DNA from: an uncultured Methanosarcinaceae archaeon
GTDB taxonomy: Archaea; Halobacteriota; Methanosarcinia; Methanosarcinales; Methanosarcinaceae
Reading direction: 5' to 3'
NCBI GenBank assembly: GCA_963733675.1
Contig: CAVTET010000012.1
Span: forward strand, 256,001-320,000
Length of the DNA: 64,000 bases
Both the position numbers and the translations under genes were made by a program. Positions 1 to 64,000 of this stretch are shown here, piece after piece. The notes beneath the pieces are model-generated. The model was not told where the DNA came from. It worked only from the letters and a program-made list of their open reading frames with translations, and searched no databases. Each line of letters opens with the position of its first letter. Position 1 is the first letter of the stretch.

Positions 1-2
1 CT

Positions 3-497
3 TTTGCTCTAGGAAAACTTTTTGAGGGCGGACTCCTGATTCTCTTTAGCGGAGTCCTTGATGCTTTTGATGGAGGGGTTGCGAGAGCAAAAGGCATAAT
101 AACTCCTTTTGGAAGTGTGCTTGATTCGGTATGTGACCGTTACTCTGATGGGCTGATGTTTCTAGGGATTATAGCCGGAGCAGTAAATGGCAGGCTTGTG
201 CTTTCCCCTATTATACAAATTGAAGGATGGCTCTGGGCAGGCTTCGCTCTTATAGGGTCTTTTCTGGTAAGTTATACCCGAGCGCGCGCTGAGTCCGAAG
301 GCTGCAGAAAACTGTCTGTTGGAATTGCTGAACGTGCTGAAAGAATGATCATACTGGCCTTAGGCGCTCTTTCAGGTTTTCTTGGATGGGCTCTTGTGTT
401 GATAACTGTATTTTCTCATATTACTATTATACAGCGTGTATTACGGGCAAAAAGAATACTTAATAGGCCCTCAGAACCGGGTGTTCAAAAACCATAA
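3..497 (+). CDS. CDP-alcohol phosphatidyltransferase (archaetidylinositol-phosphate synthase-like), 5' end outside window
   Basis: Frame open from base 3; DAFDGGVARAKG...GSVLDSVCDR matches DxxDGxxAR-x8-GxxxDxxxD; SYTRARAE and GIAERAER motifs. Confidence 0.9.
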   Translation, partial: FALGKLFEGGLLILFSGVLDAFDGGVARAKGIITPFGSVLDSVCDRYSDGLMFLGIIAGAVNGRLVLSPIIQIEGWLWAGFALIGSFLVSYTRARAESEGCRKLSVGIAERAERMIILALGALSGFLGWALVLITVFSHITIIQRVLRAKRILNRPSEPGVQKP

Positions 498-1307
498 CGA
501 TACCCTATAAATATAAACGATATTCCAACACAGATTTGACAGATTTGAATTCTAAAGAATAAAGTGGAATGTGATAAAATTTAAACATAAACTGCAGGAG
601 TATTTTTATGCTATGGAAGTGATAGAATTTCACGTTCACATATTCCTGAAATTCCATCCAAGCAGCTCTCATTAGAAGTAGTCCAGTAAATGAAAGGAAG
701 TAATTCTTACAGACTTTCAAGATTTATCCCAAACTGAAAAACGATATTATTATAAGAGTCTATGTTGAAGTGGCAATTTTCATAGTTTAGCTATAAATGT
801 TATATTTGACACAATAAAAAAGTATCAAAAAGCTGAAAGTAGAATTATAAATCATGTAAAAAATCATGTAAATAAAGTAACGTAGGTCAAAAAATAATCT
901 GAAATTTTTTATTTTCGACAAACTGAGTGGACAGTTGGAAGGATGCGCCATCCTTTATTAGGGTTGGTTGCTGCACCCAATTTGAGTTCATGCTGCAACA
1001 TCTTCTATCAGTTCTCTCGAATATGCAACCAATGATCTAATATAATAAATGCAAAACTAAAATTTCTTCAAATGATACTATTTTTAGTTATAGAAAGTTT
1101 AGATAACCCCTTATTGTTTCGATTTATTTATGCATCATTTATAAGAATGGCTAAATGTTTGAGTTTGTCGAAATCTTCCCTATGCTATTTTCCAGGGATT
1201 TGTGTTTTATATTATTAAGCCAGTATAGACTGGCATCCTTATGGAATTATAGTCATGTATTCAATCGGTATCCGTACTTAATGATTAAATTTCTAGAGTG
1301 ATGGGTT

Positions 1308-2645
1308 TTGAGCGAACTTGAAAAACTGATAAACCTAGCAAAAAAAGCGGCTGAAAAGATTCAAAAATACAGGTTTGTGCGCATAATCTCACATAATGAT
1401 GCTGACGGGCTAACTTCAGCCGGGATAATGGCCCAAGCCCTTCTTAGGGCAGGTATTCGCTTCCAGATTTCGATATCTGAAAAGCTGGATGAATCTTTGA
1501 TTGAAAAAGTAAATGGAAGCATTTCACAGGGAGAACTTGTAATCTTCTGCGATATGGGAAGTGGGCAACCTGAACTTATAGCTAATGTTGTAACTGACGT
1601 TATAGTGCTTGATCATCACAATCCAGTAGGTGCATCTCATGCAGAGTCAGTGGTTAATGCTCATATTGTAGGAATTGACGGGGCTACTGACATCTCTGCT
1701 TCAGGCACCTGCTATCTGGTAGCTAGGGAACTCGGTGCAGACAATGTCGATCTTGCAGGGTTGGCTATTGCAGGGGCAGTCAGTGATAGGCAGCTTTTTA
1801 ATACGGCGAATGCTTTCATTCTTGAGGAAGCCCTAAAAGCAGGGATTGTGTCCATCCGAAAGGGACTGAAAGTAGGGGATGGAGACCTTGAAGACGTACT
1901 TGCATACAGCGTCGAACCTTTCCTTGACATCACCGGTTACCCTCAAAAAGTAAAAGAATTCCTGAAGCAGCTCGACATTTCAGGAAATATTGAAGAACTT
2001 TCTGAGGAGGCAGTCTATAGACTTGTCAATGCTATTGCACTGAAGCTCGTCAGGAAAGCTAGTCCGGAAGCTACAGAGGCTGTTATAGGAGAGGTTTTAC
2101 TTCTTAACAGGGAACTTATAAAAAATGTTTACGATTTTATATCGCTCCTCCATACATGTGGAAGACAAAATGTCTATGGATTGGCCTTGGCAATCTGTCT
2201 GAAGGATCAGGGAGTAGTCGATGAAGTACTTTCTCTCGCAAAAGAAAATAAGAAAAAAATTGCCATCGATATTAGGGAAAATGTAGAAAAAATTCGCAAA
2301 GGGGATAATATCTGGTACATCAACACTGTTGATGCACTTTCTACCGGTAACCTTGCAAGTACTATTGTCCGCTATCTTCATCCGGAACTTCCCGCGATCT
2401 GTATAAATGAATCGGAAGGTATACTGAAGGTATCTGCTAGGGGCACCCGTGAACTTGTTTCACAAGGCCTGGATCTTTCATTTGCTATAAAGGAAGCTGC
2501 ATCTAGAGTCGGTGGAAGCGGAGGTGGACATAGTGTAGCTTCTGGTGCTTCAATCCCCCTTGGGAATGCAGATAAATTCTTGAGTACTGTAGATAAAATA
2601 ATAGGATTTCAGCTCCAAAAACAAAATAAAGGTAAAACGAAATAG
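1308..2645 (+). CDS. DHH/DHHA1 phosphoesterase (archaeal RecJ-like)
   Basis: SHNDADG, DMGS, LDHH and C-terminal GGSGGGH motifs; upstream of pcc1. Confidence 0.9.
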   Translation: MSELEKLINLAKKAAEKIQKYRFVRIISHNDADGLTSAGIMAQALLRAGIRFQISISEKLDESLIEKVNGSISQGELVIFCDMGSGQPELIANVVTDVIVLDHHNPVGASHAESVVNAHIVGIDGATDISASGTCYLVARELGADNVDLAGLAIAGAVSDRQLFNTANAFILEEALKAGIVSIRKGLKVGDGDLEDVLAYSVEPFLDITGYPQKVKEFLKQLDISGNIEELSEEAVYRLVNAIALKLVRKASPEATEAVIGEVLLLNRELIKNVYDFISLLHTCGRQNVYGLALAICLKDQGVVDEVLSLAKENKKKIAIDIRENVEKIRKGDNIWYINTVDALSTGNLASTIVRYLHPELPAICINESEGILKVSARGTRELVSQGLDLSFAIKEAASRVGGSGGGHSVASGASIPLGNADKFLSTVDKIIGFQLQKQNKGKTK

Positions 2646-2683
2646 GGAATATAGCTAAGTTAAAAAGGATTTAAGGAATATTT

Positions 2684-2935
2684 ATGAATATCATCGGTGC
2701 AATTGAATTTCCCAATCCTGAATCAAGAAAGTCTGCAGGTAGAATACTGCAAGCTCTTTCTCCGGATAATCTCATAAGCATGGAAAGTGAGATTAGGGAT
2801 GAGAGAGTTATTGTCCGATTTCATTCCAAGAAGATAGGTTCTCTTCTTGCAACTGTTGATGATTTTTTATTGAATGTTAAAATAGGGGAGGAAATCGAAA
2901 AGACTTTGGAAAAAGAAATAAAACTTGGAACATGA
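2684..2935 (+). CDS. pcc1: KEOPS complex Pcc1-like subunit
   Basis: 83 aa; ALSPDN and SLLATVDDFL motifs; usual position after the DHH gene. Confidence 0.75.
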   Translation: MNIIGAIEFPNPESRKSAGRILQALSPDNLISMESEIRDERVIVRFHSKKIGSLLATVDDFLLNVKIGEEIEKTLEKEIKLGT

Positions 2936-3668
2936 AAATTCAGTCTACCAAAAATCAGTTGTTTGGTATCAATTTTGATGCAATAGGTATTTATGCTTAC
3001 TAACTAATGGAAATTAATTTTCTTACAAATGGGATCTCAACTTTCATAATATAGAATATAATGAAATTCAACTGCAATGTCGTGAATCTAGTTTTAAGAT
3101 CTCTCATCTAAAAGGCTTTACAATTTATTTACAAAGATGAAGCCAGAATACTTTTAATAAAATTGGATCTTATAGAGATAATTTAGATAAACCTATATGC
3201 ATTTTAGCATTTGGGAGTTTAAATCTCTTAAACATTAATTTTTTTCATGAAAATTCGTGCTTATTTTGCTCTGAGTAAAGAATAAAAACGTCTCCATAGA
3301 TAGTGTAGTTAAAGTTTTACAAAATCTAATTGATTCTGTGTCCTTCTCATCCACTACATAAAAATGGATGCTGAGCCAACAGTTATACTAACACAAATTC
3401 TTTCCTAATTTATGGACTTTTTAATATCTTTCTTGATCTCCAAGTTTTATCATGAATCCCACAGGCATTGACTACAATAATCAAAAAACTTTTACGGTCT
3501 CTCACATTTTCTTCTGAGAATCATGTTCATGATCACATAACTTCTGCTGGATAATTTCTCAGTAGTTTTTTTTATTTTCATGCTCTTTTCCTTTATATGG
3601 GATTCAAGTTTTAATGCCAATTGCATTCTAACAAAAGGGACTAAATTGGTTATTGATTGGTTTCGAAT

Positions 3669-3692
3669 TATATATATATATATATATATATA
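3669..3692. repeat. (TA)n microsatellite
   Basis: About 12 TA units. Confidence 0.85.
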
Positions 3693-3849
3693 TTTGTATG
3701 TGAAAATTTATGAAGTTAGATCCATATCTGGGTATAGAGGATATCTGGCATTCCTTTACCATCAAAAATCTATGTAAAAAAAGTATTTTAGAATAATTTA
3801 GTGATCCACAGGATCTGGTCCAATTTTATGTAATTTAGTTCTGTACTTA

Positions 3850-4012
3850 GTAAGTTACTACTCATTTAAGTTATTACTCAGTTAAGTTACTTTAATCAAG
3901 TTACTACTTAGTTAAGTCATTACTCAGTTAAGTTACCTTAGTTAAGTTACTACTCAGTTAAGTCATTACTCAGTTAAATTACTTTAGTCAAGTTAATACT
4001 TAGTAAAGTTAT
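3850..4012. repeat. Degenerate tandem repeat of 14/16-bp monomers in a 46-bp higher-order unit
   Basis: Monomers TTAAGTTACTACTCAG / TTAAGTCATTACTCAG / TTAAGTTACYTTAG cycle about 3.3 times. Confidence 0.85.
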
Positions 4013-4141
4013 ATACCTTCTTTGTACGTCTTCTTCATACATCGGGACTGACCCTATGGACCAATTAACTATATGTAAGTAAAGGTATAAAATACTAACG
4101 ATAGAATTTTTCAGGAAAAAAAATAATGGTATAGTATTTCT

Positions 4142-4997
4142 GGTTCCGTTGCAAAAAATCCTTTCTAATGATACAATAGAATAAAACGAAAACCAAAGAT
4201 AGTAATATGCTATCTAATTCCTTTAAATGAAAGCATTATGAAGGAGAAATTATCCTATTAAATGTAAGATGGTACTTAAAATATCCATTGAGCTATAGAA
4301 ATTTAAAAGGAATGATGATAGAAAGAGGAATTCAAGTTGATCACAGTACTATAATGAGATGGGTGCATCAATATTCCCCTGAAATAGAAAAGAAGATAAG
4401 AAGACATTTAAGACCAACAAATGATTCATGGAGAGTTGATGAAACCTATATCAAAGTAAAAGGTAAATGGAAATATCTTTATCGAGCAGCTGATTCCAAT
4501 GGAGATACAATTGATTTCATGTTAAGTGCAAAACGAAACCGAAAAGCAGCGAAGAGATTCTTTAAGAAGGCTTTGAGTTCTAATCATAATCAAATTCCAA
4601 GAGTAATAACCGTTGATAAGAATCCAGCTTATCCACCTGCTATGGGTAAACTAAAAATTGATAAAATACTACCTAAAAACGTAGGCATTCGACAAATCAA
4701 GTATTTGAATAACATTATAGAACAAGATCATAGATCTATAAAGCGAATCGTTAATCCAATGTTAGGATTTCAGTCTTTTCGATCTGCTAATAAGACTTTA
4801 AAAGGAATTGAAGCTATGAATATGATCAAAAAAGAACAAGTAAATGATCTAAATTACTCTGTTCTTGGTGAAGTCAAATACATTAATCAATTGTTTGGTA
4901 TAGTTTTATAATGTTAGTACATTTTCCTTTAATATTTTGATTTGTATTCATTACTTATAGATTTACATGCCTATTTTGAATTTTTTGCAACGGAACC
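4142..4997 (+). mobile_element. IS6-family insertion sequence, copy 1
   Basis: Terminal inverted repeats GGTTCCGTTGCAAAAAA (4142) and TTTTTTGCAACGGAACC (4981-4997) around a DDE transposase. Confidence 0.95.
4207..4911 (+). pseudogene. IS6 transposase with early nonsense mutation
   Basis: MLSNSFK* with TGA at 4228 where the other copies have TGG; WRVDETY, VDKNPAY, NNIIEQDHR motifs. Confidence 0.9.
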
Positions 4998-5039
4998 AAT
5001 ATTATTATTTACAAAGCTTCGGATTTTAGATATTCATTT

Positions 5040-5070
5040 ATACATAGTCTTTGTGATAAAATCTATGTGT
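5040..5070 (+). repeat. Dispersed 31-bp palindromic site, copy A
   Basis: ATACATAG TCTTTGTGATAAAAT CTATGTGT. Confidence 0.75.
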
Positions 5071-5456
5071 AAGTGAAATCAAAAAATCCTCTTTTGTAAT
5101 GAAAGGCAGGGACGGAGAACGGTCATTTTTACAGAATTTTTAGTACACTGCCAAAATAAATCCATGATCATTTTTAGATAGTTGTTTTTAACCTTACAAT
5201 ATAGTTTTATTGGATTGTATCTGAGTCCAAACTAATTTTTTTGAGCAACTGCCTTGTAATTTAAAATGTTATTGTACTGATGGCCCTTTAAAAGTTCTGA
5301 TAAGTTCTACAAACAAAAAGAATCTCAAAGCTATTGGGATAAATTATAAAATATAATTTTTAAGTAGAAATGTTTAATTTATAACATGAAGCATTAAATC
5401 ATGTATATTTATTTAGTCATTTATTTATCATTAATTTTTAAATCAATATCAGGAGA

Positions 5457-6080
5457 TTGGATATGAACACAGCTGAATGTTATGAAGCAAGTCGATTGCA
5501 TAAATTCTTAAAGGTTTTAGTAATCACTGCGATGGTATTTTTAGTGCTAGTGGGTATCGCAGGTGCGACGAAGGATTCAGATGCTTGGAACGCCAAAGGA
5601 GTTGCTCTTGATAATTTGAATAAATCCGATAAAGCAATAAAAGCTTATGACAAAGCAATCGAAACCCACCCACGAAATGCGTCTGGTTGGTCTAATAAAA
5701 AAGATACTTTAGTTAAATTAGGCAAGTCCGGTGAAACACCGAAATGGTGGGTTAAATCGAAGAAAATTGATTCAAAAGCTTGGTACAATAAAGGAACTGA
5801 TCTATTTTACTTAGATCAATTCGATGGAGCAATAACAGCATATGACAAAGCAATTGAAATTAACCCTCAGGATTCAAATGCTTGGTACAATAAAGGCATA
5901 GCTTTAGGGAAATTAGGTAAGTTAGATGAAGCAATAAAAGCATTTGACAAAGTAATTGATATTAAACCGCATGATTCAAAAGCTTGGTACTATAAAGGAG
6001 TTGCTTTCAGCGCATTAGGCAAGTCCAATGAAGCACAAAAAGCTTGGACCAAAGCAAAAGAAATTAATTCAAAAGCTTGA
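5457..6080 (+). CDS. Secreted TPR-repeat protein, probably truncated by a nonsense mutation
   Basis: Signal peptide ending IAGA; AWYNKG TPR units; TPR frame continues past the stop (A*YNKGTLFDLNKFDEAIK). Confidence 0.85.
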   Translation: MDMNTAECYEASRLHKFLKVLVITAMVFLVLVGIAGATKDSDAWNAKGVALDNLNKSDKAIKAYDKAIETHPRNASGWSNKKDTLVKLGKSGETPKWWVKSKKIDSKAWYNKGTDLFYLDQFDGAITAYDKAIEINPQDSNAWYNKGIALGKLGKLDEAIKAFDKVIDIKPHDSKAWYYKGVAFSALGKSNEAQKAWTKAKEINSKA

Positions 6081-6697
6081 TACAATAAAGGAACTTTATT
6101 TGATCTAAATAAATTCGATGAAGCAATAAAAGATATGGTCTGGAATAACTGAGTTTACAGACACATAGTCAAAAATTATGAGATTTTCATTTTTTGCAGT
6201 GGAAACTACAGTTCCCAAAAATGGGTGATATAATCATTAATCAGATTTGTTCGATGACCCAAGGACAGAAATTGTATTCAAAAAAAACTTAATTTAGTTA
6301 TATGGTGTTTATAATAGCTTTCCTCAGGTCTTTAGAGTTTAGAACTAATTCAAGTTTAAATATAGATTGCTTTTTTAGGAAAAAGCTTAATGTTAAATTT
6401 TTGAAGATTTTCGAGAAAACTAAAAACATCATCAATATAAACTTATTTTTCAAAATTAAAATATCTTATGCGGAAGTAATTTTTGCTTAGAAACTATGTT
6501 TCGCATAATTAAAAATAGTGAAGGGAACCATTATAAAATAATAGCTTTCTAATAAATCTGTTAATGATTAGCGTACTGAGAAACTAAAAAATTATGGTTT
6601 GTATCAGATTGAATATATGAAACGAATCCAAAAATCACAGCATTAACTATAAAAAATTATTGAGGTGAACGATAAATGAGATTTATTAAAATACTAA

Positions 6698-7120
6698 CTA
6701 TTTCGCTGGTAGTCCTTTTATTACAAAGACGCCTGCTAAAATGGCTACAAAAAGAGACATCAAACTGGATACACAGAAGGTACCAATGGATAGAATAGTA
6801 TCGTGGAGTTTCAACATTATAGGCATCGCAGTGAAAATTTCAACCCTATAGACTATGGAAGTGGTTCCAAAGATGGTTGCAAAGTAAATTATGAAGAAGG
6901 AGACAATGGTAGCTTCAAAGAGGCTCACAGAATGTTGATTAATGATGGTTCCGCAGCTGACTCCCAAATCTGAAGCATATCCTTTATTGTACAAAGCGTC
7001 TGAATCCCGCGTAGCGCATGCGATACTCACTAGAAGCAAAAAAACCAACACAGTGATTCCCAAAACTGCTATGAAGGAATACCTTCTACTTGCTGTATCA
7101 TATCCTGCTTTTTTCATCAT
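6698..7120 (-). CDS. Hypothetical membrane protein with TPR-family signal leader, probably chimeric
   Basis: N-terminus MKKAGYDTASRRYSFIAVLG...ATRDSDALYNKG like neighbouring TPR genes, then unrelated hydrophobic sequence. Confidence 0.5.
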   Translation of the reverse strand: MMKKAGYDTASRRYSFIAVLGITVLVFLLLVSIACATRDSDALYNKGYASDLGVSCGTIINQHSVSLFEATIVSFFIIYFATIFGTTSIVYRVEIFTAMPIMLKLHDTILSIGTFCVSSLMSLFVAILAGVFVIKGLPAK

Positions 7121-7691
7121 TCAGCTCCAAGATGTTTGTTAAGATATAGCATAGGACAAAAATTAGGATTTTACCAAAATTTTGCATGCATATACCCAAA
7201 AAAATTAGGAGACTTTTGGCATATTATTTTTTAAAGTCTGTAGAACAGTTGAAACTTTGAACTTGAAAAGATAATACTCAAAATAATTAAAAGATAGATA
7301 AGTAGATGAAATATTAACAGAATTAAAAAAAACATTCTGTTTTGTGAAGTCTAAAAATAAATGAAAATTAAGAAATTATTTAACCTATAAATTGGATTTA
7401 TTTAATTTTTTTAGATAAAATTCCTTTCGCTATCCAAGCTATTGAATCCTGCGTCTCACCTACGATACTAACTAAGATCAAAAAAGATCAAAACAACGTT
7501 GAGAAATAATATTTGCTTAGGCTATTAAGAATATTTTTATAGTCCCAATCGAACTATCCTTTTTTATCAGCTTTTTGTGGGAGATAATGATTAAACATTA
7601 AGAATTGAAATCAAAAAAGCCACGAAGAAAAGATCGGATTTAATTGGCTTTTCTATCAAAGTAGACAGTTCTCGAGTTCCTTCCCATTGAC

Positions 7692-8777
7692 CTAGGTCGC
7701 CATTTTATTCTTCTGACTCTCCGTTTTTTCATTCTCCTCTATATCTTCAGTTGGCCCCATCAATCTAGCCAGCCATTTTGTTTCATCAAAACTTTCAAAT
7801 ATAATCTTCAAAATCAATGTCAGCGGTATGGAAAGCAGCACACCTGCAGTTCCAAGCACATAATTCCAATAGATCAGCGAAAGAAATAAGATACCTGGAG
7901 ATAATTTCAGGCCTTTACCTGCGAGTGAAGGGAATACAACGTTTTCTGCAAGCATATCAACAATTGAGATTACGATAATAATTGCAAGAGCACCTGCAGG
8001 CCCATATTTGAACAGTGCGAGCATTATGAGTGGAATAGAAGCTAGAACGAGACCAATGTAGGGGATATAACTGAATAGGAATATAAGGACGCCCCAGAGA
8101 ATCGCAAAGTCAATGCCTCCTATAAGGAGAACGACGGTAATTCCAACGGCTATGATAAGGTTTGTTTCTGCTTTTATGACAAGAAACCCTACCAAATTCT
8201 TGTCAAATTTTCTCATACTCATGTGGAGTTTGGATTGAGTTTCAAGTTCTGAATTCATTTTTCCAGGAGTATTGGAGGCATCTATCAACAAGAACGCGGT
8301 CGTAAGAATTATAATTCCAGCTGTTGTCCCGGCATTCAAAAATCCATTAATAATACTCGACATGAGAGAGATCACAGTTGATGCGATACCACGTAAAATC
8401 GAATTCGCAGAAAGCTCTCCTTGTGAGGGAATATAACGTGTGAGAATATCTATAAACCCCATCAACCGAGTTTGATAGATTGGGATCTGGTTCTCAAACT
8501 GGATTGCAGCTCCGAAAACCACTATCCCTAGGACTGCGATAATAAATGCAAATAAAAGAATCACTAGAAGAACACTCAATCCACCGGGAATACCCCGTCT
8601 TTTGAGCCAGCGGATATGGGGAGTAAGAATAAGTGCAGCAAAAACAGAGAAAAGAATGGTAGTAAGTATGGGGGCGATCGCCCTCATCCCGACAGTTAGG
8701 ATAACAATAAAAGTGCTATACATTAATATTTTAGCAGGTAACTGATTGCTGTTGATGCTCATGATTTGCGACTCCAC
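7692..8777 (-). CDS. AI-2E family transporter
   Basis: Multi-TM protein; FSYIPYIG, ENVVFP and GVLLSIPLT motifs. Confidence 0.9.
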   Translation of the reverse strand: MESQIMSINSNQLPAKILMYSTFIVILTVGMRAIAPILTTILFSVFAALILTPHIRWLKRRGIPGGLSVLLVILLFAFIIAVLGIVVFGAAIQFENQIPIYQTRLMGFIDILTRYIPSQGELSANSILRGIASTVISLMSSIINGFLNAGTTAGIIILTTAFLLIDASNTPGKMNSELETQSKLHMSMRKFDKNLVGFLVIKAETNLIIAVGITVVLLIGGIDFAILWGVLIFLFSYIPYIGLVLASIPLIMLALFKYGPAGALAIIIVISIVDMLAENVVFPSLAGKGLKLSPGILFLSLIYWNYVLGTAGVLLSIPLTLILKIIFESFDETKWLARLMGPTEDIEENEKTESQKNKMAT

Positions 8778-9476
8778 TCTATATTTTTAGAATAAGTTGA
8801 GCTTTTTTTATAAAAATTTGGCGCATATTTGATTGATTCATATCAGTGTTTTTATCTATATCTACCTTACAAATCGCTCATTTGTGCTCAGTTAAGAAAT
8901 CTGTTAAAAAGCCAAAATGACTACTGCAATAATCGATTATCTAGATTATGTTTCCATGCTTACAGAAAAAAGCAACAAAAATAATAAATTTCTTACAGAT
9001 CGTATCTTAACTGAACCAATTGGAGCCATGACGACGACATACTGAAGGTAAGATAAATAAAACACAAACAAGGCAACAAATAGGACAAGTTACAGAAACG
9101 CTATAATTTTCCAGTTTGATTTTCATGGAATCAAATCACAAATCTAGCTACCTTGTGGAATATAGTTTATAGTTTTTCGGAGCTCAGTCGTCCTTTATAA
9201 AGGCTTAATGAGGGTGCTAATAACAGAAAAGGTTGCTTACAGCGCTCGCTTGAATGTGGCTTGTAGGCCTTACTATCCAGGGTAGAGCCACGGACAAATC
9301 GACCTACGAATAACTGAAGATGTTGGCTTGCACATTGAGAATGCAGGATAGCCTACCTATTAGACAGTAGGTATTATTTTTCTCGAAGTTATTTTCCCGC
9401 TTCCCTTTACGTTTATTTCACTTGGTCAGTCAGCTTTTCACTGACTGTAGTTGCATGATCATATGCCATTCCAATC

Positions 9477-11829
9477 TCACTGTCGAGCCATGACAATACG
9501 CATCTCAGCTTCCTTGTCTTCTATCAGTTGGCCGCTCACGTCCACTGTCACGCTATGAATCTTGCCTGTGAACTCCAAAAAGGGGGGACGATAGTCTGGT
9601 GTGACTGGTGCTCCATGAACTGAGCCACAGGTTACTCCACCAGTTAACCCTAACGTAAGTGGAGTTGTCACTGGTAACATTTAGCTTGGCCGACTAACGT
9701 TCCGTCTATAAAGAGCTTAGCAATTCCAGGTGAACCCTTGCCATTAGCAAAATCTGGCTTACCGGTCACCTCAAACTCAAACCCGAGTTGATGTCTCCCT
9801 TCAGGAACATTCTCATTGAACTCTACATGATATAATGCTCTAGATACGTAATTGTGCACCCAGTGAAGTTTTCCATCTTTGATATAGAATGAATAACCGC
9901 CATCGATACCGCCATGAGAGAGCAAGATTCCTTCCACTCCCCCTGCAGGGATCTCGACATCGGCTATAATACTGTGGGGACGGTTGAGAACTTTGACTGC
10001 TGCATTTGCGGGAATCACCTGAGTTCCGGGATAATAGGTGTAGCGTGTTCTTTGGACTGCAATCTGTGGTCGATCATCGACAAAACGTAGAACTCCTCGA
10101 CCATCGATAGGTAGTACGTTATACTTTCCGGCTTCTGCATACCAGGTGGCAACCATCTCAATTAACTTTGGTCGATTATCTGTAGCAATATTGTAGTTCT
10201 CTGCCCAATCCTTCTCAATGTGGTAAAGCTCCCAGCCTTTTGCATCGAGCTCAGTCAATGTATCTGCAGAAATCGGTTCGCCGAAGAATTTCCCTGCTTC
10301 AGTGAACGAAGGACCAGGCCACGGACATACGGCACGCCAGCCATCATGATACAGTGAGCGGTGTCCCATCATCTCGAAGTACTGGGTGTGGTGCTTGGTT
10401 GGTGCATTGGAATCGTCGAAGGTATGTGCAAAACTTACCCCTTCGATAGGTGATTGACTTACACCTTTGATAACCATCGGAGGTTCGAGCCCTAGGCACT
10501 CCATAATTGTAGGTAACATATCGATAGCGTGGGCATACTGAGTGCGAATCTGGCCTTTAGCCTTAATTCCTCTGGGCCAGTGGACTATAAAGGGATCACT
10601 GACACCACCACGGTAGGTCTCTCGTTTCCAGCGGCGGAAGGGTGTATTTCCAGCCCAAGTCCAGCCCCATGCATAATGATTATAAGTCTCTGGGCCCTCA
10701 AGTTTATCTAGGGCTGCGAGATTTTCCTCTACAGATTCAGGTACATTATTTAAAAACCTGGACTTGTTAATTGATCCAGTAGGACCACCTTCAGAGCTTG
10801 CTCCGTTATCTGAAATTACCATTATCAACGTATTCTCAAACTCACCAATATCTTTGAGAAATTGCAACAACCGACCAATGTGGTAATCGGTGTGTTCAAG
10901 GAACCCAGCAAAGACTCCCATCATACGGGCATAGAGTATCTTCTCCTCAGGTGTGCATTGGTCCCAGGGTTTGACATCTGGATCATGGCGAGATAGCTCA
11001 GTTTCTTTTGGAACGATACCCAGTCCTTTCTGCCGGCCTAATGTCTTCTCCCGGTAAACGTCCCACCCATCATCGAACTTACCTTTGTATTTATCTGCCC
11101 ACTCCTTAGGAACATGATGAGGAGCATGCGTTGCTCCTGGACAGAAGTACATGAAAAAAGGTTTGCTGGGTGCTATTTGTTTGGAATCAGCAATGAACTG
11201 GATGGACTTGTTCACTATATCCTCATTCAAGGTGTAGCCTTCTTCTGGAGTTTTGGGAGGGTCTATAGAATGATTGTCGTAATCAGCTCAGGGTAATACT
11301 GGTTTGTATCACCTCCTAAAAAGCCATAGAAGAGCTCAAAACCTCTTCCCAAAGGCCAACGGTCATAAGGTCCGGCTGCAGACATCTGTTCAGCAGGTGT
11401 CAGATGCCATTTGCCGATTGCAGAGGTGTTGTAACCGCATTGCAGAAGCATCTCCGACAAAAAACCATTTTCATAAGGTATATTACCGTTGTAGCCTGGA
11501 AAGCCAGTTGATCCTTCAGTGATACATGCCATGTTATTCGAATGATGGTTTCGGCCGGTAATTATGCACGAACGGCTAGGAAAGCACAGCGCAGTGGTAT
11601 GCATATTGGAATAGGCCAGGCCTCTCGCGGCCAAACTATCAAGGTTGGGTGTATTTATAGGACTACCATAGCATCCAAGTTGTCCAAATCCAGTGTCATC
11701 CAGCACAATGAACAGTACGTTAGGAGCGCCCTCTTTAGCTTGCAGTGGCTCTGGCCAAGCTGACCCCGACTGGTCTTCTGTACGTCCAATTACGCCTGGA
11801 AAAGTGGTTCCTGGTTTGTATTCTTTCAT
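9477..11829 (-). pseudogene. Cys-type arylsulfatase, frameshifted into three pieces (copy 1)
   Basis: PNVLFIVLDD, CFPSRSCIITGR, GKWHL and SDNG motifs spread over ORFs 11263-11922, 9668-11230 and 9477-9680. Confidence 0.92.
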
Positions 11830-12147
11830 TGACACATCTTTTCCTCCAATCGCTAATTGACATTTTGTAAAGCTCTGAAAGAGAAGGCTAAATAGGGGAA
11901 AAAACTTTATTATTTTGACCATTTTTTGTTAGAATTCGTAATTTGGCATGTCCACGAGTTTTTGAAAATTATAACCATAAGGCTCGTCCTACATTTATCT
12001 AAAAATGGGAAAAGCACTTGTTTTTCATATTTTATCAATGACTCAAGGATATGACTCACAATTTCTTGCCTGAAGATCAATTATTAAAAAAATAAAGTGG
12101 TTTCCAGAAAGTTTACTCTTGGTAGAAACTGATTCGTTTGGTGGACT

Positions 12148-12636
12148 TTATTCTTCTGCAAAGGTTGCACGCATCTTTTCTTCTTCTTCCTTTGACAGGT
12201 TGGTAGCAATGACTTCAAACTTGGATTTTTTCATAGCCTCTACTACCCTATCTTCTACGGCATCGCTAGTCATAAGGAAAAGAGCTGAAGTTCCTTCAGT
12301 CACTTTGCTACGGATAGATTTTATGAAATCTTCATCGATCCCCACATGTTTCATTGAACCCACTACTGCACCTAACGCAGCCCCGGCGGCTAGACCAACC
12401 AAAGGAATAAAGAATATAATCCCAAATAATAGCCCCCAAAAAGCGCCGCTCAGTGCACCTATGCGAGTTAAATTGATCAAATGCTTTATTTTTGGTTTAG
12501 TTTTTCCTTTAACCCATGTGACTATAGCTGCATCGTGTAGTTTTATCATTTGTTGTTTACTTAAGTCCTCAATCACTTCAAGTTCATTTTCTGCACCATC
12601 AGCGGTGTCAAACTTAAGAACTGTTAAAGTTGCCAT
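12148..12636 (-). CDS. DUF1269-family membrane protein
   Basis: DAAIVTW, GALSGAFWGLLFG, GIDEDFIK, GTSALF and TNLSKEEE motifs. Confidence 0.85.
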   Translation of the reverse strand: MATLTVLKFDTADGAENELEVIEDLSKQQMIKLHDAAIVTWVKGKTKPKIKHLINLTRIGALSGAFWGLLFGIIFFIPLVGLAAGAALGAVVGSMKHVGIDEDFIKSIRSKVTEGTSALFLMTSDAVEDRVVEAMKKSKFEVIATNLSKEEEEKMRATFAEE

Positions 12637-13032
12637 TACTTAAACTCCTTTTCTGCTTTTCAGATTTATTCTTTGGTTTATCATGTCAGTTTGTTGACCA
12701 AGGTGGAACTTATTGTACATTTACTTTTGTAAGTTTAACTGAAATAAATTGATATATATCTTTAGTATATAAAAAGTTTATATTATTTATAACGGCGATG
12801 GCGTCTCTACTGTAGAAAATTTTAAAAAACTTATAATTTTCACAAGTAATATTTTCACCATTAATGAGAATATGACAAATTTAGAAGTTCATTGAAATCC
12901 TCTCTAGACTAGATTAGTCTATTAACTTAAAGTTTATAGTCCTAAACATATACTATGTATACATAACTAAATCAGTTGATGATGTTCATTGTATTGAAGC
13001 TGGTTATTTAAACGTAAAACAGAGGTTGGAAA

Positions 13033-13450
13033 ATGCAAACATTGGAAAAGAAAATAAAACATTAATTGAAAATTTTTAATTGCTCTTCGAAGGAAAGGAG
13101 CAGTAAAAACAACAATTATATAATACCTATACTATGCAACTTGGATGATCGAGGAACTTCAAGAACTAGGATTCAATGAGACCTTGGACAAGCTTGAACC
13201 TAATATTTTTTATTGAGTGCTTATTTCTTTTTAGGATGAAAGAAAATTATCTTCCGGCACTATCCAAAATTACAAAAAACGGTGTGATTTTTTTAAATGG
13301 TCCACAGGTAGTAACCCCACTAAATGGATTATGTATCTCAAGCTAAAAATAATTGCAAGTACTGTGCAACCCTCCAATATACTGACCAAAGATGAGTTCA
13401 CCCAGCTTCTTGAAGGCTGTAGACATCTATGGGATAAAACAATCATTGTT
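13033..13450 (+). pseudogene. Tyrosine recombinase/integrase N-terminal remnant
   Basis: From 13235 reads DERKLSSGTIQNYKK..FFKW..STVQPSNILTKDEFTQLLEGCRHLWDKTII, the core-binding domain plus the LTxxE..RD lead-in to box I; stops upstream; catalytic domain missing. Confidence 0.7.
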
Positions 13451-13842
13451 TCTTCTTTTATGCTACTTCGCTGTCGATTTAATCCTCATCTTTAGTTGAT
13501 GGGGGGTGACATATAGTTACAATCAGAAAACTGATAAAAGTATATATGAAGCAGTGGGCTTTTGAGAAAAGCATTTATAAACTATCCAAAAAAGTATCCC
13601 AACTCCACTGTAGAAAAAGTCTCTGAATTTGTTGCAAATTCCAACAAAAAGATTCCAGAATATGAGAGAGAATTGGATATCCTATAGCATAAGAAAAAGC
13701 TAAAGAGCTCTATAAATGTGGGCAGCTGTGATATAATAATCTTACTTGAGATATATTATCTCAAGTTGAGTAAATAAGGATCTAAGCTCCTTTTGTTTGG
13801 GGGTTATCTCTTAGTTAGGTCCTTGATAAGCTTTCATTTTCA

Positions 13843-13903
13843 GATACATAGTTACACTAAAACATTTTATTCCAGGATTTATGTTTTAGTGCATTTATGT
13901 ATC
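13843..13903. repeat. 61-bp bulged inverted repeat
   Basis: GATACATA-gtta-CACTAAAACAT...ATGTTTTAGTG-catt-TATGTATC; the outer arm matches the 31-bp site half. Confidence 0.65.
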
Positions 13904-14223
13904 ATGATATATTAGCTGAATATGCTTTAATATATATATTTTGCAAATATTCTATATCTTAATATAGACTACTAAATATTACACAATGTATGTAATCCTA
14001 ATCTTATGAACCATGGACATCACAAAGGGATTAGCAATAACAATAAAAAATAATTCTCAGAGCAAAGAAATTATTTATAAAACAACAAAAAATTATAGAA
14101 AATTCCGATAAATTACAATTTTATTCTAGTTGTTTATAAAGTTTATATAGTAGCATTTTTACTCAAAGGTAAATCGGAATTCATTATATAAAAATATATT
14201 ATTTATAATATAATATTAACTGG

Positions 14224-14523
14224 TTAGTAGTAACCCCAACCGTCATAAGGGTAGCTATGCCCCAGGGATAACCCTATGCCCCAGGGATAACCTCCCCAAC
14301 CGCAGCCGCCGTAGGCAATTAAAGGCATGCCCCAGCCGCCATAGCCCCAGCCACCACAGCCACCATAGCCGCAGTCATCATAGCCCCAACCGCCATAGCC
14401 GCCTCGGCCACCATAACCGCCGTGATGTGCACTAGCTGCTACAGCTGTCAAAGATACTACAAAAAAAGCTGCCAGCAAAATAGACATTCCTTTCTTCATG
14501 TCATTAGAAGATAGTTTCAACAT
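14224..14523 (-). CDS. Small secreted Gly/Tyr/Trp-rich protein (conserved-leader family, member 1)
   Basis: Signal peptide ending AASA; GGAG RBS; GGYGGWG-rich mature part. Confidence 0.8.
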   Translation of the reverse strand: MLKLSSNDMKKGMSILLAAFFVVSLTAVAASAHHGGYGGRGGYGGWGYDDCGYGGCGGWGYGGWGMPLIAYGGCGWGGYPWGIGLSLGHSYPYDGWGYY

Positions 14524-15032
14524 TTGTTACCACTCCTATTTTATTCAATTTGATACAATGTAAATCAGTTTAAGACTTACGAAGTTTAACAGCAAAAAAA
14601 GTAGTTGTTAAATGTGTAAGTCCTGAATTTAAATAAACACCAGATTTTATCACATGCTATAACTGATCTACATACAACTAGTGAAAAATCGGAAGTTTAT
14701 CAAAACTCTCTCTATTTCATAGCACGTGCCTACTCAGTACCAAAGCACAGTGATGAAATGTAAAAATCACTCGATTTTGGAACCTAGTCGTGTATGCCAA
14801 TAGAAGGTGATTTTTAATTATATCATCATTACATTATTATTATCTAATGAATATAAAATAGCAAGAAATATAAATACAGGATGTGAGTTACTCATATTTA
14901 ATAACTGTTAAAAATATTTATTAACTCATCATACTATTTGTCTTCATGTTAAAATTATCTTTTTCTCAATCAGACTGAATCGTTAATAAGTCTGTTTTCC
15001 TGGATTAAGGTTTGAATATGGACAGCTTTATT

Positions 15033-15063
15033 ATACACAGTTTTTGCATCAAAAGCTTTGAAT
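15033..15063 (+). repeat. Dispersed 31-bp palindromic site, copy B
   Basis: ATACACAG TTTTTGCATCAAAAG CTTTGAAT; start of a ~240-bp block homologous to 16011-16255. Confidence 0.7.
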
Positions 15064-15110
15064 TTCCTAAGTTCCATTTGAAATAAGAAAACATTGTTAA
15101 TCTATTACTC

Positions 15111-15191
15111 ATGGAGCTTATGGAATTCCTAGAGCATATGGAGCTCATGGAACATTTGGAATTAATTAGCCTAAACAACTATCATAAATAA
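15111..15191 (+). CDS. Putative 26-aa micropeptide MELMEFLEHMELMEHLELISLNNYHK, copy 1
   Basis: Frame and stop position conserved in three dispersed copies; could instead be a 9-bp DNA repeat. Confidence 0.4.
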   Translation: MELMEFLEHMELMEHLELISLNNYHK

Positions 15192-15308
15192 AAAAAGAAA
15201 AAAATATTTATATAATGCTCTAAACAAAATTGAAATATAAATAAACGGAGTCAAAAATTCAATTTTTCAATATTCAGTAAGTACTAAGTAGCTAGAAATA
15301 GCTACCTA

Positions 15309-15536
15309 TCAAGTATAGATATCACCCGCATAATCTGGTTGGTTTACGGCTGCATAATCTCTGTTGGGGTTCCCCGCATAATATGGGGTGTCATAAATAC
15401 CGCCGGGGCCATAACCACCTCCACGGTCCCCGTAGCCTTGTGCACTCGCTGTCACTGCTGTCAAAGATAAAACAAAAAGTACTGCCAGCAAAATAGACAA
15501 CACCTTTTTCATTCTACTAGATATGTGTTTCAACAT
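15309..15536 (-). CDS. Small secreted protein (conserved-leader family, member 2)
   Basis: Leader MLKHISSRMKKVLSILLAVLFVLSLTAVTASA; mature part with GY and DYA repeats. Confidence 0.8.
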   Translation of the reverse strand: MLKHISSRMKKVLSILLAVLFVLSLTAVTASAQGYGDRGGGYGPGGIYDTPYYAGNPNRDYAAVNQPDYAGDIYT

Positions 15537-15560
15537 TTTCTTTCACCCATTTATGGTTAA

Positions 15561-15606
15561 AATTAAAAATTATAATAGAATTTAATTAAAAATTATAATA
15601 GAATTT
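15561..15606. repeat. Perfect 23-bp tandem duplication
   Basis: AATTAAAAATTATAATAGAATTT twice, in the upstream region of member 2. Confidence 0.85.
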
Positions 15607-16010
15607 GTTTTTGGTAACTATTCAAGCTATCAAAATTTAGTTGGTTGATATCTATTCTAGTACACCAACAAATTTTGATGAACTACAAAACATACTTAGT
15701 TTGTTAGTTATTTTAAATTAATTATAAAAAAAATAGTTTCTGAATCAAAATTATTTCCCCATAAGATATTTTAACATTGAACAATAATTTAATATTAATT
15801 ATGTTTTTTATAATAGTTCTGGGTAAAGATTATTTCTGCGTGAGACATTGAAAAAATTATATCTAATTTGATATTAATCATAGATTATCATTGTTTCTGG
15901 ATTTTTAGCCATATGTTGTGAATAGTATCCAAATTACTCATGAAAATAAAAGGTTCATTAAAATATTTATCTATATTTTAAACGCAAAATTTTGATGATG
16001 GTATTTTTTT

Positions 16011-16044
16011 GTGCACAGTTTTTTTTGTTCTAAAATCTATGCAT
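16011..16044 (+). repeat. Dispersed palindromic site, copy C (T-run expanded)
   Basis: GTGCACAG TTTTTTTTGTTCTAAAAT CTATGCAT. Confidence 0.75.
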
Positions 16045-16091
16045 TTCCTAAGTTCCAAATGAAATAAGAAAAGGTTACTGATCCAGAACTT

Positions 16092-16172
16092 ATAGAGCTC
16101 ATGGAACTCCTAGAACATCTGGGGTTCATGGAACATCTGGAACTAATTAAAGCAAACCACAAGCATAAATAG
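16092..16172 (+). repeat. Copy 2 of the MELME micro-ORF element
   Basis: (I)ELMELLEHLGFMEHLELIKANHKHK*; first codon ATA, second ATG at 16101. Confidence 0.55.
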
Positions 16173-16470
16173 AAAATATCAGAAAATGAAATAATAGTAA
16201 AGTACTCTAAACAAAATTAAAAATGTGAATAAACTGAATCAGAAACTCATTTTTTCGGGATAATAGTTTTATTTCAGAAATTTCTAATAAATCTTCCCAT
16301 CTTCCTATGCTTAGAACTAATTACAAAATAACAGGAGTAGGATTGTAAGCACTTGAAGTACAAAATTAAGCACAATAGGTATTGTGGTCACATTAGCTTC
16401 TTAAACAGTAGACGGTTTAATATTATTTATTTCTCCGTTCAACTGCGTAAGGCCTATTGTAACGAATATT

Positions 16471-16812
16471 TCATTTTTCGTTGTTGTAGTCATAAAATAC
16501 AATTTTAATTTTTTCTTCTGTGATCAACCCTTGGGTAATTATTTCGTCTAATTTTGGTTTGATCTTATCAATTTTTTCTTCGATATCAGCTATTTCGATA
16601 AGTATTGGCAAATCAGTGGATAACTGCAATATAGATGTTGTATGAACATGGCTGTGTTTTCCAAAACCAGCAATGCCTCTAAAAACAGTTGCCCCTGCGA
16701 TTCCTTCATTTTTGAGCATCTCAAGTATATGCATATACATCGACTTGCCTTTATATCTATCAGACTCTCCAATGAATATTCTCAATAATATAGCCTGAGA
16801 TTCCTTTTTCAT
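16471..16812 (-). CDS. DUF190 (PII-like) protein
   Basis: LRIFIGESD, GATVFRGIAGFG and LSTDLP motifs; overlaps the crcB stop. Confidence 0.92.
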   Translation of the reverse strand: MKKESQAILLRIFIGESDRYKGKSMYMHILEMLKNEGIAGATVFRGIAGFGKHSHVHTTSILQLSTDLPILIEIADIEEKIDKIKPKLDEIITQGLITEEKIKIVFYDYNNEK

Positions 16813-17207
16813 CTAATTCCCCTGAATAGATAAGTGCCAACATTTAAAGCTACAATTTTCCCTAAATAAACTGCAAACATGGAAAATAATACGGTCACCA
16901 TCAGATTTATTGCCATTAGTTTTAGTTTTGAATCGTCAAGTAATCTGAATGACTCATAACTAAATGTTGATAATGTTGTATAGCCACCGATTAATCCAAT
17001 TGTCAAAAATATCCTGGTTTCTTCGCCAAAGAATCCTTGATATTCAGAAAGGTACATTATTAAACCTAAAAGAAAACTACCACTAATGTTTACAACCAAA
17101 GTACCAACAGGGAAATTAACGAAATTGTTCTGTACCCATCCACTTAAAGTATATCTCAAAATAGAGCCTATGAAATCTCCTATGCCTACTAATAGAAGTG
17201 TGTACAA
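16809..17207 (-). CDS. crcB: Fluoride efflux channel CrcB/Fluc
   Basis: FPVGTLVVN, GLIGGYTTLSTF; four TM segments; upstream riboswitch. The N-terminal GG motif reads GD here. Confidence 0.92.
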   Translation of the reverse strand: MYTLLLVGIGDFIGSILRYTLSGWVQNNFVNFPVGTLVVNISGSFLLGLIMYLSEYQGFFGEETRIFLTIGLIGGYTTLSTFSYESFRLLDDSKLKLMAINLMVTVLFSMFAVYLGKIVALNVGTYLFRGIR

Positions 17208-17227
17208 GTCAAACGCCTCGATGATTG

Positions 17228-17287
17228 TGTAGAAGTCATTAACATAAGTGGTTTAGACTTAATGATCGAGGTGGACTTCATCACCTT
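17228..17287 (-). ncRNA. Fluoride (crcB) riboswitch
   Basis: Minus strand GGTGATGAAGTCCACC...AAACCACTTATGTTAATGACTTCTAC matches the consensus; P1 GGUG/CACC, pseudoknot GAAG/CUUC; about 20 nt upstream of crcB. Confidence 0.88.
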
Positions 17288-17414
17288 TCAAGGAGAAGTT
17301 CACCAATATTAGATAAATAATTTATGCAAGCGTGGATAATCCTCTATTATTTGGTTGGTTTTGTTTCAAAAATAAAAGTAGAGTCATTTTTCGGTTTTTT
17401 TGTTTCGCATTTCA

Positions 17415-18663
17415 ATGGTGCTTTATATCGGGGGAGTATATGAAATATGTGGCAGAAATCGAATATAATGGTGTGCCAATTGATACCGATCTACTTAATG
17501 AGTTACAAGAAAACTGGGAAAAAATAAAATTTAAATTAATCAAAATATTGACAAATTTGGAATCTACGAAGGAACCAGTTTTAAGATTAATAACTTTGAG
17601 AGATTACTTCAAGTCAATAATTGGATGTGGCCGAGAACTGATACAGGTCTGCCAAAAACCGATAAGGAAACTTTCAAGGAAATGACAGAAATCCATCCTG
17701 AAATAGGGCCTTTGAAGGAATTAAAAGCTCTCATCGGTGGGCTAAACTTTAAATCTATTATGGCTGGTTCAGATGGCAGAAGTCGAACCTTAATATTTCC
17801 CTTCTGGACCAAGACAGGTAGAAATGCCCCAAAGGATGACGAGGAAAAAAAGAATAGAGGAGAATTAAGAGTTAGGTTTATGTTTTGACTTCCTGCTAGT
17901 CTGAGAAGTCTAATAAAACCTATTGAGGGAAAAGTACTTGCGTATATTGATTATGCACAGCAAGAGTTCTTTATTGCAGCAGTTCTCTCTAAGGACCCAA
18001 ATATTATTGAGGCGTATCAGAGCGGGGATCCATATCTAGCTTTTGCAAAACTAGCAGGTGCTGTTCCAGCAGATGCTACAAAAGAAACGCATGGCACAAT
18101 ATTAGACAGCTCTTTAAATCGTGTGTCCTTGGAGTTCAATATGGTCTGGGTGCAGAATCACTTGGGTTTAAAATTGGTAAGCCTACACCTTATGCAAAGG
18201 AGCTATTGAGCCATCATAAAAGAATTTTCAAAAATTATTGGCGTTGGGGAGATATGATCTGGAATCAAGCCTGTTTAATGAAAAGGATCGAAACCTGCTA
18301 CAGATGGAAAATGATTGTTTCAGGATCCAGCAATAAGGAAATGTTAACCGGCCGAAATTTCCCAATTCAAGCCATTGGAGCTGAAATTATTAGAGTGGCA
18401 TGCATCCTTCTCTCGGAGAATAATATTAAAATTGTTGCTCCAGTTCACGATGCAGTGATGATTGAGTGCGACGAAAAGGCGGCAGACAAAGAGAGATAGC
18501 TAGAAAGCTTATGTGTGATGCATCGGAAATCGTTTTGGGTGCAGGTAACAGATTGAAAACAGATGTCGATATTGTCCGTTATCCTGGCAGGTATATAGCT
18601 GAGAAAGGTGCCGAAACTTGGGAGCTTATTACGCGGATACTCATGGAGATAAAACAAGAGTAA
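17415..18663 (+). pseudogene. Family A DNA polymerase (mobile-element type), decayed copy 1
   Basis: Motif A IDYAQQEF, motif B RQLFKSCVLGVQYGLG, NFPIQA, motif C VHDA; several stops and frameshifts; N-terminus missing. Confidence 0.85.
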
Positions 18664-18873
18664 AACCCACCATAAATGCGGCTGAAAGATCCTGGGCAGA
18701 CTTTTCAATTTAACTGTAGAACTTAATCCCAATTTAGCTATAGAGCCATATTAATTAGCTGTACAGCTAAATTCCAAAGCCTTACAATATCGATTTGACT
18801 ACTTATATTTCTTTAGTATATCTTCTTTATTTCTACTTAATATTTAAAAGTAATATTTAATGGGAGTAAGATA

Positions 18874-19215
18874 ATGCTGGTGAATCCTAAAGATAAAATA
18901 AAGAGGTCTTTCATATCTCAAATGCCTTCAGATTGGATTATAAAGTTACCTTCCAATTCAGTGGGGCATACATACAGGGTGGCTATGTATATTTGGCATT
19001 TAAAAGGGGTGAAGAAATCTAATGATCTAGTAGTCACTTTGAAAGGGATAAATTCATTTTTACCTATCCCGGATTGGGCTTTTCCGAAAGCATTGGATGA
19101 GTTAGAAAAATGTGGGATGATAAAAACCATAAGAGGACGTGGTAAAAGTCCCGTAGTGACTGTTTTATGCAAAAATTGTTATGAAGGGTATCCAACTTTA
19201 AATTTCGATCACTGA
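18874..19215 (+). CDS. Winged-HTH-like protein downstream of polymerase copy 1
   Basis: KALDELEKCGMIKTIRGRGKSPVV wHTH-like pattern; paralog at 61282-61638. Confidence 0.65.
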   Translation: MLVNPKDKIKRSFISQMPSDWIIKLPSNSVGHTYRVAMYIWHLKGVKKSNDLVVTLKGINSFLPIPDWAFPKALDELEKCGMIKTIRGRGKSPVVTVLCKNCYEGYPTLNFDH

Positions 19216-19314
19216 GATGAACTGAAAGTACATAGGTTATATGTCGTTTTCAATTTTCTTTATGCTCTTACAGTGCTTCCAAAACTTTGATTCGCTATTA
19301 AGGGAAATATATAG

Positions 19315-20168
19315 GATTCCGTTGCAAAAAATCCTTTCTAATGATACAATAGAATAAAACGAAAACCAAAGATAGTAATATGCTATCTAATTCCTTTAAA
19401 TGGAAGCATTATGAAGGAGAAATTATCCTATTGAATGTAAGATGGTACTTAAAATATCCATTGAGCTATAGAAATTTAAAGGAAATGATGATAGAAAGAG
19501 GAATTCAAGTTGATCACAGTACTATAATGAGATGGGTGCATCAATATTCCCCTGAACTAGAAAAGAAGATAAGAAGACATTTAAGACCAACAAATGATTC
19601 ATGGAGAGTTGATGAAACCTATATCAAAGTAAAAGGTAAATGGAAATGTCTTTATCGAGCAGTTGATTCCAATGTAGATACAATTGATTTCATGTTAAGT
19701 GCAAAACGAAACCGAAAAGCAGCGAAGAGATTTTTTAAGAAGGCTTTGAGTTCTAATCATAATCAAATTCCAAGAGTAATAACAGTTGATAAGAATCCAG
19801 CTTATCCACCTGCTATAGATAAACTGAAAAATAATAACATACTACCTAAAAACGTAGGCATTCGACAAATCAAGTATTTGAATAACATTATAGAACAAGA
19901 TCATAGATCTATAAAGCGAATCGTTAATCCAATGTTAGGATTTCAGTCTTTTCGATCTGCTAATAAGACTTTAAAAGGAATTGAAGCTATGAATATGATC
20001 AAAAAAAACAAGTCAATAATCTAAATTACTCTGTTCTTTGTGAAGTCAAATACATTAATCAATTGTTTGGTATAGTTTTATAATGTTAGTACATTTTCCT
20101 TTAATATTTTGATTTGTATTCATTACTTATAGATTTACATATTTTTTTGAATTTTTTGCAACGGAACC
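19315..20168 (+). mobile_element. IS6-family insertion sequence, copy 2
   Basis: Ends GATTCCGTTGCAAAAAA and TTTTTTGCAACGGAACC; transposase 19380-20024 frameshifted in a poly-A run near its C-terminus; abuts the ilvD stop. Confidence 0.95.
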
Positions 20169-20170
20169 AC

Positions 20171-21832
20171 TCAGTCCACTATCCCTCCTGTATTTGCGGA
20201 ATGGACTGAACGCTGGTATTTGGCAAGGTAACCTGTGACTTCCTTTTTAGGTGGCACAAGAACAGCTTTCCGGTTCTTAAGCTCTTCTGTGGAAACCCTC
20301 AGGTTCAGGATCCTTTCAGGAATATTGATCTCTATCAGATCTCCATTTTTGACCAGGGCAATTGGTCCTTCTTCGCTAGCTTCTGGGGAAACATGTCCGA
20401 TACAGGGACCACGGGTTCCTCCAGAGAAACGTCCATCAGTTATAAGCGCCACAGATCCCAGCAGATCCATACCTCCAATTGCAGATGTGGCTGCAAGCAT
20501 TTCCCGCATCCCAGGACCACCTTTCGGGCCTTCGTAACGGATGACTACAATATCCCCGGGCTTCACTTCGCCTGCAAGAATACTTTTCATAGCTTCTTCC
20601 TCACAGTCATAAACTTTGGCAGGTCCTGAGTGAATATGCATTCTTGGGTCAACTGCTGTCTGCTTAACAACCGAGCCATCAGGTGCAAGACTGCCTTTAA
20701 GGATTGCAATTCCCCCCTGAGGATGAATGGGTTTATCTAGCGTTGCAATTATCTCTTTATTAAGCACTGGGTTAACAATCACTAGTTCATTAAGATTTTC
20801 CCCTATGGTTTTGCCATTAACCGTAAGCTGCTCGATATGAAGTTTAGAGAAAAGTCTCTGCATAACTGCCTGAACCCCGCCCGCTCTATCAAAATGTAAC
20901 AAGAAATTAGAGCCCCCAGGACGAAGAGAGATCAGATTTGGGATTGTTTGACTCAGTTCGTCAAATTTCCCTAGAGAGAGTTCTAGCCCAAATTCATGGG
21001 CAATAGCAGGGAGGTGCAGGGTAGTATTCGTGCTTCCTCCGATCGCCATATCTACCATTATGGCATTTTCGAATGATTTAAAATTAACAATTTTTTTGGG
21101 AGTCAGGTTCTCTATAACCATTTCCACTATACGTTCCCCAGTTTCCTTTGCAATTCTTGTCTTTTTTGCATCCACGGCATGAGCAGTTGCACAGCCTGGA
21201 AGGCTCATACCGAGAGCCTCAGTCATGCAAGCCATGGTATTAGCAGTAAACATCCCTGCACAAGATCCTGCTCCAGTGCAGGAAAGATTTTCGAGCCACT
21301 TAAGATCTGTATCGGATAGTTTTCCTACTCGGTGAGCTCCCACTCCTTCGGAGACTGAGATCAGATCCGTGTATTTGTCATTTACATAACCTGGGAGCAT
21401 CGGTCCTCCCGTTATAACAATTGAAGGGATATCAAGTCTACCTGCTGCCATAAGGTGCCCTGGCACAATCTTATCGCAGCTAGGAATTAGGACCATACCG
21501 TCAAATTGGTGGGCTTTAACCATCAGTTCAATTGTGTATTCAATAACTTCTCTGCTAGGGAGGGAATATCTCATACCCTCGTGGCCCATCGCTATTCCGT
21601 CACAAACACCTATAGTATGGAATTCAAAAGGAACTCCACCAGAGTTCCTGATCCCAGCTTTGACAGCTTCAGCAAGTCTATTCAGATGAATATGGCCAGG
21701 GATTATCTCATTCCACGAATTGACAACTGCGATGAACGGCTTCTTCATCTCGGCATCTGTGATACCAGTCGCTTTCAGAAGTGAACGGTGGGGAGCGCGT
21801 TCCGGCCCCTCTTTGATGATGGAGCTTTTCAT
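20171..21832 (-). CDS. ilvD: Dihydroxy-acid dehydratase
   Basis: [27 protein letters not shown] and TDGRFSG motifs. Confidence 0.97.
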
Positions 21833-22727
21833 TGTAAATCTCCTTAGGATTTCATAGTTAGAATTCCAAGTTTAATTATAGTATAGATGTGAGAAGACTT
21901 AATAGTATAAACAAATTGGGGAATAAAAGACCGTGAAGATAGTAGTAGAATGTACTAAAACATTATATTGAAAGTGAAGATTGGACAAAGAATCCTTGAT
22001 AAACAACGAATTTTTCCCGTTTTTTATTCCTTATTCAGCTTTGAAAAACAAAGGGATGTTATCCAAATTCATTGAACTACGCATAATATTTAGAAAATAA
22101 GACCAGCTATATCTAACACACTTTCTGCAGTTGTACAAAAGAATGCCATCCATTAAACGGTGACAAAAATTAATTAAATACCATCAATTTTGAATGATTT
22201 TGATTCGTCTATACAACTTATCATCAAAGAAAAGAGCTGATAAATTGCATTATTCATCTCAGGTATAAAACCTTTTTTCAAGAAGTTTGTAAAAATTTGT
22301 GGCTAGTCAATATATGAACGAAATTTTCTAAGCCTTATTCGAAAAAACTTGATTGTTGAATCATTTGATGTTGAATCATTTCATTCAGTGAATTTGTGCA
22401 ATGATTTTTGAATTAATATTATCTGTTTCGTTATGTTTCAACACCATCATAACTCGTATATTTCGAACTATAACAGATATCTGCTTTATCACTGAACCAT
22501 AAATAAAAATCCAACAGTCATTTTTTGTAGGTTATAATAGCCTGATTTATTCTATTCAAGTATTTAAAAATGTACTTATAAACTTTCATGTATCTAATTT
22601 ACTATTTCCAATATCCCTTTTTTTTGTTAAGTATGAATCTAAAAGACCTTCCTTAAATATAGATTAAAAAAATAAAAAATGGCTGCAGTTAAATATATGT
22701 TCTATCAAAAATAAAATAGAGTCGTCC

Positions 22728-24710
22728 ATGCAAAAACAGACAATCTATGGAATCGATATCTCCAAAGGATCTCCACGGGGAAGGGAGCTTCCCAGATACT
22801 CACTTGCTATTCTCAAAGACGGTAAGGTTTCTCATCAAATAATGCTCAGTCGCCAGAAAATATTTAACATGATCCAGAGAGATAAGCCAGATATAATAGC
22901 TGTTGACAACATTTTTGAGCTTGCTGCAGACAGAAGCGAGCTTATTTCTCTCATGGAACGACTGTCTGAAAGCATTAAACTTGTTCAGGTAACAGGTGGG
23001 CTACACCCAGAATCGCTTGTTAGGATTGCGCGGGAACACGGGATTTCTTTTGATCCTAAAAATCCTAATGATGAGGCTGAAGCATGTGCTCGCCTTGCAG
23101 ACCTTGGAGTTGGATCTGAGTTATCTCTATTTGAAGATATCACAAAAATCAAGGTGAGCAGAGCACGTTCACTTGGAAGAGGGGGCTGGAGCCAAAATCG
23201 GTACCGTAGGAAAGTACATGGAGCTGTACTGCAACGGAGTAGAGAGATTGAAAATATTCTGAGAGACCTCTCGCGGGAAAAAGGTATAATATTCGAAGCT
23301 CTAAATGTAAAAGGGTTCGGAGGTTATGTCAGGTCTGAGTTTACTGTGTATGCAAAACGCGGAGAGATACCAATACATTCTATGGCAAGTAATGATGCGC
23401 AAGTAATTGTAAAAAGCGTAGAGCGAGATAAAATTCGCTATGTGCCCCTCAAACAGAAGAAACTGAGGCGTAGATTCACAATAGTGGGAATCGATCCAGG
23501 AACAACTGTGGGCATAGCTATTCTATCTCTCGATGGAGACCTTCTCTATTTAAAAAGTTTTAGGGGAATAGCTCCTGATGAAGTTGTCAAGCTCATTGCT
23601 GAATACGGAAAACCTGCTGTGATTGCCAGCGACGTTACTCCAATGCCAGTTTCGGTTGAAAAAATTAGGCGGAGTTTCAATGCAGTCCCTGCGAGCCCTG
23701 GAATTGAGATTTCTGCTGAGGAAAAAATTGCGCTTGGAAAGGCTTTCGGTTACTCAAATGATCATGAAAGGGATGCATTGACTGCGGCTCTTCTCACCTA
23801 CAAAAGTTACAAGAATATTTTTACTCGGATTGAAAAAAAAGCCCAAGTAGATGCAGATCTTGAGCTTCTTAAGCTCTACGTAATTCGGGGAGATTCAATA
23901 GAAGATGCAATTGAAAAAATCAGAGCACCAGGAGCTCTTGTAAATACAAGGGTTCAGAAGATTCCGGAAAATCCAGGTGAAAGAGTAATTGATGAATCCC
24001 TTCTAAAAATGAGGGAGATCATCCAGCGGCAGAGGGAGCAGATTCAAAACTTGCAAATATATCTTGAGGAATTAAAGAAAGAACTAGCCATAAAAGACAA
24101 GAAAACTTCAAAGCTTGAGTCCAAGTTGAACGGCTTTAAAAGAGAGGCTTACAGCGAAGTTCGTAAATTAAAAGAGATCAAGACAAGGGATGAAATTATA
24201 GAAAGCCTGAAAAAAGAGCTCGGTCATAAAAATAAAACTTTAAAGGAACTCCGACACCGTAGCAACAAACTTCGGAAAATCCGAAAAATGGAAATCAGCG
24301 GCGTAGGTACCCCTGTAAAGTTGATTACCGCTTTTACAAAGGAATCGATTGCTGAAACAAAAGAAAAATATGGGTTTAGAGAAGGAGATGTAGTTTTCCT
24401 GGAAAATCCAAGTGGAGGCGGAGCTTCAACAGCCCAGATCCTTGTAGAATCAAAAGTTAAGGCAGTACTCATCCAGGAAGACATTTCGCATGCAGCAGAG
24501 GAAACCTTCTTTAAAGGAGGTGTACCTGTCTTAAGGGGCATCCCACTTGAAAGGGCCGACGATTTTGCAATAATAGAACCTGAAGTCCTTAAAGCTGCAA
24601 TTTCTACCTGGGAAAAAGAAGCTGAGATAAAAAACCGCAGAGCTAAAGAAGATCATCTAAAGATCCTCTTTGAAGAATACAGGAGTGAGAGGCGCAGAGG
24701 TCTTGTTTAA
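22728..24710 (+). CDS. DUF460 protein (RNase H-like domains plus coiled coil)
   Basis: GIDI, GRGGWSQNRYRR, GIDPGTT and NDHERDAL motifs. Confidence 0.88.
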   Translation: MQKQTIYGIDISKGSPRGRELPRYSLAILKDGKVSHQIMLSRQKIFNMIQRDKPDIIAVDNIFELAADRSELISLMERLSESIKLVQVTGGLHPESLVRIAREHGISFDPKNPNDEAEACARLADLGVGSELSLFEDITKIKVSRARSLGRGGWSQNRYRRKVHGAVLQRSREIENILRDLSREKGIIFEALNVKGFGGYVRSEFTVYAKRGEIPIHSMASNDAQVIVKSVERDKIRYVPLKQKKLRRRFTIVGIDPGTTVGIAILSLDGDLLYLKSFRGIAPDEVVKLIAEYGKPAVIASDVTPMPVSVEKIRRSFNAVPASPGIEISAEEKIALGKAFGYSNDHERDALTAALLTYKSYKNIFTRIEKKAQVDADLELLKLYVIRGDSIEDAIEKIRAPGALVNTRVQKIPENPGERVIDESLLKMREIIQRQREQIQNLQIYLEELKKELAIKDKKTSKLESKLNGFKREAYSEVRKLKEIKTRDEIIESLKKELGHKNKTLKELRHRSNKLRKIRKMEISGVGTPVKLITAFTKESIAETKEKYGFREGDVVFLENPSGGGASTAQILVESKVKAVLIQEDISHAAEETFFKGGVPVLRGIPLERADDFAIIEPEVLKAAISTWEKEAEIKNRRAKEDHLKILFEEYRSERRRGLV

Positions 24711-24875
24711 GATTTACCTTTAAATTTCTCTTAAATTTAGAATGTATTTTAGTTCCTTAAAAAGCCTTTATTTCCTATCAGAAAAGATATTTTACCCTGT
24801 TACACTCAGAAGAATTAAAATGATAACATCTGCATCCAGCAAATCCAAAAATCTTGGAGATTCGTCATCAACATG

Positions 24876-25640
24876 ATAAAGCTCCAGCTTTGTGCATCTA
24901 GCTTAGTCAATGTATCTGCTGAAATCAGTTCTTAAAGGATTTTCCTGCTTCAGTGAACGAAGGACCAGAACATGGACATACGGCACGTCGGCATCATTAT
25001 ACAGTGAGCGGTGTCTCATCATCTCGAAGTGCTGGTGTGTTGCCTGTTTGATGCATTGAAATCATCGAATGTCTTTGCAAAACTTGCACCTTAGATAGGT
25101 AATTGGCTTATACCGTTGATATATCAGATGACTCAATTCCTAAGCACTCCAGAACTGTAGGTAACATATCGATAGCGTGGGCATACTGAGTGCGAATCTG
25201 GCCTTTAGCCTTAATTCCTCTTGGCCAGTGAACTATAAATGGGTTACTAATGCCGCCGCGATAAGTCTCTCGTTTCCAACGGCGGAAGGGTGTATTTACA
25301 GCAAATGTCCAGCCTCCTGCATAATGGTTGTAAGTCTCTGGATCCCAAATTTATCCGAGATGTGAGATTATCCTCTACATATTCAGGCACATTATTGAAA
25401 AATCTGAGCTCGTTAATTGATCCCATGGGACTACTTTGAGGTTTGCCCCGTCACGTGACATTACCATGATCAATGTATTCCCAAACTCACCAATATCTTT
25501 CAGGAACTAAAACTAGCGACTAATGTAGTAATCGGTAGGTCTGTTCTAGGAACCCAGCAAAAAACTCCACCTTGAGGGCATAGACTTTCTTATTTGAGAT
25601 GAGCATTGGTTCGAGGGCTTGACTGCCGGATCATGGCGAG
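24876..25640 (-). pseudogene. Arylsulfatase internal remnant (copy 2), heavily decayed
   Basis: Nucleotide similarity to 10225-11000 (e.g. gtgggcatactgagtgcgaatctggcctttagcc identical); many stops and indels. Confidence 0.85.
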
Positions 25641-26003
25641 ATTTATTTCTTTTGGAAATGTAAAACATTATACAGTAAAAATTAGATTAATCCTTATGAA
25701 TTAAAGCTGAATTCATATTTTAAGTAGTCTGGATTTACTAAATCTAGTCAAACAATAATCAAAAGTTTTTCTGAATTTCGACAAATTTGACTGGTAGTCT
25801 TAAGGATACTTCGTCCTTCAGATTGAAGTTGAAGTTCACAATTTAATTTTATTTCCAATATGCACTTAGTACTATTTTTCGATTTTTTTTCGTTAGGCGC
25901 CTCAGAAGGGTTAATTAATAAAAATTTGCTTTAGCAGATGAAAACTCAAACTTTAGTTATACTGTAAACTTAATTATGAAGATGTCAACTACTTAAAGAC
26001 TAA

Positions 26004-26872
26004 GAGCCTATTGGAAAAATAATATACTTTCAATTTCAGATCATGTGTGGTAATGACAAAACTGAAAATTGTTCAGCACTACGAACTTTCTGAAGATTAT
26101 TGGAAAAAATAGAACCTTTACTACTGTACCTAAGCCAAAAAAGAAGTCTGAAAGACCTAGAAAGGGTGATAGGAAAATAATGAGTGGCATTTTCTATCTC
26201 CTTGTTACTGGTTACCAATGGAAAGCATTGCCACGATTTTATGGAGCTCCAAGCACTGTACATGATCGATTTCAGGAATAGCGACGATCAGGCTTATTTG
26301 AGAGCATGTGGCTGGCTGGTCTTGTTGAGTATGATTTCGAAAAATGATTTAGAATGGGAATGACAATCAATTGATGGTGCTATGACAAAAACACCATTAG
26401 GTGGAGCTGGAACAGAAGCCAATCCTACTGATCGTGGCAAAAAAGGTACAAAAAGGATTGTTTTAACTGATGGTAAAGGCATACCACTTTCTGTTGTCGT
26501 TGATGGAGCCAATCGTCACGATAAAAAGCTTGTAAAAAGGACTTTAGACGCCATATTCTTTGAAAGACCTTCTCCAGAAGACATAATTCAGAATATATGC
26601 ATGGATAAGGGTTATGATTTCACAGATATCAGAAAATTGGTTGAAGACTATGGTTATACTGCGCATATCAAAAGTCGTGGAGAAGAAAACATAAGAAGGT
26701 ACATACCTGGTTTTAGGGCAAGAAGATGGGTTGTAGAAAGGGCACATTCTTGGTTGAATAGATTCAGAGACTCCTTATAAGATGGGAAAAGAAAATTGAA
26801 AATTACCTTGCTGTCCTACATTTAGCGTGCGCATTGATAACTTCAGATCAGCAGGACTTTTCGGATAGCCTC
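26004..26872 (+). mobile_element. IS5-family (IS1031-like) element with inactivated transposase
   Basis: Ends GAGCCTATTGGAAAA and TTTTCGGATAGCCTC, flanked by TAA and TTA; motifs TGYQWKALP, DKGYD, RWVVERAHSW; internal stops. Confidence 0.9.
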
Positions 26873-27050
26873 TTATTCCTAAAAAAGAAAAAAGTTGAAG
26901 GTCTTATACTTATTTTTATGACCATTGCTAGTGGATTTTTTTCGGGTATTTTTGTGCAGGATTATAAAAGTATTTAGACCTATCTGCACTTCGCATATAA
27001 TCTTATTGTTTTTATATTTCTCAGTTGTTGTTATCTTTTATGGGTTAAGG

Positions 27051-27359
27051 CTAAACAATGGGGTTAAAATGGCCTGAAACTGTACCGGCTGGTATCTCTC
27101 CCAAGTAGGGGAAGCTGGTTGCTGGGGAAGGACAAGATACAACCCAGGCTCCTGCGCCATTATAAACATACTGACAAGGGCCTGACCAGTTCCAACCCCA
27201 GCCAAAGCTATCACCCCAGCTTCCTCCTCCTCCCCAAGGTCCACCACGGTACCAACCAGGACTTGCACTCGCTGTCACTGCTGTCAAAGATACTACGAAA
27301 AGGACTGCCAGCAAAATGGACAAAACCTTTTTCATTCTACTAGATATATGTTTCAACAT
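27051..27359 (-). CDS. Small secreted protein (conserved-leader family, member 3)
   Basis: Leader differs by one residue from 15309-15536; Gly/Trp-rich mature part with two Cys. Confidence 0.8.
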   Translation of the reverse strand: MLKHISSRMKKVLSILLAVLFVVSLTAVTASASPGWYRGGPWGGGGSWGDSFGWGWNWSGPCQYVYNGAGAWVVSCPSPATSFPYLGEIPAGTVSGHFNPIV

Positions 27360-27980
27360 CTATTTCACTCCTTTTTATCAAATTCTATACAATTTTAATC
27401 CGGTTGAAACTTGCGCAGCTAAATTGAAAAAGCACATTATTGACAACATTGTGATTGTCCTTTCAAATCTCGTTTATTTTGTATTCCTTTATCGACACTA
27501 GGACATTTGTATGTGATTCTCAGTTTAACTATGCAAGTTCAGGACCATTATTAATTATCATTATTATTTATAAATCATTTTATATTAATTCATATATATT
27601 CTTTAAAAGTGGCATCCGAATATTTATTAATTGTGCTTTATAGGTACTAAACAAGGTGTAAATAACAAAGTTATGTTTAAGAAGCAAAGTGGTTGTGGTA
27701 TCCTATAACTAGAAGCCAGTATTGAGATTAGTAGTCTCAATACTCCTTGATGTAAATGAATATTGGTAACAGGAAACAAGTATGTAATAATGGAACAGCA
27801 ATCACAACAGAAGATTAAGGAAGACAGTGCCTAAATTCCGATATTGGTCTTCTATATAACATTTGTACTCTTTAATCATTTTTTGGAATTTTTCTCATGA
27901 GTTACTCGCAGGGTAGAAGGTTTATAGACTTTATGCATTATTCTATATCCATCAGGCACTCTGCCACTGAAATTGGAAAA

Positions 27981-28013
27981 ATGCATAGATTTTGTCACAC
28001 AAAAACTGTGCAT
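27981..28013 (-). repeat. Dispersed palindromic site, copy D
   Basis: Reverse complement ATGCACAG TTTTTGTGTGACAAAAT CTATGCAT; flank 27878-27980 homologous to 49848-49950. Confidence 0.8.
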
Positions 28014-28646
28014 CTTAGATTAAATAAGACTCTAAAATTGAGTACCTCAAACATTTAATATTCTTTACATATAGAATGTTTTATTAGTAGTTCAGAGAAT
28101 ACCAAAAAAGTTGGAAAATGACTAAATTATTCCCTATACTTCTTGATATTTGAACACTAGTTAGCAAGTCTAGTGAGCGAAAACTTAAAGGAATCTTCGC
28201 TTTTTTCTAATATAAGCCATGGTTGATTAAAGTTTCACCATTTTTTAACTTCTCCATGTATTTTAAAGATATTCAGCTTGCTTCAAAAGTGAATATATAA
28301 AGATGCCTATCCGAAAAATTATCAATTGCATGTTGTGAAGTGCCTAGGCAGGGAGCGGGAAAGACACATAAACTTTGTGAGCTCATTACCCATGGTGACG
28401 TTCGAATCTTGCAGTTAATAATTACCCATTAACTGATTAAAGATTCTACTTTAGAAGAATTATAAGGATATATTTTTATAATTTTCATTCCATAACATAT
28501 TTTCAAGATATCAAAGGTGAAATTTTTGGATGCCAAGAGTAGTAATCTTGATTCAGAAAAAATTTTAGTCTCATTTACCATACTTCTTTAATAGACAAAG
28601 TTAGATTAAAACTTGAAAGTGGTTCCCCTGTGTTAAAATTTTGCTT

Positions 28647-31600
28647 TTAGACTTTTAACGACTCAACCGGTAAAGTAAAATAAAAAGTTGAACCTTTGCC
28701 TAATTCAGATTCGACCCATATACGTCCACCATGTCTTTCTACAACTTTTTTACAAATCGCAAGCCCTATTCCTGTTCCGGGATATTTTTCCCTGGTATGC
28801 AATCTTTTGAAAACTTCAAATATTTTTTCCGAATATTGTGGATCAATCCCAATTCCGTTGTCCTGCACTGAAAATACCCATTCATTTGCTTTTTTCTCTG
28901 CAGATATGTGAATTTGGGGTGCTTCTTCATTGTGGAACTTCATTCCATTGAAAATCAAATTCTGAAACACCTGAACCAACTGGGTAGAATCTACTATTAT
29001 ATCAGGCAAAGTATCATGAGATATAGTAGCTTTATTTTCATTTATAACCACTTTTAAACCAGCTAGTGCCTGATTCAAAATAAATTTACAATTTGTAGTT
29101 TTAGGTTCCCTTACAGTCCTATTCACACGGGAATATTCCAAAAGGTCATTTATTAGATTTTGCATACGGGAAGCCCCGTCTACAGCGAAGTGTATGTACT
29201 TATCCGCCCTATCATCTAGATTATCCTGATATCTCTTTTGTAAAAGCTGCAAATAACTTGTTATCATCCGTAGTGGTTCTTGCAAGTCATGAGATGAAAC
29301 GTAAGCAAATTGTTCTAATTCTTCATTTGAGATGGCAAGTTCTTCTAATTTCAACTTTAAAGTTTCGTCGGCTGTTTTACGCTCAGTGATGTCAGTGAGC
29401 ATGCTCAGAGAACCCATAAAATTGCTATCTTTATTAAAAAAGGCTTTATAACTTATATGAATCCATGCAGATGAGCCATCTGTCTTTATTAATTTCAATT
29501 CATAGCTCTCATTGATACCCTGCCGACTCTTTTCCAGATTCAGTTTGACAATATCCTTACTTTCTTCACTTATGAAGCCCCATATCGGTCTGTCAATACC
29601 TTCTTCAAGAGAGTATCCGAGTATATCAGTCAGTTTCCTATTGGCATAAGTAACTACAGCTTCATCATCAATTATGAGTATACCTTCGTTTGCCGTCTCG
29701 ACGATGTTGCGGTACTTTTCCTCACTTTCCCGAAGCTTTTCTTCTGCTGCTTTTCCGTCAGTAATATCCCTTCCAATACAGGAGATAGCTACAAACTTTC
29801 CAGATGAGTCAAAAATCGGAGAAAGAGTAATTGAAACATTTATTACTGTACCATCCTTTTTTAACCGTAAAGTTTCATAATGCTGGATCTTTTCTTCCTG
29901 TTTAGTCTTTTTAATTAACAGTTTTATTTCCCCTTTAAGATCATCTGGTTCAAGTATTGATACATCTTTTCCCAGGATCTCTTCTGCTGAATAACCATAA
30001 ATTTTCCTTGCTCCCATATTCCAACTTTTAACGGTACCATCAAGAGACTCAGTTATGATAGCATCATTCGATGACTCTACAGCACTCGCAAGTGCTTGAA
30101 TTTTCTCGTCTGCTTTTTTAAGCTTAGTAACATCACGAGCTGCAGCAAAGACACCAATAACCTCACCTGATTCGTCTATATAAATTGAAGCGTTGTATAA
30201 AACAGGTATTATCATTCCACTCTTATGCTGAATTTCAAGCGCATAGTCAGACACAAATCCTTCCTTGAACACTTCTTGATATACTTTCTTAGCTTTCTTA
30301 GGCTCAGTGAAATAGTTTGTAAAGTCAGTGCCAATGAGTTCGTCCCGTAAATAACCAGTAACAAACTCTGTAGAAGTGTTTGCATCAGTAATTTTACCAT
30401 CATGCCCAATGGTTATTAAAGGATCCAAGCTAGCTTCAATTAAACTACGATTATAACTATTTGACAACCTAATTTTTTCTTCAGCCAGCTTGATCTCGTG
30501 GATATCGGTACAAGTACCGAACCACTTGTCTATCACTCCGCTATCATCGAAGAAGGGGACTCCACGAACGACGGCAGCCACCAGCGATAAGTGCCATCGG
30601 CACTGCGCAGTTGGCATTCAAGCGAATAGGAATCGTTGTTGTGTACTGCATTTTGCCAGGCATCCCAAGCGCGTTTTTGGTCAGCGGGGTGCAAGGGCTT
30701 GTTCCAACCATGGCCATAGCTTTCTTTCATTGTAAGGCCGGTATACTCCACCCATTGATGGTTGAAATATGTGTTCCAGCCATCTGCCCTTGTGATCCAA
30801 ACAATTTGGGGCATCGCCCGGCCAGGGCGTGGAACCTCTCCTCACTCTCACGCAGCATCTTTTCTGTTTTTTTGCGCTCTGTGATGTCGATATCCATCTT
30901 GAGTATCATAGGCGAACCATCAACGTCGGTGAACGGAAAATCAAAGGCATCAATTATTTTCCAGTCCGGGCCGTTGGACTCCCAATGATGGGGTTTTCCG
31001 GTCTCAAGTACTTTATAGGATTCGCAGAACTCACACTTATTGGTGAACCCAAAACGGGATTCATAACAATGCAATCCGCTGGAAACACCGAAATGTTCGC
31101 GGTAGCTGCGGTTGGCAAAGGCAATGCGATAGTCAGATGTCAAAAGACATATCATTGCTGGCAGCATTTCTAGAATGTCAAAGAGCCGCCGTCGTTCAGC
31201 TTCGACAACTTCGGCAACTCTGCGACTTGCTTCGCTCTCTAGCAGTGCTTGCTCTGCTTTTTTTTTCTCGGTGATATCTATTTGAGTGGTGATGAGACGA
31301 TCGCCATTAACAATATACGAAGTGAGGAGTTCCTTGTCCACGTAAGAGCTATGGTACTGGAACCTTAACAGCCTTATTCGACAGCTTTGCCTCCTCGATC
31401 ATGGGAAGATGGAATGCAGCTCTCTCACAGCCGAGTACTTCTGATCCCCTTTTTCCTTTGGCCTCATCAATATTTTTCAGACCAAGGAGCTTGAATCCAG
31501 CAGGATTGAGATCCTCGAAAATCCAGTCGACAACTTTACCCTGTTCATCGTAGATAAGTCGATTAATGAAGAAGGCCTCCTGCAAAGTCTCGAATAGGCC

Positions 31601-33449
31601 ACGATACCTGATCTCGCTCACCCGCAGATTCTCATATGCTTCATAAAGTTCCTTTGACTGAGCCTGTAACTCTTCGTTTTGTGCATGGAGCTCTTCAGAC
31701 TGAGCCTGCAAATCCTCGGATTGCGTTTGGAGATTCTCTTGAGCTTTCTGCAAAGATTCATCAGCTTTTGTTTTGGCTATGGCCACGGCCAGATAGTCTG
31801 CCAGCCGTTCCAACATCAAGATCATTTCCGGAGTAAATCTACCTTTACATCGTCGTTCAACTGGAGAAGGACCTGGCCTCTCCTCACCCACACGCAGAGC
31901 TATCAGAGCCACAGATTCATAGCCTTCACCATTACATCTGTTATGCGTGTGGGCCTGGCGGTCAGCATCAGTCGTTGTGGCCAGCAGTTCCGTGGTACAG
32001 TTGGTACAGAAACTCCCCAGTGTCGTGAAAAATGGCTTAGATGGATCGAACCTTCCACAGATAACGTTGCCACACATACATTCATGGATAGGATAGCCAT
32101 CAATATCGTGGATAAGCTGTCCGGAAGCATATCGCAAGAAGAGACTGTTCTCCAACTTAACGAATTCCGCTGGAAACCCACTTGTCTCGAAATATGGATA
32201 ATCTTCATCATCCTTGAGCCGGATGCCAACGGCTTCGAAACCGGAGCGCTCGCGGAAGAAATTAACGGCAGAATGAACCAAGTCTACTGTACTTCGGCTC
32301 TTATTCACGAGCTGTAAGAACTCCACCATCATCTCACTTTCCTGCTCTGCCCTTTTACGCTCGGTGATACCTACGGAAAAGCCCATAGTACCTAACAGCG
32401 TACCGTCCTTCGCGAGCCACGGTGACTTTGTAGAGAGATAAATCCGAAGAGAGCCGTCTGGCAATCGGACTGACTCCTCGGTAACCAGGGACTGACGCGT
32501 CTCGCGGACTATCCTGTCATTTTTCATCACAGCTTCACTAATAAGTGGGTCAGAATAGAAATCGACGTCTGTCTTACCCAAAATTTCATCTGCTAACTTA
32601 CCAAAAAAACGCAAAAAGGAATCGCTCGCATAGACTATCCGAGACTGACAGTCCTTGGCGAATAAGAGCTCAGACGAGTTTTGTGAAATTGCATCCATTA
32701 TCTCGGTTGTCTTCTGTAGTTTCTCTGACCGAATCTGCACCTCCTTAGAGTGCAACTTGAGATTCTCGTAAGCTTCACGAAGATCGCCTTCCGATTTTTG
32801 TCTCTGAAGAGCCTGTATAATCGCTGGTGCAATAGCTTCAAGATCCTCCTGCTGCTCGGAACTATAGCCACCGTCACGATTTGCAACCCCCAGCATGCCA
32901 ACTATTTTCCTATCTAAGACTAAGGGCACACCAAGAAACGACGTGATCGGGGGATGATCGTGTAGCACATCGATATTGTATGGATGCGATAGCGGATCAT
33001 TGGTAAAAAAGCCTTTTTCATTGTTAATGATACTACCGTACAAGCCATGTACTACAAAATTTTCTTGGGGACGGCGATGCCCAATCTGGTCATACATCAG
33101 GCATTGTTCCCATCCAATCTCGCTGATTGCAATATCATGCAATAAATCCATCATCACCCAATAAATTAACGAAACCAAGCGGGCTGCCAGTGATTTTTAA
33201 AGCTACCGATAGACACTCATTTCCAAGTTCTTCTTCTGTTTTATCCCGCACGACAATGCTGAAGATCCGGTTGATTCCTTCAAGAATAAGGTTGTTTCTG
33301 TTTAAAGCTTTATTAGCTTTTTCCAGCTCAGCTGTCTGTTCCTGGACTAGGAGCTCCAATTTGTCAGTACCCCAACGATCAGAAATACTCATAAATCTCC
33401 AATTTTGCTTTAATCGACATTCTGCAGATATACACAACTGTAAATTCAT
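28647..33449 (-). pseudogene. Multi-GAF/PAS sensor histidine kinase, frameshifted into several ORFs
   Basis: [10 protein letters not shown]-box, QVFQNLI, DNGIGI and GTGIGLAI; PAS/PAC repeats (DITERK) and GAF segments in ORFs 33135-33449, 31349-33178, 30727-31341, 30533-30814 and 28647-30617. Confidence 0.88.
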
Positions 33450-33699
33450 AATTTAATTATTTTTAATTTTATGTCTATCACTGAATTTGGAACCAAATTT
33501 CTCTGATTTTTTAGTAGCTTTTCTACTTAAGTCTAACTTTATGTGATTTTGTATCCAACCAGTCAGGACTCCACAGGAAGCAGCCAATAACACTGAAATT
33601 AAATGATATATGTTAGAGCTGCGAAAACAGATCAAAGTCAAAGATAACCAGATGTACTTAAAGATAATGATGAACTCCAACTGGCCAGAATGGCCGGTT

Positions 33700-33900
33700 T
33701 GAAAACTTAGATCCAAGCACTTTACCAACAGATGAACATTAATGACAAGCAGCACACTAAGGACGAGTAGATAGAAAAACTAAATAGAATATGCATAAAC
33801 GGGTGCATATCAAAAGTTTAATCAAGGAAAATAACAGGCTAAAAATTAAGCTGCTTCCGGAAAATGTAGAAAAGAATAAGCCTTGGTGGCGATTTTGGTA
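33700..33900 (+). pseudogene. C-terminal remnant of a coiled-coil protein ending KPWWRFW
   Basis: VHIKSLIKENNRLKIKLLPENVEKNKPWWRFW* with broken upstream frame; start approximate. Confidence 0.5.
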
Positions 33901-33907
33901 AGTCAGA

Positions 33908-34348
33908 CTACAATTCTTCAACCATAGATAACTTATCTAGAATTTTATTTCTAATTGCATATGTGTCCGTAATTCTTATATCAACATTTGTGTTTTTATT
34001 ATCTGATACAACATTTGTTTTACGATATAATCTCCTTCCAAATTCTTCAGGAAACCGTCTTTCTAGAATCCAGATGCAAACTTGACAGTTCCCAGTTTTT
34101 GCAGCATCATTTAGTCGCTCCAAAAGTTCTTTAGCCGCATCAGCATTGCATTTGTTAATATACTGTGAAAACTGAAAATATTTGCCAAATTTTTCTGTCT
34201 TTCCCCTTTTAATCCAATCATTAAACGTTTGATATGTTATGCCGGCTGCTGAAGCAGCGAGAGCATAAGTAAGTCCAAGCGCAATATTTTCACCGATTTT
34301 CTGTTGTATTTTTGGAGTTAATTTCGTAGGTCTTGCCATTGATAGCAC
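33908..34348 (-). CDS. HTH DNA-binding protein resembling phage terminase small subunit
   Basis: MARPTKLTP...AAGITYQTFNDW...WILERRFPEEFG pattern. Confidence 0.6.
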   Translation of the reverse strand: MLSMARPTKLTPKIQQKIGENIALGLTYALAASAAGITYQTFNDWIKRGKTEKFGKYFQFSQYINKCNADAAKELLERLNDAAKTGNCQVCIWILERRFPEEFGRRLYRKTNVVSDNKNTNVDIRITDTYAIRNKILDKLSMVEEL

Positions 34349-34581
34349 CGCTTTTACACTTTAAAATAACTATCAATGAATGTTGTATTTATATTTACTT
34401 AGTTCTCTTAGACACAACAGCAGGGTTTAGATATGTCAAATCAAAAAAATGAGCCATTCTCCGAGTTTTAAGCCGTTTTTTGGCATAGTAATGATTCCTA
34501 TAGAACTTCCAATAAAAGTTTCTCTCAAAATTTGTTCTATAAATCTATATTAGGAGATAAAATCAATATGATATTCAATCT

Positions 34582-36690
34582 TCACTGCCGAGCCATGATA
34601 ATACGCATCTCAGCTTCCTGATCTTCTATCAACTGGCCGCTCACGTCCACTGTCACGCTATGGATCTTGCCTGTGAACTCCAAAAAGGGGGGACGATAGT
34701 CTGGTGTGACTGGTGCTCCATGAACTGAGCCACAGGTTACTCCACCAGTTAACCCTAACGTAAGTGGAGTTGTCACTGGTAACATTTAGCTTGGCCGACT
34801 AACGTTCCGTCTATAAAGAGCTTAGCAATTCCAGGTGAACCCTTGCCATTAGCAAAATCTGGCTTACCGGTCACCTCAAACTCAAACCCGAGTTGATGTC
34901 TCCCTTCAGGAACATTCTCATTGAACTCTACATGATATAATGCTCTAGATACGTAATTGTGCACCCAGTGAAGTTTTCCATCTTTGATATAGAATGAATA
35001 ACCGCCATCGATACCGCCATGAGATAGCAAGATTCCTTCCACTCCCCCTGCAGGGATCTCAACATCGGCTATAATACTGTGGGGACGGTTGAGAACTTTG
35101 ACTGCTGAAGCTGCAGGAATTTCCTGAGTTCCGGGATAATAGGTGCAGCTTGTTCTATTTATTGCGATACCTGGCCGTTCATCGGCAATACACAGAACTC
35201 CACGACCATCGATGGGTAGTACATTATATTTTCCGGCCTCTGCATACCACGTGGAGATCATCTCAATTAACTTTGGTCGATTCTCAGCAGCAACGTTCTG
35301 ATTCTCTGCTCAATCCTTCTCAACATGATAAAGCTCCCAGCCTCTTGCGTCTAGCTCAGTCAATGTATCTGCAGAAATAGGTTCGCTGAATGATTTTCCA
35401 GCTTCAGTGAACGAAGGGCCAGGCCATGGGCAGACTGCGCACCAGCCATCATGATACAGTGAGCGGTGTCCCATCATCTCGAAGTACTGAGTGTGGTGCT
35501 TGGTTGGTGCATTGGAATCGTTGAATGTTAGTGCAAAACTTACGCCTTCAATAGGCGAGTGGGTTACACTTTTTATAATCCTTGGCGGTTCAATTCCTAG
35601 GCATTCTAGAACTGTAGGTACCATATCGATAGCATGGGCATACTGAGTGCGAATTTCACCTTTGGCTTTAATTTCTTTGGGTCAATGGACTATAAAGGGA
35701 TCACTGACACCACCACGGTAGGTCTCTCGTTTCCAGCGGCGGAAGGGTGTATTTCCAGCCCAAGTCCAGCCCCATGCATAATGATTATAAGTCTCTGGGC
35801 CCTCAAGTTTATCTAGGGCTGCGAGATTTTCCTCTACAGATTCAGGTACATTATTTAAAAACCTGGACTTGTTAATTGATCCAGTAGGACCACCTTCAGA
35901 GCTTGCTCCGTTATCTGAAATTACCATTATCAACGTATTCTCAAACTCACCAATATCTTTGAGAAATTGCAACAACCGACCAATGTGGTAATCGGTGTGT
36001 TCAAGGAACCCAGCAAAGACTCCCATCATACGGGCATAGAGTATCTTCTCCTCAGGTGTGCATTGGTCCCAGGGTTTGACATCTGGATCATGGCGAGATA
36101 GCTCAGTTTCTTTTGGAACGATACCCAGTCCCTTCTGCCGGCCTAATGTCTTCTCCCGGTAAACGTCCCACCCATCATCGAACTTACCTTTGTATTTATC
36201 TGCCCACTCCTTAGGAACATGATGAGGAGCATGCATTGCTCATGGACAGAAGTACATGAAAAAGGGTTTACTTGGTGCGACTTGTTTGGAATCAGCAATG
36301 AATTGGATAGCCCTGTCCACTATATCCTCATTTAATGTGTAGTCCTCTTCTGAATTTTTGGGAGGGTCTATGGAATGATTGTCGTAGATCAGTTTAGGAT
36401 AATACTGATGTGTATCACCTCCTAAAAAACCGTAGAAGCGCTCGAAACCTCTTCCTAAAGGCCAGCGGTCATAAGATCCGACTGAAGACATCTGTTCTGA
36501 AGGCGTTAGGTGCCATTTGCCAATAGCATAGGTGTTGTAACCGCGTTGCAGAAGCATCTCTGATAAAAAACCGTTCTCAAAAGGTGTATTGCCGTTATAT
36601 CCTGGATAGCCAGTTGATCCTTCAGTGATACATGCCATGTTATTCGAATGGTGATTTTGACCAGTAATTATGCACGAGCGACTAGGAGAG
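34582..36690 (-). pseudogene. Arylsulfatase copy 3, 5'-truncated at an IS6 junction, with internal stops
   Basis: ORFs 36240-36710, 35682-36236, 35310-35624, 34773-35261 and 34582-34785 are collinear with copy 1. Confidence 0.92.
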
Positions 36691-37479
36691 AAAGGAAAAT
36701 GTACTAACATTATAAAACTATACCAAACAATTGATTAATGTATTTGACTTCACCAAGAACAGAGTAATTTAGATCATTTACTTGTCCTTTTTTAATCATA
36801 TTCATAGCTTCAATTCCTTTTAAAGTATTATTAGCAGATAGAAAAGACTGAAATCCTAACATTGGATTAACGATTTGCTTTAGAGATCTATGATCTTGTT
36901 CTATAATGTTATTCAAATACTTGATTTGTTGAATGCCTATGTTTTTAGGTAGTATTTTATCAATTTTTAGTTTATCTATAGCAGGTGGATAAGCTGGATT
37001 CTTATCAACGGTTATTAATCTTGGAATTTGATTATGATTAGAACTTAAAGCTTTCTTAAAGAATCTCTTCGCTGCCTTTCTATCTCGTTTTGAACTTAAC
37101 ATGAAATCAATTGTATCTCCATTTGAGTCAACTGCTCGGTAAAAATATTTCCATTTACCTTTTACTTTGATATAGGTTTCATCAACTCTCCACGAATCAT
37201 TTGTTGGTCTTAAATGTCTTCTTATCCTCTTTTCTAGTTCAGGGGAATATTGATGCACCCATCTCATTATAGTACTGTGATCAACTTGAATTCCTCTTTC
37301 TATCATCATTTCCTTTAAATTTCTATAACTTAGTGCATATTTTAAGTACCATCTTACATTCAATAAGATAATTTCCCCTTCATAAAGCTTCCATTTAAAG
37401 GAATTAGATAGCATGTTACTATCTTTGGTTTTCTTTTTATTCTATTGTATCATTAGAAAGGATTTTTTGCAACGGAACC
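36691..37479 (-). mobile_element. IS6-family element, copy 3, lacking its right inverted repeat
   Basis: IR at 37463-37479; IS sequence stops about 20 nt after the transposase stop. Confidence 0.92.
36710..37414 (-). CDS. IS6 DDE transposase, full length
   Basis: 234-aa intact ORF; VDETY, VDKNPAY and IEQDHR motifs. Confidence 0.93.
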   Translation of the reverse strand: MLSNSFKWKLYEGEIILLNVRWYLKYALSYRNLKEMMIERGIQVDHSTIMRWVHQYSPELEKRIRRHLRPTNDSWRVDETYIKVKGKWKYFYRAVDSNGDTIDFMLSSKRDRKAAKRFFKKALSSNHNQIPRLITVDKNPAYPPAIDKLKIDKILPKNIGIQQIKYLNNIIEQDHRSLKQIVNPMLGFQSFLSANNTLKGIEAMNMIKKGQVNDLNYSVLGEVKYINQLFGIVL

Positions 37480-37706
37480 GAAATAAGAATAAGAATAAAA
37501 GTAAAAAGAGTTAGATTTTTCGTACATTTACATAATTTTTGCTTTGAGACTTAAAAACTTAAAATAAATTTTGCCAAATTGATTTGAACTCAAAATATGA
37601 GCAATTTCCAATATCAATTAGTGAATACTACTAAACTTAGTATGTTAAATCAAGTTTATATTTAGGTACCAACTAAACTATTTAATCAAATTAGGGAGTA
37701 GTTATC

Positions 37707-38096
37707 ATACCAAGAGTAGTCCATTTCGAGATACATGCAGAAAATGTTGAAAGGGCAAAAAAGTTTTACGAAAATGTGTTTGCTTGGACGATAAAGAAAT
37801 TGGAAGGTCCTATTGAATATTGGCACATAACGACAGGTGAACAGGCGCAATTAGGAATAAATGGCGGCTTGATAAAGAGACAGGAAAAAGAATTGGCAGA
37901 AGAAATTATGATAAACAGCTATGTCTGTATAATAGACGTTCCTGACATAAATGAATACCTAAAACAAATACACAAGCATGGTGGCAGACTGCCTATTGAA
38001 AAGAGAGTTATACCCAACATAGGTTGGCTTGCATATTGCTTCGACACAGAAAAAAATTTATTTGGTATATTGCAGCCTGATATGAGCGCTAGATAA
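37707..38096 (+). CDS. VOC/glyoxalase family protein with ATA at the expected start
   Basis: (I)PRVVHFEIHAENVERAKKFYENVFAW...GINGGL...DTEKNLFGILQ; GGGAG RBS upstream of ATA 37707. Confidence 0.8.
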   Translation: MPRVVHFEIHAENVERAKKFYENVFAWTIKKLEGPIEYWHITTGEQAQLGINGGLIKRQEKELAEEIMINSYVCIIDVPDINEYLKQIHKHGGRLPIEKRVIPNIGWLAYCFDTEKNLFGILQPDMSAR

Positions 38097-38269
38097 TCAT
38101 TTCTATATTATTTTTCTGTTGCAATACCGGAATATGTCCATAAGTCACTAATTTAATCTGATAAACAAGAATCTTTTCCATTGTGAGAAAGCGTATATGA
38201 CTTTGTGATGATGCCTTTTCAAGTTCTACGATTTTTGAATTGCTGTTTTTTTCTTTTATCGTTTCATTG

Positions 38270-38300
38270 TTGCATTGTTTTTGTATGAAAACATATACAC
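38270..38300 (+). repeat. Dispersed palindromic site, copy J (degenerate arms)
   Basis: TTGCATTG TTTTTGTATGAAAAC ATATACAC; central 15 bp identical to copy H. Confidence 0.55.
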
Positions 38301-38423
38301 AAGAGTATATACAAAAAGCACGTCAAATTAAAGACAAAGATTGCCTTTAATAGATTATACTCAATTTTTACATATTTTGAGAAAATATTTACATATCTGG
38401 AAATTAAAGAAATTATTTCTTTT

Positions 38424-38663
38424 TTGTGGAAGGGAAGTAAAATGAGAGCTAATTATAATATATTTATGATAGATCAGCTTAAAATATTCAAAGTGATTAT
38501 TCGTTTAGTTACTATTATCATTCTTTATGTATTGCTATTGACACTAATTGTGGGAGTGACAAATATCCTCCTTAATATCAAATCGATTCTATTTGGGATT
38601 CTTGGGGGGGCTTTAGTGAGTCTATTTGGTCTTTTAATTTCCTGTCTCCCATTTTTTAGTTAA
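38424..38663 (+). CDS. Small membrane protein, possibly a PsiE-like fragment
   Basis: Two hydrophobic segments; family assignment tentative. Confidence 0.35.
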   Translation: MWKGSKMRANYNIFMIDQLKIFKVIIRLVTIIILYVLLLTLIVGVTNILLNIKSILFGILGGALVSLFGLLISCLPFFS

Positions 38664-38694
38664 TCATGGATTTTTGTGCCTACATTTTAACTTT

Positions 38695-39948
38695 CTAAAA
38701 AATGGTTTTTAGGAATATTCCTAAGGTTTTCATAAACTTAATAGAATTTGTTGAGAAAAGGAGTTTTCTCATGAGGACAGAAGGATGATCCATGTCTCCA
38801 TATTCAGTGATTATTTTAAGGATAGAAGAGGTGTTTAACGAGCCTATAAGCTCATTTAATTGCTTGTCTTCCAACTTTCCCATATAATCATGAATTTTTA
38901 GACCGATATCAAATTCTTTTCCGAGGTATTTTCGCCATAGTAGATCATATTCGGAAAGCCTCTGTGCAGATGTGTTCCCTTCAAGGGCGGCGTCTGCTGC
39001 AACTTTTCCAGCTATTTTTGCCGCAAAAGCCCCTGTATAGATACCACCAGCTGATATTGGTTTAACCTGCCCTGCTGCATCACCTACTAGCAAAATACCA
39101 TCAGAAACAGTTCTTTTAGGAGGGTCTATTGGGATTCCTCCTACTACAAAATCAAGCATACCTCCTGAGTACCTGGCTTTTACGTGGGAGTTTGATCGAA
39201 GGAATTTTTCAAGATAAGAAAGAGAATAACTTTTTTCATTAATATTTTTGCAAGCAAAGCTCGGTTCAAAGGCGAGCCCAATTCTTGAAATTTTTTCGTC
39301 AATTGGTACTGTCCATGCAAAAAAACCAGGAGCTGAAGAGCCTAAAAACATTTCAACAAAATCAATATTTTTGGATTTATATGGAACTTCTATCTGAATT
39401 CCGGAAAGCATACGAGCAGGTCTCTCAAGTCCTGCATAACTGGCTATACGGCTTTTAACTCCATCAGCTCCTATCACTACTGATGCAGATATTGTTTCAA
39501 GCTTGCCATTTGTGAGTACCACGAGTTTAATTGGAGCCTGACTTATTTTTCGTTCAATTTTATTTTTGGAATACCTTCTCTCAAGCCCTACGGCCCTTGT
39601 CCTCAGGGACAGTACCACACCTTCTTCTACAGCCATTACTGCAAGCTTGCGGTCAAAAATTTTCCTCGAGATCACGTATGCCTTGGTCTGCTTACCATCG
39701 ATTGGAAGGCACTGCCCGTCAGGGGCGTATACAAAAGCCCCACGTACGGAGTTGAATACAAAGTCATCCGACGGCTTGAGTTCGCATTCTGTCACAGCTC
39801 TCTTGCTCAAAAGTCCGGTACAGCTTACAGGAGATCCTATCGAAGGATGCTCTTCAAGAAGGAGGACCTTTGCTCCATTCAAAGCTGCATAGCGAGCAGC
39901 TATAGATCCCACGGGACCGGCTCCAACGACAACAACATCATAATTCAT
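38695..39948 (-). CDS. Geranylgeranyl reductase family FAD oxidoreductase
   Basis: VVGAGPVG, GADG and VGDAAGQVKP.SAGGI motifs. Confidence 0.9.
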   Translation of the reverse strand: MNYDVVVVGAGPVGSIAARYAALNGAKVLLLEEHPSIGSPVSCTGLLSKRAVTECELKPSDDFVFNSVRGAFVYAPDGQCLPIDGKQTKAYVISRKIFDRKLAVMAVEEGVVLSLRTRAVGLERRYSKNKIERKISQAPIKLVVLTNGKLETISASVVIGADGVKSRIASYAGLERPARMLSGIQIEVPYKSKNIDFVEMFLGSSAPGFFAWTVPIDEKISRIGLAFEPSFACKNINEKSYSLSYLEKFLRSNSHVKARYSGGMLDFVVGGIPIDPPKRTVSDGILLVGDAAGQVKPISAGGIYTGAFAAKIAGKVAADAALEGNTSAQRLSEYDLLWRKYLGKEFDIGLKIHDYMGKLEDKQLNELIGSLNTSSILKIITEYGDMDHPSVLMRKLLFSTNSIKFMKTLGIFLKTIF

Positions 39949-40463
39949 GCCTCATAACCCTCGAAAATAAATTCTTGCATTAGCAGGTAGCTTGATATAT
40001 TTTAAGCTCATGATATCAATTAAAATGACAAAAAAATTCCATGAACATATAGATGGAATGATTTTTAAGTGGACCTTCGTTTATTTTAATGATTTTAAAT
40101 AATTTTTGATCCTTTACATCACGTGAAATTTATCGTTAGATTTTTAAATCCAAGAATTTCTTTATAATCTTTTCACGCTTTCATAAACTTCTTTCACACT
40201 AATTAATACTTTCACAATCTTATGATATTGATAAATATATCCAACGAGAGACTGAACGAGAAAACTGAAAGATCTTAATAATTAAAACACTTTTTGCAGA
40301 TGTATACAATAATTCTAACTATTTTCTCAATATGAAAGTAGCTTAAAAATCAATCTAATTTTGAATGAATAATAGTAAGCAAATAGGCAAATAAATTGTA
40401 CAGATATGTACGTCTGTGGAATGTTGGATTAATAATTTTCCCAAATAACAGGCCAGAGTTTAC

Positions 40464-42686
40464 ATGCAGCAGAAAAATGAAAAATTCCAGGATTCGGTAC
40501 AGAATAAACAAAAAAGAAACAAATCAAAAGGAAAAATATATAATAAGCCGGAAAAAAAAGATTTTAATAAAAATGAAAACAGTACTGCAGATAAATTTCG
40601 AGGTTTTAGTGAGAAGGATTCTACCAGAAAGAGCTCTAGCTCTAAAAAAAGTCTGAATTCGAATTTACCAAAAAAACAAAATTTTCAACGTTTCGAGTAT
40701 GAAGATAACTACATTTTCTGGTGTAGAAAATGCAACCTGCCTTTGATTGGGAAAGAGTGCGGAAGATGTGGAAACAATGGAGACATTAGTTTTCTCTCCC
40801 AGCCTGCAGATGTCCGTTTCTGTTCACCTTATGAGCGAGAAATTATCAACAGGCAGCTTTTCTCAACTTTTGGTTGCAATCCTATTGGAGACAGGTTAAT
40901 ACTTCTTAACAAAATATCTGGTGAAGATAAAACGGATGAAGTGCTCGTTGATGGCTTCATTTTTGGAATTCTCCGTTTTGAGATTACCAAAGAGAGCTAC
41001 AGTTTCGAACCTTCCCTTCAGGGAGCAAAAATTCTCCTGATGTACGCTGAAAGCAGGAAAGTTGAACTCAAGAAAAATAACAGACATTTTAATGGGAAAA
41101 AAATTGCAACAGAGCTTGTTGAATCCTTTATGGACACTATAAAGAAAGGGGATTTCGTCCTTGTGACTGCAGGCAACCTGACAGGATATGGAGTTTCTTA
41201 TATTAACGGGGAAGATTTTTCAAAGTTGAAAAATTTGGCTGGAAATGAAGTTCACAATGAATCTAAGTCCTCAATAGAAGCCGACGCAAAAGTTCTCAGG
41301 ATCAGGAAAATTGATAGTAGTAGGGCATCCCTTCATTCAGAAACTCCGGACCTCAGTGCATGCATAGAGGCAAATAAAAAGCATCTGAAGGCTCTTGGCA
41401 AGAACGCAATCAATACAATTCGTGGGATTGTTTCCAGAAACGAAAACATCAGCCTTCCTGTATATGTCTCCTTCAGCGGTGGAAAAGACAGCCTTGTAAG
41501 TATGGATTTGGCCCGAGTTTCCCTCAAGCAGAGGGAACTCAAGGCTTTCTTTCTTAATACCGGAATCGAGTTTCCTGAAACTGTCGAATTTGTTCGAATT
41601 TCTTGCCAGAAGATGGGAATTCCACTTGAAAAAATGAATGCAGGCTCTGCTTTCTGGGACCAGATTGGGAAATTCGGGCCTCCTGCTAAAGATTTCCGAT
41701 GGTGCTGCAAAGTATGTAAACTGGCACCTGCAGGGATCCTGGATGTAGGGAAAGGTATCAGTCCTCTTCCGGATCGAAAAGTAGATAATGGCGTGGCTTA
41801 TCTGACAATCGATGGTAAGAGGAAACACGAATCCTTTTCAAGAGCAAGGGTTATGGCTAGTGAGACAAATCCCTTTGTACCATCCCAGCTCAATATTTTC
41901 CCCATAAGAAACTGGAAAGCGCTTGAAGTTTGGCTCTACATTTACTGGAGAGGACTCTCATACAATCCTCTCTATGATCTTGGTTTCGAAAGGATAGGAT
42001 GCTGGCTTTGCCCGTCTGCCCTTGCTGCCGAATATTCCAGAGTAAAAGAGCTACATCCTGAAATGCATGAGAAATGGAATTCCTACTTGCTCGAGTGGGC
42101 AAAAACCAGAGGACTTTCTGAAAAATTTATAGAATATGGATTCTGGCGCTGGAAGGAGTTGCCTCCGAAAATACGCAGACTAGCAGAAGAGCATGGGATC
42201 TCTACTCTTGTTAAAGAAAATTTCAAAAATTTTGAAATTGAAGTCGTGGGAGGAATTTCTCCCTGCAGGTCTGGAGGTTTCTCCATAGAAGCAGGAATAA
42301 GAGGTATTAGGGAAAAAGAAATTGCAGATTGCATAAATGTACTTGGAAATACAGTTTATGTGGAAGAAATGGGTATTCTGCTTGTCAAAACTAGTATCGG
42401 GACTGTAAAGTTTTTTTCAAGTGGAAATCTGCTTGTAAGCTCTGAAACAAAAGAAAAAGCTATTAGCCTTTTTAAGGACGTCATAAAGCAATTAATAAGA
42501 TTTACTCACTGCACAGGCTGCGGAATTTGTATAAAAGCATGCCCAATAGAGGCAATTTTTCTAAATGAACGAAGATTATATGTAAGTGAAAGGTGCATTA
42601 GATGCGGAAAATGCGCAGAATCCTGCATAGTGACAAAATATTTTGATAAGTTTGTACCTGACATATATCAAAAATTAAAAATCTGA
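40464..42686 (+). CDS. PAPS-reductase-family protein with Zn ribbon and C-terminal 4Fe-4S ferredoxin
   Basis: SFSGGKDS, RWCCKVCK, RIGCWLCP and two CxxCxxCxxxC motifs. Confidence 0.88.
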   Translation: MQQKNEKFQDSVQNKQKRNKSKGKIYNKPEKKDFNKNENSTADKFRGFSEKDSTRKSSSSKKSLNSNLPKKQNFQRFEYEDNYIFWCRKCNLPLIGKECGRCGNNGDISFLSQPADVRFCSPYEREIINRQLFSTFGCNPIGDRLILLNKISGEDKTDEVLVDGFIFGILRFEITKESYSFEPSLQGAKILLMYAESRKVELKKNNRHFNGKKIATELVESFMDTIKKGDFVLVTAGNLTGYGVSYINGEDFSKLKNLAGNEVHNESKSSIEADAKVLRIRKIDSSRASLHSETPDLSACIEANKKHLKALGKNAINTIRGIVSRNENISLPVYVSFSGGKDSLVSMDLARVSLKQRELKAFFLNTGIEFPETVEFVRISCQKMGIPLEKMNAGSAFWDQIGKFGPPAKDFRWCCKVCKLAPAGILDVGKGISPLPDRKVDNGVAYLTIDGKRKHESFSRARVMASETNPFVPSQLNIFPIRNWKALEVWLYIYWRGLSYNPLYDLGFERIGCWLCPSALAAEYSRVKELHPEMHEKWNSYLLEWAKTRGLSEKFIEYGFWRWKELPPKIRRLAEEHGISTLVKENFKNFEIEVVGGISPCRSGGFSIEAGIRGIREKEIADCINVLGNTVYVEEMGILLVKTSIGTVKFFSSGNLLVSSETKEKAISLFKDVIKQLIRFTHCTGCGICIKACPIEAIFLNERRLYVSERCIRCGKCAESCIVTKYFDKFVPDIYQKLKI

Positions 42687-43381
42687 ATTATCAAAGTTTG
42701 AATTTGCTTATTTCTTCAATTTTCGTCCCTACAGTATTCATTGTGGATAAAAATTGTTAAAATACTTAGCTAGATCTCCGGGTTATTAGACGTTTTAATT
42801 CGCTACTTTCAGCTCAGGCATGAAAATGCGGCGATTTTCTTTTTAATTTCTCTTGTTGTTATTTATGGTACTACTGAATTAATCCTAAGGTTCCAGCTTT
42901 GTCTCATGAGTTCTAGTATTTATCCTTACTCTACTCATACTTGCTTTTCTTATAGAAGCTTTTGTTAGAGAATTACAGGTTTTTTGGAGCTCGTATCTTT
43001 CTAAGATCTCTGACTACAGTTTAGAGGTTTTATCAGGAATACATCCATCCTGAACTTTAGAGTCTGACTCGCAATTCTAGAACCTAAGAAACTCTTGTAA
43101 GGCTGAATCAGATAATTAATTTCCAGAAATCAAAAAAATTAACTGAACAATTCAGAAAATTGAGAAAAGCTCTGAGGATAAAATATGATATACCAGTCGA
43201 AAGGGATTACTTTATATTGTTATAGGATGTTAAAATTCTCGTATATCGTTTTTATTTATTTAATCAAGATCTGCTGACAGATGCAGATAGCATACGATTA
43301 TAAAATAATTCAATTCATTCGATTCGGAATCGAGGTTAATTCAAAAGCTTATTCCAGCTTTTCATAGAACACGGTGATAGA

Positions 43382-45289
43382 ATGCAGTTATTGTTAATTC
43401 ATTCTAATTATATAGAATACGAAATCAAAAAACAAACTACAGTTGCTGAAAAAATTGATGAGTCCTTAAAGTCTGGCAGGCTTGAAGAAGCACTTACGGC
43501 TTTTACAGCTGTGGAAAGTATAGATGAAGTAAATCCTCAGGAATCTATAGATAAAGCCGTTTTCGAAATCGAGAAGGTGGCAACCCAGGTTAAAATCAAT
43601 CGCATAATGCTCTATCCTTACGCACACTTAAGTTCTGATCTTTCCTCACCGAAAATCGCCGTGCAGGTATTAAAAGGAATAGAAGCGTCTCTCTCAGGTA
43701 AATATGAGGTAAAGCGTGCTCCTTTTGGATGGTATAAAGCCTTTACTGTAAGCTGTAAAGGGCATCCTCTTTCTGAACTTTCCAGAAGCATTCGGCCTGA
43801 AGGAGTGACAAAGGCAGCAAGTAAAGCTGAAGCAGCCGGGAAAACAGACGAAGTTGTTTCCGAGGCACTGAAAGCTGAAAGTACTGCTAAATCTTACTGG
43901 TATATTCTGACTCCTGATGGAGAACTTCATGAAGTTGAGAGTTTTGACCTGACCCCTTATACTAAACTTCAGCAGTTCGTAAACTATGAAATTTCCAAGA
44001 GCAGAGCTGTTGAGAGGGCTCCTCCACATGTAGAGCTTATGAGGAGGCTTGAACTTGCGGATTATGAGCCAGGGTCAGATTCTGGAAACATGCGCTATTA
44101 CCCAAAAGGAAGGCTTATAAAATCCCTTCTTGAAAATTACGTACTTGATGTAGCAACAGAATTCGGGGCAATGGAAGTTGAAACTCCGCTCATGTACGAC
44201 ATGAACCATCCTACTCTGAAGAAATATCTAGATAGATTCCCTGCAAGGCAGTATTCGATCGAGTCTGATAAACGGCAAATGTTCCTACGTTTTGCAGCCT
44301 GTTTTGGGCAATTTTTGATGAACCATGACATGACTATTTCTTATAAGAATCTGCCTCTGAAGATGATAGAAATGACCCGCTATAGTTTTAGGAAGGAACA
44401 GCGAGGAGAACTTGTGGGTTTGAGAAGACTTCGGGCTTTTACCATGCCTGATATGCACACACTCTGTGAGGATATGCCCCAGGCTGTGGATCAGTTTAAG
44501 AAGCAATATAATTTATGCATCAGTGTGCTTGAAAATATGGGAATTTATGTTAGTGATTATGAGGTTGCCATCCGTTTTACTAAGGACTTTTATGAGTCGA
44601 ATAAAGAGCTTGTAGTCAGCATGGCAAAAACCGTTGACAAGCCCGTGCTGATTGAAATGTGGGATACCCGATTCTTCTATTTCGTACTTAAGTTTGAGTT
44701 TAATTTTGTAGATGCTTTGGCCAAGGCAAGTGCCCTTTCTACTGTTCAAATAGACGTGGAAAACGCTGAAAGGTATGATATTTCTTATGTGAACGCTGAG
44801 GGTAAATTGGTAAATCCGTCAGTTCTTCACTGCTCTCCCAGCGGGGCAATTGAGCGGTGTATTTATGCTCTTCTTGAAAAGGCTGCAATGGAAGCTGATA
44901 AAGGAAAAGTTCCAATGCTCCCCGTCTGGCTTTCTCCAACCCAGGTTCGAGTAGTGCCGATTTCGGAAAAGCACCTACCTTTTGCCGAAGAAGTTTCAAA
45001 AAAGCTTGACTGTAGGGTTGATATTGATGACCGTGACATGTCCATCGGAAAAAAGGTCAGGGAGGCAAGTAGGGAATGGATACCTTATTTAGTGGTAGTT
45101 GGCGATAAAGAAATTGAGGAAGGTACTATTAACGTTACCATTAGGGTCAAATCTAAGCACGATAAACTAAACAAGGTGCAGATAACTCCTGAAAAACTTA
45201 ATGAGTTGGTTAGAGAAGAAATAAATGATAAACCTTATAGGAAACTGCCACTTGCAAAGTATCTTTCTGCAAGGCCAAAGTTCTTCTAA
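43382..45289 (+). CDS. thrS: Threonine--tRNA ligase, archaeal type
   Basis: YPYAHLSS and [11 protein letters not shown] editing domain; [22 protein letters not shown]. Confidence 0.97.
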
Positions 45290-46408
45290 ATTTAGTATAC
45301 CGTTATATTAGAGAAAGTTAGTATATATATATCGAAAAACATTTCACATTAACTATACTAGGTTTAATCCACCTTATGTTGTGAAGCTCAATAATAAAAA
45401 GATCAGCTGGATCATTGCTTAAAAGAAGAATGTAGAAAAGACTTCCGATACAGCTGATTTCAGCAGATCTTGAAGGAATATTGCGATGCTTATCAGGAAT
45501 CTCTTATTGGCGCGAATCTCGGTCTGGCAAAAAAAGTTTTTTGATACTTGCTCTTTTTTAAGAATTATTCAGTGACTCATGAACACGACTGAAATAAAAT
45601 TGAATGCAATCTACTTAACTCTAATGTATGGGGTATGTTTTAGGTCATCTGCTAGGTTTCTCCTCAACTTTTGAGTCTGCCTTTAGCAAATATCCTTGAT
45701 CTGAAAGATTAAGACTTTGCTTTTGGATCCTCTGCGATTTCTGAATATAACGTCGTTATTCCAATTGATTATTCTGCAGCAATTTGTGGGGATGGAAATT
45801 TCACCGAAAACCATTATTATTAAGTGGGTTATATTTTTCAGGTATATTTGTGCTATAAAATGGAACTACTTCAAGTAGACTATTATGCGATAAAATAAGA
45901 GATCTCATAGTTTTTTGTATGAATCAGTGTATCAGTTTTTTTTAAGCAACTACATCATCAACTATTTAAATATATCTACTTTGAAATTGGTAAAAGTTAC
46001 TGTTTTGAGTTTGATGGAATCTGTACTGAAGTTAATCTTATTAATTTTTGCGTTGACTCCGAACAAAATATTCTCCTTCAAAATGATGCAGATTAAAAAA
46101 AGGTATTACAGCATGAAAAATTATTTAAAGAATACTAAAACATTAAAGAACAATTATAATTTAGTGAACTGTAGATTGACGGAAGTTACATTGGAAGTGT
46201 GGGTGATGGTATATTTTTCAATGCAACTAAAAACTGTGTTGAAAACCAGGGGAATTCGGTAGAAAATTAATCTCATGAGCAAATGAAAATATTTGACTTT
46301 GAATAATTACTTATATCCACAGCGATGAAGCGAATATATAGTTGCTTGCAGTGATGTTTGCTTGCGCCAAAGCAACTTGAATTTTTTCTTCTAGCTATAT
46401 ACACTATC

Positions 46409-46442
<34 letters not shown>

Positions 46443-46637
46443 ATATTGTTATGGAGTTAGCTGGAAATGTTAAAGCCAATTAAATCATTCAAAAATCTTA
46501 TGTATTAAGTTATATTTTGATGACATTTTTGAAAATCAGGTTCTAAACATAAAATTTTGCATTATTTATTATGTCGTTTATATATGCTCTCAAAAAGAGT
46601 CGCAAAAAATATTAAAGAGCAGTGCATTTTGGACTTG

Positions 46638-47501
46638 ATGACATTCAAAGGGCATGCCTGTGCATTCGGGGCAGGAACGATAATAAACGCCATAGCTACA
46701 TGGAAAGGTGCAGCATTCGGGATTAATTTGAAAACATTCGCAGAGGTTAGACTTTCCGAAAGTGAAATCGGGATTTCAGGATCTATTGAAGAGATACCTG
46801 ATGGAGATGTTCGCCTCATAGAACTCTGCGTTGAGCTGGTTCTCGAAAAGTTTGGGCTTGAGTTAGGTGGTACGGTAAGAACAAGAAGCGAAGTCCCTCT
46901 TGCAGGCGGGCTCAAAAGTAGTAGTGCTGCAGCAAACGCTTCCATCCTTGCAACTTTACGTGCCATTGGCAAGACTCTATCTCCCCTTGAGATTGTGAAA
47001 CTTGGGGTAAGAGCTGCAAGAGAAGTAGGAGTTACGGTAACAGGAGCCTTTGATGATGCCTGTGCTTCTTTCCTGGGAGGAATTGTGGTGACTGACAACC
47101 GAAAAATGGAGCTAATCAGACGCGAAGAAATTGAATCTAAGGTTTTTATATTTGCACCTGACAGGAAGGCTTTCAGTATAGATACTGATCTCAAACGTTC
47201 TAAATTGATCGCTCCATATGTAAAAATTGCATATGATCTTGCCCTGAAAGGTGACTACGAACGAGCCATGACACTTAATGGATTCCTCTACTGTGGGGCT
47301 CTTGGTTTTGATATGGAATACATGCTAAAAGCTCTCGAATGTGGAGTAAAAGGAGTGAGCCTATCCGGAACCGGTCCTTCATATGTAGCACTCGTGAAGA
47401 ATGAGCAGGCAAAAGAGCTGAAATCTGCTTGGGAAAGCTGTGGAATGGCAGGAAGGATCATAGAAACCACTATAAATAACAGGGCTGCAGTATCCTTATG
47501 A
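46638..47501 (+). CDS. aroK: Archaeal (GHMP) shikimate kinase
   Basis: GLKSSSAA, VTGAFDDA and LSGTGPS motifs; likely ATG at 46638. Confidence 0.95.
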   Translation: MTFKGHACAFGAGTIINAIATWKGAAFGINLKTFAEVRLSESEIGISGSIEEIPDGDVRLIELCVELVLEKFGLELGGTVRTRSEVPLAGGLKSSSAAANASILATLRAIGKTLSPLEIVKLGVRAAREVGVTVTGAFDDACASFLGGIVVTDNRKMELIRREEIESKVFIFAPDRKAFSIDTDLKRSKLIAPYVKIAYDLALKGDYERAMTLNGFLYCGALGFDMEYMLKALECGVKGVSLSGTGPSYVALVKNEQAKELKSAWESCGMAGRIIETTINNRAAVSL

Positions 47502-47803
47502 AGGAAGTGACTCTCTTGACCGAACTTGAAGCTGTCCGTGAAAAAATCGAAAAAATTGATATGGAGATCCTTACCCTTATTGATAAAAGAGTCAATATGG
47601 CTGAAAAGGTGCTTGAATCAAAACGAATAAATGGAACTTCAATAAATGACCACAAGCAAAATGAGATTGTAATCAGCAGGGCCTTAAATATCTCAACAGA
47701 GCTCAATCTTGATCCGGGGTCTGTAAAGGCTATTTTTGAGATTTTAATAAGGATGAGTATTGAACGTCAGAATGAGTTGAGTGGCAAAGGAAGCCTGCCT
47801 TGA
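47498..47803 (+). CDS. Chorismate mutase (AroQ type)
   Basis: LEAVREKIEKIDMEILTLIDKR motif; coupled to aroK. Confidence 0.9.
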   Translation: MKEVTLLTELEAVREKIEKIDMEILTLIDKRVNMAEKVLESKRINGTSINDHKQNEIVISRALNISTELNLDPGSVKAIFEILIRMSIERQNELSGKGSLP

Positions 47804-47821
47804 TTCCTAAGAGGAGCGAAA

Positions 47822-48217
47822 ATGGTCGATATTTCAGTGATTATGGGTTCTGAATCTGACAGATCAATCGCTAATCGTGCGACATCTGTGCTTGAAAAGA
47901 GCAAGTATACTTATGAAGTGATGGTTATTTCCGCGCACAGGAATCCGGAAGAGCTTGATAGTTACATTTCAAGCACTGATGCAAAGGTCTTTATCGCAAT
48001 TGCAGGTTTATCGGCAGCTCTCCCTGGGTTTGTAGCTTCCAAGACTAAAAAACCTGTAGTTGGAGTTCCCGTGAGTGCAAAACTTGGCGGACTAGATGCT
48101 CTTCTTTCCATAGCCCAAATGCCTAAAGGGGTACCTGTCGGAAGCGTTGGGATCGATAACGGAGCAAATGGTGCGTACCTTGCCTTGAGAATTCTAGATT
48201 TAATTGATAGCTATTAA
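47822..48217 (+). CDS. purE: N5-CAIR mutase
   Basis: IMGSESD, SAHRNP, AALPG and QMPKGVPV motifs. Confidence 0.95.
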
Positions 48218-49285
48218 ATACTTAAGGGACTAACGATCTTCATTATTTAATGGGCTTTGTATGATATCTTATTTTTCAAAATTTAGAACGTTTTTTACTC
48301 CCGATATCGTTGCGTATAATACAGATAATCTCCATATTTCATGGATATTTTTTTTAAGAATCTAACCAATCAATCTGGTTAAGTTAGTAGATTAGGAAAA
48401 GTATTTTTAGAAAGGCGCATCTGAATTTTGAGCGTTTTTGGGGAATGAGAAGTAATTGATGATGAGATTTACAGCAGAAAAGGATATTTCTCAGATACTT
48501 TGCTATCAATATGGAGGTCATTCTTTTAAAAACAAGAGTATGCTGTTGTTTAGCGCACATTTTTTTCATGCTTTATACTTTTTTGGATAAGATATTCAAA
48601 AATAATTTTCTGGCCAGGAAACTATTTTTGTCTATGAGTTGTTGGAAATCGTAAGTCAAAACTCTTTTTACATTTTGTCGTAAATCAGATGTGTAATAGG
48701 TTTTCATATTTAACTAATGAGTCAAGAACAGACATGGTTCATTATTTTTAGTTTTTGAATCTTGCTAGTGAGTTATTGAAAATAGCAAACAAAAGAGTTT
48801 TTCGAATTTTTCCCTAAAATGAAAGGATACTCATTTTTCAGATTTAATCAATGACCTAATGCCATGAAGTATTTTTTTGTCCGTCATTAAGTAATTGAGG
48901 TTTCCATAATTAATTTTCCAAATGATGAAGTTTGTGTTTTCATACACTAAAGTCCATATGTTCTAACTAATATCACTTAAGTGCGGAACGAAAAAGAGGT
49001 GGCCATAAATAATGAGTGATGTTTACCCACAAAAGTCACGTACTTGCTTCTGCACTTCGTTCTTTGTATTATATCGTTTTTGTCTCTCAGTATGGCTGTA
49101 AGCTTGGATATTAGTGTTTTTGGACAAAGTATATTCTAGGATGAAAATAGTAACTATTTAGAGATACACTATATAAAATATCACTAAGTTGATTTTTGAA
49201 ATAAAATCAACCAAATAATGGTGGAGAACTATTTTTTGACTATCCATTTTTTTACTCAGGTTTAATTTTAAGTTGTTCCTTTGAG

Positions 49286-49435
49286 GGTTCCGTTGCAAAA
49301 ATAATTTTACTGCCTTTTTAGGCTATAACTATTGCTTTTTTGTATAATTATTGACCTGTTTATGGAATAGAAATATCCTAATTGTGAAAGTTTTTTCTGA
49401 TTTTGCAAGGGAGCCAGATTTTTTGCAACGGAACC
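49286..49435. mobile_element. IS6-derived MITE (~150 bp)
   Basis: GGTTCCGTTGCAAAAA at 49286 and TTTTTTGCAACGGAACC at 49419-49435, plus a second degenerate right IR at 49401-49415; no ORF. Confidence 0.8.
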
Positions 49436-49519
49436 AATTGGTTTATTACTGTATAAGATCCGTTCTATACGGCTGCATACTGGCAATTAATTACTCCAAT
49501 GTATTATGAATTGTTACAA

Positions 49520-49815
49520 ATTATTGAAACAAAACTTGGATCTGAACATCAAGATGTTGCAACAGCCTGAAACACTCTCGCAGAACTCTATATAAATATA
49601 GGAGAGTACGAAAAAGCACTCCCACCTTATCAAAGAGACTTAGAGATCAGCGAAAAGGTCCTGGGTCCACAACACCCAGATGTTGCAACAATCCTAAACA
49701 ATCTCGCAGGACTCTATGAAAACATGGGTGAATACGAAAAAGCGACTCTACTTCGGCAAAGAATAGAAAAGAATTTCAATTACCCAAAAAAGTCTAAATT
49801 TTTTTCTGCTTCATT
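49520..49815 (+). pseudogene. Kinesin-light-chain-type TPR remnant
   Basis: LGSEHQDVATA*NTLAELY...[31 protein letters not shown]. Confidence 0.8.
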
Positions 49816-49816
49816 G

Positions 49817-49847
49817 ATGCACAGTTTTTGTGTTAAAATATGTGCAT
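49817..49847 (+). repeat. Dispersed 31-bp palindromic site, copy E
   Basis: ATGCACAG TTTTTGTGTTAAAAT ATGTGCAT. Confidence 0.8.
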
Positions 49848-50047
49848 TTTCCAATTTTAGAGCCAGATTGCCTAATGTTTATCTGATAATGCATAAGGTC
49901 TAAAATCTCCTACCATGCAAGCAACTTCTGAGAACGATTCCAGAAAATTTCTTATTTATACCAAATATGTGCTATTTTGTCATCATAACTATCAGCAGAG
50001 CTTTTAATCGAGTTGCTATAAATACTATAAATGCTATAATATTTATA

Positions 50048-50242
50048 ATGTCTGAAACAACAACTATCCAGATAACAAAGCAAATTCGCGAAGAGCTACA
50101 GAAAATTGGAAAGATGGGAGACGATTATAATAAGGTTATTAATGACCTTATAGTCGAACACAATAGGAATAAATTAGCAGAGCGCGGTGAGAAATTTATA
50201 AAAGAGCATAAAAATGAGTTTGTGAGTATCGATGACCTTTAA
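50048..50242 (+). CDS. Antitoxin (RHH-like) of a type II TA pair
   Basis: MSETTTIQITKQIREELQKIGKMGDDYNKVI...FVSIDDL; overlaps the toxin start; CTATAAAT repeats upstream. Confidence 0.75.
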   Translation: MSETTTIQITKQIREELQKIGKMGDDYNKVINDLIVEHNRNKLAERGEKFIKEHKNEFVSIDDL

Positions 50243-50513
50243 AGTTTTTGTGCATCCCACTATTTTTGTTAAGGCTCCCGCAGAACGAGAAGAACATATA
50301 AAATCTGCAATTAAAGAGCTTACAGAGCCATTTCCAGATAGCGACGAAAACAAAAAAGAATTTCGAGGAACTCGATTAGTTACATATCGTCTGAGATTTG
50401 GCGACTATCGAGTTTTCTATCAAATTGATGAAGAGGAGAAAAAAGTATACGTTTTCGATATTCGATCGCTGAACAAGCGCATAAAAAATATGGGAAAATT
50501 TAATATTAATTAG
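50232..50513 (+). CDS. RelE/ParE family toxin
   Basis: YRLRFGDYRVFYQIDEEEKKVYVFDI motif. Confidence 0.85.
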   Translation: MTFKVFVHPTIFVKAPAEREEHIKSAIKELTEPFPDSDENKKEFRGTRLVTYRLRFGDYRVFYQIDEEEKKVYVFDIRSLNKRIKNMGKFNIN

Positions 50514-50616
50514 CAAAACTTCCACTAGGGCTTTTTTATTTTTAGATTTTCAGGAAGCAGTTTAATGTTCACCTTCTGTTCATCTGGATCAAATTTTGAA
50601 TGTGAATTCCTTGATT

Positions 50617-50647
50617 ATGCATAGTTTATGCTATAAAACCTATGCAG
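50617..50647 (+). repeat. Dispersed 31-bp palindromic site, copy F
   Basis: ATGCATAG TTTATGCTATAAAAC CTATGCAG. Confidence 0.75.
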
Positions 50648-51190
50648 AAGGAAATACCAGAAGATTAAGCTTCGTAAGTAAATAACGGATTTATTTAATA
50701 TTTATTTTTTGATTTATAGATAACTGCGGTTCATTTACGATAATTGATCAAACAAACTAGGCATTTATTTGTCAAGGCATAGCTAAATTTAGCGATTCTT
50801 GAGAATTTATTTTAATAAAAATAATTATTTGGTACTTATAAGCTCTAGAGTAGGTTCTCATTCGAAGACAATAGAAATTATGGTAGTCACTTAATAAATA
50901 GATTATAGAGTCTCTAAATTAGTTTGGCTTCTCAAAGAAAAATGAAGTTGAGCTTTAAGTCCCAGAAAAGCTATTTTAATAAAACGAATTATATATTGAT
51001 CGGAACAAAAAGAAATTTGTTATGTAAGTAATTCATGTCTTTCTTAATATAAAAATTGAATTGGTTTAAATAGAAAGATATTTATCTCAAATTTTATTAT
51101 AATATTCTATCTAGCATTATTATATTTTTAATATATTTAACTTTTTATAGGAACTATAGAAGGGTAGGAGATATAGCTCAGATAGGAAAA

Positions 51191-51866
51191 ATGATTTCTG
51201 AGGTGGTAGTACCTGTAATTGGTTTATTTGTATTACTTTATAATATTCCTGCCTTTCATGATTTCAACCCTTCTCTAACTAATACTGATACTAAAGCAAC
51301 TATTACCCAGATAAATATTAATCCAAGTGACGCTGCTCAGATAATGATTGATGAACATCCTGGTTTGCTGTATCACGAAATCATTCGTCTACGAACAAAA
51401 AATATACCATCAGGAATAAGTATTGAATTTGAACCTACGATTATGGAAAGTGGAAGTAACTATACTTCAATAATAACAATTTCAGCAGATGAAAAATTTT
51501 TTCCCGAAAACTACAACAAGATATCAATTACAAGTGATGGAAATGATGAAAAAGAACATGCTCGCAATTTTAGCACAAATCTTTGTGGTCCTTCAGATGG
51601 TTTGAATAATAAGAGAGCTACTTTAAACATAGTAGGCAAACTCTATGAAGTAATTCCGAACGCAAAATCTACTAAGACATCTAGTTAGATAGATGGAATA
51701 GCGAGTCTTCGGTAGAGGTCGCATAATATTGGGATCGTAGCCATTGCTCGTAAACCTGAATATCTGGACGTTTTCTGGACAGGTAAAGATGGAGCAATAT
51801 GGAATAACGGGTGGGATATAAATAATGGATGGGGCCAGCCGTTCACAAATGCGCAGAAAAGATAGT
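51191..51866 (+). pseudogene. Fragmented cell-surface protein (Ig-like part plus lectin-type beta-propeller blade remnant)
   Basis: ORF 51191-51688 has an N-terminal hydrophobic stretch; downstream fragment ARKPEYLDVFWTGKDGAIWNNGW. Confidence 0.45.
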
Positions 51867-51944
51867 TAAAAGGTCTATCTTAAAATTGAACTTGATCCCA
51901 CTATTGGGATAGGATTTACACATTTGAATCAAAGTTGCGCTAGC

Positions 51945-52545
51945 GTGCCCCGTTGCAAGCAACGGGGTCTGTTCGCGTCACCGCTTTGGTTGTAATGGCT
52001 ATTAAAAATCGAGTATTTTCATTTGCTGATATGCTTCTTTTTCTTCCTTGTTTTCCTGATTTTCAACATAGTTTTTGATAACATCTGAAGTTGTTCCATC
52101 TCCTGTACTTCCAATGTAGCCTCCATCACTCCACAGTTCACAACCCCAAAGCTGTTTTTTGATTTTAGGGCATTGTTTAAAGATTTATCCTGCTATAATA
52201 CTTTTTATAATTTGCATGATTTTTGAAGGAGAATACTTTGGTTCAGCTCCCACAAAAAGATATACATGATCACCATCACTACCAATTGCATCAAACTCAA
52301 AACAGTATCTTTCACTAATTTCAAAGCATAAGTTTTTCAAAAAGTTGACGAGTTCTGTCCCTTAAAAAAGATTTTTACGGTACTTCAAACAAAAAAACCA
52401 TGTGGTATTTTATTTTATGTACACAAGGGTTTGCACGTCTTAGTTCCATTTACAGTATAAATGTAGCAAAAAATATAAATTTATTATTTAACAACGGTTA
52501 TCGGGGAAGTTTTCCATCCCCGCAGCAAGCTGCGGGGTATTCGAC
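51945..52545 (-). mobile_element. IS200/IS605-family element with decayed TnpA (Y1) transposase at 52002-52449
   Basis: Sub-terminal hairpins CCCCGTTGCAAGCAACGGGG and CCCCGCAGCAAGCTGCGGGG; KYHMVF, DGDHVY, LWSDGGY and IKNYVENQ motifs. Confidence 0.88.
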
Positions 52546-52617
52546 TGAAAATAAAAATGTAGCTGTTATATCTCAAAATAATTCTGCTTTTTAAAGCTTT
52601 TTTACTATCTTTAATTG

Positions 52618-52648
52618 ATACATAGTTTTTGTGGCTAAAACTGTGTAT
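52618..52648 (+). repeat. Dispersed 31-bp palindromic site, copy G
   Basis: ATACATAGTTTT TGTGGCT AAAACTGTGTAT (12+7+12, one mismatch). Confidence 0.8.
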
Positions 52649-52816
52649 TTAGCAATTAGATATTGAATTAAACTCATGCGATCGAATTAAGAATCAGAAT
52701 TGTTATGCATGAAATCATATAAAAGCGTTAAATAGTAAAGCAATAATTAAAAATAAAAATTTCTATTGCGATCGATTTTATTTCATCACACAAAAATAGA
52801 ATTTATTGTTTTGCTG

Positions 52817-52847
52817 ATGCAGAAGTTTTCATACAAAAACTATGCAT
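52817..52847 (-). repeat. Dispersed 31-bp palindromic site, copy H
   Basis: Reverse complement ATGCATAG TTTTTGTATGAAAAC TTCTGCAT. Confidence 0.75.
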
Positions 52848-53149
52848 TAACACAATAATAAAAATAAGAGTTTTGTCAGTTAAGGCATTGATTTGCATTT
52901 ACTGGACATATAATCAATAGAAACTTGTATATTCATATAATATATGGAAGAATCGAGTTACCAAAAACATATGAAAAATCGAAACTTGGATTTGATTTTG
53001 TACTTCAAATTCGTGAGTTCTAATGTTATTTAGTTTTGCTAACAACAGCTAATATACATAAGTTTACTACCTACAATCTGTGTATTTCATAGGAACCTCA
53101 AAATTGGATAGAGAGCGATCTCCTCGTTATAGACTAATATTCAAAAACT

Positions 53150-53386
53150 TCACTTCAGTTTTTCTTTTTTCCCCATTCCCTTTAGAGTCTTTCTCATAGA
53201 CTTTCTTAACTGCACTCCACGCAACTTTATGAGCCGTTTCTTCTCTGGAAGCTTCTGCCCTTCTTTCGAATGGTTCTTTATACTCCTCCCAAGCTTTATT
53301 GAAAGCTTCCCTATAATATCCTGTCAGTGTTTTGGTAGGTTATCTCTAACTGTTTCTGATAGTTCGGAATTATTCTTGTATGGCAT
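53150..53386 (-). pseudogene. chaB: ChaB-family protein, broken
   Basis: MPYKNNSELSETVRDNLPKH*QDI / REAFNKAWEEYK..REETAHKVAWSAVKKVYEK. Confidence 0.8.
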
Positions 53387-53872
53387 ATATTCACCCTGTG
53401 TAATATTATATATTATTTTTGAAAACGATTTATGATGTGATAGAACATGGTATCCGCAGAATAGACAAAAATTGATTGCTTATCTACTAACTGATTTTAT
53501 AGTTAAAATAGTTTGAATGCCTTAGTTTCATCTAGTATACAAAAATGATTAAGGTTATAAATCAGTTATTAACAATGCTTGCTAGGAAGTTTCCACATCT
53601 GCCGCAAGTTTCAAAGTACTCACATTAAATGAATTTTAGCGATCTTGTCTAAATATACAAATAAGTTGGAAAATGGACATATTTAGTATTCTAAATTCCA
53701 TATATAATTCTTTAGCCTATAATAGTTGGATTTAATTAATAGGAAAAATCTTTCCCCAAAAAAGTAAAATTTTATCCTTTTAAAGGTTACTTGACTAGTT
53801 ACAGAAATCTACTATTTCAGATAATTTATATAACGCCGAAAACTTAGATTGTTGTTATTTTTAAATTTATTT

Positions 53873-54100
53873 TTATTTTTTGAGCATTTCCTGAACTTTT
53901 TTAATATCCGCGATAGCTTCTCTTTTAATCTCGATCATTTTTTCCATACCGGATATTTTCATTTCCAAAATTTTTATGAATTTATTCATTCTCATTACTG
54001 CAACTTCTTTCTTTTGTTCTGTAGTCAGAAGCTCCCACATCTCAACCATAGCGGTCTCCATTATAGATCCTTGTCCTATCATAGAATGTTCTTGGCACAT
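53873..54100 (-). CDS. Small Met-rich coiled-coil hypothetical protein
   Basis: GGAG RBS; coherent 75-aa helical ORF. Confidence 0.65.
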   Translation of the reverse strand: MCQEHSMIGQGSIMETAMVEMWELLTTEQKKEVAVMRMNKFIKILEMKISGMEKMIEIKREAIADIKKVQEMLKK

Positions 54101-54724
54101 GTTAAAATATCTCCTTCATTGATAATATTTTTTGAATTTACATTTCAAAAATTAACCAAAATATTAGTACATTTAAATATTAGTGTATTTTTTATTTCTC
54201 ATTCCAACAAATTGCTTATGGTGCTTATATAAGCAATTTATTGCAACTAGACGTTTATTACGTCCATATGTTATTTTTAATTAATGACATAAAAAATAGT
54301 TTTTGAATGAAATTTACTTTCGAATTAAATGTTTTAAACCTATAAAAATCATTATAAATATTAAATCGTTTTTTGATTGTGAAAAATATTGTCAGGCATT
54401 GTTTTTCGATTAGAAGCTATTTTTCATATAATTAATTTAAAATAATTATGTGAACAATTGTAGATTGTATACACACCGAACAGACACTTTAAAAGATCAA
54501 GAACTAACCGGTATAGTTGAATTGCATGGAAGATGTTGGTCTTAGTTCGAGTTAAATATGCTTGCGCCGGTATATATTCGAAGTGACTGTATTTGGGCAT
54601 ACAGTAGAGACAACTCTTCCAAGCTTTCTTCCAACCATTTTTACTTCGCTTGATTATGCATAATACATATCTTTATACACAACTTCTTCTTCCAAAAGGT
54701 AAAAATTAAGGAGTTGATGGTTTT

Positions 54725-54841
54725 ATGGCGTTAGTGATTATAGCCACAATAGCAGCTTCTGCAGCGGTTGCGGCAACTGCAGCTTGCAAGTTGAAGAAAC
54801 ACTACGATAGTTCTCAAAAAAAAATAAAAAGATGTAGATAA
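54725..54841 (+). CDS. Putative 38-aa single-TM microprotein
   Basis: AAGGAG RBS; MALVIIATIAASAAVAATAAC followed by a basic tail. Confidence 0.45.
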   Translation: MALVIIATIAASAAVAATAACKLKKHYDSSQKKIKRCR

Positions 54842-55353
54842 TTTCATACTTTCTCATACTTTTAATTTTGAAGCTTAAGTACTTGGTATCAAAAAATGAC
54901 ACCGAGTCAATTAGAAATTATAGAACTTTAGGCAAATTGTCTAAATTTAAAATCGATCTAAGGAATTTATTGAATTTCGCTATGTTTTTTCAATACTTTT
55001 TTTGCATTTCTTAGGAAATCAATGAATATTGGCATATTCCTATATTAGATGTGATGGAGTTATAAAAAGTATAAGCAAAAATTTACCTTATTTTGCTTCT
55101 AAAAAGTTTTGCCAAAAGTTTTAAAGTGTTGATTCAAATTTAAAAACTTAATATAGTGTATTTATCGAAGTGTTCTCATATAAATTTTAAATATTTAATA
55201 AGTAATATTATATCTTAATTAAAACATTGCATGTGTATCTGCTTATAGACCAGAATTCGAAATGCGGATACGTGAACGGTGTATGGGTTTACCCCACTAC
55301 CCAGCATCCAGTATCCGTATATCTAAATATAAAATATTGTTAATCTATAACTT

Positions 55354-55434
55354 ATGGAGCTTATGGAACTCATAGAGCATCTGGAGCTCATGGAACACTT
55401 GGAACTAATTAACCCAAACAGCCATCATAAATAG
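55354..55434 (+). CDS. Putative 26-aa micropeptide MELMELIEHLELMEHLELINPNSHHK, copy 3
   Basis: Same length and frame as copy 1. Confidence 0.4.
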   Translation: MELMELIEHLELMEHLELINPNSHHK

Positions 55435-55464
55435 AAAAAGAAGAAATAATAATTATATAGATCT

Positions 55465-56039
55465 GGCATTGTACCAAAGGTTCTGTAAAGTGTGGTTGAT
55501 TCTATATCTTTTTCTTCCCAATGAAAAAACAGGGATTCTCAGTTTGTTAGCAGAATGAGTTAAACAGTTAAGGAAAAATAAGCTAAACGCATCGGGTTGA
55601 TTATCTCACTAACTACACAATCAAGATCTTATTGTTGTTAACTTCATGTTGATAATGTAGTCTCCATGCATAATTAAAAGGGTTGGGCACCTAATTTTCC
55701 AGGGCAATAACGATATTCTCTAAGGTAATCAGTATTGTCCTAGTTCTTTTTTTGAACTATTATTTAGAATAATTTATTCTATCAATTATATAATATATTT
55801 AATCGTATTTGATAGTGGAATAAACCGTTATAGATATATGCACAGGAAGTTGTGGTTGGGTTTCCTGCACATATACAACAAATTAAATTTTTGTTTATTT
55901 CATCTCCTTTTTCTTTCACTACAAAAGAATTGGTTCCGTTGCAAAAACTTCAGGATAAGCATGTGAACCTATAAGTAACAAATAAAAGTCAAAAGATTCT
56001 AGAGTCAATCCGATTTCACAGAACTTTTGGTGCATTGCT
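55465..56039. mobile_element. Decayed IS6-like remnant containing a solo IS6 end at 55932-56003
   Basis: Imperfect IRs GGCATTGTACCAAAGGTTCTGTAAA and TTTCACAGAACTTTTGGTGCATTGCT; inner GGTTCCGTTGCAAAAA plus ~55 bp similar to the IS6 right end. Confidence 0.5.
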
Positions 56040-56216
56040 GCAGATATATCTTTTTAATATGGTAATTCTATTCTATTTAGTTGATACAAAACTAAATTTT
56101 CATTATAAAGGAAAGGGATTATGTCTTCACTTTAGAAAGCTGTTCAAACGACAAATTTCTAGAGAAATCATTAAGGATTATAATATAACTATATAGAGCA
56201 CTATAATTTATTGACT

Positions 56217-57038
56217 TTATTTTTCATAATTCAATACTTTGTCAATCGTATCTACGTATTCAGTTCTGATTCCCACATTTTTTTCTATATACTCTTTAGC
56301 ATTCACGATTTCCTGTGCTCTCTCAACAAAAATAAAATCACTTAATTTTCTTTCTACGTATTTATATGTCACAAGCCCACTGTTTTCCCTGGGAATTAAA
56401 AACAGTGTTTTCCCTCCAGCTTTTGCTGCCTTGGCTTTTTCGAGCACTCCACCTATCGCACCAATATTTCCTTTGCCATCAATAGTACCTGTAATAGTAA
56501 TGCTGTTATTAAGTTTAATATTGCTATCAATTGCGGAAATAGTAATAAGAGTCATGAGAGCGCCTGCACTTGGACCTTCAACACGCGGAATTTGATTTTT
56601 AGCGTTAATACTGAATATAACATCACTGCTTGAAAGTGATTTCCTAGTTTTGTTCTCAGCTACTAAGACTGCGGTATTTCCTGCATCCTGGAAAAGTACG
56701 TCCATGAGAGGAGTTGTCTGGACAAGCACACGGCCTTCTCCTGGCTGGATTTCAACAGAAACATCAACCATAGCACCTTCTTCAGCAACTGTCGAATCTG
56801 GTTGTATGGCTTGAAAGACCGCAGGTCCTTGGAGAGTAGCGAATCCCTTTATGCCTGATTTATTATTTTGATTGATTTGCGCCCTAATGTCTTCGTTTTC
56901 CTTTTGAAGATTATTTATACGGATTTGCATTTCCTGGACTTGTTTTTTTTCAACTGAAGGCTGTTCTCCAACTAAGACAAAGTGAGCATTTGCAACAAGC
57001 GAGAGGATCAATAGGAAAACAAGAAATTTAGATTTCAT
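56217..57038 (-). CDS. Secreted Lon-like (S16) serine protease domain protein
   Basis: Signal peptide, coiled coil, EGPSAG catalytic Ser, ITGTI and IGGVLEK catalytic Lys. Confidence 0.88.
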   Translation of the reverse strand: MKSKFLVFLLILSLVANAHFVLVGEQPSVEKKQVQEMQIRINNLQKENEDIRAQINQNNKSGIKGFATLQGPAVFQAIQPDSTVAEEGAMVDVSVEIQPGEGRVLVQTTPLMDVLFQDAGNTAVLVAENKTRKSLSSSDVIFSINAKNQIPRVEGPSAGALMTLITISAIDSNIKLNNSITITGTIDGKGNIGAIGGVLEKAKAAKAGGKTLFLIPRENSGLVTYKYVERKLSDFIFVERAQEIVNAKEYIEKNVGIRTEYVDTIDKVLNYEK

Positions 57039-57107
57039 ATACCAACCATCAAGAGTTTGTTGTAGTGGTATTTATTCCTTCTTTTTGAAGATTTTGTGAA
57101 ATTTTAG

Positions 57108-57325
57108 TTACTTCTTATGCTGGCAATTGCAACAAGTATAGATGCCTTTTTTGTAGGAATAAGTCGCACGTTTCTCAAAATGCCTATTATTGAACCTGCG
57201 CTCATTGTAGGATGTGTAACGTTTATTCTGGTTTTTTTGTGTAGCGATCATAGGATATAGGTTAGGTCATTTCTTTGGAAATGAAGCCTAAATTCCAGGT
57301 GGCCTGATTCTTATAGGACTTGAAA
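57108..57325 (+). pseudogene. mntP: MntP manganese efflux pump C-terminal remnant
   Basis: LLLMLAIATSIDAFFVGIS...IVGCVTF...GHFFG...GGLILIGL. Confidence 0.7.
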
Positions 57326-57453
57326 TCAATTCATTGATATTTAGTAATTGATTAAAACAAGAATCAATTAGAATGTAATGACTTTTTGAACTTTAATAAA
57401 CCCCATGAGCCAATAGTTATGCTAACAAAGTTATGTCTCTATTGTTTTCAGTG

Positions 57454-57487
57454 ATGCATATATTTTTTTGTGATTAAATCTATGTAT
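57454..57487 (+). repeat. Dispersed palindromic site, copy I (expanded)
   Basis: ATGCATAT ATTTTTTTGTGATTAAAT CTATGTAT. Confidence 0.6.
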
Positions 57488-57645
57488 TATCTCCTTTTTT
57501 CAGCCAAAATCACCGGACATTTTTACCTGATTGTGCAGAAAATACATATTTTTTATTAAAATTTATGCTACGTTCAAAAGCCAAAAAATTCCATATTTTA
57601 TCTCGCGAAGAATAAAAATAAATGAAAATTAAGTAAATATTCAAT

Positions 57646-58243
57646 CTACAAATTGGATTTATTTAATTTCTTTAGATCTTCTTCTTTAGCAGTTATAACT
57701 AGTGTACTTCCTATAGAATTATTCGGGTTAAGTACAATTGCTTTGTTATATGCATCAATTGCTTCATGGTATTTACCTAATTCTTCAAAAACTTGTCCTT
57801 TAAGGAACCAAAGATACCAAACATCTTTGTCTAACGAATTAACTTCAATTCCTTTGTAGTAGGTTGTTATTGCTTCTTCATGATTGTTATAATACCCATC
57901 TAGAGCAGCACCTTTAACTTCCCAAACCAATGGATTCCGCGGGTTAACTTTAATTGCTTGGTCATATGCTATCATTGCTTCATCAGACCTATGTAGGACA
58001 ACAAGATCATCTCCTTTAAGGCTCCAAGCATTTTCATCAAGCGGATTAATTTGAAGTGCTTTGTCCTGGATTTGTATGTCCTTTTCATAGACTTTCGTTA
58101 AGAAATCTTTACCGGACTAGGACTGTTGCAGATTTCACCGCACCTACGCTACTTATCAGCACTAAAAACGCTAGTATAATGATTCCTAAAACCACTATGA
58201 AGGTATACTTTCTACTTGCTGTATCATATCTTGCTTTTTTCAT
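57646..58243 (-). pseudogene. Secreted TPR protein, disrupted
   Basis: ATG 58243 MKKARYDTASRKYTFIVVLG...SVGAVKSATVLVR*; TPR units continue in ORF 57646-57975. Confidence 0.8.
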
Positions 58244-58806
58244 TATTCGGCTTCCTGATGTTTGTTAAAATATAGCACATGACACAAATTAAAAGTTTAT
58301 CAAAATTTTACATATATTAATAAAAAAATTTATAAGATCTTTTGCCTATTATTTTTTTAAAGTCTGTATAACCGTTGCAACTTTAAGCTTGAATAAACAA
58401 AAAACAATTACATGGTGTTAACATTATAATTGAACAAAAATTTAGTTTCAGATTTGTTCAAAGAGCTAAGGACAAGACCCTAAATTTAAAAATTTTTATT
58501 TGAATCAGGTAGTGTTGGTAATGGCTACTATCAGACTTTTAAAACCTAGAATTTGATTTAAGATTAATCGAGATTGCTTTTTATGAACAAACTTAGCACT
58601 AAATTTTGAAGATCTCAAAAATAATAAAAAAACATTATTAATATTTGATTATTTTTTAACTTAAAAAATTTTATGTAAGAATGAATTTTGTTTAGAAACC
58701 ATTTTTCATACAATTAACTTAAAATAATGACTGTGACAAAAAGAACACATCAGTAAAAATGTACATATCAGCACACAAAAATTGAGCAAAAAGAAGTGTA
58801 TAATTA

Positions 58807-59396
58807 ATGGGAAAACACGCATTTGAGAAGACAAAAAAGATACTGAATATTTTCACGATAATTTTTGTGTTTTGATTTTGGCAACTATTCCAATGGCTTT
58901 GTGTTATGCAAAAGCACCAACCGAAGTTACAATGCCAGTTCCCACACTGGCTCCTATACCAATAAATGCAACAACAAACTACCAAGATTCCCAATGGTTG
59001 GCAAAGTATCTATCAAATTCACTTATTGTAGCTAATGATATGAAATGCCTAGGTAATGCATTAATAAACAACAATTTTGCATCAGCTAACAACGATTTCA
59101 CGTCAGTTTCTACATGTGCAAATACTTTAGACAAAGATAGCCAGAAAACTATAACTGATAGTGATTTATACAGTGTATCTCCTGATTTACAAAGTGCAAA
59201 AGATGAATATCGACTACAAATGATACAGGCCAAAAGTGCAGCAGTTTATATTTATCATGGAGTCGAAGCTTATAAAAAAGGAGACATTGAAGCCGGAGAT
59301 TCTGAGATGAAACAATCTATTCAAAGTATTAATTCCCTCACAGAACACGCTAATAAAGCGTCAAAGCTACTGAAAGCTTATAAGTCCAAAAATTAA
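58807..59396 (+). pseudogene. Secreted helical protein with a frameshift in its signal peptide
   Basis: MGKHAFEKTKKILNIFTIIFVF* is out of frame with the ORF at 58872. Confidence 0.55.
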
Positions 59397-59869
59397 TCGA
59401 CTTACGAGTGTTTGTTATAGCTGACTTGCCTTTTGGATAATAAGTGCATATGAAGTGTTATATACGGTTCTAAACCCGTAACATACGATTATCTGTTAAT
59501 ACGAAGCAATTTACATAAATGAACGGTATCAATAGTCATTGATTTTTTTATTTTTCTCCGATCTACTACAATTTCTTTGATGCTCATTAAAGAAACTGGG
59601 TTAACCCAATTTCCCCAAACCCCCCTTATTTTTGATAAACTCAATAAAGTTAGCGACTCCATAACCTATTTTGTAGGAAAGCGTACTTCTCCCATCACCA
59701 CTGAATGAGAACCTTACCTTGAGTCTATCAGTGTCCTATTCTTTGGTTATATTTACGAACCATACAATCTGGATACCTACATCTGAATTCACGTGCCTGA
59801 GAATTATAGCTAAATATATATTTTTCACCTGGGGATAAAAGTAAAATCAATCATATGGTTTTGTGATCA

Positions 59870-61070
59870 AATAATAGCATATTAATCGATACAAATCTAC
59901 TTGACGAGTTACAAGAAAACTGAAAAAAAATAAAATTAAAGTTGATCAAAAATATTGACAAATTTGGAATTTACGAAGGCACTAGTTTTAAGATAAATAA
60001 TCTTGAGAGATCAATTCAAGTCAATAATTGGATGTGGCCGAGAACTGATACAGGTCTGCCAAAAACGATAAGGAAACTTTCAAGGCAATGGCAGAAATCC
60101 ATCCTGAAATAGGGTCTTTGAAGGAATTAAAAGCTCTTATCGGTGGGCTAAACTTTAAGTCTATTATGGCTGGTTCAGATGGCAGAAGTCGAACCTTAAT
60201 CTCCCCATTCTGAACTAAGACTGGTAGAAATGCCCCTAAGGATGACGAGGAGAAGAAGAATAGAGAAGAATTAAGAGTTAGGTTTATGTTTTGACTTCCT
60301 GCTAGTCTGAGAAGTCTAATAACACCGACTGAGGGAAAAGTACTTGCAGATATTGATTATGCACAACAAGAATTCTTTATCGCAGCTGTTCTTTCTAATG
60401 ACCCCAATATGATTGAGGCATATAAGAGTGGGGCTCCATATCTAGCTTTTGCAAAATTAGCAGGTTCAATCCCCGCAGATGCTACAAAAGAAACGCATGG
60501 TAATATGAGACAGCTCTTTAAATCCTGTGTACTCGGTGTTCAGTATAGCTTGGGTGCATAATCACTTGGGCTCAAAATTGGTAAGCCTACACCTTATGCA
60601 AAAGAATTGTTGAGTCATCATAAAAGAGTCTTTAACAATTATTGGCGTTGGGTAGATATGACCTGGACTCAAGCCTGGTTAATGAAAAGGATTGAAACCT
60701 GCTATAAATGGAAAATGTTTGTTTCAGGCTCCAGTAATAAGGAAATGTTGACCGTCCGAAATTTTCCAATTCAAGCCACTGGAGCTGAAATTCTTAGAGC
60801 CGCATGCATCCTTCTCTCTGAGAATAAAATTAAAGTTGTTGCTTCAGTTCACGATGCGTTGATGATTGAATGCGACGAAAAGGTGGCAGACAAAGAGATA
60901 GAGATAGAAGAAAGCTGATGTGTTATGCATCTGAAATTGTTCTAGGTGCTGGTAACAGATTGAAAACAGATGTCGATATTGTCCACTATCCTGACAGGTA
61001 TATAGATGAGAAGGGTGCAGAAACTTGGAATCTTATTATGTGGATCCTCACAGAGGTAAAACAAGAGTAA
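59870..61070 (+). pseudogene. Family A DNA polymerase, decayed copy 2
   Basis: Collinear with 17460-18663; IDYAQQEF, RQLFKSCVLGVQY, NFPIQATGAE and VHDA motifs. Confidence 0.85.
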
Positions 61071-61281
61071 AACCCACCATAAATTAGGCTCAAAGACCCT
61101 GGGCAGACTTTTCTATTTAGTTGTAGAGCCAAATTGCAATTTCGCTGTAGAGCCATATTAATTAGCTGTACAGCAAAATTCTAAAGTCTCATGATATTGG
61201 TTTTATGATTAATATCTCTTTAATATATCTTATTTATTTTTTCTTAATATTTAATCTATGATATTATAGGGGAGTAAGATA

Positions 61282-61638
61282 ATGTTGGTGATTCCTAAAG
61301 AGAAAATAAAAGGATCTTTTATATCTCAAATGCTTTCAAAATGAATTGTGAAGTTGCCTTCCAATTCAGTAGGGCATACATACAGGATGGCTATGTATAT
61401 TTGGTACTTAAAAGGGGTAAAAAAATCTTCTAAAGATTTAGTAGTCACCTTGAGAGGTATAAACTCTTTTTTACCAATTCCGGATTTGGCTTTTCCGAAA
61501 GCGTTGGAGGAGTTAGAAAAATGCGGAATGGTAAAAACGGTAAGACAACGAGGTAAAAGTCCAACTGTAACCATATTATGTGACTACTGTTATGAGGAAT
61601 ATCCCACTTTAAAAACACAAGCAGAAACAATAGAATAA
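61282..61638 (+). pseudogene. wHTH-like protein, copy 2, with a nonsense mutation
   Basis: Paralog of 18874-19215 with TGG to TGA near 61342. Confidence 0.7.
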
Positions 61639-61817
61639 CGATATTCACGTCACTAATTAATGCGACTGTATATAACCTTCTAAATAAAATATTATGTCAT
61701 ATAGAAGCCACATCTTTATAATGAGATATTATGAAAAGCAAAAATAGTATCCTGGAAATTCCTTTAAATTTGATGTCTGGAGAAACTGTGAAATAAAATG
61801 AAGTGTGAAAACATGAC

Positions 61818-62087
61818 AGCAGCAGCTTTGAGATTAGCCAAGGTGTTCCCGATTACTCTGGCAGGGAATGCACCTATGATCTTCGCTTCTCAACCTTCTA
61901 AAAGTTTGAAAAATGTCTTAGCATACTCTTTTTCATTGTCTGCCGTCCGGAAATTGGCTACTATCTGCTCATGGCCTTCTTCTTTGGCCTGAGATGTAAA
62001 ATAGCTGTAGCTATTCATGGCCTGAGATTCTCCGGCGAAGGACAGCAATACATTCTTCTAGGTCTTAGTTCCCTTTAAGCTCTTCAT
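61818..62087 (-). pseudogene. rbr: Rubrerythrin N-terminal remnant
   Basis: MKSLKGTKT*KNVLLSFAGESQAMNSYSYF..AKEEG..TADNEKEYAK..IGNTLANLKAAA. Confidence 0.85.
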
Positions 62088-62186
62088 TCTCTCACCATAT
62101 CTGATTCAAGGCTTATAATTCGAGAGGAACCTGAATGATCTGAGCCGCTTCATAGATCAGCCAAGTCTATCAGCTCCACTAAACAT

Positions 62187-62395
62187 CTAAAAGCCCAATC
62201 CTTTTGCTACAGATGCTGCCAAAGTCTCATCAGCCTGCCGCAAGTTTTCGATTGTACGGCTCTGAATAGCTGGAATGGTGACATGGCTCAGGTCGGCCAC
62301 AAGGTTGCCAATCATATGTTCTTCCCCTGTCTTGTCGAGCTACCGATCCTTTCTTCAGCCTGAGCAACGTCGTTTGTTTTGAAGATCTTCAAGCC
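62187..62395 (-). pseudogene. Monofunctional heme catalase C-terminal remnant
   Basis: KTNDVAQAEER../LDKTGEEHMIGNLVADLSHVTIPAIQSRTIENLRQADETLAASVAKGLGF*. Confidence 0.7.
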
Positions 62396-62417
62396 CTTGA
62401 AGACGTTTATGCTACTA

Positions 62418-64000
<1,583 letters not shown>

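Follow-up and report, generated by a model that had tools for sequence, protein, structure and literature searches.

A dispersed, directional 31-bp palindrome in a Methanosarcinaceae genome and a small tyrosine recombinase that probably acts on it

Cre-loxP and XerA-dif are resolution systems of phages, plasmids and chromosomes, in which a full-length two-domain enzyme acts on a single site per replicon. DNA invertases of the FimB/FimE type are small tyrosine recombinases with a length of about 200 aa. Integron attC sites are longer (57-141 nt) and serve as folded single-strand substrates, and the pdif sites of plasmids flank their modules in inverse orientation. The pdif/dif modules of Acinetobacter plasmids are Xer-dependent, as far as two accounts of them extend (PMC6449649, PMC13141974). 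The main text of a preprint on archaeal integrons (10.1101/2022.02.06.479319) does not contain the name Methanosarcina. No description of a palindrome/recombinase system of the kind reported here was found in the literature searched.

The palindrome described below resembles each of these systems in part. It shares with loxP and dif a palindromic core site with arms of 12-13 bp and a short asymmetric centre, as well as a place beside a recombinase gene in (pro)viral elements, and differs from them in that there are two sites whose centres lie about 83 bp apart, the protein has the catalytic domain alone and one lineage has expanded the site to about 170 copies. FimB and FimE, as generally described, are similar in size to the protein considered here, likewise lack a separate N-terminal DNA-binding domain and act on sites that adjoin the gene and overlap its promoter region. 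No invertible segment was identified here, however, and the 52 nt that separate the two palindromes are probably too few to be inverted. As in pdif/dif modules, to the extent that those accounts describe them, short sites of tyrosine-recombinase type punctuate accessory DNA, and discrete site-bounded modules, including toxin-antitoxin modules, recur across contexts (PMC6449649, PMC13141974); IS elements also adjoin the sites, as in the part of a third account that deals with them (PMC10132070). The pdif sites are XerC/XerD sites related to chromosomal dif, whereas here a dedicated 200-aa protein is the candidate recombinase, the sites are chromosomal and number about 170, and neighbouring sites are mostly direct, including both ends of a toxin-antitoxin cassette. 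The likeness to integrons, within what the preprint covers, lies in a resident tyrosine recombinase with many cognate sites, each belonging to a small cassette, and in cassettes grouped in co-directional clusters (10.1101/2022.02.06.479319). Unlike attC, the site is 31 bp long and its arms do not covary, and there is no single array beside the integrase.

Sequence comparisons lead us to favour, with a probability of roughly 0.55, a palindrome that is bound as duplex DNA by a protein dimer, in all probability a small tyrosine recombinase about 200 aa long and specific to Methanosarcina, and at which site-headed modules are recombined.

Distribution and architecture of the palindrome

The window, that is the whole stretch of 64,000 nucleotides analysed, had been predicted to hold about ten copies of ATRCAYAG-N15-CTRTGYAT, seven of them exactly 31 bp long. 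All ten coordinates do hold the motif. Nine copies pass the criteria used genome-wide (at most two mismatches over the 16 arm positions, plus an inner T-run and A-run), the copy at 38270 failing them. Six of the nine are 31 bp long; as the copies at 16011 and 57454 measure 34 bp and that at 27981 measures 33 bp, the copy at 38270 is presumably the seventh. These copies and the features beside them are as follows.

4288-4911: IS240-type transposase ORF, near the palindrome at 5040..5070
About 50 nt left of 5040..5070: IS6-family inverted-repeat end
5040..5070, plus strand: 31-bp palindrome whose left half is the T-G one, orientation score +4
15033..15063, plus strand: 31-bp palindrome with degenerate right arm, heading a family A unit
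15111..15191, plus strand: acidic 26-aa small ORF, MELMEFLEHMELMEHLELISLNNYHK, within the family A unit of 15033
16011..16044, plus strand: 34-bp variant with a longer T-run, at the head of another family A unit, which is tandem to that of 15033
27981..28013, minus strand: 33-bp palindrome at the head of a leftward-reading family E leader
38270..38300, no strand assigned: degenerate copy with non-matching right arm
49817..49847, plus strand: 31-bp palindrome bounding the toxin-antitoxin cassette on the left, score +4
49967..50513, plus strand: cassette cargo, putative antitoxin ORF and ParE-family toxin
49967-50242: putative antitoxin ORF, no Pfam match
50232-50513: ParE-family toxin (PF05016, E 2.8e-07)
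50617..50647, plus strand: 31-bp palindrome, right end of the cassette, direct with 49817, score +4
52618..52648, no strand assigned: 31-bp palindrome, perfect in both arms and without internal direction (score 0)
52817..52847, minus strand: 31-bp palindrome, orientation score -3
57454..57487, plus strand: 34-bp 'pal1-like' palindrome heading a family D unit
57542..57570, plus strand: second, degenerate palindrome, 54 nt past 57454-57487

The motif is genuine and non-random. The excess over shuffled DNA that the prediction implied was found in the window, where the half-site pattern matches 17 times; shuffled sequences give 4.11 +/- 1.93, and none of 100 has as many as 17. The genome holds 126 matches with a total length of 31, compared with 10 in an order-3 Markov simulation, and 171 sites after filtering, distributed over at least 11 contigs; 31 is the dominant length (110 of the 171), and the window contains nine, about 2.8 being expected from its share of the genome. 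Intergenic location, claimed for the window copies, extends to 169 of the 171 sites when genes are called crudely, the figure for random positions being 49%. A scan of other genomes, as had been proposed, found the palindrome in 49 of the 59 genomes of the genus (G000 counted in), with 0-1 matches per genome for a reversed-pattern control. The sites are clustered, 57 of 160 inter-site gaps being shorter than 3 kb where 12% would be expected. Neighbours less than 3 kb apart are mostly direct (20 against 6 inverted), as are those within 10 kb (32 against 11), while beyond 10 kb the two orientations are equal (18 and 18).

Information content is confined to the 31 bp, which consist of ATRCAYAG, N and TTTT on either side of five variable bases. 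Because conservation runs on through TTTT/AAAA, each of the two inverted arms measures 12-13 bp (ATRCAYAGNTTTT), and the truly variable centre enclosed by them 5-7 bp. This corrects the earlier description of arms of about 12 bp and a 7-bp spacer. The geometry is that of a tyrosine-recombinase core site (lox/FRT/dif-like), in which inverted recombinase-binding arms of about 11-13 bp enclose a central region of 6-8 bp. The palindrome is directional, as had been stated, one half reading AG-T-TTTT-G and the other AG-R-TTTT-A, and the commonest central 7-mers of oriented sites begin with TG, again as foreseen (TGCTATA occurs in 22 of 110). The 31-bp sites carry 61 distinct central 7-mers among 110, and the 7-mer is common to only one of 28 neighbouring 31-bp pairs and to 4.6% of all pairs. 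Cre- or Flp-like exchange requires identical spacers, and their rarity counts against recombination at the sites.

A palindrome of this kind might also be a structured nucleic acid, i.e. an RNA or ssDNA hairpin serving as terminator, REP-like stabiliser, or attC- or IS200/IS605-type end. Most copies could fold, since about 12 of their 15 arm positions are complementary, and some sites lie just past stop codons (e.g. C4:800856, 7 nt after a 647-aa gene). This explanation is nevertheless highly improbable, because variable arm positions show no covariation: Watson-Crick pairs number 50 against 48.0 expected at positions 3/29 and 40 against 46.3 at 6/26, with no compensatory change, and pairing is depleted at 9/23 (17 against 33.4) and 15/17 (22 against 41.4). 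Moreover, no Rfam family matches at the gathering threshold, and the palindrome heads units and does not end them. From the same lack of arm-to-arm covariation it would follow that the half-sites are read independently, as duplex DNA.

Repeat units, cassettes and breakpoints

Homology between loci had been reported to begin at the site, and it does so for 15033 and 16011, for the reverse complement of 27981 and 49817, and genome-wide: it starts at the left edge of the palindrome and extends about 150-200 nt one way, with 776 HSP starts in the 10-nt bin at that edge (background 61). What is usually repeated is the palindrome plus about 150-200 nt, and not a module of 0.8-2 kb as originally proposed. 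Several unrelated downstream families (A-F) all start at the palindrome. Units of family A contain a conserved 26-aa ORF 47-56 nt downstream of it, the frame and stop of which are retained across 17 genome copies, including one with an in-frame 18-nt insertion. Their alignment has a sharp 5' edge at the palindrome and shows no terminal inverted repeat, second end motif or matching 3'-end motif.

Most inter-site DNA is a mosaic of repeats. Only eight of 56 inter-site segments recur as whole units, six of them with sites at both ends of the other copy, a proportion that weakens the favoured reading. Recurring whole modules that end at sites include a toxin-antitoxin cassette and one 1.5-kb duplicate. 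The ParE toxin-antitoxin cassette (window 49817-50647), bounded by two direct sites, occurs four times with unrelated flanks, and its matches in related genomes start at 49817-49825 and stop at 50646.

Over 18 close pairs, which are not independent of one another, the mismatch rate rises from 0.06 downstream through the right arm (0.22) and centre (0.21) to the left arm (0.41) and upstream DNA (0.62), which places the homology breaks inside the site. We infer that strand exchange may take place at the dispersed copies.

The breaks of synteny in the window, predicted to coincide with sites, lie at 38612 and, depending on the relative, at 48995 or 49285; none falls at a palindrome, which tells against recombination at the sites, and the right-hand break adjoins an IS6-family end. 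At 49833 and at 52630 a contig joint leads into an IS end, and IS ends are located 15-90 nt from palindrome sites. Recombinant junctions, empty sites, inversions and circular forms were not seen, which also counts against recombination at the sites; the public runs are assembled contigs, which simply break at these repeats.

These IS6-family ends in or near sites, together with the several unrelated families that start there, would suit palindromes that are favoured insertion targets of unrelated small elements, or a MITE-like end moved by another enzyme, the association with integrase genes (below) being merely one instance of targeting. The variable palindrome positions point the same way: even where two loci agree at 75% or more of the 60 nt downstream, these positions are near-randomised, the right arm having a mismatch of 0.44 (baseline 0.62) and the next 20 nt one of 0.19. 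We regard this account as unlikely. It leaves unexplained both the origin of about 170 target copies and the change of arms with integrase subfamily on all four half-sites, and the family A alignment lacks the terminal inverted repeat or second end motif of such an element.

The small tyrosine recombinase and its upstream palindromes

A small tyrosine recombinase of about 200 aa, consisting of the catalytic domain only without an N-terminal domain, occurs genus-wide. It matches PF00589 (E 1.9e-10). Its catalytic R-K-R-H-Y residues are invariant, and 11 diverged members show no change at R56, K86/K88, R146, H169, H177 or Y178. The predicted fold (pLDDT 83) is nearest to XerA, integron and Tn1549 integrases, XerA being the nearest solved fold; structures 5hxy, 4a8e and 1drg appear in the comparison. 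The protein is not XerA, scoring 16.7-23.8 bits against a cut-off of 220 for the archaeal XerA model NF040815, nor is it IntI, as it is without IntI-type features or an N-terminal domain. The degraded integrase near 13033, for whose intact relatives a comparison of att sites had been suggested, is of a different, larger type.

Directly upstream of the small integrase gene lie two palindromes 49-57 nt apart (about 52), or about 83 bp centre to centre. This layout was found at L003, L004 and L019-L023, in diverged subfamilies at L027 and L031-L038, and on viral contigs L056 and L063; the setting of palindrome 1, about 52 nt, palindrome 2 and integrase gene thus recurs in proviruses, viral contigs and chromosomal loci across the genus. 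The pair at 57454-57487 and 57542..57570 in the window has the same arrangement. Across the genome, 21 of 144 oriented sites are accompanied on their R-A side by a partner palindrome at +35..+95; control intervals give 3-8 of 144.

Diverged integrase subfamilies (46-66% identity) retain the layout with other arms, namely ATAGCAAC, ATAGCTAC, ATACGAAC, ATACCAAC, ACTACAA, GCAGTAG, ATCAGG and GACAAC. In the clearest subfamilies (ATAGCAAC, ATAGCTAC, ATACGAAC and GACAAC), the four half-sites of a locus all carry the same arm. Palindromes 1 and 2 of one locus have an arm similarity of 0.69, and those of different loci about 0.60 (0 of 5000 permutations reach the former value), and protein identity is correlated with arm similarity (Mantel r = 0.39; 0 of 2000 permutations reach it); these statistics are conservative but noisy, because the automatic palindrome picker mis-picked several loci. 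The arm 8-mers change with the integrase subfamily, so that site specificity appears to follow the recombinase. As the layout persists while the arms change, and the catalytic residues are invariant, the palindrome is most probably the recombinase's own site, and the small integrase its likely binder.

The same position ahead of a gene would suit an operator or promoter element, bound by an integrase-like or other dimeric factor purely for transcription control, the units then being small genes or small RNAs under a common element and multiplied by ordinary duplication or other mobility. The AT-rich centre (TTTTATAGC / TTTAAATA) resembles the archaeal TATA box consensus, palindrome 2 ends 18-30 nt ahead of the aligned integrase start, the palindrome stands at the 5' edge of units with its internal direction pointing inward, family A carries its conserved ORF 47-56 nt downstream, and heterogeneous spacers would be harmless to an operator. 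We nonetheless consider purely regulatory use rather unlikely, though less so than insertion targeting. The direction of sites is unassociated with that of neighbouring called genes (57 of 119 co-oriented downstream, at a median distance of 435 nt), and the site that closes the toxin-antitoxin cassette has nothing conserved to drive. Invariance of all the catalytic residues is unexpected for a mere repressor. Finally, a TATA box at the centre of palindrome 2 would probably initiate transcription inside the Shine-Dalgarno-like GGTGAT/GGAGAT, because that motif adjoins palindrome 2 closely.

Under the favoured reading of recombination by the small integrase, palindrome 1, about 52 nt, palindrome 2 and the integrase gene would be the ancestral setting. 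In the lineage that includes this genome, the cognate site would then have increased to about 170 copies. They are clustered and for the most part co-directional; each stands at the 5' edge of a short unit that is repeated, and whole cassettes are bounded by some of them. The recombinase would join DNA at palindromes, so that site-headed modules are inserted beside resident sites and shuffled, and the two palindromes ahead of its gene probably also allow autoregulation of expression. A 14.5-kb element common to two genomes at 98% identity has a left end that is exactly palindrome 1. Against this reading, neither the integrase module nor the 14.5-kb element has a palindrome at its right end, and the one intact copy of the cognate integrase in this genome has a degenerate palindrome 1, with no site within 1.5 kb of the gene in the genome-wide scan.

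A possible module-shuffling system in Methanosarcina

The original prediction of a pdif/integron-like system stands in part: core-site geometry, directionality, module boundaries, a candidate recombinase and one toxin-antitoxin module agree with it, but neighbours are mostly direct, spacers are almost never common and the enzyme is neither XerA nor IntI. The palindrome most likely serves a small, virus-derived recombinase as its docking site. It is possible, and we put it forward only tentatively, that a virus-derived lox-like system has come to serve genome-wide module shuffling in the Methanosarcina lineage, with one resident recombinase gene at a conserved chromosomal locus and about 170 directional sites. 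Its cassettes would be toxin-antitoxin pairs, 26-aa peptide genes and non-coding units, and the diverse central spacers might form compatibility classes restricting which sites recombine. Such a platform would correspond, in archaea, to integrons and pdif modules, and would be assembled from other components.

New here are a genus-wide small, catalytic-domain-only recombinase with two upstream palindromes whose arms differ by subfamily, and possibly an undescribed archaeal system of DNA shuffling. If the small recombinase acts at the sites, integrons and Xer/dif modules would be joined by a third, independently built system that moves short gene modules site-specifically, one that belongs to an archaeal genus amenable to genetics. 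Such a system would help to account for the very repeat-rich, mosaic intergenic DNA of the lineage, and its natural recombinase/site pairs, with at least eight arm types, might be usable as orthogonal tools in archaea. Even if the palindrome is regulatory, it would be unusual for a protein of recombinase fold to have about 170 sites in a genome.

Occurrence and asymmetry of the palindrome

The original prediction described a dispersed 31-bp palindrome starting at positions 5040, 15033, 16011, 27981, 38270, 49817, 50617, 52618, 52817 and 57454 of the window, and the motif ATRCAYAG-N-TTTT-N5-AAAA-N-CTRTGYAT is indeed present at all ten. The half-site alone gives 17 matches in the window, compared with 4.11 +/- 1.93 in shuffled sequence. 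The genome under study, an archaeal genome of 3.92 Mb with 36% G+C in 15 contigs, was scanned for both 8-nt arms with up to 2 mismatches. At a total length of 31 there were 126 matches versus 10 in an order-3 Markov simulation, with lesser excesses also at lengths 30 and 32-34. When the inner T-run and A-run were required and overlaps were dropped, 171 sites were retained, 110 of them exactly 31 bp long. The window contains 9 of the filtered sites where about 2.8 are expected; the copy at 38270 is degenerate and falls outside these genome-wide criteria. By our own crude gene caller, a simple codon-usage method that assigns no more than about 51% of the genome to coding sequence, 169 of the 171 sites fall between genes, compared with 49% of random positions, and the intergenic regions holding them are long (median 1039 nt versus 510 nt overall). 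The information content of the aligned sites is limited to the 31 bp.

The two halves of a site are not equivalent. An AG-T-TTTT-G half (T-G half) tends to be paired with an AG-R-TTTT-A half (R-A half), and 87 of 110 sites reach an absolute orientation score of at least 2, versus 66 with the halves shuffled. Sites were oriented by this internal asymmetry alone, with the T-G half as the left edge; orientation by a flank-based PWM was dropped, as the 'CAnTGAAA' flank is merely another downstream family. Sites lie in clusters, with 57 of 160 gaps shorter than 3 kb (12% expected), and neighbours tend to share direction, with 20 direct versus 6 inverted pairs below 3 kb, 12 versus 5 at 3-10 kb and 18 versus 18 beyond 10 kb. 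The central spacers comprise 61 distinct 7-mers among the 110 sites of 31 bp, and neighbouring sites share the same 7-mer in 1 of 28 cases. Such diversity would block simple Cre-like excision; it could equally keep arrays stable.

A palindrome of this kind might act as a folded hairpin. Arm positions 3/29 form 50 Watson-Crick pairs where 48.0 are expected and positions 6/26 form 40 (46.3 expected), while positions 9/23 are anti-correlated (17 pairs versus 33.4 expected) because of the real asymmetry between the T-G and R-A halves. The lack of compensation at variable arm positions speaks against a selected RNA or single-stranded DNA hairpin; it favours two half-sites recognised in double-stranded DNA. 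The sites have no match in Rfam either, and on these two grounds the hairpin, terminator and attC readings were rejected, a hairpin being very improbable. The sole Rfam match in the window is a fluoride riboswitch (RF01734; 17223-17294, minus strand; 42.2 bits, gathering score 34), located directly upstream of a minus-strand ORF at 16809-17207.

A small integrase and its paired palindromes

The ATRCAYAG palindrome is found in 49 of the 59 genomes of the genus, including the genome under study, with 0-1 matches for a reversed-pattern control. Most genomes carry 1-12 copies, and those of the subclade around the genome under study 23-88; the latter genome has 65 at one mismatch or fewer. In low-copy genomes, an ORF of 202 aa recurs about 115-137 nt downstream of strict palindromes; it matches the Phage_integrase catalytic domain only (residues 25-181). 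Homologues of this small integrase are named as Methanosarcina proteins in the sources. The upstream layout consists of palindrome 1, 49-57 nt, the 29-nt palindrome 2 with a TTTAAATA-like centre, 18-30 nt, and the integrase start. The 14 PF00589 matches of the genome under study are mostly larger integrases and include one intact copy of the small integrase; there are also fragments. The locus of the intact copy is syntenic with that of a relative:

Contig C4, 245815-246414: sole intact small integrase of the genome under study

The window preserves, at 12918-13500, the remains of a larger, frameshifted integrase that include a SAM-like N-terminal region and the first part of the catalytic domain. 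They do not belong to the small type and went undetected in the genome scan with PF00589.

Across 11 diverged members of the small integrase family, the residues of active enzymes (Arg, Lys, Arg, His, His-Tyr) do not vary. The predicted structure (pLDDT 83) is nearest to XerA, integron and Tn1549 integrases. In sequence the protein is distant from XerA, scoring 16.7-23.8 bits with the XerA model, whose cut-off is 220, and it has no match among PDB sequences.

Small integrase subfamilies of 46-66% identity keep the two-palindrome layout with different arms (ATAGCAAC, ATAGCTAC, ATACGAAC, ATACCAAC, ACTACAA, GCAGTAG and ATCAGG). The inner TTTT..AAAA is kept in the diverged subfamilies, and in the clearest ones a single arm sequence is repeated at all four half-sites within each locus. 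Of four viral-contig relatives examined, two show the paired layout, one with GACAAC and one with ATAGCTAC arms; palindromes are absent in the other two. Arm similarity between palindromes 1 and 2 is 0.69 within a locus and about 0.60 between loci (reached in 0 of 5000 permutations), and protein identity is correlated with arm similarity (Mantel r = 0.39; 0 of 2000 permutations), both figures being noisy as they come from a shift-tolerant automatic picker on 33 loci, several of them mis-assigned. In a 757-bp unit common to two paralogous loci, the integrase is the only gene. Neutral drift does not make four half-sites change in concert; the pattern points to a co-evolving dimeric binder, and the palindrome is likely where the small tyrosine recombinase binds. 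The ATAGCAAC-type palindrome has 0-2 exact copies per genome and is thus unexpanded, so that expansion is specific to the ATRCAYAG type in the clade of the genome under study.

Homology edges and units headed by palindromes

Among internally oriented sites, homology between loci starts sharply at the T-G edge and extends about 150-200 nt past the R-A edge. Of 1195 site-spanning HSPs, 724 begin in two 5-nt bins at or just outside the left edge, and in the whole-genome comparison the 10-nt left-edge bin receives 776 HSP starts against a background of 61. For 18 site pairs sharing at least 88% identity over the 60 nt downstream, mismatches occur at a rate of 0.06 downstream, 0.22 at right-arm variable positions, 0.21 in the centre, 0.41 at left-arm variable positions and 0.62 upstream (baseline 0.62), a stepwise rise expected if homology breaks lie within the site, the pairs being few and non-independent. 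The palindrome is common to several unrelated downstream families. One of these, family A, includes sites 15033 and 16011 and carries a conserved ORF of 26 aa whose frame survives an 18-nt insertion. The family A ORFs (window 15111-15191 and 16101-16172; 17 copies genome-wide) are about 26 aa long, acidic and rich in Leu, Glu, Met and His (MELMELLEHMELMEHLELI...), with frame and stop conserved, and are probably a real small-protein gene family.

Two units illustrate these edges:

Locus L050 (relative G038, contig C1, 2684400-2704399), positions 36-14543: 14.5-kb element shared with relative G035 at an unrelated locus
Window 49817-50647: toxin-antitoxin cassette, a putative antitoxin and ParE toxin between two co-directional palindromes

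The 14.5-kb element is 98% identical in the two relatives and occupies unrelated insertion places. Its left end, which carries the small integrase, is exactly palindrome 1, and the right end holds a second integrase of 385 aa with a zinc ribbon and no palindrome. The interior encodes a Laminin_G_3-domain protein and large unknown ORFs, and the element is probably a provirus or integrated plasmid. The first 3 kb are 99.97% identical (one mismatch in 3002 bases); the left ends differ at outer-arm position 3 (G versus A), which is taken to be that single mismatch, its position being absent from the BLAST output. The toxin-antitoxin cassette has 4 copies with unrelated flanks in the genome under study, and in related genomes the matching stretch runs from 49817-49825 to 50646.

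A second, weaker palindrome lies about 50 nt further along the R-A side at 21 of 144 oriented sites, against 3-8 of 144 in control intervals; for example, 57454 is accompanied by 57542. These doubled palindromes reproduce the layout upstream of integrase genes. Of 56 inter-site segments, only 8 recur as complete units. Most inter-site DNA is a patchwork of multi-copy segments, with other copies typically covering a fraction of 0.7-1.0 of it, and the lineage seems unusually repeat-laden.

In the window, only 38612-49285 and 20169-26003 are conserved in relatives (83-96% identity); the remainder is multi-copy in these relatives, which are different species. Whether synteny breakpoints end at the sites was a check named in the original prediction; the blocks here end at 38612 on one side and, according to the relative, at 48995 or 49285 on the other, and none of these ends coincides with a palindrome. 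An element of about 850 bp (19317-20169; ORF 19380-20024, 214 aa) is presumably an active IS in relative G062, which carries over 40 copies of it with 90-94% identity. An IS6-family (DDE_Tnp_IS240) transposase is encoded at 4288-4911; multi-copy inverted-repeat ends of this family (GGTTCCGTTGCAAAAA...) occur at 49420-49436 and 55930-55952, and at several loci such ends are found 15-90 nt away from a palindrome.

Public RNA and DNA runs were available as assembled Logan contigs, which break off at palindromes and IS ends since both are repeated sequences. Contig joints have short sides (20-38 nt) and run into IS6-family ends (49420-49436, 55930) or other copies. Recombination products were not observed among them. 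Metagenome contigs link the palindrome centres 49833 and 52630 to an IS end, suggesting that an IS6-family element inserts in or beside sites. In metatranscriptome X17, summed contig depth at 53647-54628, which holds ORFs 53849-54232 (plus) and 53873-54100 (minus), reaches 2042 and 311 in two bins, with single or double digits elsewhere; depth derived from contigs is only a hint.

Proposed function and known systems

The palindrome could be a purely regulatory operator. The direction of a site bears no relation to how the called genes beside it are oriented (57 of 119 co-oriented), which weakens its reading as a promoter of those genes but is compatible with small uncalled transcripts. A purely regulatory role is considered unlikely, and a palindrome that another enzyme uses as an insertion target or MITE-like end is still less likely.

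In function, the recombinase reading is most like pdif modules and integrons. Unlike in pdif modules, however, the enzyme is not Xer and the flanking sites point the same way instead of being inverted; unlike in integrons, it is not IntI, and there is neither a folded attC nor a single array. The original assignment to a pdif- or integron-like system is partly supported. The literature searched, including PMC8371274, PMC4158269 and 10.1101/2022.02.06.479319, describes neither the motif nor the sites of the small integrase. Cre-loxP and XerA-dif are similar in site geometry and in placing a site beside the enzyme's own gene in a (pro)viral element.

We favour, with a probability of roughly 0.55, a small recombinase that would bind and exchange strands at the sites, the palindrome pair before its gene also serving as an autoregulatory operator. 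Taken separately, the exchange step has about an even chance on the sequence patterns described: strands would be swapped at palindromes, site-headed units would be inserted beside resident sites, and such units may in this way build up in co-directional clusters.
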